Part shown: positions 1 to 64,000 of the stretch, piece after piece | How positions within the stretch are numbered: the stretch's first letter is position 1 | How the letters are laid out: every line of letters starts with the position of its first letter | Origin: Mobula birostris | Taxonomy: Eukaryota | Length of the DNA: 64,000 nucleotides | Direction: 5' to 3' | NCBI RefSeq assembly: GCF_030028105.1 | Contig: NC_092383.1 | Coordinates: 96,929,604 to 96,993,603, forward strand | The notes under the pieces: generated by a model | Seen by the model: only the letters and a program-made list of their open reading frames with translations | Told to the model about the DNA's origin: nothing | Databases searched by the model: none | Program-made: the position numbers and the translations under genes

Positions 1-394
1 TCACTAGGAGTTCTGCATGCTGCGCCGCCATCAGCTCCTGGCAATTGCAGGCCCACACGAGTGTCTGTAGGGCCCGGACAAACTCAGCACTCGATTCCCC
101 GGGGTGTTGTTGCCGTGTCGCTAAGCGATGCCGAGCATAGACGCTGTTTATCGGCCGTAGGTATTGTCTTTTGAGTGCGTTTATCGCGCCGTCGTAGTTC
201 AGCTGGTCTCTGATCAGCGAATAGACCCGTGGACTGACCCTGGAGAGTAGAACTCTGCGCTTCGCTACGGGGTCGGTCGCTTTAATCTCCTCTAGATACG
301 CTTCGAAGCAGGCCAGCCAGAGTTTGAAAGCGTTTCCAGCTTCAGGTGTTTGCGGATTGAGGTCTAATTTTTCTGGTCTCAGGGCCTGCTCCAT
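1..394 (-). CDS. Gypsy/Ty3 gag, 5' part (runs off window edge)
   Basis: ATG at 394-392 opens a frame with no stop to base 1: MEQALRPEKLDLNPQTPEAGNAFKLWLACFEAYLEEI...YARHRLATRQQHPGESSAEFVRAL. It is gag-like and lies 26 bp downstream of an LTR. It is absent from the ORF track because there is no stop codon in the window. Confidence 0.8.
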   Translation of the reverse strand, partial: MEQALRPEKLDLNPQTPEAGNAFKLWLACFEAYLEEIKATDPVAKRRVLLSRVSPRVYSLIRDQLNYDGAINALKRQYLRPINSVYARHRLATRQQHPGESSAEFVRALQTLVWACNCQELMAAQHAELLV

Positions 395-420
395 GTTTTA
401 AAACGTACAGCGAATAAAAT

Positions 421-649
421 TGAAGCACCTTCAATTACTCCAAAAGACTGAGGTTTGGTAAAATACTGAAAGGCTTTTATTCGCTGTACAATACGACCTC
501 CACAGTGAGTGCCTGCCCCCGGACTGAGGGGGAGGGGCAAGGCGAACACCTTTATACAGGATTCTGTGGGAGGAGCCACAGGCGCAGTCAGCAGAGGGGT
601 GTGTCCAGACAGGTAACCGAGTTACAACATATATACATGGTTTACCACA
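421..649 (-). mobile_element. 5' LTR of the Gypsy element above
   Basis: On the minus strand it reads TGTGGTAAACC...GGTGCTTCA (TG..CA) with TATAAA and AATAAA inside. Homology to the other copies of the duplicated block stops exactly at 650 (ttctgac|accatg is the empty site in the other copies). Confidence 0.75.
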
Positions 650-1129
650 GTCAGAACAACAAAGACCTCAACATAATCAAGACAGAAGAACTCGTTGTTG
701 ACCCAAGGAAGTGTGTGTGTGTAGACAACCCTGTCCTGATCAAAACAGCTACTGTAGAGATGGTTGACAGATTTGAAGCAGACATCCTTATCAACAGCAT
801 AGTCTCCTGGTCTCTCCAACTCACACAGTGACCAAGAAAGCACGTCAACCCAAATTGAATAAAAGTGATCAATACAAAGAGAGTTTAACAATCCCCGTGA
901 CCCCAAATGAGACACTGAACACAAAGTGAAAACCCACTTTGTTCAAAGACAAACAATTAGACATGAAAAGTTCACAATCGAAGGAACACTACATACCCGT
1001 GAGGTGACACTGAGAAAATACAATCCACATACAAACTGATAAAATCCCTTTCTTCTTTAAAAACAACCCATAGCTCTGACACATACGTCTTACTCAAATT
1101 TCCCATTGTGTGGTACATGTTCTTTCTCT

Positions 1130-1181
1130 CTCTCGCACACACACACACTCAGAGACAGAAACACCACAAACTGACACACAG

Positions 1182-1226
<45 letters not shown>

Positions 1227-1345
1227 ATTGCGCATGCTTACACACATGTGCGGACTCACACACGCACAGACGCACACACAAATGCGCACACGTGCACAGA
1301 CACAGACACAGAGGCACAGACACACTCACATGCAAACACTCACAC
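1130..1345. repeat. (CA)n-rich microsatellite / degenerate CA repeat
   Basis: Visible CA runs. The counterpart (TG)n lies at about 40470-40650. Confidence 0.9.
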
Positions 1346-1350
1346 TCTCT

Positions 1351-1613
1351 ATCACCTATCACCTGTCCAGCTCCTGGCTCCATCCCTCCCCCTCCTGTCT
1401 ACTCCTATCATTTTGGATCTCCCCCTCCCCCTCCAACTTTCAAATCCCTTACTCACTCTTCCTTCAGTTAGTCCTGACGAAGGGTCTCAGCCTGAAACGT
1501 CGACTGCACCTCTTCCTAGAGATGGTGCCTGGCCTGCTGCGTTCACCAGCAACTTTTATGTGTGTTGCTTGAATTTCCAGCATCTGCAGAATTCCTGTTG
1601 TTTGTGTTTTTAA
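1351..1613 (+). mobile_element. Penelope-like element 3' terminal fragment with 13-bp TSD
   Basis: Matches the terminal repeat of the Penelope at 23236-25827. It is flanked by actcacactctct at 1338-1350 and 1614-1626, and is absent from the homologous site near 40480. Confidence 0.8.
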
Positions 1614-3989
1614 ACTCACACTCTCTGCTCTGTTGTTCCATTGTGTGATCTGGGTTCACAAACACTTTGCCGAGCTCGTGTCAACATGACGAGCAGGAGC
1701 AGGAAGCAGACGTGCTACCATTGAACCAGACAACATGTTCAAATGATCTTGCTGAAACATTTTCTTGCTATTTTCCTTGATCTCCTTAATATCTAGAAAT
1801 CTATCAATGAAAGAAGAATTTCCAGATCACCGGAGAATCCCAGTGATTTACCACAGTATGCCGGCTGGCTTCGTAATGGCCTGGTATGGGAACACTATGT
1901 ATTTGAATGGAAAATCCTACAAAATGTACTGAATATGGTCCAGTACATCATGGATAAAACCTTCCCAGCCACTGAAAGCAGCTACATGAAACATTGCCAT
2001 AATCAAAGATCCTCACCACCCAGGCCATGCTCTTTTCTCACTGCTGTCATCAGGTAGAAGGTACAAGTGCCTCAGGACCTACACGACCAGGTTCAAGAAC
2101 AGGTTATTTTTTGATATTTATTTATATTTGCATTTTCACAGTTTGCTGTCTATTGACCCTGTTTACAGTTACTGTTCTATAGATTTGCTAAGTATGCCCG
2201 CAGAGAAAGAATCTCAGGGTTGTATGAGGTGACATATCTCTACTCTGATAATAAAACTTATTTTGAACTTTTTGAATAGAGGCCTAGTCTATTACCCACA
2301 CTAGTGACATGTCAGACCCACCACATCAGAAACCAGTCTGGTGAATCTTTGTGATAATTCCCCTTCAGCATCCATTTCTCACCCATTATCACAGATTCCA
2401 ACATTGTCCCCGCTCCCAGTGTCAGCTGGGGAGATGTGTGGTTCCCAGTTTTCTCTCTCTCCCTCCTTTTTGAAACAGTCTGTAGGATCCATTCCTGAAA
2501 CTGTAGAGTTTGCCAGGTGATAACCAGAAAGTTGAGTAACTCTACTGACACCTTGTCACAGACTCCGGGATGGAGATCATCAGGCCTGTGTCAATTATCC
2601 ATTTTCGTGATGTTATTTCATCATTGACGCTGATTAATTTTATTTCTACACTTGCATTCAACACTTGTCTATCCTGTATTTCTGGCAGGTTTTTGTGTGT
2701 TCCACAAAGACACACAAAAAGCCATGGTTATTTCCTCTACTGTTCCTTCATTCCCCATTACAAAGACCCACGTCTGTCTGTAAGGGAACTACAGTTTTAC
2801 CTGCTGCTGTGTTTGTTTCATGTCCTGATTCCGGCTCTCACAGTCTGTTTTTAATATCCTTCAACTTTCCATTTTCGCTTTCTTCAACGATATACCTGTT
2901 ACCCTTTGCTGTGTTCGTAATCAGTCTCAATCCTCAGACTTATGACTCATTCCACAGGTTAACAACCATTTCTGGCAATGATGTCAGGATTTTCTTTATC
3001 ATTCTGTCTCACTGCTTGTGTGTCCATTATTGTGATTTGGGCTATTGACAGATCGACAGTCTGTCTGCCGAGAGAGAGTGAAAACCAGCACTTGGGACCA
3101 AAAACGAGGATGACTGTTAACAATTTCCACTCTCTTTCTGCATTCCAGTGCCCCTCCACCACTTCCTGCCCCCACCATCCACCATTCCTACAGCGATTCC
3201 CCATCAGGATCTTTTCCCATGAAATATCTCCAGACCAGATCCCAGTTCCTGGGTTCTGAGGGGTCTTGGGTCACATGTACTGAATTCCACATCTCTGCCA
3301 AACCTTCCTAATCCTGTGAACAACTGATACCTTTTTCTCAAGCTCCGTTTCCAGAATTAGAAGCAGGATGGTTCTATGGCTACAGAAAGAGTCAATCCTC
3401 TGTCCCAATACCCACCAGTAACCAAACTTTTCTTGCTCTCCATGTCAAACTCGTGTTTTATGAGAGTGTGACAGGAGAAGCAGCTTCACTGCGTCCAACC
3501 TACACTCTCCTTGCGCTGGTAGTGTGGGACCCAGAAATGCCCAAGTCCAGAAAGTAACAGCGAACCTGGAGAGAAGGATGTTAAAGACAAAGACTTGCTC
3601 TGAATCAAACTTACAGAGTGAGGCGCAGAGAGTTAGCCAGCAGGAGGTCAGCAGATGCCTGGTGTTCATTGTTCTCACAGAACAGTGTAGACGTTGGTGG
3701 GCGGGCTGCACAAAGCTTCCTCTCCTAGTCGGTACGTTGTGAAGAGCAGTTGACAAGAAAGTAGGTGTTGTGCAAAAGGTGAAATACAGAGGTGTGATCA
3801 CAAGCAGAAAGCCACAGCGCTCGATGTCACGAGCGGACTGACTGATATCAGTATTTCACCCCACACCAAATAAGAACAATAAAATCAGGAGGATTTTTGG
3901 TCCCTTGTTCCTGCTCCACAATCAATGAGACTCTGACTGATCTTTTATCTCATCACCACAGTCCTGACCAGAAGAATAGAAAAGCCAAC

Positions 3990-4205
3990 ATAAAGTGGTG
4001 GATATGGCCCAGTCCATCACAAGAAAAACCCTCCCCACCACTGAGCAGATCTACAAGGAGCACTGCGACAAGAAAGCAACGTGCATTATCAAGGACCCCG
4101 ACCATCCAGTCCATAATCTCCTTTCATTGCTGCTGTCAGAAAGGAGGTACGGACCTCAGGTTCCACACCACCAGGTTCAGGAACAGTTACACATCAGACT
4201 CCTGA
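3990..4205 (+). mobile_element. Rex1/Babar-type LINE 3' ORF remnant (copies also at 9590-9810 and 35010-35230, minus strand)
   Basis: Peptide AQSITRKTLPTTEQIYKEHCDKKATCIIKDPDHPVHNLLSLL..GRRY resembles the C-terminus of Rex/Babar RT. Related fragments (IKTEELVVDPRK) lie at about 655-880. Confidence 0.6.
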
Positions 4206-5068
4206 ACCAGCGTGGATAACATCACACACCGCCACTCTGAATTGATTCCACAACCTATGGACTCACTTTCAAGGATTTCATGTTGTAGAGCATATGAGGA
4301 GTATTTGATGGCTCTGGGTCTGTACTCGCTGAAATTTGGAAGAATGAGTGGAAATTTCATTGAAACCTATCGAATGTTGAAAGACCTCGGCAGAGGACGT
4401 AAGAGGACACTTCTTATGGTGGAGGGGTGTAGGACCAGAGGACACAGCCTCCAAACAGAGGAACGCCCATTTACCCTGATCCAACACAAACTCTAGTTTA
4501 TTCTCCGTTTGCCTCTTCCTCTGCCCACCTGACCAAACAATCTTATCTCCCCGAAGCCCGAAGCTTTCCTACAACAACCCAAGGGATTGAATCCAGGCCC
4601 TGTGGATTGTCAGTCAGGAGGGGATTAAAAAACTGTAGAACACTGAATGAGCCAGGGACAGGGGAAACAGTAAAAACAAATATATTCTCTGTAGTGGAAG
4701 GAATGGAGGCAGCCATTTTATGTGTGTTCTCTGCGGCCACCATTTTGTGAGCTGGCTCCTCCCCGGGGACGGTTTGATCAGAGCAGCAAAAAGTAGATGC
4801 AGTGGGGTCGACAATCTGATAAATAAGAGATCATTTCCAAATAAAAAGCTCATTTTGATTTCGTCAGACTGACAGGCTTATCAAAGAAACAGCCTGTGTG
4901 ACCTGACAAAGACTGAGCTGCATATCTGGATGAACTGAATTGAACAAAGGAAGTGACATGGGGCAAGAGCAATAAATTAATACTGTTTGTGGCCTTGTGC
5001 CAGATCCAGGGAGAGGCTGGCACAGGTCAGTCAGATGAAACAGAGCCACTGAAATCGAAACACAACAG

Positions 5069-7675
5069 TTTAGAAACATAGAAAATAGGTGCAGGAGTAG
5101 GCCATTTGGCCCTTCGAGCCTGCACCGCCATTTATTATGATCATGGCTGATCAACCAACTCAGAACCCCGCCCCAGCCTTCCCTCCATACCCCCTGACCC
5201 CCGTAGCCACAAGGGCCATATCTAACTCCCTCTTAAATATAGCCAATGAACTGGCCTCAACTGTTTCCTGTGGCAGAGAATTCCACAGATTCACCACTCT
5301 CTGTGTGAAGAAGTTTTTCCTAATCTCGGTCCTAAAAGGCTTCCCCTCTATCCTCAAACTGTGACCCCTTGTTCTGGACTTTCCCAACATCGGGAACAAT
5401 CTTCCTGCATCTAGCCTGTCCAATCCCTTTAGGATCTTATACGTTTCAATCAGATCCCCCCTCAATCTTCTAAATTCCAACGAGTACAAGTCCAGTTCAT
5501 CCAGTCTTTCTTCATATGAAAGTCTTGCCATCCCAGGAATCAATCTGGTGAACCTTCTCTGTACTCCCTCTATGGCAAGGATGTCTTTCCTCAGATTAGG
5601 GGACCAAAACTGCACACAATACTCCAGGTGTGGTCTCACCAAGGCCTTGTACAACTGCAGTAGTACCTCCCTGCTCCTGTACTCAAATCCCCTCGCTATA
5701 AATGCCAGCATACCATTCGCCTTTTTCACCGCCTGCTGTACCTGCATGCCCACTTTCAATGACCGGTGTATAATGACACCCAGGTCTCGTTGCACCTCCC
5801 CTTTTCCTAATCGGCCACCATTCAGATAATAATCTGTTTTCCTATTTTTGCCACCAAAGTGGATAACTCCACATTAAATTGCATCTGCCATGAATTTGCC
5901 CACTCACCCAACCTATCCAAGTCACCCTGCATCCTCTTAGCATCCTCCTCACAGCTAACACTGCCACCCAGCTTCGTGTCATCTGCAAACTTGGAGATGC
6001 TGCATTTAATTCCCTCATCCAAGTCATTAATATATATTGTAAACAACTGGGGTCCCAGCACTGAGCCTTGCGGTACCCCACTAGTCACCGCCTGCCATTC
6101 TGAAAAGGTCCTGTTTATTCCCACTCTTTGCTTCCTGTCTGCTAACCATCTCTCCACCCACACCAATACCTTAGCCCCAATACCGTGTGCTTTAAGTTTG
6201 CACACTAATCTCCTGAGTGGGACCTTGTCAAAAGCCTTCTGAAAATCCAAATATACCACATCCACTGGTTCTCCCCTATCCACTCTACTAGTTACATCCT
6301 CAAAAAACTCTATGAGATTCGTCAGACATGATTTTCCTTTCACAAATCCATGCTGACTTTGTCTGATCATTTCACCGCTTTCCAAATGTGCTGTTATCAC
6401 ATCCTTGAAACTGACTCCAGCAGTTTCCCTACCACCAACGTTAGGCCAACCGGTCTATAATTCCCCGGTTTCTCTCTCCCTCCTTTTTTAAAAAGTGGAG
6501 TTACATTAGCCACCCTCCAATCCTCAGGAACTAGTCCAGAATCTAACGAGTTTTGAAAAATTATCACTAATGCATCCACTATTTCTTGGGCTACTTCCTT
6601 AAGCACCCTGGGATGCAGACCATCTGGCCCTGGGGATTTATCTGCCTTCAATCCCTTCAACTTACCTAACACCACTTCCCTACTAACATGTATTTCGCTC
6701 AGTTCCTCCATCTCACTGGACCCTCTGTCCCCTACTATTTCTGGAAGATTATTTATGTCCTCCTTAGTGAAGACAGAACCAAAGTAATTATTCAATTGGT
6801 CTGCCATGTCCTCGCTCCCCATAATCAATTCACCTGTTTCTGTCTGCAGGGGACCTACATTTGTCTTTACCAGTCTTTTCCTTTTTACATATCTATAAAA
6901 GCATTTACAGTCCGTTTTTATGTTGCCTGCCAGTTTTCTCTCATAATCTTTTTTCCCCTTCCTAATTAAGCCCTTTGTCCTCCTCTGCTGAACTCTGAAT
7001 TTCTCCCAGTCCTCAGGTGAGCCACTTTCTCTGGCTAATTTGTATGCTTCTTCTTTGGAATTGATACTATCCCTAATTTCTCTTGTCAGCCACGGGTGCA
7101 CTACCTTCCTTGATTTATTCTTTTGCCAAACTGGGATGAACATTTGTTGCAGTTCATCCATGCAACCTTTAAATGCTTGCCATTGCATATCCACCATCAA
7201 TCCTTTAAGTGTCATTTGCCAGTCTATCTTAGCTAATTCACATCTCATACCTTCAAAGTTACCCCTCTTTAAGTTCAGAACCTTTGTTTCTGAATTAACT
7301 ATGTCACTCTCCATCTTAATGAAGAATTCCACCATATTATGGTCACTCTTACCCAAGGGGCCTCTCACGACAAGATTGCTAATTAACCCTTCCTCATTGC
7401 TCAAAACCCAGTCCAGAATAGCCTGCTCTCTAGTCGGTTCCTCGACATGTTGGTTCAAAAAACCATCCCGCATACATTCCAAGAAATCCTCTTCCTCAGC
7501 ACCTTTACCAATTTGGTTCACCCAATCTACATGTAGATTGAAGTCACCCATTATAACTGCTGTTCCTTTATTGCACACATTTCTAATTTCCTGTTTAATA
7601 CCATCTCCGACCTCACTACTACTGTTAGGTGGCCTGTACACAACTCCCACCAGCGTCTTCTGCCCCTTAGTGTCC
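5069..7675 (-). mobile_element. CR1 LINE, 5'-truncated, ORF2 (APE endonuclease + RT) broken by frameshifts/stop
   Basis: ORFs 6397..7677, 5822..6400 and 5160..5795 contain VYRPPNS, YLDFQKAFDKV, SGVPQGSVLGP, FADDTKL and LVRPHLEYCVQFW. The 3' (TTTCTA)-type tail lies near 5069-5085. Confidence 0.95.
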
Positions 7676-7684
7676 ACATAGACT

Positions 7685-7860
7685 CCATCTGTGTGGAGTT
7701 TGCATGTTCTCCCAGTGAAGGCTCAGTTTACCCCGGGTGCTCCTATTTCCTCCCAGATTCCAAAGACAGAAGGGTGGTGGGTTAATTGACCACTATAAAT
7801 TGCCCCCACTGAGAGGGTGAGGGGTAGAATGTGGGGGAGGTGATGGGATGAATGAAATGG
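7685..7860 (+). mobile_element. SINE fragment (V-SINE/HE1-like core)
   Basis: gtgtggagtttgcatgttctccc...gggtgctcctatttcctcccagattccaaagac...ggttaattgaccactataaattgccc resembles the conserved core of fish/shark tRNA-derived SINEs. Confidence 0.55.
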
Positions 7861-8717
7861 AATCTAAAACCGGGTTTAAACTGGGTTTGCTGGAGTTGTG
7901 AGACAGCAGAACTTCCTGCTGCCCACCTGTATGTGTTTTCTCTCTCACTCCAGAGACAGCTGGACTCCAGCACCATTTTCTGTTTCACAGCCTCAACCAC
8001 TTCCTGCCACCATGTTACAACTTTGCAAGACTTTCACCAAGGTCACACACTTCTTGTGTCGCTGAAACCCTTCATTCGTATTCTCTGCCTTGTCGATTAA
8101 ACTGTTGTGTTTCGATTTCAGTGGCTCTGTTTCATCTGACTCACCTGTGCCAGCCTCTCACTGGATCCGGCACAAGGCCACAAACAGTATTAATTTATTG
8201 CTCTTGCCCCATGTCACTTCCTTTGTTCAACCCAGTTCATCCAAATACGCAGCTCAGTCTTCCTCAGGTCACACAGGCTGTTTCTTTGATAAGCCTGTCA
8301 GTCTGACAAAATCAAAAACAGCTTTTTATTTGGAAATGATCTCTTATTTATCAGATTGTTGACCCCACTGCATCTACTTTTTGCTGCTCTGATGAAACCG
8401 TCCCCGGGGGGGAGCCAGCTCACAAAATGGTGGCCACAGAGACACACATAAGATGGCTGCCTCCATTCCTTCCATTACAAGAATATATTTGTTTTTACTG
8501 TTTCCCCTGTCCCTGGCTCATTCAGTGTTCTACAGTTTTTTAATCCCCTCCTGACTGACAATCCACAGGGCCAGCATTCAATTCCTTGCTTTGTTGTACG
8601 AAATCTTCAGACTTCGGGGAGATGAGATTGTTTGATCAGGTGGGCAGAGGAAGAGGCAAATGGAGAATAAAATAGAGTTTGTGTCAGATCAGGTAAATTG
8701 ACGTTCTTCTTCGGAGG

Positions 8718-9344
8718 AACTATTCCTCTATTCCTCTGTTGGTTTTTGGTCGGGCGCTGGACGCTCGGAGAGATTAGGCTGGGGGCAGGCGCCTGGCACT
8801 TGTACTCATGACACGGGTCTATCACTGTATAACAACGAGGTATAGCTCTGCTGGGGACCTGTTTGTCACTATAACAGGGTAGAGGACTTGGCCGGCTCCC
8901 CCACCAGACTTCGTCTGGTGAGGAGGGTGTGAGGACACCCAGCAGGACTAAAAAAAAACAAGACCTGACAAAGGGCGGATGAGCTCCTTGTGAGCCAACG
9001 GCCATCTTCCGTGGAAGAGATTAAAGCCTCACCACGTATCTACGAATCGTTTGCTACGCACCTAGTTAGAAGAGACATGATGAGCTTGGGCGCTGCACCG
9101 TGTGCCTGGACCTGCCCAAGGCCACCGCCTGAGGAAGGGCCGAGCTCGAAGAAGCAGCCGTGGCTGGAGGCCGACACAGCCTCGGGCACAAGTTCGGCAG
9201 GGGGGGCGGCGGGCAGTGCCAAGGCGGCCAGCGAGAACAAACTGGAGGAGAGGCTGTACTCGGTGCTGTCGCAAGATGGAAAAAGATGGAGGTGCATAGC
9301 TGCCAACCCCAGATTCGAATGGCACCCGCTGACTGACTGACAGA
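8718..9344 (+). mobile_element. Chimeric non-autonomous RTE-like retroposon carrying host gene fragment
   Basis: TSD ttcggagg at 8710-8717 and 9345-9352. The empty site is present in copies 1 and 3. The 3' end QDGKRWRCIAANP plus a (TGAC)n tail resembles an RTE terminus. Confidence 0.7.
9092..9269 (+). pseudogene. CYHR1: Captured, order-swapped fragment of CYHR1/ZFTRAF1 5' coding region
   Basis: 9125-9269 encodes PPEEGPSSKKQPWLEA...[12 protein letters not shown] and 9094-9123 encodes [10 protein letters not shown]. In CYHR1/ZFTRAF1 as recalled, these are contiguous as [21 protein letters not shown]. The segment is GC/CpG-rich relative to its flanks. Confidence 0.8.
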
Positions 9345-12300
9345 TTCGGAGGCTGTGTCCTCTGGTCCTACACCCCTACACCATAAGAAGCGTTCTCTTA
9401 TGTCCTCCTCTGTCGAGGTCTTTCAACATTGGATAGGTTTCATTGAAATTTACACTCATTCTTCTAAATTTCAGTGAGTACAGACCCAGAGCCATCAAAT
9501 GCTCCTCATATGCTCTACAACATGAAATCCTTGAAAGTGAGTCCATCGATTGTGGAATCAATTCAGAGTGGCGGTGTGTGAAGTTATCCACGCTGGTTCA
9601 GGAGTCTGATGTGTAACTGTTCCTGAACCTGGTGGTGTGGAACCTGAGGTCCGTACCTCCTTTCTGACAGCAGCAATGAAAGGAGATTATGGACTGGATG
9701 GTCGGGGTCCTTGATGATGCACGTTGCTTTCTTGTCGCAGTGCTCCTTGTAGATCTGCTCAGTGGTGGGGAGGGTTTTTCTTGTGATGGACTGGGCCATA
9801 TCCACCACTTTATGTTGGCTTTTCTATTCTTTTGGTCAGGACTGTGGTGATGAGATAAAAGATCAGTCATAGTCTCATTGATTGTGGAGCAGGAACAAGG
9901 GGCCAAAAAATCCTCCTGATTTTATTGTTCTTATTTGGTGTGAGGTGAAATACTGACATCAGTCAGTCCGCTCGTGACGTCGAGCGCTGTGGCTTTCTGC
10001 TTGTGATCACACCTCTGTATTTCACCTTCTGCACAACACCTACTTTCTTGTCGACTGCTCATCACAACGTACCGACTAGGAGAGGAAGCTTTGTGCAGCC
10101 CGCCCACCAACGTCTACACTGCTCTGTGAGAACAATGAACACCAGGCATCTGCTGACCTCCTGCTGGCTAACTCTCTGCGCCTCACTCTGTAAGTTTGAT
10201 TCAGAGCAAGTCTTTGTCTTTAACATCCTTCTCTCCAGGTTCGCTGTTACTTTCTGGACTTGGGCATTTCTGGGTCCCACACTACAAGGGCAAGGAGCGT
10301 GTAGGTTGGACACAGTGAAGCTGCCTCTCCTGTCACACTCTCAAAAAACGCGAGTTTGACATGGAGAGCAAGAAAAGTTTGGTTACGGGTGGGTATTGAG
10401 AGAGAGGATTGGCTTTTTCTGTAGCCATAGAACCATCCTGCTTCTAATTCTGGAAATGGAGCTTGAGAAACAGTTATGAGTTGTTCACAGGATTGGGAAG
10501 GATTGGCAGAGATGTGGAATTCAGTACATGTGACCCAAGACGCCTCAAAACCCAGAAACTGGGATCTGGTCTGGAGATGTTTCATGGGAAAAGATCCTGA
10601 TGGGGAATCGCTGTAGGAATGGTGAATGGTGTGGGCAGGAAGTGGGGGAGGGGCACTGGAAAGGAGAAAGAGAGTGGAAATTGTTAAGTCATCTTTGTTT
10701 TTGGTTCCAAGTCATGGTTTCCTCTCTCTCGGCAGACGGACTGTCGATCTGTCAATAGCCCAAATCACAATAATGGACATACAAGCAGTGAGACAGAATG
10801 ATAAAGAAAATCCTGATATCATTGCCCGAAATGGTTGTTAACCAGCAGAATGAGTCATAAACCTGAGGATTGAGATTGATTACGAACACAGCAAAGGGTC
10901 ACAGATAAATCGTTGAATAAAGCGAAAATGGAAAGTTGGAGGATATTAAGAGCCAACTATGAGAGCCGGAATCAGGACATGAAACAAACACAGCAGCAGG
11001 TACAACTGTAGTTCCCTTACAGACAGACGTGGGTCTTTGTAATGGGGAATGAAGGAACAGTAGAGGAAATAACCATGGCTTTTTGTGTGTCTTTGTGGAA
11101 CACACAAAATCCTGCCAGAAATACAGGATAGACAAGTGTTGAATGCTAGTGTAGAAATAAAATCAATCAGCGTCAATGATGAAATAACATCATGAAAATG
11201 GATAATTGACACAGGCCTGATGATCTCCATCCCGGAGTCTGTGACAAGGTGTCAGTAGAGTTACTCAACTTCCTGGTTATCATCTGGCAAACTCTACAGT
11301 TTCAGGAATGGTTCCAACAGACTGTTTCAAAAAGGAGGGAGAGAGAGAAAACTGGGAACCACACAACTCTCCAGCTGACACTGGGAGCGGGGACAATGTT
11401 GGAATCTGTGATAATGGGTGAGAAATGGAAGCTGAAGGGGAATTATCACAAAGATTCACCAGACTGGTTTCTGATGTGGTGGGTCTGACATGTCACTAGT
11501 GTGGGTAATAGACTGGGCCTCTATTCAAAAAGTTCAAAATAAGTTTTATCAGAGTAGAAATATGTCACCTCATACAACCCTGAGATTCTTTTTCTGCAGG
11601 CACATTTAGCAAATCTATAGAACAGTAACTGTAAACAGGGTCAATAGACAACAAACTGCGCAAATGCAAATATAAATAAATATCAATAAATAACCTGTTC
11701 TTGAACCTGGTGGTGTACATCCTGATCACTTTTATTCAATTTGGGTTGACGTGCTTTCTTGGTCACTGTGTGAGTTGGAGAGACGAGGAGACTATGCTGT
11801 TGATAAAGATGTCTGCTTCGAATCTGTCAACCATCTCCACAGTAGCTGTTTTGATCAGGACCGGGTTGTCTACACACATGCACTTCCTTGGGTCAACAAC
11901 TAGATCTTCTGTCTTGATTATGTTGAGGTCTATGTTGTTCTGACACCATGACAAAAGCATCATGATCACTTTCCTGCAGAGTGAACTCTCACATATGATC
12001 TTCAGTAGTTTGTTCAGATTTAGACAAATTCAGTTTGTTCTCCTCCTGGTTATCGAGACCCCTCTCCCCTTCCTTGTTGCTCCTCTTCAACCTTCCAGAT
12101 TTCCCAGCATTGGGGTCCTCCTCCCAACACAGTTTTATCGAACTTAAACTCAGTCTACCTCCCTCGTGATTGGATTCAGTGGAATTCTGATCACAGTCTG
12201 TCCCAGTGGAACAGTGCTCTCCTTCTCCAGTACTAATGCCAGTGTCACAGGAGCTGAAAGCCACACCAGACTCTGAGTCAGTCCTCCCTGATCCCATTAA

Positions 12301-12404
12301 CCGCGTTAGGATCTGTTTGTGGGTTGGGTAACAATACAAAGATCAAGACGTTTGTGGTCATGTTTGCAAATGTAACCCCGGTTGCTCAGTGTCTGGGGAG
12401 ATTT

Positions 12405-12680
12405 TACACTCTGCGGCCATTTATTGATAACATCCTGCACCTAATAAAGTGGCCACTCAGGGTATGTTCATGGTCTTCTGCTGCTGTCGCCCATCCACTT
12501 CAAGGTTCAAGGTGTTGTGCATCAGAGATGTTCTTCTCCACAGCACTGTTGTAACGTGTGGTTATTTGAGTTACTGTCACCCTCCTGTCAGCTTGAACCA
12601 CTCTAGCTATTCCCCTCCATCCTCTCTTATAAACAAGGCACGTCTGCACAAAGAAATGCAGCTCATGGATTTTTTTAGTT
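12405..12680 (+). mobile_element. Probable Tc1/mariner-like DNA transposon remnant
   Basis: aataaagtggccactcag...gtcttctgctgctgtcgcccatccacttcaaggttc resembles common fish Tc1-derived repeats. It occupies the place of 41540-42115 of unit B. Confidence 0.45.
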
Positions 12681-13110
12681 TTGCTGAACCACCTCTGGAG
12701 GAGAGTCAGATCCTGGGGGACCCAGATCCAGGGACAATTCCGGCTGAGTGGTGGTCATTGTGAGTCCGATCAGTCGACCTCCTGACCCCTGCACACTCAC
12801 AGTGAGGGTATCCCAGTATCTCACCCCAAACTTCCTAGAAAATACCTGTGACCCCCCCCCCCCCCCCACCTGACCATTGATATCCGGCTGCAGGCTGTAA
12901 CTTCATTTCTGAGGGCCGGGTACAGAGAGTCTGGAGTCCTGATGAAGGGTCTCGGCATGAAACAACACTGACTTTGTGCTGTCTGTCTCATGGGGCTGGG
13001 AACAACATGATGGGCCGCTTGGCTTCCTCCTGTGTCTTTGATTTTCCCAGGTCTGATTCCTCTTCCTATCACTGACCTCACCTACGGACTGTCTTGTCTT
13101 GTCTCCTCAG

Positions 13111-13431
13111 CTGGGACTGGGGCTCCCCCTACCACGGTGACCGGAACTCAGGGACACTCAGTCTCCTTACCTTTTGGGAGACCAGTCAGTTCGGACGATG
13201 AGGTTTATTGGATTCGGGTATCACCCAGAAATATGATTGTGAAGTACTTGAATGGGAACATCAGCTACTTCAGTAATGAGCAGTACAAGAACAGGATAAC
13301 CTATCATCCTGGGAATGCCGGTCTGGAAATCCATAATCTACGGAGGGAGGACTCTGGTGATTATGAGGTGATTTGTACAGCAGCAAGTTCAGGAAATGAA
13401 TATAAAACAACAGTGCGACTGGAGGTGTACG
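13111..13431 (+). CDS. CD2/SLAM-family receptor A, exon: N-terminal IgV domain
   Basis: Acceptor ctcctcag (with ctgac branch-like site upstream), donor g|gtgagt, phase 1/1, 321 nt. Peptide GHSVSLP..VYW..YKNRITY..LEIHNLRREDSGDYEV..VRLEVY is a V-set domain lacking the B-F disulfide, as in the CD2 family. Confidence 0.9.
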
Positions 13432-14419
13432 GTGAGTGAGACCGGTCCCTGAAATACCCCTAATGGATGGGTGAGGTCAGATCCTGTATGTTTTTCTGTT
13501 TACTGAACCCCACTGACTACCCGTGTCCAGAGCTGGGATCACGGTCCCAGTGTAGTGAGGCTGAGTCAGTGTGAGTTTGGAGGACACACCCGTCACATCC
13601 ACCGGGACTGAGACAGGAGCCAGAAGGGATCGAACCAACATTGGGGAATCTCATGTATCTGAGACAGAGGGAGCTCAGCACACAGGGAGAATGGACCTGG
13701 TGTGAATGGCCTGAACAGTCTGTATCTGTGGGTCGCAGTTACACACTGTATCTCCAGTCAAAGGCCTGGTCTGTCATGCTCAGGGATCCCAGTTATCCAG
13801 TCTGTTTCCCGGGACACTGCTTGTTAATTGTCCAGACTGAGGTCTGAGCTCAGCGAGGTGTTTATTCCTCAGCCTTCATGCTGTGCTGTGCTGAGTGAGA
13901 CCCTGTGTGTTCATTACACTGAATTACTCCTCTGTTAGGGCACATTGTGCAGTTAAGTAATATACAAATATTAATCTCACCACAACCCATCTTCAGACAT
14001 GAAAGTGGATTGTAGATTGAATTTAAAGTGCAGCTCTGAACAGTAGTTTTCCTGTAGCTGCAGACTGAGTTGATTGCAAACCAGACAATTCTGATTAACA
14101 TTCATTTTGTGTGTCTGGAGTGTGGGTGTGAATGACAAGATATGTGAAAAATATATGTAAGCCAAGGAAGCATTGTTGGTACATTGTAACTGTACAATTA
14201 TCCTGCATTTACCTTTGACCTTTAGCATGTCACAGTATTATGTAACATTGGGTCCAGAGGCCGTTTCTTCCAAGATTGTCTCAATATGATGCCTGTTTTT
14301 GGTGAATCAGACATTTCTATATCCAGCAGCTTTGGTGTCTCTCCGGTGACTTCACGTTACAACATCCTCCATCCCAGTGTTAATGTTCACCATTTGAAGG
14401 AGGAGAACATCAGAACATG

Positions 14420-14860
14420 GGAAATAGAAAACAGAAGATAAAAAATCATGAACATGGGTTGAAGACAGAGACCTCCTCTGGGATCGAGTAGGGGAAGAAA
14501 GGGACTGAGGTTTACAAAATTATGGAGGGGATAGATAGTGTAATTGCAAGCAAGATTTTTCCACTGAAATTGGGTCAGAGTGGAATTAGAGGTCATGGGT
14601 TAAGGGTGAAAGGTAAAATGTTTAAGAGGACATCCTTCATGACACGTGCTGAGCATGTTGTATGATCTGCCAGCAGAAGTGATGGATGTGAGTTGGATTT
14701 CAAAATTTAAAAGAAATTTGGATAGGTACATGAATGGAATGGTTCTGGTGGCTATGGTTTGGGTGCGGGTTGATGTGACAAGGCAGATTAAGAAATCGGC
14801 ATGGACTAGATGGGCTGAAGGGCCTGTTCCTGTTCTGTAGTATTCTGGGACTCTATGACT
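14420..14860 (+). mobile_element. Degenerate CR1 3' fragment (intron)
   Basis: tttacaaaattatggaggggatagatag...agaggtcatgggttaagggtgaaagg...ttggataggtacatg resembles CR1 ORF2 C-terminal sequence. Confidence 0.7.
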
Positions 14861-15449
14861 CTCTGAATCAGACAGTAGTCAACAAAACCTTTCAGACAAT
14901 GAACCTGTTCTGAACATCAGCTCTATAAAGGAGGGAGAGCCACAAGTTCTGCATCAGATCCAGCTGGAGATGGGTCCTTGTCTATACATTGGTCTCACTG
15001 GAATAGTGTCAGAAGTCAGAATCAGTGTGTCAGAGTGGGAGCAGGATGGAGAATCAAAGTGACAGCAACTAGAACTTCTGAGTCACAATTGTGCCTGAAC
15101 TGAGATGTCCCTCAAGGTGGTCAGTGACACTGTGCCTGGTTTCTCAGTGGAGAGGAGGCCACCGTGTGGACACTGAGTGCAGTTCACTGCATTGGGAGTG
15201 CTCGTCAATCTCTGTTTCAGCTTTTGGTTTCCTTCATGGAGGGAAGGGAAACTGTGAAAGTTCATATGAAGCCCCCCTCCTCTGGATGTCCAAAAAGTGG
15301 AGTGGGATGTGGAGTGGTGGGAGTTGTGGGTTTGGCAGAAGAGCAGAGCGAGGTGTTACTCAGGGAGAAACTGGTCAAAATATGTAAGAAAGAGGGAAGG
15401 GAGTGGAATGTAAGTGGATCTTCAAATTTGCTGATGACAGTAGTTGTGG

Positions 15450-16110
15450 GTATAGTGGACAGTGAAGAAGACTATCAAAGCCTGTAGAAGGATCGGGACC
15501 AGCAGGAATAATGAGCCGAAAATTTGCAGGTTGAATTTAATGCAGACAAGTACGAAGCCTTGACTCTTGGGAATTAAACCAGGGTGGGACATAAATGATG
15601 AGTGGTTGGGCACTCAGGAGTGTAGTAGAATAGAGATATCTGGGAATACAATTCCATAATTTCTTGAAAGTGGTATCACAGGTAGATAGGATCATAAAAA
15701 AAGCTTTTAGCACATTGGCCTTCATAAATCAAAGAACTGAGTCCAGGGGTTGGGATGTTATGCTGAAATTGTATAAGACCTTGGAGAGGCCTAATTTGGA
15801 GTATTTGTGCAATTCTGGTCACCTACGTACAGGAAAGGTATCAATTAGGTTGAAAGAGTGCAGAGTATCAGGACTCGAGGACCTGAGTTATAGGGGAAGG
15901 TGGGAGAAACTACTTCACTCAGAGGGTCGAACACGATGCAGGTGGAAGTGTTGGAACCAGGTTCGATTTCACTGTCTAACAGAAATTGGGATAAATATTG
16001 AAAGGGATGTGGAAGGCGATGTCCAGATGAGTATCAATGGGACTAGGAATGGACTAGATGGACTGAAGGGTTTGTTTTGGCACTGCAATGCTCTATGATT
16101 CAATGGAGTC
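15450..16110 (+). mobile_element. Degenerate CR1 3' fragment (intron; counterpart about 52170-52740)
   Basis: MLKLYKTLERPNLEY motif in ORFs 15664..16098 and 52384..52626. Confidence 0.75.
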
Positions 16111-16676
16111 TCATTGAAAGGACCAGGAAGCATAGATGTTGATGCACTGAATAGGGAGACGAGTGGGGTAGAAGGAGACGGCCAGATGAACCTTACTGTT
16201 ACTTTTGGTTGGAGAGGGTATGAGAACAGAGATGAAAGAAATGACACAGACTTAAGACATCATCATAATCTGGGCAGGCAGCGTGGAGATGGAGAGACTG
16301 ACAGAATAGACTGGGCTGTGTCTTAGGTTGGACCAGGTTCAGGGCAGGTCAAGGGTGGGGCTCAGTCAGGTTTCAAAGGGAAGCTGGGACCACACACAGG
16401 AGTAACTAACGACATGGAAATGGAGAGAATTCCTGGAATAGAGCGCTATAAAGAGGAAATGGAGGAGAGTTTGTAGGTGAGTGTGGGTAGTGCACGTGGG
16501 AACTTCCTCCAGCAGCAAGTGACTGGTGAGGGAAGGGTTAAACTGTTGGGTAAAATTGAGGTGGGATTGGCTTGAAGTTCACTCTGGAGTGTTGGGGATG
16601 GGATGGAGGAGTTGGGGATCGAGGTGTCCACAAGAATCTCCTTTATTCATCTTTCATCTCTCCCTCACACCCTCAG

Positions 16677-16958
16677 AGCCCGTGTCAGGAGCAAACATCA
16701 CAGTTCAGAACATCACTGGGACTTGTAACCTCACCCTGACCTGCTCCGTGACCTCTGGCAACCCCTCCAGATTCAGTTGGAAGAGAGAAGTTACAGGAGA
16801 CAACAGCAGCCATCACATCTGGAAAGACGGAAAGACGATGCAGGTTGATTGCACAGCAGAGATGGAGGATGTTGTGTACAGGTGTGAGGCCAGAAACTCC
16901 ATCAGTGAGGACACCGCACAGGTCCGGCTGGGGGACGTCTGTAATCTGGACACATGTC
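16677..16958 (+). CDS. Receptor A, exon: IgC2 domain
   Basis: Acceptor cctcag, donor c|gtgagt, 282 nt, phase 1/1. EPVSGANITV..TCNLTLTCSV..FSW..YRCEARNSIS..DVC shows the SLAM/CD2-type four-cysteine C2 pattern. Confidence 0.9.
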
Positions 16959-18034
16959 GTGAGTGTCAGAAGATGAAGTTGGGATTTAGTTATCTCCCCG
17001 TCCCAGAAGTGTGAGATGGGACAGCACAGAGGAGCTTCAGTTTGTATCTATTCTGCACTCTGACACTGTTTGAGAGGGTACTGTAGAGAACCATTTACTT
17101 TATCAGCAACCTTCATTTTTTGTATTTTATACTCAGGCCTCTGCTCATATTTGTCAGCACAGACTGGGTGAGGAACTGCAGTACATTTTGCAGAAGGTCC
17201 ACACTGAATCAACTGTGCACTGTTGCTGGAGGGAGGGAGTGATTCGATTGGAGGGAAGGATTATTTCGGATAGCTGAGGCACTGAGTCATCAGGGAGGTG
17301 GAGGCTGAGTTTGAGGAGAGGGGTTACTGAGGGCCATTGTGAGGGAGCTGGATTAAAATCAGAGGAAATACAATCCGTGGCACATGTGCTGGGGAAGGAG
17401 GTATACTGAGAGTTTTCTTTTTGACAGAATTGGACTAATATTTGTGGAGATCTGGTCTATGATACAGGACCCTTGCTGTGAGTGATTTCAGAGGGAGAAT
17501 GTGAGAGTTAGATTAACCAGTGAGTCCATAGACACGAAGCCTGGAGCAGCTGAATCAGGACATTAACTCAGCCTCAGTTCATCACACAATGGGGAAAATC
17601 GTTGCGACGTTTGCAGACACGAAGCCCGGAGCAGCCGGATCAGGACACTGACTCAGCCTCAGTTCTGCGGGGAACGGGGCAAATCTCACAGAGCAGTAAT
17701 GGACAGTGTCAGGGAGCCGGATCAACATCATCAGAGATACAGACAGGGACAAAGACACGAGGGAAGAGGGGCTGCAGAGGGATAGTGTGAGGGAACAGGA
17801 TTAACATCAGTGGAGAAACAGTCAGTGGCACTGGAGACTGAGGAAGAGGGGTTTCTGAGGAACTAGGTAAGGGAGATTGAATGACATCACTGGACATACA
17901 TTTAGTGACTCCGGGAGTTTGTGGAGAGGAGGGATGAAGGGAAAACGTGAGGAACTCAGTCAGTATCAGTGGGTACATTCAGTGATACACGGTGATGGGG
18001 AAGAGGGGTTCCTGGTGACAGTGTCAGGAAGCAG

Positions 18035-18453
18035 TGTCACCACGGTTCCGATATGGCCCAAGTGCGGAGTGAGAGACACTGAAGCAGGTCGATAGTTCAG
18101 ACTTTCATTCAAACAAGGGGAAATAAAACAATAAGTGCTAGGCCAAAGAGGGTCGTTAACTAAAACTCTCGAAAGGGAAACGAAGCCTACACTGCGGCTG
18201 AAAAGAATATCTAAACATTAAACGAATACCGTTAGTCTTCAGAGTCAGTGATTTTGAAAGTCCAATGGCTCAGGGAAGGCCGAATGCAAAACGGCAGCGA
18301 AGCTTTGCTATGCTCTGTCCAAGTCTCGACAAGCTCTACGACGACAAGAATGTAGTTAAATACCATCACAATTAAATAATAATTACCCAACACGTGCAAA
18401 TTCACAAGTGCGATTGCCGTATCTACTGTACTGCCGAATCTGTGGTTGTGACA
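18035..18453. mobile_element. Solo LTR
   Basis: Inverted termini TGTCAC...GTGACA, with near-perfect 5-bp TSD agcag/agcgg. Confidence 0.6.
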
Positions 18454-18484
18454 AGCGGGGGTAATATCAGACACAAAACAATCA

Positions 18485-18770
18485 TAAGACCATAAGATAT
18501 AGGAGCAGAAGTAGGCCATTCGACCCTTCGATCCCGCTCCACCATTCAATCATGGGCTGATCCAATTCTTCCAGTCATCCCCACTCCCCTGCTTTCACCG
18601 CACACCCTTTGGTGCCCTGGTAAATCAAGAACCTCCCTATCTCTCCCTTAAATACACCCTTGGCCTTCACAGCCGCTCGTGGCAACAAATTCCACAGATT
18701 TACCACCCTCTGACTAAAGTAATTTCTCCACAACTCAGTTCTAAAATGACGTCCTTCAATCCTGAAGTCA
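18485..18770 (-). mobile_element. CR1 3' fragment
   Basis: cataagaccataagatataggagcag tail, and RIEGRHFRTELWRNYFSQRVVNLWN on the minus strand. Confidence 0.75.
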
Positions 18771-19169
18771 GTGAGAAAGAACTGGATGGACCTGAGCGGA
18801 GTTGCAGTCACTGGCACAGGCACTGAGAAAGAGGGGTTATCGAGGGAATGGATGAGGGAAATGATTAACAGCAGTGGACAGAGTCTGTGTTACAGGGAAC
18901 TGAGGATGTGTGAGGGGTGACTGAGGACTGGATGAGGCAGAGGATAACAGCTTTAGAGAACAGCTTTTCTTTCCTCGCTGGTTAAGGCCACAGGGTCTTT
19001 GTATTTCTGGGAGATTTTTTGTACCTTTGTTTGAGAAGATGGGAACTTCAGTTTTGATTCCTCTGCCATTTCCTTAATTCCTGTCACAAACATTTCCAAA
19101 TATGTCTGTCAACTGTATTCTTCTTCTGTGTACCAGTGGGGGCACCACAGTGTAGAAGGGTGGTGGAGA

Positions 19170-19625
19170 GCAGTGATGTGATAGTGACTAGGGGATGAGG
19201 GGATTGAGGGGTATTGGAGGGGAGGGGAAGGGAGGGGAGAGATGTGATGGTGATTGGAGGGAATGGGGATGGAGAGAGGACTGAGGGGTATTGGAGGGGA
19301 GAAGAGGGGTGCAGGACAGTGATGCAATGGTGATTAGAGGGAATGGGGAGCAAGGAGATTGAGAGGTATTAGGGGGAGAGGTGCAGGACAGCGATGTGAT
19401 GGAGATTGGAGGGAATGGGGACTGAGGGGTCTAGGGGTATTGGAGGGGAGGAGAAGGGAGAGGAGTGATTTGATAGTGATTGGAGGGAATGGGGAATGGA
19501 GAGAGGACCGAGGGGTATTGGAGGGGAGCAGTGCAGGACAGTGATGTGATGGAGATTGGAGGGAATGGGGTGGAGGGACTGAGGGATGTTGGAAGGGAGA
19601 GGAGCAGGGTGGAGAGGTGGTGTTT
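19170..19625. repeat. GA-rich minisatellite (about 60-70 bp unit) in intron 3 of gene A
   Basis: Recurring gtgatgtgat.g.gattggagggaatgggga...gaggggtattggagggg units. It is absent from gene B. Confidence 0.8.
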
Positions 19626-19789
19626 GGAGGGGAGTTATGTGATAGTGATTGTAGGGTACTGAGGGACCATGTTGAGATGACAGGGAGTTTTCTCCAACTG
19701 AGGAGGGATGGGGTGAATTCGTCAATCCTGTGTCACTGGGAGCATGAGGACTGGATTCATCAGGAAATCTTTTCTCCTCTGTGTTACAG

Positions 19790-19939
19790 CCCCTAAAACA
19801 ACAGCAGCGTTAGACTCAGTGATGCTGATGACTGTACTGTCAGCGGTGGGGACCCTCCTGATCTTTGTTGTCACTGTGATCCTCACGGTCACACGGAGGA
19901 GAAGACCTGAGGGAAGGGAAGTAACTTCAGGGACTGAAG
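19790..19939 (+). CDS. Receptor A, exon: stalk + transmembrane + juxtamembrane
   Basis: Acceptor ttacag, donor g|gtaagt, 150 nt. VMLMTVLSAVGTLLIFVVTVILTV is followed by the stop-transfer sequence RRRR. Confidence 0.85.
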
Positions 19940-20102
19940 GTAAGTGGATCTGACACCCTGTCGTTGAGTCTAGCATTTGGGGGAGGGAGAGAGAGGAGGT
20001 GGGCAGGGGGGTGACAACAGGGATGGGAGAGAGGGGTTAGATGGGGTAAAGTGGGGAATAGTTTTAGTACAGACCCTGTCACCTCTCCTTTCTGTCCCAC
20101 AG

Positions 20103-20191
20103 ACCAAGCGGAGACGGGCATCATTTACACAAATCTTCAGAGGATGCAGAAGAATCGCAGTGTCTGGCAGCCCCCCAAGGGGAATGACAGG
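20103..20191 (+). CDS. Receptor A, cytoplasmic exon 1 with ITIM (IIYTNL, 20120-20137)
   Basis: Acceptor tcccacag, donor agg|gtaatg, 89 nt, phase 1 to phase 0. It has identical structure in copy B. Confidence 0.75.
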
Positions 20192-20989
20192 GTAATGACA
20201 GACACATTACCCCTGGAAAGAGGCCACTGTGGGTCACTCACCCTCCTTGGTGCAGACTGAACATAAGGCCTACATGTAATCTGCACAATCCCAGGATCAA
20301 CCACAGGTCCCCGTCACCGGAGATCGTTCCAACCACCACTGCGGAACTCAGCAGCGCACACACGGAGGCACAGCAAGATCCCACGTACCACTGAGGAGTC
20401 AATTGAAACTTTGCCTCAGTGATCTCCAGGTCTGGTCTGGCAGATCTAACAGTAATTGTACACTCCACATACACACACACAGTTACTGAGCACATTGTCC
20501 CCACACTCCCAGTCACTGGGCTACACTGACACCAACCCCACACACTGTCACTGCGATACACGGTCACCAACACACCGAGTCATTGAGGTACATTCTCCCC
20601 CCCACACCCAGTCACTGGGGTACCCTGTCCCCACACTCCCAGTCACTGGGTTACCCTGTCCCTATACATGCAGTTATGCCCAGTAGTATGTGCATTTCTG
20701 ATGATCAGTTATGGATTTAATATTCGTGTCGATGGGCAGTGTGTGAGTTCATTCAGAATGCACTGAGAATGAGGCCATGCTGATGCTAGGTTAGTATCAT
20801 TGTTTGACAGTCGATTGGGTGATCCGAGTTTCCATCATTGTGTGTCGTTTTGCATGTCCAGGTCTTTTGTGTCCATGTGTCACGTTTTGATGTGCCCAAT
20901 CTCCATGTCTCCCCTCTCCAGAGTCCTTGTCTCTGTATCTCCCTGCTTCCATATCCTAACTCCGCCCTGGTCTGTAGCTCCCTAACTGG

Positions 20990-21455
20990 GCCCTGGTCTG
21001 TATCTCATTGTCTTGATGTTCTGGTCTGTATCTCCCTGCCTCTGTGTCCTGGTCTGTATTTCCCTGTCTCTGTGTCCTGGTCTGTATTTCCATCTCTCTG
21101 GGTCCTGCTCTGTACCATCTGTCTATGGTTTCTGTTTCTGTGTCCTGGTCTGTATCTCTCTGTCCCTGTGCCCTGGTCTGTATTACCCTGTCTCTGTGTC
21201 CTGGTCTGTATTTCCCTGTCCCTGAGTCCTGGTCTGTATTACCCTGTCTCTGTGTCCTGGTCTCTATTTCCTGTCCCTGGGTCCTGGTCTCTATTTCCTG
21301 TCCCTGGGTCCTGGTCTGTATTACCCTGTCTGTGTCCTGGTCTCTATTTCCTGTCCCTCGGTCCTGGTCTGTATTCCCCTGTCCCTGGGTCCTGGTCTGT
21401 ATTACTCTGTCTGTGTCCTGGTCTGTATTTCCTGTCCCTGGGTCCTGTCTCTGGG
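20990..21455. repeat. Pyrimidine-rich tandem repeat (about 20-28 bp unit, ccctgtc..gtcctggtctgtatt); older, more diverged counterpart about 55000-55310
   Basis: Directly visible. It produces the low-complexity ORFs 20838..21470 and 21044..21508. Confidence 0.85.
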
Positions 21456-21548
21456 TGTCCCAATCTCTGACTCCCTGGCACAGTGTGTCCTGTCTCTGTT
21501 TCCCTTAACTCACCCATTGTGGACTGACAACTTGTGTTTCTGTTGTAG

Positions 21549-21602
21549 TTTGTTGGTCCGGAAGTAGTTTGCAGACTCACCCCACTGACTGCGAGGCAGT
21601 AA
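21549..21602 (+). CDS. Receptor A, last coding exon (FVGPEVVCRLTPLTARQ*), no ITSM
   Basis: Acceptor tttctgttgtag, homologous to 55394-55510. A 1-nt deletion relative to B gives an early TAA. Confidence 0.6.
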   Translation, partial: FVGPEVVCRLTPLTARQ

Positions 21603-21938
21603 TGTACCGTGCCAGACCCCATCGTGGATGGGCTGAGGACAGAGCCCCTGGACAGTGTCCTACAGTCTACAATGATCCTTCTTCTTGCTGAACAGCACAG
21701 ACTCTCAGGGGGGACCGAATATGGACTGGTGGGTGGGTGATACTGGGGTCCTCTGAGTCTCACCGTTGGGCTGAGGTCTACAGGACAAAAGCTTGGCCCC
21801 TCTTTCCTGCTGTGCTTTGTAGGTATTGAATATTAGTTTAACAGTTGTCACTAGCTTTCTGCAGCGGAACAGATTTTGTGGGAACATGTCCCCTGTAAAT
21901 CATTGATCTATTTACCCCAACTTCTACTGCATTTCATA

Positions 21939-21944
21939 AATAAA
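21939..21944 (+). terminator. Candidate polyadenylation signal of gene A (AATAAA); homologous ATTAAA at 55770-55775 for gene B
   Basis: About 340 nt after the stop codon, at the point where A/B homology ends. Confidence 0.45.
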
Positions 21945-21954
21945 TGAATAAGGC

Positions 21955-22405
21955 CGTAAGACCATAAGACATAGGAGCAGAATTAGGCCGTCTGGCCCAT
22001 CGAGCCTGCTCCACCATTCAATCATGGTGGATTTTTTTCTCTCCTTCTCAACCCCAGTTCCCAGACTTCTCCCCGTAATCTTTGATGACATGTCCAATCA
22101 AGAACATATCAATCTCTGCCTTAAATATATCCAACGATCTGGCCTCCACAGCTGCCTGTGGCAACAAATTCCACAAATTCACCACCCTTTGGCTAAAGAA
22201 ATTTCACCAAATCTCTGTTTTGTAAGAGCGCACCTCTATCCTGAGGCTGTGCCCTCTTGTCCTGGACTCTCCCACCATGGGAAACTTTCCTTCCACAAGT
22301 ACTCTGTCTAGGCCTTTCAACATTCGAAAGGTTTCATATGAGATCCCCCCTCATCCTTCTGAATTCCAGCGAGTACAGACCCATACCCATCAAACATTTC
22401 TCATA
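21955..22405 (-). mobile_element. CR1 3' fragment (interrupted by RTE)
   Basis: accataagacataggagcagaattaggcc tail and CR1 C-terminal sequence on the minus strand. Confidence 0.75.
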
Positions 22406-22406
22406 T

Positions 22407-25400
22407 GATCATCATCATCTTCAGTTGCTGTGCCCAGTTTGAGCTTTGACTGCCATGGCCCACACACTCCTGTTTCGCGTCAAGTGGATCAATTCATTGG
22501 TATTCATTTCCAGTTCTCTGGCTGCTGTCTCCATCATCATTTGTCTTTGCCTTCCTCTTGCTTTCTTCCCTTCAATCTTTCCCATAATTACCGTGCATTC
22601 TAACTCCTCTTTCCTAATCACATGTCCAATGAAGTTACATTGCCTTTTCATGATCTCATACATTATTTCTCTTTTTGTGTTTGCTCTGTTCATGACATTC
22701 TCATTAGATATTCGTTTCGTCCATGATATTCTTTGCATCCTCCTCAAGAACCACATCTCTGCTGCTACAATTCGTTTCCTCATGTTACTAGATATTGTCC
22801 AACATTCTGAGCCATATAACATAACTGGATAAACGTAACATTTCAGTACTCTGAGCTGGGTTGTCATGCCTAGTTTAGTGTTGGTCAGTTTACTCTTCAT
22901 TCTCGTAAAGGTATCTTTTGCCATCCCTATTTTTCTTTTGATGTCCATGTCACACCTGCCATCTGATGTCACCCAGTTTCCTAAGTAGCAAAAGTTCTGT
23001 ACTTGTTTTATGTCTTCCCCGTTTATTCTCAGTCTGCAGATAGGATTCTCCTTCTTTTTGGATATCACCATACATTCTGTCTTTTTCCAATTGAGAGATA
23101 GACCCATTTTTGCACTTTCTTCAACAATTATTTCAATTAAGTTTTGTAGTTCTTCCTTCGTACTTGCAATTAACACAGTGTTATCTGCATATCTGAAATT
23201 ACTGATGTTTTTACTGCCAACTTTGATTCCCAAGACATTAACAGGAGGAATTCTGCAGATGCTGGAAATTCAAGCCACACACATCAAAGTTGCTGGTGAA
23301 CGCAGCAGGCCAGGCAGCATCTCTAGGAAGAGGTACAATCGACGTTTCGGGCCGAGACCTTTCGTCAGGACTAACTGAAGGAAGAGCTAGTAAGAGATTT
23401 GAAAGTGGGAGGAGGAGGGGGAGATGCAAAATGATAGGAGATGACAGGAGGGGGAGGGATGGAGCCAAGAGCTGGACAGGTGATTGGCAAAAGGGATATG
23501 AGAGGATCATGGGACAGGAGGCCCAGGGAGAAGGAAAAGGGGCAGGGGGGGGAAAAATCCAGAGGATGGGCAAGGGATATAGTCAGAGGGACAGAGGGAG
23601 AACAAGGAGAGAGAGAGAAAGAATGTGTGTATATAAATAAATAACGGCTGGGGTACGAGTGGGAGGTGGGGCATTAGCAGAAGTTAGAGAAGTCAATGTT
23701 CATGCCATCAGGTTGGAGGCTACCCAGACGGAATATAAGGTGTTGTTCCTCCAACCTGAGTGTGGCTTCATCTTTACAGTAGAGGAGGCCGTGGATAGAC
23801 ATATCAGAATGAAAATGGGATGTGGAATTAAAATGTGTGGCCACTGGGAGATCCTGCTTTCTCTGGTGGACAGAGCGTAGGTGTTCAGCAAAACGATCTC
23901 CCAGTCTGCGTCGGGTCTCGCCAATATATAGAAGGCCACATCGGGAGCACCGGACGCAGTATATCACCCCAGCTGACTCACAGGTGAAGTGTCGCCTCAC
24001 CTGGAAGGACTGTTTGGAGCCCTGAATGGTGGTAAGGGAGGAAGTGTAAGGGCATGTGTAGCACTTGTTCCGCTTACAAGGATAAGTGCCGGGAGGGAGA
24101 TCGGTGGGAAGGGATGGGGGGGACGAATGGACAAGGGAGTCGCGTAGGGAGCGATCCCTGCAGAAAGCAGAGGGGGGGAGGGAAAGATGTGCTTAGTGGT
24201 GGGATCCCGTTGGAGGTGGCGGAAGTTACAGAGAATAATATGTTGGACTCAAAGGCTGGTGGGGTGGTAGGTGAGGACCAGGGGAACCCTAATCCTAGTG
24301 GGGTGATGGGAGGATGGAGTGAGAGCAGATGAGCCTGAAATGGGGGAGATGCGTTTGAGAGCAGAGTTGATGGTGGAGGAAGGGAAGCCCCTTTCTTTAA
24401 AAAAAGAGGGCATCTCCCTCGTCCTGGGATGAAAAGCCTCATCCTGAGAGCAGATGTGGCGGAGACGGAGGAATTGCAAGAAGGGGATGGCATTTTTGCA
24501 AGAGACAGGGTGAGAAGAGGAATAGTCCAGATAGCTGTGAGAGTCAGCAGGCTTATAGTAGACATCAGTAGATGAGCTGTCTCCAGAGATAGAGACAGAA
24601 AGATCTAGAAAAGGGAGGGAGGTGTTGGAAATGGACCAGGTAAACGAGGGCAGGGTGAAAGTTGGAGGCAAAGTTAATGAAGTTAACGAGCTCAGCATGC
24701 GTGCAGGAAGCAGCGCCAATGCAGTCATCGATGTAGCGAAGAAAAAGTGGGGGACAGATACCAGAATAGGTTTGTAACATAGATTGTTCCACAGAGCCAA
24801 CAAAAAGGCAGGCATAGCTTGGACCCATACGGGTGCCCATAGCTACACCTTTAGTTTGGAGGAAGTGGGAGGAGCCAAAGGAGAAACTATTAAGAGTAAG
24901 GACTAATTCCGCTAGACGGAGCAGAGTGGTGGTAGAGGGGAACTGATTAGGTCTGGAATCCAAAAAGTAGCAGAGAGCTTTGAGACCTTCCTGATGGGGG
25001 ATGGAAGTATATAGGGACTGGACATCCATGGTGAAAATAAAGCGAACTTAAAATCATCGAAAAGTTTAAGAGCGTGAAAAGTGTCACGAACATAGGTAGG
25101 AAGGGATTGAACAAGGGGGTATAAAACCGTGTCGAGGTATGCAGAAACGAGTTCGGTGGGGCAGGAGCAAGCTGAGACAATAGGTCTGCCAGGACAGGCA
25201 GGTTTGTGGATCTTGGGTAGGAGGTAGAAACGGGAAATGCGAGGTGTGGGAGCTATAAGGTTGGTAGCAGTGGATGGGAGATCCCCTGAGCGGATAAAGT
25301 CAGTGATGGTGTGGGAGACAATGGCCTGGTGCTCCTTAGTGGAGTCACAATCGAGGGGTAAATAAGAGGAGGTATCCGTGAGTTGTCACTGTGCCTCGGC

Positions 25401-26623
25401 AAGGTAGAGGTCGGTACGCCAGACTACAACAGCACCCCACTTATCGGCGGGTTTATTTATTTATATACACACATTCTTTCTCTCTCTCCTTTTTCTCCCT
25501 CTGTCCCTCTGACTATACCCCTTGCCCATCCTCTGGGTTTGTTTGTTTTTTCCCCCTCCCCCTTGTCTTTCTCCCTGGGCCTCCTGTCCCCTGATCCTCT
25601 CATATCCCTTTTGCCAATCACCTGTCCAGCTCTTGGCTCCATCCCTCCCCCTCCTGTCTTCTCCTATCATTTTGGATCTCCCCCTCCCCCTCCCACTTTC
25701 AAATCTCTTACTAACTCTTCCTTCAGTTAGTCCTGATGAAGGGTCTCAGCCCGAAACGTCGACTGTACCTCTTCCTAGAGATGCTGCCTGGCCTGCTGCG
25801 TTCACCAGCAACTTTGATGTGTGTGGATTGATTCCCAAGATGTCTCTTATTTTTTGTAATATTGTTTCACTGTACACAAATAAATCAGGGGAGAAAACAC
25901 ACCCTTGTCTAATGCCTCTCTTGATTTTCGTAAACTGACTTACTTCTCCATCTATTCTTACAGCGGCAGTTTGTTCCCAGTACAGATTTATGATTAGGCC
26001 GAGGTCTTTCGAATCTAGATCTAGGGCTTTCTGTAATATTTCAAATAACTTATTGTGCTTCACTTTATCAAATGCTTTTATGTAGTCGATAAAACAAACA
26101 AATCTGTTTGCACTTGAATAGCTCGTTCTGATAGTATCCTTAACATCAATATTGTCTTTCTTGTACCTTTGTCTTTCACGAAACCACATTGTTCTTTACC
26201 TACTTCAGCTTGTATCTTACTTTTAGCTCTTGTCATCAAAATTCTCAGAAGTATCTTGGTGATATGACTCATTGAACTTATAATCCTATGTAGTTCACAT
26301 TCTATCGCTCCAGGTTTCTTAGGAGGAGTGATAAATACTGATTTTTCCACCTCTTCTGGTATTATTCCAGTCTCATAAATGTCATTGATTAAATCAGTAA
26401 GTTTTTCAATTCTATAATCTTCAAGGACAATAATTTGTTCTATTACTAATTCATCAGGACCTGCTGCCTTTCCTTTCTTCATCTTATTTATTGCATTATG
26501 AACTTTAGATTTTAAAATACTTGGACCTTCGGTGTTTTTCTTAATTTCTGTTTTTTTGCCTCGATCGTCTTCAAACAATTCCTGAATATATTCAGTCCAT
26601 CTGTTCATAATCTCATCTTTTTT
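22407..26623 (-). mobile_element. RTE-clade (BovB-like) LINE, 5'-truncated, split by a Penelope insertion
   Basis: ORFs 26078..26608, 25746..26189 and 22421..23233 contain GKAAGPDE, RGIRQGCVFSPDLF, FRYADNTVLIA and GRQRQ. The 3' tail is (GAT)n. The frame is continuous across the Penelope TSD (IRDILG|IKVG). Confidence 0.9.
23236..25827 (-). mobile_element. Penelope-like element (RT + GIY-YIG), with inverted terminal repeats
   Basis: RT motifs DVQSLYTSIP, GVAMGTRMGPSYA and RYIDD, plus GIY-YIG VIYCVRC..LYIGET..RFAEH. Inverted repeats of about 380 bp lie at 23255-23645 and 25455-25826. 13-bp TSD ttgattcccaaga at 23223-23235 and 25828-25840. Confidence 0.92.
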
Positions 26624-27033
26624 AGTGAGTGAGTGGGCCAGTGAAGGAGTGGAGCTTTGAGGCTTTGACTCGAGAGATTCTGGCAGTTTTGGCAGTTGGT
26701 CTGTGCAATCAAGTCAATCAAGATTTGAATAGATCAGCAGAAAGCCGCTGATTAGACAATCAAGATTTGAATAGCTCAGACTCAGCAGAAAGCAGCTGAT
26801 TGGGCAGTCGAGGTCAGGTGACCAAACATTTTGAAAAGCTCAAACAGATAAATAGAGGGGTAGCTCAAGTGAAGTGGCTTGTGGAAAGCGGCCAGTGAGT
26901 GAGTGGGCCAGTGAAGGAGTGGAGCTTTGAGGCTTTGACTCGAGAGGCTTCGACGAGAAGAGGCCGAGGACAAGCTAGCTCGCAGTTAGTCTTTACAATG
27001 CCCCCTGAGATGGTGATGTGCCTCTCATGTGAG
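26624..27033 (+). mobile_element. CR1 5' UTR and ORF1 start, truncated
   Basis: 53-bp direct repeat at 26624-26676 and 26894-26946, followed by ATG CCC CCT GAG ATG GTG ATG TGC CTC TCA TGT GAG (CxxC start typical of CR1 ORF1). It abuts a truncated LTR. Confidence 0.6.
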
Positions 27034-28064
27034 AGAGAATAAAATATAAAAGGAAAATAAAAGGCGCCACACTTATCAAAGTTCAATCTCTTCGTGCACA
27101 AACAGTTGGAGCTCAGGACCCTCCTTTTTCACCCTGTGACCCCTTGGACCACCTTGACCGGCCGCCTGGGACCAACATCGGTGGTTGACCAGACGCTCCA
27201 CACGAGTCCGTCTCCGTCTCCTCTCCTCGCCGAACGCCCTCCTCGGGGTCCGACCCCGTTAGCGGACTCACAGCACCTGGTCCATCCTCTGTCTGTCTCT
27301 CTCGCCTTTTCCCCCCAAAACCCCGCGCATACAATCTCTTACAGACACCCCACAGGCATAACAATTAACCCAATTGGTTCATTTGTCCTCCTATCAGTAG
27401 ATAATCCAAAACAAACTGCCAGCGCAAGAACTTTCTCAGCGTTTAACATAACAAAGAAGCATTCCCAAGTATAACATAACAAAGAAGCATTCCCAAGTAT
27501 AACATAACAAAGAAGCCATTTTAATTAAGCTACACAGTAACAAAAAAGACGAAACCCCCTTACACTCTGCACCCACCAAATAAAGTCATGTCCTCATGAT
27601 TTCTATATAACTCGCCAACCAGTCCTGCAGACACACAACACACACATACACAGATACACACAGTGACAGAGCTCCCCAAACAGTGGACATTACGCCTGCC
27701 CCATGGGCGCTACATAGGCCAACCTATCTGGGAGCTTCTTAACCCTCCGAGACTTCCATACCCCCTCACCTAAACCCTAAAGGCTCAGACACTACTAGGA
27801 TACCTCGGGCCTGCTTGCCAACTCCTCTCTCACTCAGGCCACCACTACAGCTCGGAGCCCCCTGTCCCGTGTCCGGGGCCCCGCCTCTCTTCCTTCCTGG
27901 TCCTGCCGTAACTCAGACTGCCCACAGCTAGCCCTCCCCACTACACCTGACTCAGTGGGAGAAGGGCCAAAGGTCTCTTCCTCAATCACGGGGAAGTTAG
28001 CGAAAGGCAGCATGTACCACATGTCCGGCACATCATCCTTCGAATCCGTATTCTTCCTCATTCC

Positions 28065-28453
28065 CTCGATCGGTAGCTGCTGTTTAAGTTTCTCCAAACT
28101 GAAACATTTAGCCGGGGCTACCCCTTCAGCCTCCTGCAGTCGAGACGTCAGCTTCTTTGGGGACTCCTTCAACTCTCGCCACAGCCTCAGCAGTTCTGAC
28201 TCACGGTTCTTGGCCATCTCAATCTGGGACGCAGTTACCCCACCAGCTTCTTCCACACTGACCTGAAAAGCAGCAGTTAAAGGATGTTCAGCCTCCAGTT
28301 TTTTCTTCCTGATGACTTCTTCCAGGTCAACTTTCAGTTTTTCCACTTCACTTAAACTGCCGATAGTCATCTTCAGGTTCCCTTCAAGTGTCCGCCTCCC
28401 TTTTCCGAGATCTGTCCTCCATTTCTTCACCTCCTCGGGAGTGTAGTCAAACT
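28065..28453 (-). pseudogene. Captured sarcomeric myosin heavy-chain rod fragment, 3' part (MYH16-like by recollection)
   Basis: [33 protein letters not shown]; [26 protein letters not shown]; [18 protein letters not shown] match myosin [34 protein letters not shown] and KKLAQRLQEAEE..KCSSLEK. Confidence 0.85.
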
Positions 28454-31340
28454 TCTGAGGTGTATATATTTCAATGCTAGGAGTATTGCGGGGAAGGCGG
28501 ATGAGTTGAGGGCGTGGATTGACACGTGGAATTATGATGTTGTAGCAATTAGTGAAACTTGGTTACAGGAGGGGCAGGACTGGCAGCTTAATATTCCAGG
28601 GTTCCGATGTTTCAGATGTGATCGAGGCAGAGGAATGAAAGGTGGGGGAGTAGTATTGCTTGTTAGGGAAAATATTACAGCAGTGCTCAGGCAGGACAGA
28701 TTAGAGGGCTTGTCTACTGAGTCCTTATGGGTGGAGCTGAGAAACAGGAAAGGTATGGCCACATTAGTGGGATTGTATTACAGACCACCCAATAGTCAAC
28801 GAGACTTGGAAGAGCAAATCTGCAGAGAGATAGCAGGGAACTGCAGGAAACATAAAGTTGTGGTGGTAGGGGATTTTAATTTTCCATATATTGATTGGGA
28901 CTCCCATACTGTTAGGGGCCTAGATGGTTTAGAGTTTGTAAAATGTGTTCAGGAAAGTTTTCTAAATCAATATATAGAGGGACCAACTAGAGGGGATGCA
29001 ATATTGGATCTACTGTTAGGAAACGAATCAGGGCAAGTGACAGAAGTCTGTGTAGGGGAGCACTTTGGTTCCAGTGATCATAACACCATTAGTTTCAATT
29101 TGATCATGGACAAGGATAGATCTGGTCCTAGGGTTGAGGTTCTGAACTGGAAGAAGGCCAAATTTGAAGAAATGAGAAAGGATCTAAAAAGCGTGGATTG
29201 GAACAGGTTGTTCTCTGGCAAAGATGTGATTGGTAGGTGGGAAGCCTTCAAAGGGGAAATTTTGAGAGTGCAGAGTTTGTATGTTCCTGTCAGGATTAAA
29301 GGCAAATTAAATAGGAATAAGGAACCTTGGTTCTCAAGGGATATTGCAACTCTGATAAAGAAGAAGAGGGAGTTGTATGAAATGTATAGGAAACAGGGTA
29401 AATCAGGTGCCTGAGGAGTATAAGAAGTGCAAGAAAACACTAAAGAAAGAAATCAGGAGGGCTAAAAGAAGACATGAGGTTGCCTTGGCAATCAAAGTGA
29501 AGGATAATCCAAAGAGCTTTTACAAGTATATTAAGAGCAAAAGGATTGTAAGGGATAAAATTGGTCCTCTTGAAGATCAGAGTGGTCGGCTTTGTGCGGA
29601 ACCAAAGGAAATGGGGGAGATCTTAAATAGTTTTTTTGCATCTGTATTTACTAAGGAAGCTGGCATGAAATCTATGGAATTGAGGGAATCAAGTAGTGAG
29701 ACCATGGAAACTGTACAGATTGAAAAGGAGGAGGTGCTTGCTGTCTTGAGGAAAATTAAAGTGGATAAATCCCTGGGACCTGACAGAGTGTTCCCTCGGA
29801 CCTTGAAGGAGACTAATGTTGAAATTGCGGGGGCCCTGGCAGAAATATTTAAAATGTCGCTGTCTACGGGTGAAGTGCCGGAGGATTGGAGAGTGGCTCA
29901 TGTTGTTCCGTTGTTTAAAAAAGGATCGAAAAGTAATCCGGGAAATTATAGGCCGGTGAGTTTAACGTCAGTAGTAGGTAAATTATTGGAAGGAGTACTA
30001 AGAGACAGAATCTACAAGCATTTGGATAGACAGGGGCTTATTAGGGAAAGTCAACATGGCTTTGTGCATGGTAGGTCATGTTTGACCAATCTGTTGGAGT
30101 TTTTCGAGGAGGTTACCAGGAAAGTGGATGAAGGGAAGGCAGTGGATATTGTCTACATGGACTTCAGTAAGACCTTTGACAAGGTCCCGCATGGGAGGTT
30201 AGTTAGGAAAATTCAGTCGCTAGGTATACATGGAGAGGCGGTAAATTGGATTAGACATTGGCTCGATGGAAGAAGCCAGAGAGTGGTGGTAGAGAATTGC
30301 TTCTCTGAGTGGAGGCCTGTGACTAGTGGTGTGCCACAGGGATCAGTGCTGGGTCCATTGTTATTTGTCATCTATATAAATGATCTGGATGACAATGTGG
30401 TAAATTGGATCAGCAAGTTTGCTGATGATACAAAGATTGGAGGTGTAGTAGACAGTGAGGAAGGTTTTCAGAGCCTGCAGAGGGACTTGGACCAGCTGGA
30501 AAAATGGGCTGAAAAATGGCAGATGGAGTTTAATACTGACAAGTGTGAGGTATTGCACGTTGGAAGGACAAACCAACGTAGAACATATAGGGTTAATGGT
30601 AAGGCACTGAGGAGTGCAGTGGAACAGAGGGATCTCGGAATACAGATACAAAATTCCCTAAAAGTGTCTTCACAGGCAGATAGGGTCGTAAAGAGAACTT
30701 TTGGTACATTGGCCTTTATTAATCGAAGTATTGTGTGTAAGAGCTGGAATGTTATGATGAGGTTGTATAAGGCATTGGTGAGGCCGAATCTGGAGTATTG
30801 TGTTCAGTTTTGTTCACCAAATTACAGGAAGGATATAAATAAGGTTGAAAGAGTGCAGAGAAGGTTTACAAGGATGTTGCCAGGACTTGAGAAACTCAGT
30901 TACAGAGAAAGGTTGAATAGGTTAGGACTTTATTCCCTGGAGCGTAGAAGAATGAGGGGAGATTTGATAGAGGTATATAAAATTATGATGGGTATAGATA
31001 GAGTGAATGCAAGCAGGCTTTTTCCACTGAGACAAGGGGAGAAAAAAACCAGAGGACATGGGCTAAGGGTGAGGGGGGAAAAGTTTAAAGGGAACGTTAG
31101 GGGGGGCTTCTTCACACAGAGAGTGGTGGGAGTATGGAATGAGCTGTCAGACGAGGTGGTAAATGCGGGTTCTTTTTTAACATTTAAGAATAAATTGGAC
31201 AGATACATGGATGGGAGGTGTATGGAGGGATATGGTCTGTGTGCAGGTCAGTGGGACTAGGCAGAAAATGGTTCGGCACAGCCAAGAAGGGCCAAAGGGC
31301 CTGTTTCTGTGCTGTAGTTTCTATGGTTTCTATGGTTTCT
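28454..31340 (+). mobile_element. CR1 LINE, near-complete ORF2 (one frameshift near 29400), inserted in the myosin fragment
   Basis: ORFs 28506..29414 and 29377..31260 cover the endonuclease through RT. The 3' tail is (TTTCTATGG)n, and the 5-bp TSD aaact lies at 28449-28453 and 31341-31345. Confidence 0.95.
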
Positions 31341-31830
31341 AAACTCCCTTCCCTGGACTCTCAGTTTTCTGTTGGCCTTAGTCAGAACACTTCCCTGATC
31401 TTCCCCAACTTGTAAGTCTTCCAATCTTTTCTGAATCGACGTCTTGGGTTTCCGCTGATCCCTTCGAAGGTGGGTCATTGTTTCTTCTCGCTGGATTAAT
31501 TCATCAGTACATGACCGCAGTGTCGGCTCGGAATTCCGCTGCTCCTTCTCCACGTTGACGAGCGTGAATTCCAAGTCTGCAATGGTCGCCCCACAAGTGC
31601 GGCACTCAGTCTCCGGCCAGCATTTCTGAGCACTCAGTTCAGTGGTGCAAATCCCCTCTCTCCCTTGTGTCTCATTCAGATTGACGACCTGGGTTTCCAT
31701 CCCCAGGTCCTCCACCGTCTGCTCCAACACCAGGAAGTTCAACTGGTATGTCGGGTCAATTTTCTCACATTGCACCAAACTCCTCTGGCCAAAAACTCCT
31801 CCACATTTGACACTTCGCTTCGGTCACCCG
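31341..31830 (-). pseudogene. Captured myosin heavy-chain S2 fragment, 5' part
   Basis: ETQVVNLNE..ELSAQK..ETEC..IADLEFTLVNVEKEQ..LEDLQVGEDQGSVLTKANRKL aligns without gaps to myosin [55 protein letters not shown]. The upstream boundary is approximate. Confidence 0.85.
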
Positions 31831-33264
31831 GGCTCAGCCACTCGCCTCGCCTCATAGTCCCCCAAGGCGAATCCAAGCTCTAGGCGGTCATCCACATACA
31901 CCAAAACTCCACACACCTTCACTTCCCCCATGGTCTTCCTCATGCCCCGCGGGAAGGATGCAGGGGCTCGGGATAAGCCCTTGGGCATCTTTTCGGATCA
32001 GAATAATCCTAAAGAACTAACAATGGCCATCTTCGGCTCGACAGACGCACTCCTCGGGATCTGGCAACATCCACTCCTCAGATCCAGCACATTAAACCAC
32101 GTCGCATAATCCACACACATGCTGCCTACGTCTTCCACTGCGCTAGGGTCCAGTTGCCGCAACCCCTCTCTCACTGAGGTGTCTTCAGCGGTCAACTCCC
32201 CTCCCTCGTGGTGGTTCGGAGCATCTACTAAGAGGGTCTCATCCTCAGCTACTTTCCCCAAGCCGTACCACCGCCGGGTCTCGTTTAAATTCGATACCGG
32301 CTCAAGGCTGCTACGCACGTCCTCAGAAGCAACTCGACACGCTGGGTGCCCAGACAATGCCCCCATGACTTCCAGGGTCATTAACCAATCATCGTCTTCT
32401 GGATAACTACTGCCACTGGTACCCAAAGTCTCCGGTGCCCTTGCGGTTGTCCAGGATAAATGTTTCACACACTGGTTGTAAAACGAACTGTACAACAACT
32501 TGACCTGCGCCCTGGGGTCGAGGATGGCTTTAGCATCGCTTCCCTCTATCCGTAATGACACCCTGGGGCTTGGCCCCTCTAAGCCTTCAGGAATATAGTC
32601 TTTTCCTTTCGGAAGTTCATTGGTACATTGCTGGGAACGTGCTTCCCCAGAGACCCCAAGCCGTTCCCCCACTGGGCCTCCACTAAGTTTCCCGACACCT
32701 CTCTGATCAGCTGAACAACTGAAGGAGGGGCTGATCCCCTGAAATGATCCCCCTGGCACTGCAAGCAATTTAGCCACCCTCCTAGTTAGAGAAGACACAC
32801 TGAAAACATTCCCCCCTCTTTCAAGTAACTGACAGCTGTCACTATGGTGTAAGTGAACCTGACAGCTCTAACACCGTCACCAGCCCGCCTACTCAAACTT
32901 TCAACCAATCCCTGTCGCTCTCCCTCAACCGAGCACGGTCACTCATCTAACAACTGAGAGATCCACTCCTCCCTCGTCTCGCACGTCTCTGCCCCTCTTG
33001 GGGTGGACACTATTCCAAACGCCAGGCGGAGTCTGCCATAGCTAGATCATTTATTCGCAGACCCTACCTCCAAATCAGACCACTCTTTCCTCTCTCTCCC
33101 AACAGCATGGACAGCCCCGAGTTCCACCTCCAACTTGTCAATGCTAGTCTGAACTCGAACAAAGACCTCACTCACCATGCATACAGCAATAACCAGCAAA
33201 TAATCCACAGAGACACACATTACTAATTTAAAAAGGGCAACCACACAGCACACCAGTAGATCCA

Positions 33265-33284
33265 ATCCCAGACGAACCCCTACT
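33265..33284 (-). promoter_or_regulatory. Primer-binding site, tRNA-Pro-like
   Basis: Minus strand agtagggggttcgtctgggat versus canonical Pro PBS TGGGGGCTCGTCCGGGAT, immediately after the LTR end. Confidence 0.65.
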
Positions 33285-36200
33285 ATGTAGCCTCCCCGGC
33301 CACCCTCAGGGTTGCTCAGCTTGCCATGGCCTAGGGAAACATCCCTCGGCCCCACAAACTTAGTTTGTGTGGATGCTGTGTGATGTACCCCACCCCACCC
33401 AAATAACAGACAATACACCAGATACGATTAAATGATTTACAGTTTATAGATATTACTGGAACTACATAATTAATAGAGAATAAAATATAAAAGGAAAATA
33501 AAAGGTGCCACACTTATCAAAGTTCAATCTCTTCGTGCACAAACAGTTGGAGCTCAGGACCCTTCTTCTTCACCCTGAGACCCGTCGGACCACCTCGACC
33601 GGCCGCCTGGGACCAACAATAGTGGTCGAACAGACGCTCCACATGAGTCCATCTCCGTCTCCTTTCCTCGCGGAACGCCCTCCTCGGGGTACGACCCCGT
33701 TAGCGGACTCACAGCACCTGGTCCATCCTCTGTCTCTCTCTCTCCTGCCTTCTCCCCCCAAAACCCTGTGCATACAATCTCTTACAGACACCCCACAGGC
33801 ATAACAATTAACCCAATTGGTTCATTTGTCCTCCTATCAGTAGATAATCCAAAACAAACTGCCAGCACAAGAACTTTCTCAGCGTTTAACATAACAAAGA
33901 AGCATTCCCAAGTATAACATAACAAAGAAGCCATTTTAATAAGCCCCTACAGTAACAAAAAAGACGAAACCCCCTTACATGTATGTGTTTTCTCTCTCAC
34001 TCCAGAGACAGCTGGACTCCAGCACCATTTTCTGTTTCACAGCCTCAACCACTTCCTGCCACCATGTTACAACTTTGCAAGACTTTCACCAAGGTCACAC
34101 ACTTCTTGTGTCGCTGAAACCCTTCATTCGTATTCTCTGCCTTGTCGATTAAACTGTTGTGTTTCGATTTCAGTGGCTCTGTTTCATCTGACTGACCTGT
34201 GCCAGCCTCTCACTGGATCTGGCACAAGGCCACAAACAGTATTAATTTATTGCTCTTGCCCCATGTCACTTCCTTTGTTCAACCCAGTTCATCCAAATAC
34301 GCAGCTCAGTCTTCGTCAGGTCGCACAGGCTGCTTCTTTGATAAGCCTGTCAGTCTGACGAAATCAAAATGAGTTTTTTATTTGGAAATGTTCTCTTATT
34401 TATCAGATTGTCGAACCCACTGCATCTACTTTTTGCTGCTCTGATCAAACTGTCCCCGGGGAGGAGCCAGCTCACAAAATGGTGGCCGCAGAGAACACAC
34501 ATAAAATGGCAGCCTCCATTCCTTCCACTACAAAGAATATATTTGTTTTTACTGTTTCCCCTGTCCCTGGCTCATTCAGTGTTCTACAGTTTTTTAATAC
34601 CTTCATGACTGACAATCCACAGGGTGAGGATTTAATCCCTTGGGTTGTTGTATGAAAGCTTCAGACTTCAGGGAGATGAGATTGTTTGGTCAGGTGTGCA
34701 GAGAAAGAGTCAAATGGAGAATAAAATGCAGTTTGTGTTGGATCAGGGTAAATGGACGTTCCTCTATTCGGAGGCTGTGTCCTCTGGTCCTACACCCCTT
34801 CACCATAAGAAGCATTTTCTTATGTCCTCTGTCGCGGTCTTTCAACATTCGATAGGTTTCAATGAAATTTCCACTCATTCTTCCAAATTTCAGTGAGTAC
34901 AGGCCCAGAGCCATCAAATGCTCCTCATATGCTCCACAACATGAAATCCTTGAAAGTGAGTCCATAGGTTGTGGAATCAATTCAGAGTGGCGGTGTGTGA
35001 AGTTATCCACGCTGGTTCAGGAGTCTGATGTGTAACTGTTCCTGAACCTGGTGGTGTGGAACCTGAGGTCCGTACCTCCTTTCTGACAGCAGCAATGAAA
35101 GGAGATTATGGACTGGATGGTCGGGGTCCTTGATGATGCACGTTGCTTTCTTGTCGCAGTGCTCCTTGTAGATCTGCTCAGTGGTGGGGAGGGTTTTTCT
35201 TGTGATGGACTGGGCCATATCCACCACTTTATGTTGGCTTTTCTATTCTTTTGGTCAGGACTGCGGTGATGAGATAAAAGATCAGTCATAGTCTCATTGA
35301 TTGTGGAGCAGGAACAAGGGGCCAAAAATCCTCCTGATTTTATTGTTCTTATTTGGTGTGAGGTGAAATACTGACATCAGTCAGTCTGCTTGTGACGTCG
35401 AGCGCTGTGGCTTTCTGCTTGTGATCACACCTCTGTATTTCACCTTTTGCACAACACCTACTTTCTTGTCAACTGCTCTTCACAACGTACTGACTAGGGG
35501 ATGAAGCTTTGTGCAGCCCACCAACATCTATACTGCTCTGTGAGAACAATGAACACCAGGCATCTGCTGATCTCCTGCTGGCTAACTCTCTGTGCCTCAC
35601 TCTGTAAGTTTGATTCAGAGCAAGCCTTTGTCTTTAACATCCTTCTCTCCAGGTTCGCTGTTACTTTCTCGACTCAGGCATTTCTGGGTCCCACACTACC
35701 AGGGCACGGAGAGTGTAGGTTGGGCACAGTGAAGCTGCCTCTCCTGTCACACCCTCATAAAACACCAGTTTGACATGGAGAGCAAGAAATGTTTGGTTAC
35801 TGGTGGGTATTGGGACAGAGGATTGGCTTTTTCTGTAGCCATAGAACCATCCTGCTTCTAATTCTGGAAACGGAGCTTGAGAAACAGGTATCAGTTGTTC
35901 ACAGGATTGGGAAGGATTGGCAGGGATGTGGAATTGAGTACATGTGACCCAGGACCCCTCAGAACCCAGGAACTGGGATCTGGTCTGGAGATGTTTCATG
36001 GGAAAAGATCCTGATGGGAAATCGCTGTAGAAATGGTGGATGGTGGGGGCAGGAAGTGGTGGAGGGGCACTGGAATGGAGAAAAAGAATGGAAATTGTTA
36101 ACAGTCATCTTCGTTTTTGGTCCCAAGTGCTGGTTTTCACTCTCTCTCGGCAGACAGACTGTCGATCTGTCAATAACTCAAATCACAAAATTGGACATAC

Positions 36201-37162
36201 AAGCAGTGAGAGAGAATGATAAAGAAAATCCTGATATCATTGCCAGAAACGGTTGTTAACCTGCAGAATGAGTCGTAAGCCTGAGGATTGCGATTGATAA
36301 TGAACACAGCAAAGGGTCACAGATATATCGTTGAAGAAAGTGAAAATGGAAAGTTGAAGGATATTAAGGACAGACTGTGAGAGCCGGAATCAGGACATGA
36401 AACAAACACAGCAGCAGGTACAACTGTAGTTCCCTTACAGACAGACGTGGGTCTCTGTTATGGGGAATGAAGGAACAGTAGAGGAAATAACCATGGCTTT
36501 TTGTGTGTCTTTGTGGAACACACAAAAACCTGCCAGAAATACAGGATAGACAAGTGTTGAATGCTAGTGTAGAAATAAAATCAATCAGCGTCAATGATGA
36601 AATAACATCATGAAAATGGATAATTGACACAGGCCTGATGATCTCCATCCCGGAGTCTGTGACAAAGTGTCAGTAGAGTTACTCAACTTCCTGGTTATCA
36701 TCTGGCAAACTCTACAGTTTCAGGAATGGTTCCTACAGACTGTTTCAAAAAGGAGGGAGAGAGAGAAAACTGGGAACCACACATCTCCCCAGCTGACACT
36801 GGGAGCGGGGACAATGTTGGAATCTGTGATAATGGGTGAGAAATGGAAGCTGAAGGGGAATTATCACAAAGATTCACCAGACTGGTTTCTGATGTGGTGG
36901 GTCTGTCATGTCACTAGTGTGGGTAATAGACTGGGTCTCTATTCAAGAAGTTCAAAATAAGTTTTATTATTAGAGTACGTATATGTCATCACATACAACC
37001 CTGAGATTCTTTCTCTGCGGGCATACTGAGCAAATCTATAGAACATGAACTGTAAACAGGATCAATAGACAACGAACTGTGAAAATGCAAATATAAATAA
37101 ATATCAATAAATAACCTATTCTTGAAGCTGGTGGTGTAGGTCCTGAGGCTCTTGTACCTTCT

Positions 37163-40026
37163 TTTTTTTACAATATATCAATAATAATAAAAAAACAAAA
37201 TGTTAAAGCTTCTTTTTATGGAAAAAAGAAAAAAAGAAAGAAAGAACCCCTACTCACTGGAACAGAAAAAGACCCCTAATAACAAAAAAAAGGGGAGAAA
37301 AAAAACCATTTGGAGCACAAATATGGAATTATACGTCACACAAGTTTTCATAAAATAAAGACATCAATCCGCCAAACAATTCCATATACCCACGCATCAG
37401 AAAAGGACCATCTTTATTAACTCAAATCAAATGATAATAACAGGCAAAAGAACCCCACCTTTTATCAAAGTCAAATTTAGGATCAAAAGTTCGACTTCTA
37501 ATTTTTTCCAAACTAAGACATAACATCACCTGAGAGATCCATTGTATCAAAGTGGGAGCAGAGGCATCTTTCCATTTTAATAAAATAGCCCTTCTGGCCA
37601 ATAATGTGACAAATGCAATTAGGTGTTGGTCTGATATAGAAATACCGTGCATATGTTGAGGAATTATACCAAACAAAACTGTCAATTTATTAGGTTGTAA
37701 ATTGATTTTTAAAGCTTTAGAAATTGTAGAAAAAATAGATTTCCAGAATTGTTTCAATACAGAACACGACCAGAACTTATGTGTTAATGTAGCTATCTCA
37801 GTTTTGCATCTATCATACTGACTATTTACATTAGGAAATATTTTAGACAATCTCTCCTTTGTCAAATAATAACGATGTACAATTTTAAATTGAATTAGAA
37901 AATGACTGGCACAAATCGAAGAAGAGTTAACTAGGTTCAAAATTCACAACCAATCCTCTGTTATCAAGGTCATGTTAAACTCTCTTTCCCAATCTTGCTT
38001 AATCTCAAGTAAAGGATAGTTATCCTGTTGTAATAGTAAATTATAAATTTTCCCAATAAAACCTTTCACGAAAGGGTTCCTTTTTAAAATAATGTCTAAC
38101 AGGTCAGAGTCTTGTATATATGGAGAATTACTTAAATATTCTTGTAAGAAATGTCTGACCTGAAGATATTGCAAAAAATGTGAATATGAGAGAGAGTATT
38201 TAGTCACTAATTTCTCAAAGGGCATCAATCGGCCTTCTTGAAACAGGTCCATAAAGGAAAAAATTCCTTTATTCCTCCAAAGAGAAAAGGTAGGACCACG
38301 AAGTGAAGGTTTAAATAAATAGTTCTGAAAAATTAAACTAAAAAGGTTAAATTTTTTAAGATTAAAAAACTTACAAAACTGGTACCAGATTCGTAATGAT
38401 TGATTAATCATAGGATTTATATTTAGAATAGAAACTTTCACTAATTGTACAGGTAAAGGAGCTCCTAATAACGAAGTTAAATGAAATTGTTTCATAGTTT
38501 TCAATTCCAGATCAACCCAAGATGGTCGTTCCTTTTTATCGGTCCAATATAACCAAGAACATGCATAACATATATTAACCGTCCAATAATACATTCTTAA
38601 ATTAGGCGAAGTAAGACCTCCATCCTTTTTTAATTTTTGTAAATAACATTTTCCAATTCTTGGTCTTTTATTATTCCAAACAAAAGACGAAATAATAGAT
38701 TCAACCTGATCAAAACACTTAGTTAGAAAAATTGGAATATTTTGAAATACATACAAAAATTTTGGTAAAATCATCATTTTAACTGCATGAATTCGACCTG
38801 CTAACGAAAGTGTAAGTGGATTCAATCTAGAAAAAAATTGCTTCATAAAATCCACTAAGGGAACTAAATTAGCTCTATAAAGGTCTCCATAATTTTTAGT
38901 GATGATAATACCTAAATATTTAAAAGAATCCATAACTTTTAGAGGAATGTCATCATATATAGAAGAGGAATCATTTATAGGAAATGATTCACTTTTATGC
39001 AGGTTTAATTTATATCCTGAAAACAATCCAAGTTCATTGAATATTTTCAATAAACTAGGAATAGATTCTTCGGGATTCGAAACATAAACCAAAAGATCAT
39101 CCGCATAAAGAGAGATCTTATGAATAGTGTCATTTATAGAAATTTCTTGAATATTTTTAGGTTCACGATGTGCAATAGCCAAAGGTTCCAACATCAAATT
39201 AAATAACACAGGGCTTAACGGACATCCTTGTCTCGTACCCTGGGAAGGTTGGAAAAAGGGGGATCTACAATTATTAGTGATAACAGTGGCAATAGGGCTT
39301 TTATATATCAATCTAATCCATTTATTAAAATTAGTACCAAAGCTAAATTTCTCTAAAACTTTAAATAGATATTTCCATTCAACTCTATCAAATGCCCTTT
39401 CAGCATCTAGAGAAACAACACACTGGGGAGTCTTAGAGAGGGATGATTATATAATATTTAAAAATCTCCGAGTGTTAGAAAAAGAATAACGGCCTTTTAT
39501 AAAACCTGTTTGATCCTGAGAAATAATTTTAGCTAGTATATTCTCCATCTGATTAGCCATTATTTTTGAAAGAATTTTGGCATCCACATTTAATAATGAA
39601 ATAGGTCTGTATGAAGCACAATCAGTGGGGTCTTTATCTTTCTTACGAATTAAAGAAATAGAAGCCTCATAAAATGTGCAAGGTAACTCTCCAAGCAGAA
39701 AAGAATCTTTAAACATTTCCAACATATAAGGAGTAAGCAAATCTTCAAATTTTTTATAAAATCCTACAGTAAAACCATCCAATCCAGGAGCTTTACTAGA
39801 TTGCACTGAAAGAATAGCTTTCTGAATTTCTCTTTCAGTTTTAGGAGCATCAAGAATTTCCTGATCTTCAACAGATATTCTAGGAAAATCAGTCTTTTAT
39901 AAAAAGGCATACATATTACAAGGGTCAGCTGGAAACCGAGATTTATAGAGCTCACTGTAATGAAAAATTTTATTAATATTTATTAATTTATTAATTTAAT
40001 TATTTATAAATTAATTTAATTTTTAT
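37163..40026 (-). mobile_element. L1-clade LINE, 5'-truncated ORF2 with frameshifts
   Basis: KAPGLDGF, YRPISLLNVDAKI, GTRQGCPLSP, YADDLL and C-terminal C..HKFWSC. It has an A-rich 3' end and an 11-bp TSD ttgtaccttct at 37152-37162 and 40027-40037. The empty site is at about 2055-2065 in copy 1. Confidence 0.92.
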
Positions 40027-41929
40027 TTGTACCTTCTACCTGATGATAGCAGTGAGAAAAGAACATGGCCTGGGTGGTGAGGATCTTTGATTATGGCAAT
40101 GTTTCATGTAGAAGCTTTCAGTGGCTGGGAAGGTTTTATCCATGACGTACTGGAACGAATTCACTACATTTTGTAGAAGTTTCCGTTCAAATACATGGTG
40201 TTCCCATACCAGGCCACTATGAAGCCAGCCGGCATACTGTGGTAAATCACTGGGATTCTCCGGTGATCCGGAAATTCTTCTTTCATTGATAGATTTCTAG
40301 ATATTAAGGAGATCAAGGAAAATGGCAAGAAAATGTTTTAGTCAGGAACAGTTGAATATGTTGTGTGGTTCAATAGTGGCACGTCCGCTTCCTGCTCCTG
40401 CTCGTCATGTTGACACGAGCTCAGCAAAGTGTTTGTGAACCCGGATCACACAATGGAACAACAGAGAAGAGAGTGTGAGTGTTTGCATGTGAGTGTGTCT
40501 GCATCTCTGTGTCTGTGTGTGTGCACGTGTGCACATTTGTGTGTGCGTCTGTACGTGTGTGAGTGTGTACATGTGTGTAAGCATGCGCAATTGTCTGTGT
40601 GTGTCTGTTTCTGCGTATCAGTTTGTGTGTCTGGGTGTGTGCGAGAGAGAGAAAGAACATGTACCATACAATGGGAAATTTGAGTAAGGTGTCTGTGTCA
40701 GAACTATGGGTTGTTTTTAAAGAAGAAAGGGATTTTATCAGTTTGTATGTGGATTGTATTTTCTCAGTGTCACCTCATGGGAATGTAGTGTTCCTTCGAT
40801 TGTGAATTTTTCGTGTCTAATGGTTTGTCTTTGAACAAAGTGGGTTTTCAATTTGTGTTCAGTGTCTCATTTGGGGTCACGGGGATTGTTAATCTCTCTT
40901 TGCATTGATCACTTTTATTCAATTTGGGTTGACGTGCTTTCTTGGTCACTGTGTGAGTTGGAGAGACCAGGAGACTATGCTGTTGATAAGGATGTCTGCT
41001 TTGAATCTGCCAACCATCTCTACAGTAGCTGTTTTGATCAGGACAGGGTTGTCTACACACACGCACTTCCTTGGGTCAACAACTAGATCTTCTGTCTTGA
41101 TTATGTTGAGGTCTATGTTGTTGTGACACCATGACAAAAGCATCATGATCACTTTCCTGCAGAGTGAACTCACACATATGATCTTCAGTAGTTTGTTTAG
41201 ATTTAGACAAATTCAGTTTGTACTCTTCCTGGTTATCGAGACCCCTCTCCCCTTCCTTGTTGCTCCTCTTCAACCTTCCAGATTTCCCAGCATTGGGGTC
41301 CTCCTCCCAACACAGTTTTATTGAATTTAAACTCAGTCTACCTCCCTCGTGATTGGATTCAGTGGAATTCTGATCACAGTCTGTCCCAGTGGACCTGTGC
41401 TCTCCTTCTCCAGTACTAATGACAGTGTCAAAGGAACTGAAAGCCACACCAGGCTCTGAGTCACTCCTCCCTGATCCCATTAATCGCGTTATGATGTGTT
41501 TGTGGGTGGGTAATAATACAAAGATTAAGACGTTTGTGGAGAAGAAGAAAAAACTATAGGGAAAGCGGGTGTTGGGGTGTCTCTGACAGAGTGCCATGGG
41601 GATAAGCTGGCTACAAGATTATCTGGTCAATGGGTGACTGGGAGCAGTTGGAACAGGGAGAACATGGACAAAAGGAGATTGACGACAATGTATAGATGTG
41701 AACTATTCAACAGGAAGCCTGGTCTGGTAGGTCAGGCTAGACACCATCTCCACTACCACATCCAGCTAGATTCTCTTACACCCTTCTTAAGCCAATCACC
41801 CCTGGTGGGGCACAGGCTGCTGACAGCAGCTCACTAGACACCTCTATCCATCTAAACAGGGAATTCTGACCCTCTCGCACAACAGAAACTGTAGCATTGG
41901 ACTGTTCACCCTCTTTGCTCCAAGGTCAT

Positions 41930-42011
41930 ATGAGGAGTGGCAGAGTCCTCACAGACAGACTCTAACTGGGACTCCACCCTCACCACCTGACACTGGAGGT
42001 CCAGGCAACAG
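41930..42011 (+). pseudogene. Candidate (defective) leader exon of receptor B
   Basis: ATG..CAGGCAACAG|gtgaga is phase 1 and would join the V exon in frame (..LTLEVQAT-A-GTGAPP). However, it contains an in-frame TAA and a poorly hydrophobic core (MRSGRVLTDRL*LGLHPHHLTLEVQAT). The homologous segment is missing in unit A. Confidence 0.3.
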
Positions 42012-42267
42012 GTGAGAGTCGGACAGTGCAGAGTGTACAGGAGCAGCCGGTGCAAGGAACCCCCTGGGGACGGGAGGTGCATCCTGTGGGACATTTCCCA
42101 GAGACGGCTCAAGTTGTGCTGAACCAGCTCTGGAGGAGAGGTTGGGGGACCCAGATCCAGGGACAATTCCGGCTGAGTGGTGGTCACCTTGAGTTCGATC
42201 AGTCGACCTCCTGACACCTGCACACACACAGTGAGGGTATCGCAGTATCTCACCCCAAACTTCCTAG

Positions 42268-45200
42268 TGTGAGGAGACCCTGAAGTACCCCTATGAACTG
42301 TGCTTTTGAAAAGAGAGAGAGAGAGAGTTATTTACCATCGATAGCTTGTTTGTAAAAGAGAGAGAGACAAAGACTAACTGTGGGACTGTCACTTTAAGGA
42401 ACGAGAAAGAACTGGTTAACTGTTGGATTTTTGCTGGAGTTAGACTCAGCACCAAGCAGCTCGTAAGTTGCTATGGTGACCGAAGGCGGTGTTATTTAAT
42501 GGACACACGATGTTATGATTTTTGGCAGGTTGTTGATACTTCTTCTAGGACTTTTTGCCTGCTTGCATTTCTTCACAGAGAGAGGAAGGAGGAGTTATTT
42601 GAGTGACAATTGATGCTCAGCACGAGAAGATAAATAGGAGGTCAGATGACACAGACCTCTGACGCATGTTTGGACACTGAATGAGCATTGTTGTGCCTGC
42701 AGAAAAAGTGGGTGTTGGAGGATCGATCAGGCGGATCGATCCATCGCTGTTGCAGTGAAAAAAGGAAAGGGGTTGACTGGTGGGGAGTTGTCCATGTGTC
42801 CACCCTGGCCTGGGGGATAGCTCCACCACAGAAAATCGGTCCCCTTTGTTAAAGTCACAGTCAGTGACTTTGAAAGAATTTCGAAGGACAACGAAAAGAT
42901 CGATGGCGTCAGCTCACCTGAAGATTCAAATCTCTCCCTCTCTCTCTCTCTCTCTCTCCATCACTATTCAAATCAATACCACGAACTGAACTGAACTGAC
43001 TTTACTCATCATCATAAGACTGTATTTTTACCGCTAGACTTAAAGAAGCTTGGTTTTTCATACATATATTTCCACACTTACTGATTCCGTACATATATAT
43101 ATAATCATTGCTAACCTGTTTGATCTATTTACATTTATATTACTGTATTGCATAGTTACTAATAAATATTATTGGTTCATAGCAATACTTGACTCTAAAG
43201 TGTTTTCCATCTCTGTTTGGTTCTTTATTCCCATCACGGGGTTCGTGACATGAATTGGGGCCTTCATCCGCGATATGAACAAATTGTTCAGGAGGCTGGT
43301 ATGAACTGATTGAGGGAAAATCCCTTTTGATTTGGTTGTGTGGAAATACAGCAGAAATGGATGTTAGTGTTGAGGAGTTTATGTTGGAACCAACCCCAGA
43401 AGCGTTGGATGATGCTACGAGGGTTGTGCTGTTGGGAATTGCTCAAAAGTTAAAACTAAAGGTGACCACTATAATGAGGAAAGCTCAGATGCAGATGATA
43501 ATAGCCCAGCATTATATAGATAAGGGAACGTTTGATGAGGAGGCGTTAGAGTTGTTCATGGAAGGTGAATCTGCTGAGGATGAGCTTCAGCTTCAGTTGG
43601 AAAAGTTAAGAATGGAGCATGAATTGAAATTAAAACAGTTCAAGAAAGAAGCTAAAGAGGCAGCAAGACACAGAGAAGAGGCAGGAAGACAGAGACAGCT
43701 CAAAAGGGAGAAATGCCAATGTGAAGATCACGTGGCAGGAAGACAGAGACAGTTTAAAAAGGAGAGGTGGCAGCAAAGAGGTTTAGTGTCGGACACTGAT
43801 GATTTTTACAGCTTGGAAGGGCTTGTTTTGTGTGATGAATTGAAAAGTTGTGTTGCTGATGAGGTAAGGATACCCAGATGCAGAGGATGCCGCTACCTTG
43901 CGGGGGTTTGATAAGAAAACAGACAAAGTTGTTTTAACCCACGAGGTTGAGTTTATTCCAGAAAAGAGTTTGCCAGAGAATAGCTGTGAGGCTCGGGGTG
44001 ACCTTGAATTTGAAACTGGGACAAGTGATGACAGCCCAGAAGAGGCAGCTGTTCCGATTGACTGTGTTCAGGTTGTGGAAGTACCTGTGAGTTCACAGGA
44101 TTCTGAACCTTGTGTTAAAGCTCAGTTAAAGTCTGAAGTGTTGAACAAGGAATTAGAAACAAGAAAGAACAAGGAAAGATAATGGATTATTGTATTGATA
44201 GAGTGGGGAAGGCTAAATACCTTATTAAGATTGACCTGTTAAAAGGATGCTGGGGTGTTCCTTTAACAGAGAGGGCTAAAGAGATATCAGCATTTGTGAC
44301 ACCGTCTAGACTGTATGAGTACAATGTCTTACACTTCGAGATGAAAAATGCAGCCGGGACATTTCAAAGAATGATCAATTCTGTGATTGGAGAGTTAGAG
44401 AGCACAGGGGTTTATATCAAAGATTTGGTGGTCTGGAATGTCACATGGGAAGAGCATATTGCAGTGGTAGAAAAACTGTTTGACAGACTTTCCAAGGCCA
44501 ATCTTACTGTGAACCTCGCTAAAAGTGAGTTTGGCTATGACACAGTTACATATCTGGGTTATGTGATGGGCCAAGGCCAACTGGCTTCTGTACAGGCCAA
44601 TGTTCAAGCTATTGCTGAAGTTCCTGTTCTGACTGGCAAGAAAACTTTGAGAAGGATTTTAGGAATGGTTGGGTATTACTGTAAGTGTTGTAAGAACTTT
44701 GCTGACATCGATCTCCCCCTAACAAAACTCCTGGGGAAATGTGAAAGATTTGTATGGAATGACCTTTGCCAGGAAGCATTTGAACATCTGGAAACCATTC
44801 TGTGTTATAATCCTGTGCTCAAAGCACCTGATTTTTTCAAAGCCATTTTCTATAGCAACAGGCGTTCGTGACAAAGCTGCTGGGGCAGTACTGTTACAGG
44901 AAGGAGTTAATGACATTGAACATCCAGTAGCTTATTTCTCAAAGAAATTTAATGTATACCAGAAAAAATATTCAACTGTTGAAAAGGAATTACTAGCACT
45001 TATTCTGGCTTTACAACATTTTGAGGCCTATGATCAGAGACCTCAAAATCTTTCTGTTGCCCAGAGACCACTTGTGGTTTACATGGGTTATAACCCTTTG
45101 ATGTTTCTAACTGAGATGAAGGATAAGAATAGAAGATTGTTAAATTGGAGTCTGATATTGCAGTAATGTGACTTAAAAATCAAACATGTGAAAGGTATTG

Positions 45201-46354
45201 ACAATATTATAGCTGATTAGTTATCCAGATATTAAGTTGGAAATTGAACACATTTTTGCTCAGTTATCTGATGATTTTACCTGTATTGTTTCAAACTCTG
45301 TAATTTACGTCTGGACAAAAAAAAATAGTCTTCATCAATTGGTTTTCCTCTGAGGAAGGGGAGTGTGAGGGGACCCTGAAGTAACCCTATGAACTGTGCT
45401 TTTGAAAAGAGAGAGAGAGAGAGAGTTATTTACCACCGATAGCTTGTTTGTAAAAGAGAGAGAGAGACAAAGACTCTCTGTGGGACTGTCACTTTAAGGA
45501 ACGAGAAAGAACTGGTTAACTGTTGGATTTCTGCTGGAGTTGGAGACAGCACCAAGCAGCTCATAAATTGCTATAGTGACCGAAGGCAGTGTTATTTAAT
45601 GAACCCTCGACGTTATGATTTTTGGCAGGTTGTTGATACTTCTTCAAGGACTTTTTGCCTGCTTGCATTTCTTCACAGAGAGAGGAAGGAGGAGTTATTT
45701 GAGTGACAATTGATGCTCAGCACAATAACATAAATAGGAGGTCAGATGATACAGACCTCAGACACATGTTTGGACACTGAATGAGCATTGTTGTGCCTGC
45801 AGAAAAAGTGGGTGTTGGAGGATCGATCAGGCGGATCGATCCATCGCTCTTGCAGTGAAAAGAGGAAAGGGGTTGACTGGTGGGGAGTTGTCCATGTGTC
45901 CACCCTGGCCTGGGGCATAGCTCCACCACAGAAAACCGGTCCCCTTTGTTAAAGTCACAGTCGGTGACCTTTAAAGGATTTCAAAGGACAACAAGAAGAT
46001 CGACGGCGTCAGCTCACCTGAAGATTCAAGTCTTTCCCTCTCTCTCTCTTCTCCATCACTACTCAAATCAATACCACGAACTGAACTGAACTGAATTTTA
46101 CTCATCATCGTAAGACTGTATCTTCTTGCCCCTAGACCTAAAGAAGCTTGGTTTTTCATACATATATTTCCACACATACTGATACTTACATATATATATA
46201 TATAGAAAATCATTGCTAACCTGTTTGATTTATTTACATTTATATTACTGTATTGCATAGTTACTAATAAATATTATTAGTTTATAGTAATACTTGACTC
46301 CAAAGTTCTTTCCATCTCTGCTGGCTCTTTATTCCCGTCACAGGGTTCGTGACA
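42268..46354 (+). mobile_element. Internally deleted Gypsy LTR element (probably Gmr1-like), upstream intron of gene B
   Basis: LTRs 42268-43250 and 45364-46354 (TG..CA), 4-bp TSD ctag, degenerate Pro-type PBS at about 43256-43274 and PPT gaggaaggggag. It retains gag, RT (KIDLLKG.W.VPL) and RNase H remnants. The empty site is in unit A near 12838. Confidence 0.92.
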
Positions 46355-46623
46355 CTAGAAAAATATCTGTGACCACCCCACCCAACCACCTGACCATTGA
46401 TATCTGGCTGCAGGCTACAACTTCATTTCTGAGGGCCGGGTACAGAGAGTCTTGAGTCCTGATGAAGGGTCTCTGCATGAAACAACACTGACTTTGTGCT
46501 ACCTGTCTCACAGGGCTAGGAACAACATGATGGGCCGCTTGGCTTCCTCTTTGGCTTTCCCAGGTCTGATTCCTCTTCCTATCACTGACCTCACCTACGG
46601 ACTGTCTTGTCTTGTCTCCTCAG

Positions 46624-46944
46624 CTGGGACTGGGGCTCCCCCTACCACTGTGACCGGAGCTCAGGGACACTCAGTCTCCTTACCTTCTGGGATCCCAGTC
46701 AGACCGGATGGTGAGGTTCATTGGATTCGGGTATCGCCCAGAAACATGATTGTGAGGTACTCAAATGGGAACATCAGCTACTTCAGTAAAGAGCACTACA
46801 AGAACAGGATAACCTTTCATCCTGGGAATGCCGGTCTGGAAATCCATGATCTACGGAGAGAGGACTCTGGTGATTATGAGGTGATTTGTACAGCAGCAAG
46901 TTCAGGAAATGAATATAAAACAACAGTGCGACTGGAGGTGTATG
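46624..46944 (+). CDS. CD2/SLAM-family receptor B, exon: IgV domain
   Basis: Same splice sites and length as in A, open frame, 13 aa differences from A. Confidence 0.9.
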
Positions 46945-48231
46945 GTGAGTGAGACCGGTCCCTGAAACACCCCTAATGGATGGGTGAGGGCAGATCCTGT
47001 GTGTTTCCCTGTTTACTGAACCCTACTGACTACCCGTGTCCAGAGCTGGGCTCATGGTCCCAGTGTAGTGAGACTGAGTCAGTGACACACGCCACATCCA
47101 CCGAGACTGAGACAGGAGCCGGAAGGGATTGAACCAACATTGGGGAATCTCATGTATCTGAGACGGAGGGAGCTCAGCACACAGGGAGAATGGACCTGGT
47201 GTGAATGGCCTGAACAGTCTGTATTTGTGGGTCACAGTTACACACTGTATCTCCAGTCAGAGGCCTGGTCTGTCATGCTCGGGGATCCCAGTTATCCAGT
47301 CTGTTTCCCAGGACACTGCTTGTTAATTGTCCAGACTGAGGTCTGAGCTCAGCAAGGTGTTTATTCCTCAGTCTTCGTGCTGTGCTGTGCTGAGTGAGAC
47401 CCTGTGTATTCATTACACTGAATATAGTGTCCCAGTGAGTGACACAGTACACGGACACAACAGCACACTCACACACAGCAATATGGTTCCTGACTCACTC
47501 AAACAGTAATATCACATTCACAATAATCTCACTCAGCAGCGTCTGTCTGAGAAACCTTCTCTGCTTTGTTAGGGTGCATTGTGTAGTTAAGGAATATACA
47601 AATATTAATCTCACCACAACCCATCTTCAGACATGAAGGTGGATTGTAGATTGAATTTAAAATGCAGCTCTGAACAGTAGTGGACTGGAGTTGATTGCAA
47701 TCCAGACAATCCTGATAAACATTCATTTTGTGCGTCTGGAGTGTGGGTGTGAACGACAAGGTAGGTAAAAAATCTATGGAGGACCAAGGAAGCATTGTTG
47801 GTACATTGTAACAGTACAATTATCCTGCATTTACTTTTGACCTTTAGCATCTCAAAGTATTATGTAATATTGAATCGGGAGGCCGTTTCTTCCAAGATTG
47901 TCTCAATATGATGCCTGTTTTTGGTGAATCACACATTTCTATATCCAACAGCTTTGGTGTCTCTCCGGTGACTTCACGTTACAACATCTACATCCCAGTG
48001 TTAATGTTCACCATTTGAAGGAGGAGAACATCAGAAGATGAGAAATAGCAGACAGAATACAGAAAATCATGAACATGGGTTGGAGACAGAGACCTCCTCT
48101 GGGATTGAGTAGAGGAAGAAAGGGATTGACGTTTACAAAATTGAGGGATATTGATAATATAATTGCAAGTAGGCTTTTTCCTCTGAGGTTGGGTCAGAGT
48201 AGAATTAGAGGTCATGGGTTAAGGGTGAAAG

Positions 48232-51200
48232 GACACACAAAAAGACAGTTCAATTGGCGGTACTGGGAGTACCCTCACCTCTACGGACACCTCCTGGCAT
48301 CACGACAGGTAGAGCTGGGTGCTGACGTCAAAAGTCCCTGAGGAGAGAGAGGTCCAGGATGTTACGGGTGGGGACCCAGCACCTCTCCTCAGGACTGTAG
48401 CCCTCCCAGTCCACAAGTACTGGAGGCCTGCGACGAACATCCAGCTTTCGACGCACCGTGAAGGCCTCTGACCCATCGATGAGCTGCTGGGGAGGGGTGT
48501 TTTAGGGTCAGGACACAGGGGGTGGCTCATGAAAGGCTGGATGCAGGACACACCGAAGGTGGGATGAATGCAGTGGAGAGTGGAGGGGACTTTGAGACGG
48601 ACGGCGGCAGGGCTGATGACTTCAGCAATGGGAAAGGGGCCATTGAAGTGAGGGGTGAGCTTGCAGGAATTTACCTTGAGGGGCAGGTCTCGGGTTGAAA
48701 GCCACACACACAGCCCATCCTGGTAACGTGGGGCCTTGCAGCGATGGCGGTCAGCTTGACGCTTGATCCTAGCAGAGGCACGGAGAAGGGCAGAGTGAGT
48801 GTGCCTCCATGTTCACTGATAACAGCGGATGAATGCCTCGGCAGATGGAACGCCAACCTCCTCCTCCTGGGCAGGAAACAGTGGAGGTTGGTAGCCAAGG
48901 CAGCACTCGAAGGGGAACAGACCAGTGGAAGAGGACGGATGAGAGTTTATAGCGTACTCATCCCAGGGTAGCTGCTGACTCCACGTGGAGGGTTTCTGGG
49001 AGGCCAAGGCACTGCAACACAGTCTCCAGCTGTTGGTTTGCCCACTCGGTCTGGCCGTTGGTCTGTGGGTGGAATCCATACAAACCGCCGACTGATGAAG
49101 GCCTGAGTACGCTTGGTTCCAGGGTGACAGGATAACTGGGAACAATGACCCCACTGCAATACCTGTGAGCGGACAGAGCTGGGAACATCAACACGATTAG
49201 TGGGGCATTGACTAGGGCCTGCCTTGATCTGTTGAGCAACTTACACAATGGATTCAATGTCCCTTTGCACTGCACCCATGAGACAGTGAGCAGGGAGAAT
49301 GACATCGGGGACCTCACGGGTCTTAGTGGAGGGAAATCTTCAGGAGAGGGTATCAGGTTTTCCATTCTTGGAATCGAGGCGGTAGGACAGAGTAAAATTG
49401 AATCTTGAGAAAAACCGGAACCAATGAGTTTAACGGCATGTCCCTGAGAATATCATTTACCAGGGCTTGGAAGACGGCCAGGGCATTGGTGAGACCGAAT
49501 GGCATAACCAGATACTCGTAATGGCCTGAGGTGGTGTTGAAGGCTCTCTTCCACTTGTCCACTTTGTGCATGCGGACAAGATGGTCGGCGTTACGGAGAT
49601 CAAGCTTGGTGAAAACTGAGTCTCCTTGCAGTAGTTCAAACACCGAGGTCATGAGTGGAAGAGGGAAACGGTTCTTAACAGTGACTTCATTCAGTCCCCG
49701 GTAATCAATGCATGGACGCAAGGAGCCGTCCTTCTTTTCAAGAAAGAGCAAACCGGCACCAGCAGGGGAGGAAGACGGCTGGATGATGCCTGCAGCCAGA
49801 GACTGTTGAATGTACTTATTCATGGCTTCTGTTTCAGGTACAGACAGGGAATACAGGCTCCCCTTGGGGAAGATGTGCCAGGCAAGGGGTCAGTGGCACA
49901 ATCATATGGACGATGAGGCGGCAGGGAAGTGCCCGGGACTTGCTGAACACAGCCTTGAGGAGGGATGGCACGAAGGTCGGGAATTCCTCGAGGGGGATCT
50001 GGGCTTGGAGACAAGGGGATCTGAACATGGCGGAGGCAGTGGGAGTGACAGAATGGGCTCCAGACTACAAACTTATGACTGACCCAGTCAATGTGGGGGT
50101 TGTGTTTAACTAACCAGGGATGTCCAGGACAATAGGAATTTGAGTCGTCAATAACATAAAGGGTTAACTGTTCATGATCATTTCCGGATAAACTGAGACT
50201 CACTGGGGCCGTGACATGGGTGATGTCAGCCAGTCTCTGACCTTTCAAGGCATTGTCCATCAATGGTGACTGGAGAGCAGATGTGGATAATCCCCACTGG
50301 GCAGCCAACCCAGAATCGATAAAACACCCCTCCACACCAGAATTGACCAAGACGGAGACTGCTCGCCGTTGGGCGTCCCACTCCAGAGAAGCAGGTATGA
50401 GAGTGAGTGGCATCAAGGAGGGCCAGACAGGGGTCACGTTCACCAATACTCCTCGTCCTACGGGTGAGCACTTGGCTTTTACTGGACAGGTGGAGATGAA
50501 ATGTCCTGCTGGGTCACAGTACAGACAGGAACGGGTGCTGATTTTCCTTTGTCTTTCAGTCGGCCTCAGGCGGGTACAGTCAACATGCAGAGCCTCGGGC
50601 TCTGGAACGGGAATTGTAGATGAGGTCAAACAGCAGGGCAACGTAGACTGACGAGGAGCTTGGAACCCCTCGCTCTGCAGCGCTGCTGAAATCAAACATC
50701 AATACGAATGGCCAGATTTGCCAGGGCTTCAAAGGTGGCAGGAAGCTCCTGGGTGACCAACTCATCTTTGATGTCTTCGGAGAGGCCGTTCAGGAAGGTG
50801 TCGTACTGTGCCTCCGAGTTCCAGCCACTGGAGGTGGAACTCTACGGCGTAATCTGACACAGATCTGCACCCCTGATGCATGTGCAGCATTTCATGGGCA
50901 GTGTCTCTCCCATATTTGGAGTAATCAAACACTTTTCTCATCTCCTCAGAAAATAACTGAAAACTATAGCAGAAAGGGGAGCCTGCCTCCCAGACAGCTG
51001 TTCCCCATTCTCTCGCCCGACCAGACAGTTGGGTGATGATGTAGGCTACCTTGGCTCGATCAGTCAGAAATGTTGTTGGTTGTAACTCAAAAACGTGGGT
51101 GCACTGGGAAAGAAAAGAGCGGCAGGTACCGGGCTCATCTGAGTACCTTTCTGGAGGAGGCAGTCAGGGCTTTTGGACAGGAGGAGCACGCGGGAACACA

Positions 51201-51942
51201 GAGGGTGGGGTAGAAGATACAGTGACAGAATGTTGATGGATGCTCTGGGGCAGCTGGAGTGACTGAGTCTGGGCCACAAGAGGGGCTACATCAGCAGAAA
51301 CCGACTCCGCTGCCCTGAACACCGACTCCAGCTGGTTCTGGGGTCTCACCAGCATCACTCCCAGTTGTTCCAGGGCAGCTCTCAGACAACCAGGGTCTGT
51401 TGGTTCCATTCTGACCAGATTGTACTGTCGAGACACTGGAGCAGGGATCCAATCACAGACCCAGTACTGTGCACACAGTGATATTATTGAGTTACAAATC
51501 CCAAGGAGCAAACAAGGTCAGTGTCAAAGTTCATGCATTGATCAAAAGTTCCAGAGAAATCCAAAAACCAGAATCAGCAAACAGGCAGAGTTGATATTCA
51601 GACAGACAGAGTACAGATACAAATGCTGGAAAGGCTCAGGAAAATTCATTGGCACAATCCAGCAACAAACAGGTGAAAACACAGGACTGAAATACACTGA
51701 GCAATAAACAGAGAGGCAGATGATAGGTTAGCACAATGAGACACAGGGGGCAGCAATACAGGTAATAATGAGAAACAGGTGAGGGACGGAGTACTGAGTA
51801 ATACAGGGGCTGGAGTAGCACAGGAGCGGGGACAGGAACACATGGGGCATGAAAACAAACAAGAGCACATGGCAATACAAAACCACAGACTGACGGCTAG
51901 TGGGAAAGACACAAAAAGACAGTTCAACTGGAGGTACTAACA
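48232..51942 (-). mobile_element. Degenerate chromovirus (sushi-like Gypsy) in intron of gene B
   Basis: gag [41 protein letters not shown], integrase HPQTNGQTE and chromodomain [17 protein letters not shown]. The 5' LTR is at about 51426-51942. Only about 35 bp of the 3' LTR remain at 48232-48268. Confidence 0.88.
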
Positions 51943-53295
51943 GAATCAGACAGTAGTCAAAGAAACCCTTCAGCCAGTGAAACTGTTCTGAACATCAGCT
52001 CTATAAAAGGAGAGAGAGCCTCACGTACTGCATCAGATGCAGCTGGAGACGGGCCCTCGTCCATTCAATGACCTCCACTGGAGCAATGTCAGAAATCAGA
52101 ATCAGTGTGTGTCAGAGTGGGAGCAGGATGGAGAATCAAAGTGACAGCAACTAGAACTTCTGAGTCACAATTGACAAATGGAATTTAATGCAGACGAGTA
52201 CAAGCTCTTGACCTTTGGGAACTAAACCGGGGTGGGACTTAAATGAGGAGCAATTGGGCACTGAAGAGTGTAGTAGAGTAGAGAGATCTGGGAATGGAAA
52301 ACCATAATTTCTTGAAAGTGGTGTCACAGGTAGATAGGGTCATCATAAAAAAGCTTCATAAATCAACGTATTGAGTATAGGAGTTGGATGTTATGTTGAA
52401 ATTGTACAAGACCTTGGAGAGGCCTAATTTGGAGTATTTGTGCAATTCGGGTCACCTACATACGGGAAAAGTATCAATAAGATTGAAAGAGTACAGAGTA
52501 TCAGGGCTTGAGGACCAGAGTTACAGGGGAAGATGGGGGAATTTCTTCACTCAGATGGTGGAACAAGGTGCAGGTGGAAGTGTTGGAACTAGGTTTGATT
52601 TCAATGTCCAACAGAAATTTGGATAAGTATTGGGAGGGATGTGGAAGGCGATGACCAGTTGTGTATCAATGGGACTAGGAATGGACTAGATGGACTGAAG
52701 GGTTTGTTTTTGCACTGCAATGCTCTATGTTTCAATGGAGTCTCATTGAAAGGGCCAGGAAGCATAAATGTTGATGCACTGAAGGTGGAGACCAGTGGGG
52801 TCGAAGGAACCGTATTGGTGCTTTTGGTCGGAGAGGGTGTGAGAACAGAGATGAAAGAAATGACACAGACTCAAGCCTTCATCATAATCTGGGCAGGCAG
52901 AGTGGAGATGGAGAGACTGACAGAGTAGACTGGGCTGTGTCTTGTATTGGACCAGATTCAGGGCAGGTTGGGGCTGGGGCTCACTCAGGTTTCAAAGTGA
53001 TGCTGGGACCACACACAGGAGTAACTAACGACATGGAAATGGAGAGAATTCCTGGAATAGAGAGCTATAAAGAGGACATGGAGGAGAGTTTGTCAATGAG
53101 TGTGGGTAGTGCACGTGGGAACTTCCTCCAGCAGCAAGTGACTGGTGAGGGAAGGGTTAAACCGTTGGGTAAAATTGAGGTGGGATTGGCTTGAAGTTCA
53201 CTCTGGAGTGTTGGGGATGGGATGGGGGAGTTGGGGATCGAGGTGTCCACAAGGATCTTCATTATTCATCTTTCATCTCTCCCTCACACCCTCAG

Positions 53296-53577
53296 AGCCC
53301 GTGTCAGGAGCAAACATCACAGTTCAGAACATCACTGGGACTTGTAACCTCACCCTGACCTGCTCCGTGACCTCTGGCAACCCCACCAGATTCAGTTGGA
53401 AGAGAGAAGTTACAGGAGACAACAGCAGCCATCATATCTGGAAAGACGGAAAGATGATGCAGGTTGATTGCACAGCAGAGATGGAGGATGTTGTGTACAG
53501 GTGTGAGGCCAGAAACCCCATCAGTGAGGACACCGCACAGGTCCGGCTGGGGGACATCTGTAATCTGGACACACGTC
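53296..53577 (+). CDS. Receptor B, exon: IgC2 domain
   Basis: Same splice sites as A, 282 nt, open, 5 aa differences from A. Confidence 0.9.
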
Positions 53578-53979
53578 GTGAGTGTCAGAGGATGAAGTTG
53601 GGATTTAGTTATCTCCCCGTCCCAGGAGTGTGAGATGGGGCAGCACAGAGGCGCTTCAGTTTGTATCTATTCAGCACTCTGACACTGTTTGAGAAGGTAC
53701 TGTAGAGAACCATTTACTTTATCGGCAACCTTCATTTTTTGTATTTTATACTCAGGCCTCTGCTCATATTTGTCAGCACAGACTGGGTGAGGAACTGCAG
53801 TACATTTTGCAGAAGGTCCACACTGAATCAACCGTGCACTGTTGCTGGAGGGAGGGAGTGATTAGATTGGAGGGAAGGATTATTTCGGGTGGCTGAGGCA
53901 TCGAGTGGTCAGGGAGGTGGAGGCTGAGCTTGAGGAGACTGTTTACTCATTAGGAAATATTTTCTCCTCTGCATTATAG

Positions 53980-54129
53980 CACCTAACACAACAGCAGCAG
54001 GAGATGCAGTGACCCTGGTGATCGTACTGTCAGTGGTGGAGACCCTCCTGATCTTTGCTCTCACTGTGATCCTCACGGTCACACGGAGGAGAAGACCTGA
54101 AGGAAGGGAAGTAACTTCAGGGACTGAAG
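53980..54129 (+). CDS. Receptor B, exon: stalk + transmembrane (with Glu) + juxtamembrane; GC donor
   Basis: Acceptor ttatag, 150 nt. VTLVIVLSVVETLLIFALTVILTVTRRRR. The donor is AAG|GCAAGT where A has AAG|GTAAGT. Confidence 0.82.
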
Positions 54130-54287
54130 GCAAGTGGATCTGACACCTTGTCGTTGAGTCTGGTATTTAGGGGAGGGAGAGAGAGGGGTTGGGCAGGGAG
54201 GTGACAACAGGGGTGGGAGAGAGGGCTCAGATAAAGTGGGGAATAATGTTAGTACAGACCCTGTCACCTCTCCTTTCTGTCCCACAG

Positions 54288-54376
54288 ACCAATCGGAGAC
54301 GGACATCATTTACACAGATCTTCAGTGGATGCAGAAGAATCGCAGTGTCTGGCAGCCCCCCAAGGGGAATGACAGG
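54288..54376 (+). CDS. Receptor B, cytoplasmic exon 1 with ITIM (IIYTDL, 54305-54322)
   Basis: 89 nt, same splice sites as A. Confidence 0.75.
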
Positions 54377-55393
54377 GTAATGACAGACACGTTACCCCTG
54401 GGAAGAGGCCACTCTGGGTCACTCACCCTCCTCGGGGCAGACTGAACATAAGGCCTACATGTAATCTGCACAATCCCACGATCAACCACAGGTCCCCGTC
54501 ACCGGAGATCGTTCCAACCACCACTGCGGAACTCAGCAGCGCACACACGGAGGCACAGCAAGATCCCACATACCACTGAGGAGTCAATTGAAACTTTGCC
54601 TCAGTGATCTCCAGGCCTGGATTGTACACACCGCACAGTCACTGAGTGCACTGTCCCCACACACCCGGTCACTGGGATACCCTGTCCCCACACTCCCAGT
54701 CACTGGGTTACCCTGTCGCTGTACATGAGGTTATGCCCAGTAGTATGTGCATTTCTGATGATCAGTCGTGGTGTTAATATTTGTGTCGATGGGCAGTTAG
54801 TGAGTTCATTCCGAATGCACTGAGAGTGAGACCGTGTTGATGCTGGGTCAGTATGATTGTTTGTCAGTTGATTGGTGCTGACTGGGTGATCTGAGTTTCC
54901 ATCATTGTGTGTCGCTTTGCATGTCCAGGTCTTTTGTGTCCATGTGTCACGTGTCGATGTGCCCAGTCTCCATGTCTCCCCTCTCCATGGTCCTTGTTTC
55001 TGTATCCAGTCTCCATGTCCTGTCACTAGATCCTGGTCTATATCTCCCTGTCTCTGTGTCTTGTCTCCCAGTCCTGGTCTGTATCTCCTTGCTTCTATGT
55101 CCTTGTCTAAATCTCCCTGCCTCTGTGTCCTCATCTGTATCTCCCTGTCCCAGGGTCCTGGCCTGTATCTGCCTATCTCGATGTCCTGTCTACGGCTCCC
55201 AGTCTGTATCTCCTTGTTTCTGTGTGCTGTCTCCAGGTCCTGTCTCTGTGTTCTGGTCTCTATCTCCCTGAATGGGTCCTGGACTCTATTTCCCTGTCTG
55301 TGTTTCCCAGTCTCCAAGAATTCCTGACACAGTGTGTCCTGTCCCTGTTTCCCTTAAATCACCCAGAGCTGACAGGTTCTGTTTCTTTTGTAG

Positions 55394-55510
55394 TTTGCTG
55401 GTCCGGTGGTCGTTGCCGAGACTAATCCCACTGAGTATGCTGCAGTGATGCACCATGCCAGACCCCCCATGGATGGGCTGAGGACAGAACCCCCGGACAG
55501 TATCCTGTAG
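55394..55510 (+). CDS. Receptor B, last coding exon with ITSM (TEYAAV, 55430-55447)
   Basis: Acceptor tttcttttgtag. Phase 0 gives FAGPVVVAETNPTEYAAVMHHARPPMDGLRTEPPDSIL*. Confidence 0.7.
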   Translation, partial: FAGPVVVAETNPTEYAAVMHHARPPMDGLRTEPPDSIL

Positions 55511-56804
55511 CCTAGGATGCATCGTCCCTCCCTCGGCACTGGCAAAAGGAGGATACGGAATCTCTGGGAGATCTGCATGTGGAACGGTGGCTTGGAGATG
55601 CAGGTTTCCTCTGTGTCCCACTGTCGTGGTGAGGGGTGAGGTCTATGGGACAACAGCATGGCTGTTAGTTCAAAAATAGTCTCCAATTTTGTCTGGTGGA
55701 AGAGATTTTGTCAGAATGTGCCCTTCTGGATTATCACCTTGATTAATCCTACTCAAACAGTAGTCAATAATTAAATGAATGATGTGAGCCTGTGCACAGT
55801 TTCCAAATGCTCACGACTCTCCCATCTTGAGCGATCAACTGTCAAACACTGGTTCACACCGAGGGTACGGAATTATCACTGGGGAAAGATGGGGATCCAA
55901 GAGACTCTGTCAACCTTCTGCCAGAAATCAGGAAGGGAAGGAAGAGGGCGGAGGGGAGAAGATTTCAGGCTGGTATTGGATTTATGAGGAATGTTTATGA
56001 GGTGGGACTCAGTGGAGAACAGGGATTTAAGGGAGGGAGAAAAATGGAAAGGTTTAAGGAAGGAACAACACACACAAGGTGCTGGAAGAACTCAGCACAT
56101 CAGACAGCATCTCTGCAGGAGAATAATAGTCAACAATTCGGCTGCCTGCTGCCTGAACTGCTGAGTTCCTCCAGCATGGAGAGTGTGTTGACCAAGATTC
56201 CCAGTATATGGATGTGTCTCGGGTTTAAGGGAGAGGGAGTTGTTGGAAAGTGAGGAGAACGAGAGACAGGGATTTAATATAAATGATGCAGGGATACAGC
56301 ATAGACGGGGAGCGACAGTGTTGTGCAGGATCTGGGCCAGTGATCTCATACACCCACATGACCTTTCCAGCTCCCTACACCTCACTAGGATGTGGAAGGC
56401 ATGTCCAAAAGTTTAATCTCCTGGGATCCAAGGCAAGTTGGTACATTAAATACAAAGTGAGCTTGGTAATAGGAGGCAGAGAGTGATAGTGGACTGTTGC
56501 TTTTGTGATTGGAAGCCTATGGCCAGTTTCAACCAATAGGGGTTGTTGCTGGACCCTATCTGTGTGCGTTGGATGCGATGTTTCATTGATTCTATTGTGT
56601 TTCTTGGATTTACTGTGTGTGCCCTCAAGAGAATTAATCTCATGTTTGTATATGGTGACACATATGTACATTGATAATAAATTTACTTTGAATTTTGAAC
56701 GTACATTAATAATTTTCCATATGGATGTAGGAAAGATCCAAAGACCGTGATGGAGATCTACAATAGGGCAGGCAGAATAGACATGGAGGTTTGTAAATTT
56801 TTCA

Positions 56805-57385
56805 TAGAACCATAGAGAAATGGAAAACCTGCAACACAATACAGGCCCTTCAGCCCACAATGCTATGCCGAACATATCCTTACTTTAGAAATTATCTAGG
56901 GTTACCCATAGCCCTCTATTTTTCTGAGCTCCATGTACCTATCCAGGATCCTCTTAAAAGACCCTATCATATCCGCCTCCACCACCATCGCCGGCAGCCC
57001 ATTCCACGCACTCACCACTCTCTGCGTAAAAAACTTACCCCTGACATCTCCTCTGTACCTACTTCCAAGCACATTAAAACTGTGTCCTCTCGTGTTACCC
57101 ATTTTATCCCTGGTAAAAAGCCTTTGATTACTCACATGATCAATGCCTCTTATCATCTTATATACCTCTTTCAGGTCACCTCTCATCCTCCGTCACTCCA
57201 AGTAGAAAGGGCCAGGTTCACAAAACCTATTCTCATAAGGCATGCTCCCCAATCCAGGCAACATCCTTGTAAATCTCCTCTGCACCCTTTCTATAGTTTC
57301 CACATCCTTCCGGTAGTGAAGTGACCAGAACTGTGCCCAGTACTCCAAGTGGGGTCTGACCAGGGTCCTATATAGCTGTAACTTT
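56805..57385 (-). mobile_element. CR1 3' fragment
   Basis: MRGDLKEVYKMIRG..RGKFFTQRVVSAWN (ORF 56902..57186) and a catagaaccatag tail. Confidence 0.85.
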
Positions 57386-58216
57386 ACCTCTCGGGTGTGG
57401 GTTTGACTACAGGGAACATTCTCAGCCTACAATAACTTTGGCTCTCCACAGGGACACTTTAGCGTTGAGCAACCAGTGATGTAAGAGCCAAAACCAGCTC
57501 AGAACTTAAATTAACAACTGAATGACCTATTAGACTTTTCACATCAGACAAAATCTTCAACTCACTATGCAGAAAATAGAGCATCTTGCCATTAAAATAT
57601 TCATCCTCTATGTCTACAGATATGAACTGGCCATGGCCTGCCTTTCTAGGTACCCCTATTCTATCGGCCAGCGTGTATTCAGTCACATCACTGGTATCGC
57701 ATTGCACCTGACCTTAATCACTTTGGCATCCATAATAACACATCTCACACCAAAAACCACTGGCCTTGACAGACAATTAAGCAGCTTAATCAATCCTTAC
57801 ACAGCATTCATACAGCATTCCAATCCCAGAAGAACCCCCAAAAATGGAACCCCCTCACTGTGAGTTGTAACAAACTTGGCTGGTTAGCTAACTCTGGCTA
57901 GTAGTCACGTGACTCAGCTTTGCATGGGTAATGGTGAGAAAGCCACCCTCAATAAGTTTCATACGCCTAAGTTCGATATGATTTGGGTTCAGCAGATACC
58001 ACAACTTTGACACTCGCAGAAAAACTGCTAAAATTAAAATACATCACAGCATAGCAGTAGAAATATAATAAAATAGGGCCTTAGCCTGGACATTACACAG
58101 GTAAACATGTCGAGTGTGATTAGGTGTTGGATGGTCATCATGGATATGATGGGCTGAAAAGCCTGTTTCTGTGCGGTGTGTCTCTATGACTCCATCCTCC
58201 TTGACTTCTTTCACAA

Positions 58217-59804
58217 TGTTACACATCCCGTGAGCTTGATGTAATTACCTTGTGAGTATTATGTCATTATATCGTGATGGTCATGATTTAATGGTCTCAT
58301 GATAGCAGGGTGATGTGCTGTGACGTGATAGCATGCTCCAAACGGTATTTAAACAAAACCTGCCACTGTGACACAGTTCTCATTTTTATTTTTAGTGCGA
58401 CTTTGTTGTTGCCGGTCGGATATTTGTTGCACATTTATTTTTCCCTTACCATCCAGTATCAGGGAGTAAAGGCATTACCAGAGTTATCCAAATTCAAAGG
58501 ATTGGGTAAAGTTAATGTCGTTCAGCCTCTTGGGAATGATCGAACATTTTGAATATTTGTTCGGGAATTGTGGCATGCACATTTGAGTGAAACCCCTACA
58601 ACAGGAATTCTGCAGATGCTGGAAATTCAAGAAACACACATCAAAGTTGCTAGGACCCATACGGGTGCCCATAGCTACACCTTTAGTTTGGAGGAAGTCG
58701 GAGGAGCCAAAGAAGAAATTATTAAGAGAAAGGACTAATTCCGCTAGACGGAGCAGAGTGGTGGTAGAGGGGAACTGATTAGGTCTGGAATCCAAAAAAA
58801 AGCGGAGAGCTTTGAGAGCAGGATCTCCCAGTGGCCACACATTTTAATTCCACATCCCATTCCCATTCTGACATGTCTATCCACGGCCTCCTCTACCGTA
58901 AAGATGAAGCCACAGTCACGATGGAGGAACAAAACCTTATATTCCGTCTGGGTAGCCTCCAACCTGATGGCATGAACATTGACTTCTCTAACTTCCGCTA
59001 ATGCCCCACCTCCCCCTCGTACCCCATCCATTATTTATTTTTATACACACATTCTTTTTCTCTCTCTCCTTTTTCTCCCTCTGTCCCTCTGACTATACCC
59101 CTTGCCCATCCTCTGGTTCCCCCCCCTTGTCTTTCTCCCCGGGCCTCCTGTCCCATGATCCTCTCATCTCCGCTTTGCCAATCACCTGACCAGCTCTTGG
59201 CTCCATCCCTCCCCCTCCTGTCTTCTCCTATCATTTTGGATATCCCCCTCCCCCTCCCACTTTCAAATCTCTTACTAGCTCTTCTTTCAGTTAGTCCTGA
59301 CAAAGGGTCTCAGCCCGAAACGTCGACTGTACCTCTGCCTAGAGATGCTGCCTGGCCTGCTGCGTTCACCAGCAACTTTGATGTGTGTTGCTTGACTGAA
59401 ACCCCTGCAAGGTTCGGAAGGTTTGTGCAGTGACCACCCTCCAGTCAAAAGGTCAGTTCCTTTATTTCTTCGTAATTTCTTCGGACAAGGCATCTCTCGT
59501 CTATGATCGGCAGATTCGTCATTACTTTGAAGGGATTGTTGTTTTGCGGAAATCTCTCCTTAATGACTGTATAAATCACATGGACTTTTGAATTTACCAC
59601 TTTAAGTCTGTGCTTGGTTGAGAACTCGTTAAGAATAGTTTATAAGTTTGATTGTTTGTTTGATACAGTCGCCTAACTGATAACTTCCGGTTAAGTTAGT
59701 CGTCCATTTACTTTTCGATGTTTTGAGCATAGGTTAATAAATGTCGTTGTTTATTTTGTGAAAACTCGACTCAGATTCATCTCCATTGCTGCTGGTTCAT
59801 AACA
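58217..59804 (+). mobile_element. Solo LTR interrupted by Penelope fragment
   Basis: TGTTA...TAACA termini, 4-bp TSD acaa at 58213-58216 and 59805-59808, and AATAAA near the 3' end. Confidence 0.65.
58602..59396. mobile_element. Rearranged Penelope fragment (inverted RT piece + GIY-YIG end + terminal repeat)
   Basis: The minus-strand piece has FLQTKGVAMGTRMGP, joined to a plus-strand 3' end. The TSD tgaaacccct(a/g)caa lies at 58588-58601 and 59397-59410. Confidence 0.8.
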
Positions 59805-61199
59805 ACAAACACCTCAAAGTTCAGAGTACATGTATGATCAAAGTGTGCATACGTTATGTAACCCTGAGATTTATCTTTTTATGGACAGTCACAAAACAAG
59901 AATCTCAAAAGAACCCATGAAAACAGAACGACAACAAGCACCCAATGTGCAGAGAGAGACAGAGAAACAACACACCAATCCTGCAAACAATAAAAGGCAG
60001 CCAAAGCGTTCAGAATGAAAGTGAGCCCAGAGAGCATCCGGAGCAGGCCACACCCTCAGCTTCAGTTCATCACACAGCAGGGCAAAACGTCACGGAGCTG
60101 GCATACATGAACCCTGGACCACTCGGAGCAGGCCCAAGCCTCAGTCTCAATATGCAACAAAACATGTGACACTCACCTCCAGACCCAACGCACGGCCTTT
60201 TCAATCCATCTGGCTCAGCGTTTAAATCATCCAAACATCGCTCGAAGACCAGGCCCTGTCACATCAACATGATGTAGCCCGGATCCTACCGCCATGTCTC
60301 AGCTCGTACCCGAGCTTTCAACGTTGGCCCAGTGCTAGATCGATCAGACATCGGTCTTGGCTGAGGTGGGCGGCTGTGAATCCTCTCCACTCCAACTTTT
60401 CTTTGTTTTGCCGACCCCAGCTCCATCTCAACCATGTCTCCACCTCGCTCCAACCTCTCACACCTGCACGCCTCGGCCCTCGAGTCAGCCTCGTCTTCCT
60501 TGTGTGCGGAGATCATTTACCACAATCACCTGACAAATAAGACAGCTGTCATTCTTGTCCATAGCCTCATGTCTGGGAAACCCTCCCGTTCCAATGCAGA
60601 ACAAACATTCCACAATTTATGGAACTTCATATGATGATAACTGTAGCACCCCATTTCTGTTGCCATCTCCTCCAAAAGCACAGGGATGTAAATCATTGGG
60701 TCCTTGGGATTTATCGACATCAACCTGTTTCAATGGACTTATTGAATCATACCTATTCCCATCAATTTTTCATTCTCATGTGACTCTTGGTTCTCTGATA
60801 CTTGCAGGTTTTAATTTGCCTTTACCCTTAAAACAGACACAAAGTAAATGTTTAACGCCGCCTCTGTCCCACATCCCTGCCCCTGTCCCTGTGACTGATC
60901 CCCTATTCCGCTCCTTGTTTCCCGTCTCAGAATGTGTCACATCACCAGATCGGAATTAACTTCCTGATTCCACCCCCAATCTGTGAGCAGATGAATGTCC
61001 CTGTAGGGGAGCGGGTGTGTGACTCAGTGCCAGGTTCACACTGAAGCATTGCACACAGTCCCGGTCACAGTTTGGGCTGATCACAGTCTTGGGTCTGCTC
61101 CTGGGCCAGATTCAGACATGGTCTGTGCTGATCACAGTCCTGGGTCTGCTGCACTTGGATCAGATTCAGACACGGTCTGGGCTGGGTCACACCTGGATG

Positions 61200-61540
61200 T
61201 AGAAGGGAAACTGGGACCACTTACAATAGTGACAACAGATGTGGACCTGGAGAGGATTGCTGGGAATCAAAGCCATAAACAGGGCACTGTGGATTTTTTA
61301 TGGATGTTTGCGGGCAGTGGTTGGGAAAGTGGGAACTTACTCCAGCAACAACTGCTGAAATGAAGGTTGAGGGAAGAGTTAAAGTGATGGGTGAAATGAA
61401 CTGGGACTGGCTTAAAGTTCACTTGGGACTGTTGGGGATGGAATGCAGGAATTGGGAATCGAGGTGTCCATGAGGATCTGCTTAACTCATCTTTCATTGT
61501 TCCTGCTCAACCTCAGACCCCGTGTCAGGAACATACATCA
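61200..61540 (+). pseudogene. Remnant of a third, more diverged receptor paralogue (pre-C2 intron + first about 8 codons of C2 exon)
   Basis: The intron aligns to 16380-16676. Acceptor cctcag|accccgtgtcaggaacatacatca (DPVSGTYI versus EPVSGANI) at 61517, after which homology stops. Confidence 0.65.
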
Positions 61541-62199
61541 TGGTTTATTCATTTTCATAGACACTGCCTGAACTTTTGAGATCCTACAGTATTTTGTGTG
61601 TGTCGCTCATGGTTCTGAACATTATCGAGACCTTTAACCTCACCTGGATCTGCTTCATGACCTTGGGCATCCCACCAGCTTCAGCTGGTGAAGGGGAGGA
61701 GAATCTGTGAGAAATGCCAGCATACATCACTTCTGAAATCATGGAGAGATGGAAGAAGTTCATCACACAGCTTAACCCATGCATTGGCAAAGTGATGGGA
61801 CAGTATGGATAGGGCTTCACTTTATGTCAAACATGTGCACATTTATTTTGCAAAGAGTGGTTTATTTACAATATTTACACTGCTCACAGTTAACTCCTTA
61901 CAAATATTCATGCAATTAAAACATCAAATTAAATTATGATCTTCCTTGCCCAGGATGCAATCCAGCCTTTGTAATGTCCACTGATACCTGAACGCATCCA
62001 ACGTGCCAGTGAACAGTACGTACTCTCTTTCCAAACCCCCATCAAAGGATTGAGCTGAGTTACTGATTCTCAGCAGATCTGCTGCACTGGAGCCAGAAAC
62101 AAAAATATAGCCCAAGTCTTTGAGTTGTCCTGGTCCAGCTTGTTCTTCCACCAAGTGAACACTGGAGGGCAGCACAGACAGGAGGTCTCAGACCCCAAC

Positions 62200-64000
62200 C
62201 CAGAATGAAATGAATGCAGGGACAGTGTATTCTGTGTGGTATGTGGGAAGTGTGGGACACCTCCAGTCTCCCAGATAAACACAACTGCACCAGGTGCACG
62301 AGTTTCAGCTCCTGAGAGACCATATTAAGGAACAGGATCTCAGTTTGATGTCCTTTCACTCATACGGGAGAATGAAGAGTATATAGAGTACACCTGTGGC
62401 CATTCTCCTCAATAATAACTTCAGATACTCTTGAGGGGGATGACCTACCAGGGAGGAGCCACAATGACCGGGTCTCTGTCACTGAGTCTGGTGCTGTGGC
62501 TCAGATGAGCAGAGAGGTGAAGAGAGCTGCAGTACTGATAGGAGATTCCTTCGTCAGAGGAACAGAGATGAGATTCTGTCGGTGAGATAGAGACACATGA
62601 ATGGAATATTGCCTCCCTGATGACAGGATCTGTGATGACTTGCTTTGTGTCCATGACATTGCAAGAGCAAGGTTGAGCAGGTAGGTATTGGTACATGTTG
62701 GCAGCAATGACATAGGTAGATAAGGTGAGGAGGTCCTGAGGAGAGATTTTATGGAGCTGGGTAGAAAGCTGAGAAACAGAACTATCAGGATGGTAATCAC
62801 TGGATTGCTGCCTGTGCCATGTGCCATGGAGGGTAAGAATAGGATGATTTGGAAGGTGAACATGTAGCTGAGGAACCGGAGCGTGAGGTAAGGGTTCAGA
62901 TTTATGGGTCTTTGTGATCTCTCCTGGGGCAGCTATGACCTGTACAAAAAGGATAGGCTACACCTGATACCGAGGGTCTCCAATATCCTCGTGGGCAGGT
63001 TGGCTGGAGTTGTTTGGGTGGGTTTAAACAAGTTCAGCAGGGGGTTGGGAACTGGAATGATAGTGCTGAAGTTAAGCGCTATCAGATGCAAACAGATGCA
63101 ATGTGTAGTGAGACTCCTAGCAGGGAGACCAACATGATAGGGAATAATTGCAGACAACAGGAAGAGTTGTAATGTAAAAGGTGTTCAGAATCGAGAAAGG
63201 TGAATACAGAACTAAAGGTGCCATATTTAAATGCGGGCAGAATATGGAATAAGGTTGATAAACTTGTAGCAAGGTTACAGATTGGCAAATGATGTTGTAG
63301 GCATCACTGAATTCAGGCTGAACGATGATTATAGCTGCATTTTATGTCCAAGGATACACAATGCATTGAAAGAATAGGCAGGAAGGCAGAGGTAGTGGCG
63401 TTGATCTGTTGGCAAAAAAGAAATTAAATCATGAGAAAGAAGTGATTTAGGGTCAGAAGACAATGAATCATTGTGGATAGAGCTAAGGAACTGCAAGGGA
63501 AAAGAGACCCTGATGGGTGTGATCCACAGATGCCCAAACAGTAGTAAGGATGTGGTCTACAAGTTACAATGTTAGATGGGAAATGGTTGCTAAAAGGGCA
63601 ATGTTACAGTCGTCATGAGGGATTTCAACATGCAGGTAGATTGGGAAAATCAGGATTCCAAGAGGGGGAATTTCTAGCATACGAGATGGCTTTTTACAGC
63701 AGCTTGTGTTTGAGCCCAGTAGGGGATCAACTATTCTGGATTAGGTGTTGTGCAATGAACCAGAATTGATCAGAGAGCTTAAGGTAAAAGAAACCTAAGG
63801 GGAAAGTTATCATAATATAGACACATAAACTGTAAAAGAGAGGTGAGAGTGGATATTGACCACTGAATAATGGTACTGTTATTGGGGACAAGGAAATCGC
63901 AGACAAACTGATTGAGTATTTTGCATCAGTCTTACTGTGGAAGAATCTAGCAGTGGGGTAGAAGTTTCAGGTATCAGGGGTCATGTAATGTGTGAAGTTA
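62200..64000 (+). mobile_element. Old degenerate CR1: ORF1 (Zn finger + SGNH esterase) and start of ORF2 endonuclease
   Basis: Cys pairs plus LLRD..EL, then AVLIGDSFVRG and VHVGSNDIG, then YLNA.., V.GITE and ESLWIELRN..G. There are many stops and frameshifts. Confidence 0.8.

What the first reader, a model, noticed from the sequence alone, without database searches (positions are those of the whole stretch)
8718..9344. TSD-flanked RTE-like retroposon carrying an order-swapped piece of CYHR1/ZFTRAF1
Seen: a 627-bp insert unique to copy 2, with an 8-bp TSD. [10 protein letters not shown] (9094-9123) lies upstream of PPEEG...[10 protein letters not shown] (9125-9269), with gctg overlap at the would-be native junction. 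An RTE-like C-terminus and (TGAC)n tail follow. Established (from recall): the native order is [21 protein letters not shown]. Inference: a bipartite non-autonomous RTE derivative acquired host coding sequence by template switching. The permutation could reflect a circular or tandem RNA intermediate, or two switches. It is the second host-gene capture in this window.
Basis: partly seen in the sequence, partly recalled or inferred. Interest (0 to 1): 0.7.

Follow-up and report, generated by a model that had tools for sequence, protein, structure and literature searches.

The report
Retroposon copy carrying order-swapped host exon piece
A 627-base jumping-gene copy that landed in one of three duplicated segments carries 178 bases from the first exon of a host zinc-finger gene (ZFTRAF1/CYHR1) with its two halves exactly swapped; the swap is real, but this copy most likely inherited it from its parent element and did not capture it here.

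Summary
A 627-bp insert (8718-9344) with an exact 8-bp target-site duplication is missing from the two paralogous copies of the surrounding segment in this window.

It carries 178 nt (9092-9269) of host coding sequence in swapped order. Two metagenome contigs read [10 protein letters not shown] directly followed by [11 protein letters not shown], so the native order is now shown by a tool. Put back in native order, the window's two pieces give one open 60-aa frame. They also give a gap-free 62-nt match (57/62) across the joint.

Both breakpoints lie inside exon 1, so a canonical back-spliced circRNA is not the source.

The RTE label rests only on a stop codon inside a (TGAC)3 tail and a remembered C-terminal motif. 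No repeat library was available.

The scan has found this same swapped piece before on other DNA of this genome: four other notes, one of them 101 kb upstream, all inside copies of a LINE. So this is most likely an ordinary retroposed copy of a family that captured the piece once.

After that I sent none of those letters to any search tool on purpose.

The site is ordinary. The family-level event is mildly interesting.

The parts
8710..8717 (+). Left target-site duplication, ttcggagg
   Evidence: Identical to 9345-9352. Copy 2 lacks 2 nt just upstream of it compared with both empty sites.
8718..8968 (+). 5' part of the insert. Non-coding, with stops in all three forward frames. It starts with a short direct repeat (ctattcct twice) and holds an A9 run at 8949-8957.
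   Evidence: translations; no Rfam family, including no tRNA, 5S, 7SL or HDV-type match; my loose HDV-type descriptor gave nothing convincing. Its origin is open.
8969..9091 (+). Start of the 123-codon open frame of the insert, upstream of the host piece (...LVRRDMMSLG)
   Evidence: Presumed remnant of the element's ORF. No family match.
9092..9124 (+). Host piece B. Natively this is the downstream part (second and third base of a Cys codon, then [10 protein letters not shown]). Here it is read out of its native frame. Positions 9122-9124 (cca) could belong to B or to A.
9125..9269 (+). Host piece A. Natively this is the upstream part (PPEEG...[10 protein letters not shown] plus the first base of the next codon). 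It is read in its native frame and in frame with the element's ORF.
9270..9340 (+). Element ORF C-terminus (SQDGKRWRCIAANPRFEWHPLTD) and stop codon 9338-9340
   Evidence: The similarity to RTE/BovB C-termini is from memory only.
9330..9344 (+). 3' tail: (tgac)3 followed by aga. No poly(A).
9345..9352 (+). Right target-site duplication, ttcggagg
34767..34774 (+). Empty target site in paralogous copy 3
4448..4455 (-). Empty target site in paralogous copy 1 (inverted), tttggagg

Best explanation
This is an ordinary retroposed copy of a non-autonomous or internally deleted member of a LINE family. The family is RTE-like: it has no poly(A), a (TGAC)n tail, and an ORF that stops inside the tail. The copy inserted by target-primed reverse transcription into one of three about 95 % identical duplicated segments, after they duplicated, and made a 7-9-bp target duplication.

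Near its 3' end the element carries 178 nt from inside exon 1 of the host gene ZFTRAF1/CYHR1. The piece sits in frame with the element's ORF and is circularly permuted to the base. The natively downstream 33 nt come first and the natively upstream 145 nt follow.

I infer that this cargo was acquired once by a master element and is inherited by every copy longer than about 255 nt, including this one. For that founding event I favour reverse-transcriptase template switching at the GCTG microhomology onto a circular or tandem copy of the exon fragment, with return to the element RNA after one lap. Integration of a small DNA circle into a master copy is nearly as likely.

Shown: the insert, the TSD, the empty sites, the identity of the cargo, its exact permutation and its position within the exon. 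Inferred: inheritance of the cargo, the RTE affiliation, and the founding mechanism.
For: - Insert, TSD and two empty paralogous sites.
- The flanks are 95.0 % and 94.8 % identical to the paralogues, so the insertion is younger than the duplication.
- Native order A then B in two independent contigs.
- Exact un-permutation: a 62-nt gap-free alignment at 57/62 identity across the joint, and one open 60-aa frame.
- The native run GCTG-T-GCTG at the break is also present in L001.
- The L001 exon ends at ...SVYQ|gt, 15 nt past the last base that L001 and piece B share in the alignment, and piece A aligns from about residue 52 of the 96 residues of that exon. The piece is therefore wholly inside the exon.
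- The 123-codon frame runs through both junctions and stops in the (TGAC)3 tail. That fits cargo carried in a working ORF.
- Leads, not tests: notes s1-145109, s1-145151, s1-145216 and s1-145244 report the same 166-178-nt swapped piece inside LINE copies at other places in this genome. One follow-up reports thousands of copies in several species.
- Runs from at least seven organism labels hold part of the 1027-bp stretch. These include very small runs of 71-111 million letters, which would fit a high-copy repeat. Which part they hold is unknown.
Against: - I saw no other copy of the element myself. There is none in the window.
- The protein searches were blank.
- The junction 24-mer is absent from the viral and prokaryote collections, which says nothing about ray genomes.
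- No tool result ties the flanks to RTE.
- The 5' 250 nt match nothing. No ribozyme head was found in this copy, although notes from other windows describe such heads on this genome's RTE copies.
- The in-frame junctions would arise by chance about one time in nine.
Confidence: 0.7

Rival explanations
1. De novo capture at this insertion. During the retroposition that created this copy, the reverse transcriptase switched from the element RNA to ZFTRAF1 RNA and back. The chimera would then be unique to this locus.
For: Only one copy is in the window. The insert is young relative to the duplication. CpG observed/expected in the insert is 0.56-0.68 against 0.34-0.44 in the flanks, as expected for young sequence.
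Against: Four other scan notes report the same swapped piece with the same length (178 nt) elsewhere in this genome, inside LINE copies. These are leads I could not check. Independent events would not repeat the same two breakpoints. The cargo sits in frame inside an ORF, which fits propagation by a coding master.
Confidence: 0.1
2. The founding event was at DNA level. A small extrachromosomal DNA circle (microDNA) made from GC-rich ZFTRAF1 exon 1 was opened once and ligated into a break in a genomic master copy of the element. That master then amplified.
For: A circle opened once gives exactly one unit in permuted order, with nothing lost or gained, as seen here. The 178-nt size, 69 % GC and origin in a first exon fit what I remember of microDNA. 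The B|A joint has up to 3 nt of possible microhomology (cca).
Against: Germline re-integration of microDNA is, to my knowledge, barely documented, whereas LINE reverse-transcriptase template switching is well documented (PMC2104539; bioRxiv 10.1101/2025.02.02.635956). This reading concerns the family's origin and cannot be told from the RNA route using this copy. It does not apply to this site, where the piece lies inside a TSD-flanked retroposon.
Confidence: 0.3
3. The source was a canonical back-spliced circRNA of ZFTRAF1, as in circRNA-derived pseudogenes.
For: The order is non-colinear, as in circRFWD2-derived pseudogenes (PMC4897178).
Against: The B-to-A joint is not exon end joined to exon start. 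In L001 the exon runs 15 nt past the last base it shares with piece B in the alignment, and then shows a gt donor. Piece A starts in the middle of the coding part of the same first exon. A first exon has no acceptor site to back-splice to.
Confidence: 0.03
4. The match is chance similarity, or a conserved RING-finger motif of some unrelated gene, and there is no permutation.
For: Only about 62 nt are conserved between the window and L001. The gene name rests on memory, because Pfam, PDB, the Atlas and both protein searches gave no named hit.
Against: 57 of 62 nt and 21 of 21 residues are identical across the restored joint. The un-permuted piece is one open frame whose low-complexity N-terminal part resembles that of L001.
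Confidence: 0.02

Closest known systems
circRNA-derived pseudogenes (Dong et al. 2016, PMC4897178), e.g. the 33 mouse circRFWD2 copies flanked by LTR sequence
   Same: Host gene sequence sits in non-colinear order in the genome, present in many copies, and is linked to retroelements.
   Different: Their joint is a back-splice junction between whole exons. Here both breakpoints lie inside one first exon. The piece is only 178 nt and is embedded in frame in a LINE-type ORF.
LINE template-switch chimeras: U6/L1 and other bipartite retrocopies, and the tripartite chimeras of Magnaporthe (PMC2104539); LINE-1 recombination with diverse RNAs (bioRxiv 10.1101/2025.02.02.635956)
   Same: Host RNA is fused directly to LINE sequence in the same orientation. 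One TSD surrounds the whole chimera. Several template jumps are invoked (titles and abstracts).
   Different: The known chimeras carry the foreign RNA at the 5' side and are usually dead on arrival. Here the host piece is internal, with a return to the same element. It is permuted and apparently heritable within a family.
RTE-clade LINEs and the SINEs derived from them (Malik and Eickbush 1998, from memory)
   Same: No poly(A), a short tandem-repeat tail, almost no 3' UTR, and short deletion derivatives moved in trans.
   Different: No endonuclease or reverse-transcriptase sequence is present in this copy, and no library match could be made. Host coding cargo inside the ORF is not a described feature of RTE, as far as my searches go.
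microDNA / small eccDNA from GC-rich 5' ends of genes (Shibata et al. 2012, from memory)
   Same: The size (178 nt), the GC-rich first exon as source, and short microhomology at the circle joint.
   Different: Here the piece is not a free integration. It travels inside a retroposon.

Membership tests
Non-LTR retroposon insertion made by target-primed reverse transcription | Short target-site duplication, and an empty site available for comparison | tested here: met
   An 8-bp exact TSD and two empty paralogous sites
RTE-clade LINE or its non-autonomous derivative | No poly(A); a short tandem-repeat tail; very short 3' UTR | tested here: met
   (tgac)3 at 9330-9341, with the stop codon 9338-9340 inside it. 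That this is typical of RTE is from memory.
RTE-clade LINE or its non-autonomous derivative | Sequence similarity to an RTE consensus, or to an RTE ORF with endonuclease and reverse transcriptase | not testable with these tools
   No Dfam or Repbase here. Pfam gave nothing. A phmmer search of 1.8 billion proteins gave 0 hits. The LINEs that are in the window are CR1-like and unrelated.
RTE-clade LINE or its non-autonomous derivative | A 5' head shared with the autonomous element (in this genome reported as an HDV-type ribozyme) | tested here: inconclusive
   Rfam found no HDV-type match at E up to 10. The fold z-score was -0.86. My descriptor scan gave only weak, non-canonical candidates.
ZFTRAF1/CYHR1-derived sequence | Matches the gene's exon 1 around the start of the RING-type finger | tested here: met
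   57 of 62 nt and 21 of 21 aa match L001, which reads on into ...ASVYQ and a gt donor. L002 reads on into CTNGHLMCAGCF. The gene name itself comes from memory and from earlier notes; no tool named it.
Exact circular permutation of a contiguous native segment | The end of the second piece and the start of the first piece abut in the native sequence with no base lost or gained | tested here: met
   A gap-free alignment across the joint against an orthologue. The ray's own gene was not available.
circRNA-derived pseudogene | The non-colinear joint coincides with a back-splice junction (exon 3' end joined to exon 5' end) | tested here: not met
   In L001 the exon runs 15 nt past the last base shared with piece B, and piece A starts inside the coding part of the same first exon. 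This is inferred from an orthologue.
De novo template-switch chimera at this locus | The junctions are unique to this locus | not testable with these tools
Earlier notes report the same piece at four other places.

The most novel reading that the evidence does not exclude
A LINE family of mobulid rays carries, in frame in its ORF, exactly one lap of a 178-nt circle made from inside exon 1 of ZFTRAF1. That would be a fossil showing that a LINE reverse transcriptase (or the repair of a master copy) used a small non-back-splice circle of RNA or DNA as template, and that the chimeric element stayed active and amplified with a host peptide built into its protein.
Probability: 0.3. Interest if true: 0.6.

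Novelty: new variant of a known kind. Interest (0 to 1): 0.33.

Why it matters
At this site, little. It is one more dated presence/absence insertion that marks copy 2 of a local duplication.

At family level the exact one-unit permutation of an intra-exonic fragment is a rare natural record of a circular or tandem nucleic-acid intermediate entering the germline through a retroelement. It is also a case of host coding sequence riding in frame in a LINE ORF. With the full set of copies, one could date the capture. One could also recover the pre-capture element and read the microhomologies that separate the RNA route from the DNA route.

Tried and rejected
There is therefore no depth, copy-number or junction evidence.
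  - After it I gave search tools only letters from 9089 and below or from 9128 and above.
  - One exception was not of my making. The by-place look-up widened my range 9128-9344 to 7628-10844 by itself.
  - The two pairwise alignments with L001 ran in the closed script machine, not in a search tool.
- Searches of the ORF or of piece A all came back blank: Pfam, phmmer against 1.8 billion representatives, the word-indexed protein search with 9128-9337, PDB and the ESM Atlas. The conserved part is too short, and full-length relatives fall outside the length window.
- Rfam returned only sub-threshold chance hits, such as an archaeal C/D-box family at 19.8 bits against a cut-off of 40.
- The search for an HDV-type ribozyme head found nothing convincing.
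- The junction 24-mer was absent from viral contigs and genome contigs. This is uninformative for a ray.
- Of the four contigs, L003 and L004 are chance matches.
- L002 has no intron and a GC-rich upstream frame, so it could be mammalian or human contamination. I read one 99-codon translation and did not save, compare or search it further.
- Rejected readings: a free DNA-circle integration at this site (the piece lies inside a TSD-flanked retroposon), and a tRNA-, 5S- or 7SL-headed SINE (no such match).

Full report
**What is in the sequence**

The window holds three copies of a segment several kilobases long: one inverted at about 650-5072, one at about 7925-12022, and one from 33977. Around the finding, the flanks of copy 2 are 95.0 % identical to copy 1 and 94.8 % identical to copy 3.

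Copy 2 alone carries 627 extra bases, 8718-9344. They are bounded by ttcggagg at 8710-8717 and at 9345-9352. The right flank recurs without the insert at 34767 on the + strand and at 4426-4455 on the - strand. So there is a filled site and two empty sites, and the insertion is younger than the duplication.

Immediately left of the duplication, copy 2 lacks 2 nt that both empty sites have. The duplication can therefore be read as 7 to 9 bp. The window holds no second copy of the insert.

**Anatomy of the insert**

- **8718-8968:** stops in all three forward frames. There is no Rfam match of any kind at E up to 10: no tRNA, 5S, 7SL or HDV-type ribozyme.
- **8969-9340:** one frame is open for 123 codons.
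- **Reading of that frame:** it reads ...LVRRDMMSLG, then 59 codons of foreign sequence, then SQDGKRWRCIAANPRFEWHPLTD and a stop at 9338-9340.
- **Tail:** the stop lies inside a (tgac)3 tail at 9330-9341. There is no poly(A).

**The host piece**

[10 protein letters not shown] is read at 9094-9123. PPPEEG...[10 protein letters not shown] is read in the frame of 9092 and ends at 9268.

To test the remembered native order I scanned metagenome contigs with a degenerate pattern for the ten residues [10 protein letters not shown] only. Two of the four loci are real. L001 and L002 both read ...[11 protein letters not shown] followed at once by [15 protein letters not shown]. The native order is therefore A then B, and the window has B then A.

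In L001 the native DNA reads gtgctgtgctgcacc at the joint, and the exon ends at ...taccag|gtaaac. I joined the window's two pieces in native order: 9122-9269, then 9092-9124.

- They give one open 60-residue frame.
- They give a gap-free 62-nt alignment to L001 across the joint, with 57 of 62 identical.
- They give 21 of 21 identical residues.
- In the order found in the window, only the 31-nt B part aligns.

The host piece is thus 9092-9269, 178 nt, an exact circular permutation. Its opening falls between the two GCTG of the native GCTG-T-GCTG. There is no overlap in the sense of shared bases.

The internal B-to-A joint (9124/9125) can hide up to 3 nt of microhomology (cca).

No tool gave a named hit.

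**Where the piece lies in the gene**

In L001 the exon runs 15 nt past the last base that the window's piece B shares with it in the alignment. Piece A aligns from about residue 52 of the 96 residues encoded by that first exon. Both breakpoints are therefore inside exon 1.

A canonical back-spliced circRNA, the basis of the circRNA-derived pseudogenes of Dong et al. (PMC4897178), requires the swapped joint to be an exon end joined to an exon start. That feature is not met. This is inferred from an orthologue, because the ray's own gene was not available.

**Is the carrier an RTE?**

The tail and the stop codon inside it fit what I remember of RTE-clade LINEs. The ...DMMSLG / ...QDGKRWR... motifs recall BovB-type C-termini. 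These are recollections, not tests.

No repeat library was on hand. Pfam, a full phmmer pass over 1.8 billion proteins and the word search were blank. The LINEs in the window are CR1-like, with (tttctatg)-type tails, and are unrelated.

I found no HDV-type ribozyme at the 5' end. Rfam gave none, the fold z-score was -0.86, and a loose descriptor scan gave only non-canonical candidates. Notes from other windows describe such heads on this genome's RTE copies. 'RTE-like' is plausible, and 'bipartite head plus tail' is open.

**Was the capture made here?**

This is the key point of interpretation, and I could not test it directly. The look-up of sequencing runs listed holders from at least seven organism labels. 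They include very small runs of 71-111 million letters that hold about a fifth of the sampled words. That would fit a high-copy repeat, but I cannot say which part of the stretch they hold.

From then on I worked beside those places.

- Search tools received only letters from 9089 and below or from 9128 and above.
- The by-place look-up widened my range on its own.
- The two comparisons with L001 ran in the closed script machine.

The junction 24-mer is absent from the viral and prokaryote collections, which says nothing about rays.

What remains are leads from this scan. Notes s1-145109, s1-145151, s1-145216 (101.5 kb upstream of this window) and s1-145244 describe the same swapped ZFTRAF1 piece, 166 or 178 letters long, at other places of this genome, which those notes call the manta ray. 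Three follow-ups place it inside copies of a LINE, and one reports thousands of copies in several related species.

The identical length of 178 nt, and a cargo that sits in frame in an ORF, both fit a single old capture. By chance both junctions would be in frame about one time in nine.

Any copy longer than about 255 nt would inherit it, since the cargo ends 75 nt from the 3' end. I therefore read this locus as an ordinary retroposed copy of that family, with confidence about 0.7. I give a capture at this event about 0.1.

**How the founding event may have worked (inference)**

Three routes can give one exact unit in swapped order.

1. **Template switching on a circle or tandem.** The reverse transcriptase, copying the element RNA from its 3' end, switches at a GCTG microhomology onto a circular or tandem copy of the exon fragment. 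It runs one lap and returns to the element RNA at the same motif.
2. **A small DNA circle.** A circle from the GC-rich first exon (69 % GC) is opened once and joined into a genomic master copy.
3. **Several switches on linear mRNA fragments.** An end-to-end jump from the 5' end of one fragment to the 3' end of another makes the B-to-A joint.

Multiple template jumps by LINE enzymes are documented (PMC2104539; bioRxiv 10.1101/2025.02.02.635956). Route 2 explains the exactness most simply, but as far as I know it is little documented in the germline. This copy cannot separate the routes. The sequence of cargo-free relatives at the insertion point would.

**Comparison and novelty**

The kind is known: LINE-borne chimeras with host RNA, and non-colinear host fragments amplified with retroelements. 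The variant appears unreported in the papers I could search. It is an intra-exonic, base-exact permutation, internal to the element and in frame. No paper links CYHR1 with a retrotransposon in this sense.

The scan has already reported it on other DNA of this genome, so this site adds one dated copy and an independent check of the native order.

**Other handling notes**

L002 might be mammalian or human contamination. It has no intron at the conserved position and a GC-rich upstream frame. I read one 99-codon translation and left it at that.

**Verdict**

The site is ordinary and the family-level event is of moderate interest.

Noticed in passing
window 650-5072 (-), 7925-12022 (+), 33977-41205 (+): Three copies of a multi-kilobase segment at about 95 % identity, the first inverted relative to the other two. 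Copies 1 and 2 form an inverted pair around a CR1-like LINE.
   Followed up: partly
window 5080-7700 (-) and 28506-31345 (+): Two CR1-like LINEs with endonuclease and reverse-transcriptase domains (Exo_endo_phos, RVT_1) and (tttctatg)-type tails. They are unrelated to the insert.
   Followed up: partly
window 8700-8717 compared with 34750-34774 and 4448-4475: Copy 2 lacks 2 nt (at) just at the left edge of the target duplication, compared with both empty sites. This could be a small target deletion made during insertion, or a later change.
   Followed up: no
window 20967-21341 and 55048-55242: A minisatellite with a 28-nt period, present in both large duplicates (family D1).
   Followed up: no
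L001 (MDSQ01167767.1) 591-879: This metagenome contig carries an animal ZFTRAF1-like first exon of 96 codons at 65 % GC, followed by a gt donor and an AT-richer intron. It is host or eukaryote DNA inside a metagenome record.
   Followed up: partly
window 8763-8771: The insert contains gctcggagag, which resembles its own target duplication ttcggagg. This is probably chance.
   Followed up: no

Follow-up and report, generated by a model that had tools for sequence, protein, structure and literature searches.

Two recently duplicated CD2/SLAM-family immune-receptor genes in the giant manta ray

Described receptors and the family of the ray ectodomains

In SLAMF6 (NTB-A) and in SLAMF1, 3, 5, and 7, the leader, V domain, C2 domain, transmembrane (TM) segment, and tail follow one another with one exon per module. 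In the SLAMF6 group, the V domain lacks the canonical disulfide and the C2 domain has the pattern C-x5-C…C…C. CD48 is GPI anchored and has no cytoplasmic tail. CEACAM proteins also start with a disulfide-less V-like domain followed by C2, and CEACAM1 has ITIM-type tails, but CEACAM C2 domains contain a single disulfide. SIRPα (ITIM1 plus ITIM2) and PD-1 (ITIM plus ITSM) combine (I/V)xY(T/A)xL with a subsequent TEYA(x)(I/V) at a spacing of ~24 to 25 residues. The SIRPα pair ITYADL…TEYASI binds SHP-2's tandem SH2 domains at ~1 µM, and the spacing reported for SHP-2-binding pairs is 23 to 30 residues (PMC3958483). In PD-1, the ITIM goes to the N-SH2 domain and TEYATI to the C-SH2 domain; the N-SH2 domain of SHP-2 prefers I, L, or V at -2, T, V, or A at +1, and L at +3, its C-SH2 domain prefers T at -2 and A at +1, and sharks have kept the SHP SH2 sites (PMC12151841). 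High-affinity phospho-independent binding of SAP requires a hydrophobic residue at pY-1, where TEY motifs have Glu (PMC12151841), and no binding of SAP or EAT-2 was found for the phosphorylated TEYDTI motif of CRACC (PMC3958483).

The window that we analyzed, a 64-kb stretch of Mobula birostris (giant manta ray) DNA, contains two recently duplicated CD2/SLAM-family immune-receptor genes, here called A and B, plus a third leader and one C2 relic. Both genes lie in tandem on the + strand, and each has the SLAMF layout of leader, V, C2, TM, and two cytoplasmic exons. The NCBI pipeline had already modelled both as "CD48 antigen-like." An earlier interpretation made without database searches (the sequence-only reading) had placed the DNA in a probable cartilaginous fish, which agrees with the RefSeq identity of the window.

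To which family do these ectodomains belong? In both A and B, the N-terminal V-set domain has no canonical B-F disulfide: the sole V-exon Cys is off position, two residues beyond the canonical YxC site, Leu occupies the B-strand position, and the domain aligns with CD48 and SLAMF5, which are likewise Cys-less. The C2 exon, read from sequence alone as a four-Cys domain, has five cysteines in B and six in A, of which four are family conserved and one or two are extra. Those four (C142, C148, C195, and C214 of RefSeq protein P0002, the product of A) are invariant or ≥90% conserved in 35 family members and align with SLAMF6/NTB-A TCELHLTC…YTC…LCE; unpaired cysteines beyond these, in both V and C2, set A and B apart from SLAM. 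A profile built from the 35 family sequences and searched against solved structures matched SLAMF6 best, with V and C2 in one stretch (1.5e-25), then CD48/CD2 (7.5e-21), CD2 (2.5e-19), and CD58 (1.5e-14). Searched as a single sequence, the V exon found CD48 (1.5e-4), a CD48/CD2 chimera, and SLAMF5 as its best solved structures. The AlphaFold model has pLDDT of >90 over most of the ectodomain, and its top Foldseek matches are CD48, NTB-A, CD2, CD58, and CD2, with ranks 1 to 7 and 9 all being CD48, NTB-A, CD2, or CD58. The nearest non-ray relatives, from elephant shark, sturgeon, and frog, carry SLAM-family names, and ray and elephant shark relatives have T(I/V)YxxV double ITSMs like those of SLAM receptors. 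Sequence profile, predicted structure, cysteine pattern, and the ITSM tails of relatives thus support the CD2/SLAM assignment proposed from sequence alone, the ectodomains being nearer to this family than to other IgSF families in both sequence and fold.

CEACAM and HEPACAM, which had been named as the families that could overturn this assignment, are not favored. CEACAM is rejected on the four conserved C2 cysteines, on profile scores to two-domain CEACAM1 structures (2e-14 to 1.7e-12) that are ~10 orders of magnitude weaker than that to SLAMF6, and on its absence from the top 50 structural neighbors of the A model; HEPACAM membership of the ectodomain is not supported either. Although CD48 is the best match of the V domain, A and B are no CD48 orthologues, since they have a TM helix, a basic RRRR stop-transfer sequence, and exons with tyrosine motifs; the RefSeq name derives from the best hit and does not denote orthology. 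The ray genes form a clade of their own in the tree, and no one-to-one mammalian SLAMF orthology could be shown.

Structure of the two genes and their locus

Gene A is identical, residue for residue (100%), to RefSeq XP_072135118.1 (P0002, "CD48 antigen-like isoform X2"). Exon 1 (10135..10189, + strand, as are all exons of A and B) encodes the leader/signal peptide MNTRHLLTSCWLTLCASL plus 1 base and ends in phase 1 at a GTAAGT donor; the leader-V junction T/CT encodes Ser as in P0002, and the predicted structure has a helix at residues 3 to 16. The V-set domain is encoded by exon 2 (13111..13431; Pfam V-set, 3e-10), wholly contained in P0002 (100%), and the C2-type domain by exon 3 (16677..16958), with the family pattern GTC-x5-C…YRC…VC and two extra Cys. 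Exon 4 (19790..19939) supplies the stalk, an uncharged TM helix (helix 223 to 256 in the predicted structure), and RRRR; past its GT donor, read-through meets an in-frame stop after GKWI. The first cytoplasmic exon, cyt1 (exon 5, 20103..20191), contains the ITIM IIYTNL at 20120-20137, and isoform X1 in RefSeq reads through its donor. Exon 6, cyt2 (21549..21602), is truncated by a 1-nt deletion, which shifts the frame and brings a stop after 17 codons. Because of this deletion and a Tyr-to-Cys change, the ITSM of A is destroyed: where the motif used to be (21584-21601), the sequence is TDCEAV and no longer in frame. P0002 has exactly this tail, and A is ITIM-only in both RefSeq isoforms.

In gene B, the V exon (46624..46944; Pfam V-set, 5e-12), C2 exon (53296..53577; 97.9% identical to that of A, within an ~800-bp high-identity tract), and TM exon (53980..54129; mid-membrane Glu, VVETLLIF) equal those of P0167 (XP_072133767.1), the only gene model of B available, which lacks the leader and both tail exons and ends at the read-through stop just past the TM exon (…SGTEGKWI, then stop). 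The first coding exon of this model (43357-43564) comes from an LTR retroelement and provides no signal peptide. The element (42266..46354, + strand) lies in intron 1 in sense orientation, has Ty3/gypsy-like RT and RNase H, and is flanked by LTRs at 42266-43250 and 45362-46354 that are 6.4% diverged. A candidate leader exon, MNTRHLLISCWLTLCASL, is located at 35549..35603, 11 kb upstream of the V exon, with an intact GTAAGT donor; it falls inside the duplicated unit 33977-37146 and is not used by the RefSeq model. Two tail exons persist as open frames: cyt1 (54288..54376), with the ITIM IIYTDL at 54305-54322, and cyt2 (55394..55510), with the ITSM TEYAAV at 55430-55447 and the stop codon at 55508-55510. 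The two tyrosines are 36 residues apart.

Independent exon models gave the same end coordinates for A and B as the sequence-only reading, and its exons, splice phases, three tyrosine motifs, and 36-residue distance were all reproduced; its two five-exon units gain a sixth exon, the leader (a candidate in B), which it had missed. Introns are in phase 1 throughout except cyt1/cyt2 (phase 0), all acceptors consist of a polypyrimidine tract followed by AG, and the spliced frames are open from the V exon for 297 codons (A) and 318 codons (B). The splice sites are clean; the donor of the B TM exon is GC instead of GT (AAG/GCAAGT). With V-set scores of 3e-10 and 5e-12 and a RefSeq protein 100% identical to A, the units are no chance pattern. 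The proposed contrast between an ITIM-only tail and an ITIM-plus-ITSM tail is only partly supported: it stands for A, whereas the two-motif tail is absent from the RefSeq model of B. A different cytoplasmic exon usage, which would have counted against the proposal, may apply to B, whose model stops after the TM exon.

The duplicated unit exceeds the exon set, extending over ~7.9 to 21.7 kb (A) and 34.0 to 55.5 kb (B), and is 89 to 95% identical between the copies at the nucleotide level, introns included. A third unit is inverted, head-to-head with A: its leader exon is at 3615..3669 on the - strand, its V exon is expected past the left edge of the window, and 2056-5072 repeats 34150-37162 and 9345-11731 in inverted orientation. 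Downstream of B, a decayed C2-like pseudo-exon with stops and frameshifts (61510..61800, + strand) is closest to "SLAMF5-like" P0020/P0013 and belongs to another subfamily.

The tail cassette across rays

A Mobula-only clade of 7 in the tree of family members and the gene models of the family in M. birostris, at least 11 of which lie on the same 99.8-Mb chromosome, support the proposal that A and B are part of a lineage-specific expansion in rays. These models and the contents of the window show that the family genes are clustered. A few ray family members were automatically named CEACAM5-like or HEPACAM2-like. The paralogues XP_072135115.1 (P0165) and XP_072133947.1 (P0166) and the stingray protein XP_059805773.1 (P0169; Hypanus sabinus) are 77 to 81% identical to A, share the six-exon architecture of A and B, and have the tail cassette IIYTDL…36…TEYAAV seen in the open frame of B. 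Unlike A and the tail-less B model, these three RefSeq models retain the full tail. The B tail exons are homologous to all three tails and near-identical to those spliced in P0165 and P0166. In the sister clade the tail reads T/IVYA(N/D)I…36…T(V/E)YAAV, and in ray members further removed it is TIYAQV…36…TVYETV around the same QPP(E/K)GN linker, the 36-residue tyrosine spacing being kept across the ray family. The ITSM consensus TxYxxV/I is found once or twice in relatives and as TEYAAV in the open frame of B, and is lost in A. Being common to the paralogues and the stingray, the ITIM-plus-ITSM cassette is ancestral in the A/B clade. Compared to SLAM, an ITIM (IIYTDL) has replaced the proximal ITSM in this clade, and the distal ITSM is of the TEY type. 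For B itself, the two-motif tail is kept as an open frame only, and signaling through both motifs is not secured.

The order of ITIM followed by TxYxx(V/I), which the sequence-only reading had likened to PD-1, SIRPα, and CD33-type Siglecs, is present in the B frame, P0165, P0166, and P0169. The spacing departs from that of SIRPα and PD-1, with 36 residues versus ~24 to 25, and is longer than the 23 to 30 reported for SHP-2-binding pairs (PMC3958483). The ectodomains are unrelated to those of SIRPα and PD-1, and therefore the tail resemblance is convergent or at motif level only. Judged by its motifs, the cassette matches the published tandem-SH2 preferences of SHP-2 better than those of SAP.

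Divergence of the copies and possible explanations

A and B are ~8% diverged, with dN/dS of 0.74 overall and 1.05 in the TM exon, and 8 of the 13 V-domain differences lie within residues 12 to 32. The ~800-bp high-identity tract around C2 is probably a product of gene conversion. With this tract removed, no significant constraint was seen in the A-versus-B divergence: exons differ by 7.5% versus 8.6% for introns (p = 0.44). Exon indels number 0 versus 2.6 expected (P = 0.075). Since dN/dS is 0.74, exon and intron divergence are alike, and the indel deficit reaches only P = 0.075, one or both copies may be drifting.

What, then, do the two genes provide? We consider it fairly probable that they are tandem ray CD2/SLAM paralogues with an ancestral bipartite tail, A now having a single ITIM and B being possibly tail-less or decaying; this builds on the gene structure, family membership, ITSM loss in A, and cassette conservation, which are shown here. 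Each gene would encode, after its leader, a V domain that lacks a disulfide and presumably forms the ligand-binding face, then a C2 domain with two disulfides, a single TM helix, and a tail. The tail ancestral to the clade would have been a bipartite phosphotyrosine module with IIYTDL and TEYAAV at the 36-residue spacing, derived from the SLAM double ITSM. Having lost its distal site to the 1-nt deletion and the Tyr-to-Cys change, A is expected to be a weakened receptor with one ITIM. B keeps the module as an open frame, and its GC donor, the LTR element in intron 1, and the membrane Glu suggest that its product may be mostly tail-less or non-secreted, or that the gene is decaying. Phosphorylation, SHP recruitment, a ligand, and the choice of B isoform are what we infer here.

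Alternatively, B and perhaps A could be decaying duplicates, such that no ITIM-plus-ITSM receptor comes from B, the tail truncation of A is a first lesion, and the differing outputs are snapshots of birth and death with no functional diversification. The lesions of B (GC donor, sense LTR element, TM Glu, and a RefSeq model without signal peptide or tail) agree with this, as do the dN/dS values and the equal exon and intron divergence outside the C2 tract, and the C2 relic 6 kb downstream means that decay does occur in this cluster. However, all A and B exons are open with consensus acceptors after ~8% divergence, with no indels in 842 exon bases, RefSeq splices almost the same tail as that of B in P0165 and P0166, and AAG/GCAAGT has the consensus sequence of functional GC donors; we hold general decay to be possible but somewhat unlikely. 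A further view, that the cluster is a paired-receptor system in which tail-less forms are intended, and that B and the tail-less paralogues serve as decoys, ligands, or adaptor-coupled activating partners alongside inhibitory ITIM-plus-ITSM members, draws on the read-through stop after the TM donor (G(K/E)WI or SKWM before the stop), which is conserved in P0003, P0004, P0005, P0007, and P0167 from Mobula and Hypanus. Tail-less P0004 and P0005 also have Arg within the membrane span, and the same TM position is Glu in B, Arg in P0004, and Gly in A. Yet adaptors of the DAP12 or FcRγ type usually pair through Lys or Arg, Glu being atypical, and the tail-less models may stem from an annotation pipeline that misses short downstream exons; we regard this paired-receptor view as unlikely. 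The SLAM-style switch suggested from sequence alone, in which TEYAAV recruits SAP/EAT-2 and B-type receptors are activating with the adaptor and inhibitory without it, is right in that TEYAAV fits TxYxxV/I and that the family is SLAM related, with canonical TIYAQV and TVYxxV motifs in relatives. It is weakened because the TEY-type motif of CRACC bound neither adaptor in the one published test found (PMC3958483), and Glu replaces the hydrophobic pY-1 residue that SAP needs (PMC12151841); the proximal ITSM has also turned into an ITIM in the A/B clade, and we regard the switch as improbable.

Under the reading that we prefer, of paralogues with an ancestral bipartite tail, one gene is without the second signaling tyrosine and the other is seemingly part-damaged. 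Hence, the pair is an unremarkable part of a gene-family expansion specific to rays.

Gene structure and extent of the duplication

Spliced models of the two tandem plus-strand receptor genes, A and B, were built independently of the sequence-only reading, by six-frame translation and inspection of the DNA surrounding every candidate exon. The V, C2, transmembrane (TM), cyt1 and cyt2 exons lie at 13111-13431, 16677-16958, 19790-19939, 20103-20191 and 21549-21602 (+) in A and at 46624-46944, 53296-53577, 53980-54129, 54288-54376 and 55394-55510 (+) in B. Every acceptor is a pyrimidine-rich tract followed by AG, introns are in phase 1 throughout except for the phase 0 cyt1/cyt2 intron, and both spliced frames are open. 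The outer coordinates agree with those of the two five-exon units described earlier, but the exon count does not, because a leader exon had been missed in each gene. The RefSeq protein of A, XP_072135118.1 (P0002, "CD48 antigen-like isoform X2 [Mobula birostris]"), corresponds exactly to our model plus a leader peptide, MNTRHLLTSCWLTLCASLS, whose exon (10135-10189, +) has a phase 1 GTAAGT donor; this 100% identity marks the window as giant manta ray and so confirms the cartilaginous-fish origin proposed from sequence alone. A copy of this exon at 35549-35603 (+) is the candidate leader of B. A short in-frame leader directly 5' of the V exon (MMGRLASS…) was rejected, being out of phase in A, where the RefSeq-confirmed leader is 3 kb upstream. 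A third leader copy, MNTRHLLTSCWLTLCASL, at 3615-3669 (-) lies head-to-head with that of A, 6.5 kb apart, and the inverted copy of the 5' part of the A/B unit at 650-5072 is the start of a third gene, whose V exon would fall past the left edge of the window. Between the head-to-head leaders is a LINE fragment (5163-7722, -).

The duplicated unit spans ~7.9 to 21.7 kb and 34.0 to 55.5 kb, with 89 to 95% identity, introns included. The proteins of both genes map to one 99.8 Mb chromosome (assembly GCA_030028105.1), and the V, C2 and TM segments of B are each exactly contained in its RefSeq model, XP_072133767.1 (P0167). The sequences have a type I receptor layout, with a signal peptide, a TM helix and tail motifs, and carry five or six N-glycosylation sequons. 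Repeats are also present around and within the units: a near-full-length LINE ORF2 with endonuclease and reverse transcriptase (RT) lies between the genes (28356-31257, +), and a gag/RT-bearing LTR-type element occupies 48900-51200 (-) inside the V-C2 intron of B. The C2-TM intron of A carries a 149-bp repeat at 19206-19600 and a 2.4 kb insertion that B does not have, and a minisatellite with a 28-bp unit (20966-21447; some 11 copies or more, 80 to 88% matches) fills most of its cyt1-cyt2 intron, the counterpart in B (55031-55270) being shorter and more degenerate.

Does the comparison of A with B show that both copies are under constraint? For the four exons that A and B share, dN/dS is 0.74 (V, 0.54; TM, 1.05), mismatch is lower in exons than in introns (5.7% versus 8.5%; p = 0.006), and no exon indel was observed against 3.2 expected (P = 0.04). 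However, a tract of ~800 bp surrounding the C2 exon (16433-17232 versus 53050-53850) is 95 to 99% identical, compared to about 85 to 90% elsewhere, and reaches into both flanking introns, a pattern that probably reflects gene conversion between A and B. With the tract removed, exons are no longer distinguishable from introns (7.5% versus 8.6%; p = 0.44), and the figures for indels become 0 in exons versus 2.6 expected (P = 0.075). Purifying selection between the copies was therefore rejected as a conclusion: its initial significance was driven by this tract, and the A/B comparison alone is no proof of selection on both copies.

A CD2/SLAM-type family that expanded in rays

Pfam recognises V-set (5e-12) and generic Ig/C2 domains. 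When the V exon was searched by itself against solved structures, its best matches were CD48 (1.5e-4), a CD48/CD2 chimera and SLAMF5. The C2 exon alone gave only generic Ig matches (contactin, LRIG), uninformative on family, so a family profile was needed. A profile of 35 family members matches SLAMF6/NTB-A at 1.5e-25, with V and C2 in one stretch, followed by CD48/CD2 (7.5e-21), CD2 (2.5e-19), and then SLAMF5, CD48 and CD58; in the same search, structures of two-domain CEACAM1 came out at 2e-14 to 1.7e-12. In the profile alignment the ray C2 pattern tC-x5-C…YrC…vC falls on TCELHLTC…YTC…LCE of NTB-A. The four-cysteine C2 domain claimed from sequence thus holds for the family-conserved cysteines, but the actual count in the C2 exon is five in B and six in A. 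The AlphaFold model of protein A (mean pLDDT 76.8, most ectodomain blocks >90) has CD48, NTB-A, rat CD2, CD58, NTB-A and human CD2 as its nearest solved structures, and no CEACAM or HEPACAM among its top 50 structural neighbours. An exhaustive HMMER search with the V exon of B returned 255 proteins at E ≤ 0.001; among ten matches checked by name, those from outside the rays comprise a "signaling lymphocytic activation molecule" of the elephant shark, a SLAMF8-like protein of sturgeon, a SLAMF5-like protein of frog and an unnamed Ig-like protein of turtle. Taken together, the profile, structure, Pfam and homologue evidence supports the CD2/SLAM assignment of A and B along independent lines. CEACAM or HEPACAM identity was rejected from profile scores, fold and cysteine pattern. 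CD48 is GPI-anchored, whereas the A/B family proteins have a TM helix and a tail, and CD48 orthology was rejected for that reason; the RefSeq label "CD48 antigen-like" reflects best-hit naming.

A maximum-likelihood tree of 45 ectodomain-bearing proteins was built from all well-filled columns; its outgroup branches are long and its root weak. A, B and the M. hypostoma protein P0003 group as a trio whose internal order the tree does not resolve. The trio belongs to a clade of seven proteins, all from Mobula (SH-aLRT 98), and this clade in turn falls within one that also includes Hypanus and Hemitrygon members (SH-aLRT 100). In addition, at least 11 M. birostris family models lie on one chromosome, and the window also holds a decayed C2-like pseudo-exon at ~61510-61800 (+) with stops and frameshifts; both observations support a lineage-specific birth-and-death expansion of SLAM-like genes, in line with the expansion proposed earlier. 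The pseudo-exon is closest to the "SLAM family member 5-like" proteins P0020/P0013 of another ray subfamily, with identity reaching 67% across 36 residues; in its vicinity neither a V nor a TM relic was found.

Gain and loss of tail motifs

All three tail motifs named in the sequence-only reading are on the plus strand where the models place them: IIYTNL at 20120-20137 in A, and IIYTDL at 54305-54322 and TEYAAV at 55430-55447 in B, with the two tyrosines of B 36 residues apart as claimed. Tail motifs were scanned in 50 family proteins. In many ray members the tail has a double ITSM of SLAM type, such as TIYAQV…36…TVYETV or TIYAEV…36…TLYDTV; an elephant-shark protein has TVYSEV and TVYATV, and a QPP(E/K)GN linker is common to ray tails. 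The sister clade of the A/B clade has (T/I)VYA(N/D)I…36…T(V/E)YAAV, and the A/B clade itself has IIYTDL…36…TEYAAV. Because the latter tail is found in the M. birostris paralogues XP_072135115.1 (P0165) and XP_072133947.1 (P0166) and in XP_059805773.1 (P0169) of the stingray Hypanus sabinus, and the double ITSM in the wider family, ITIM+ITSM is ancestral to the A/B clade and arose from ITSM+ITSM through point changes that left the 36-residue spacing intact. This conservation between Mobula and stingrays is better evidence that the cassette is likely functional than the A/B comparison.

Relative to this ancestral tail, the state of A is by the same comparison derived. Compared to B, a 1-nt deletion follows FVGPEVV in its cyt2 exon and brings in a stop 10 codons later, and the ITSM, read in the old frame, has a Cys codon in place of its tyrosine (TDCEAV, 21584-21601). 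The ITIM is the sole motif in both RefSeq isoforms of A: X2 is the spliced model, and X1 reads through the cyt1 donor. Further along, the former frame at 21603-21690 (…AVMYRARPHRGWAEDRAPGQ…) resembles the C terminus of the stingray P0169 (…AVMYRASPSRGWPEDRAPGQ…), and B, P0165 and P0166 share another, frame-shifted C terminus (…ARPPMDGLRTEP…); the B-type ending, downstream of the ITSM, is therefore itself derived.

The status of B is less clear. Its cyt1 and cyt2 exons are open and match almost exactly the spliced tails of P0165 and P0166, but P0167 terminates at the stop codon that directly follows the TM exon (…SGTEGKWI*), an exact fit to its 10,787-bp coding span, and a full-length homologue search found no full-length B protein in the protein collection searched. 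The first exon of P0167 (43357-43564), joined to the V exon, is an internal ORF of an LTR retroelement, so the product has no signal peptide. This sense-oriented element (42266-46354, +; Ty3/gypsy-like RT and RNase H, LTRs 6.4% diverged, TG…CA ends) sits in intron 1, ending 270 bp 5' of the V exon; the intron is 11 kb in B versus 2.9 kb in A. The paralogue P0004 has a similar element-derived first exon. The TM exon donor of B is GC (AAG|GCAAGT), and since AAG|GCAAGT is the consensus form for functional GC donors, splicing from TM to cyt1 is possible. An in-frame stop four codons beyond the TM-exon donor (G-K/E-W-I-stop; 19940-19953 in A, 54130-54143 in B) is conserved among paralogues (P0003, P0004, P0005, P0007), with SKWM-stop as the Hypanus counterpart. 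Because several RefSeq models end at this stop, a tail-less isoform made by intron retention may be a regular family product. In sum, the contrast of ITIM-only A with ITIM+ITSM B is half secured: it stands for A, and the output of B is not secured by a RefSeq model that has no tail.

Signaling readings and significance

What would such receptors do? The V domain would bind another family member, and the tail tyrosines, once phosphorylated by Src-family kinases, would dock SH2 proteins. According to published preferences, the N-SH2 domain of SHP-2 favours I/L/V at -2, T/V/A at +1 and L at +3, set here against IIYTDL, and its C-SH2 domain prefers T at -2 and A at +1, set against TEYAAV. SHP SH2 pockets are reported to be conserved in jawed vertebrates, sharks included (PMC12151841). 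The ray ITIM + TEY module resembles the tails of PD-1 and SIRPα; the SIRPα pair ITYADL…TEYASI binds SHP-2's tandem SH2 domains at about 1 µM (PMC3958483). We therefore favour a reading in which the ancestral clade tail would be a bidentate SHP-recruiting inhibitory module, with A an attenuated single-ITIM variant and the output of B uncertain. SAP "switch" signaling through the TEY motif is less likely: phospho-independent SAP binding needs a hydrophobic residue at pY-1 (PMC12151841), and the TEYDTI motif of SLAMF7, when phosphorylated, showed no binding to SAP or to EAT-2 (PMC3958483).

A broader proposal, which we consider rather improbable, is that the myliobatiform SLAM branch rebuilt its double-ITSM tail to a SIRPα/PD-1-like ITIM + TEY tail and that the manta genes are a paired-receptor set diversifying by single-nucleotide events. 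These events would be the frameshift, the switch of a donor from GT to GC and changes that place charge in the transmembrane segment, and the set would comprise full inhibitory, single-ITIM, tail-less and possibly adaptor-coupled (Arg or Glu in TM) forms. A mid-membrane Gly-to-Glu change (54013-54015 region) introduces charge in B. A has Gly there, the tail-less P0004 has Arg, and in both P0004 and P0005 an earlier residue of the span is also Arg. That tail-less members carry charge in the TM is a hint of adaptor-coupled (activating) partners. If true, the proposal would make this locus a cartilaginous-fish counterpart of the KIR/LILR/SIRP/CEACAM paired-receptor systems, which are thought to be pathogen-driven.

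SLAM/CD2 receptors tune the activation of lymphocytes and NK cells. In the open-access collection searched, we found no papers on SLAM/CD2-family genes in cartilaginous fish or sharks, and a search there for a manta genome paper treating immune genes yielded nothing specific; A and B are already in RefSeq as automated models. The current understanding of the SLAM/CD2 family is unchanged by this locus, and its uses lie in correct gene naming (not CD48 orthologues), the choice of ray and shark immune markers, and comparing the origins of inhibitory tails. For rays, it shows a large, still-turning-over SLAM-like family, one branch of which seems to have converted its "switch" tail to an inhibitory ITIM+ITSM module before very small mutations removed parts of that module.
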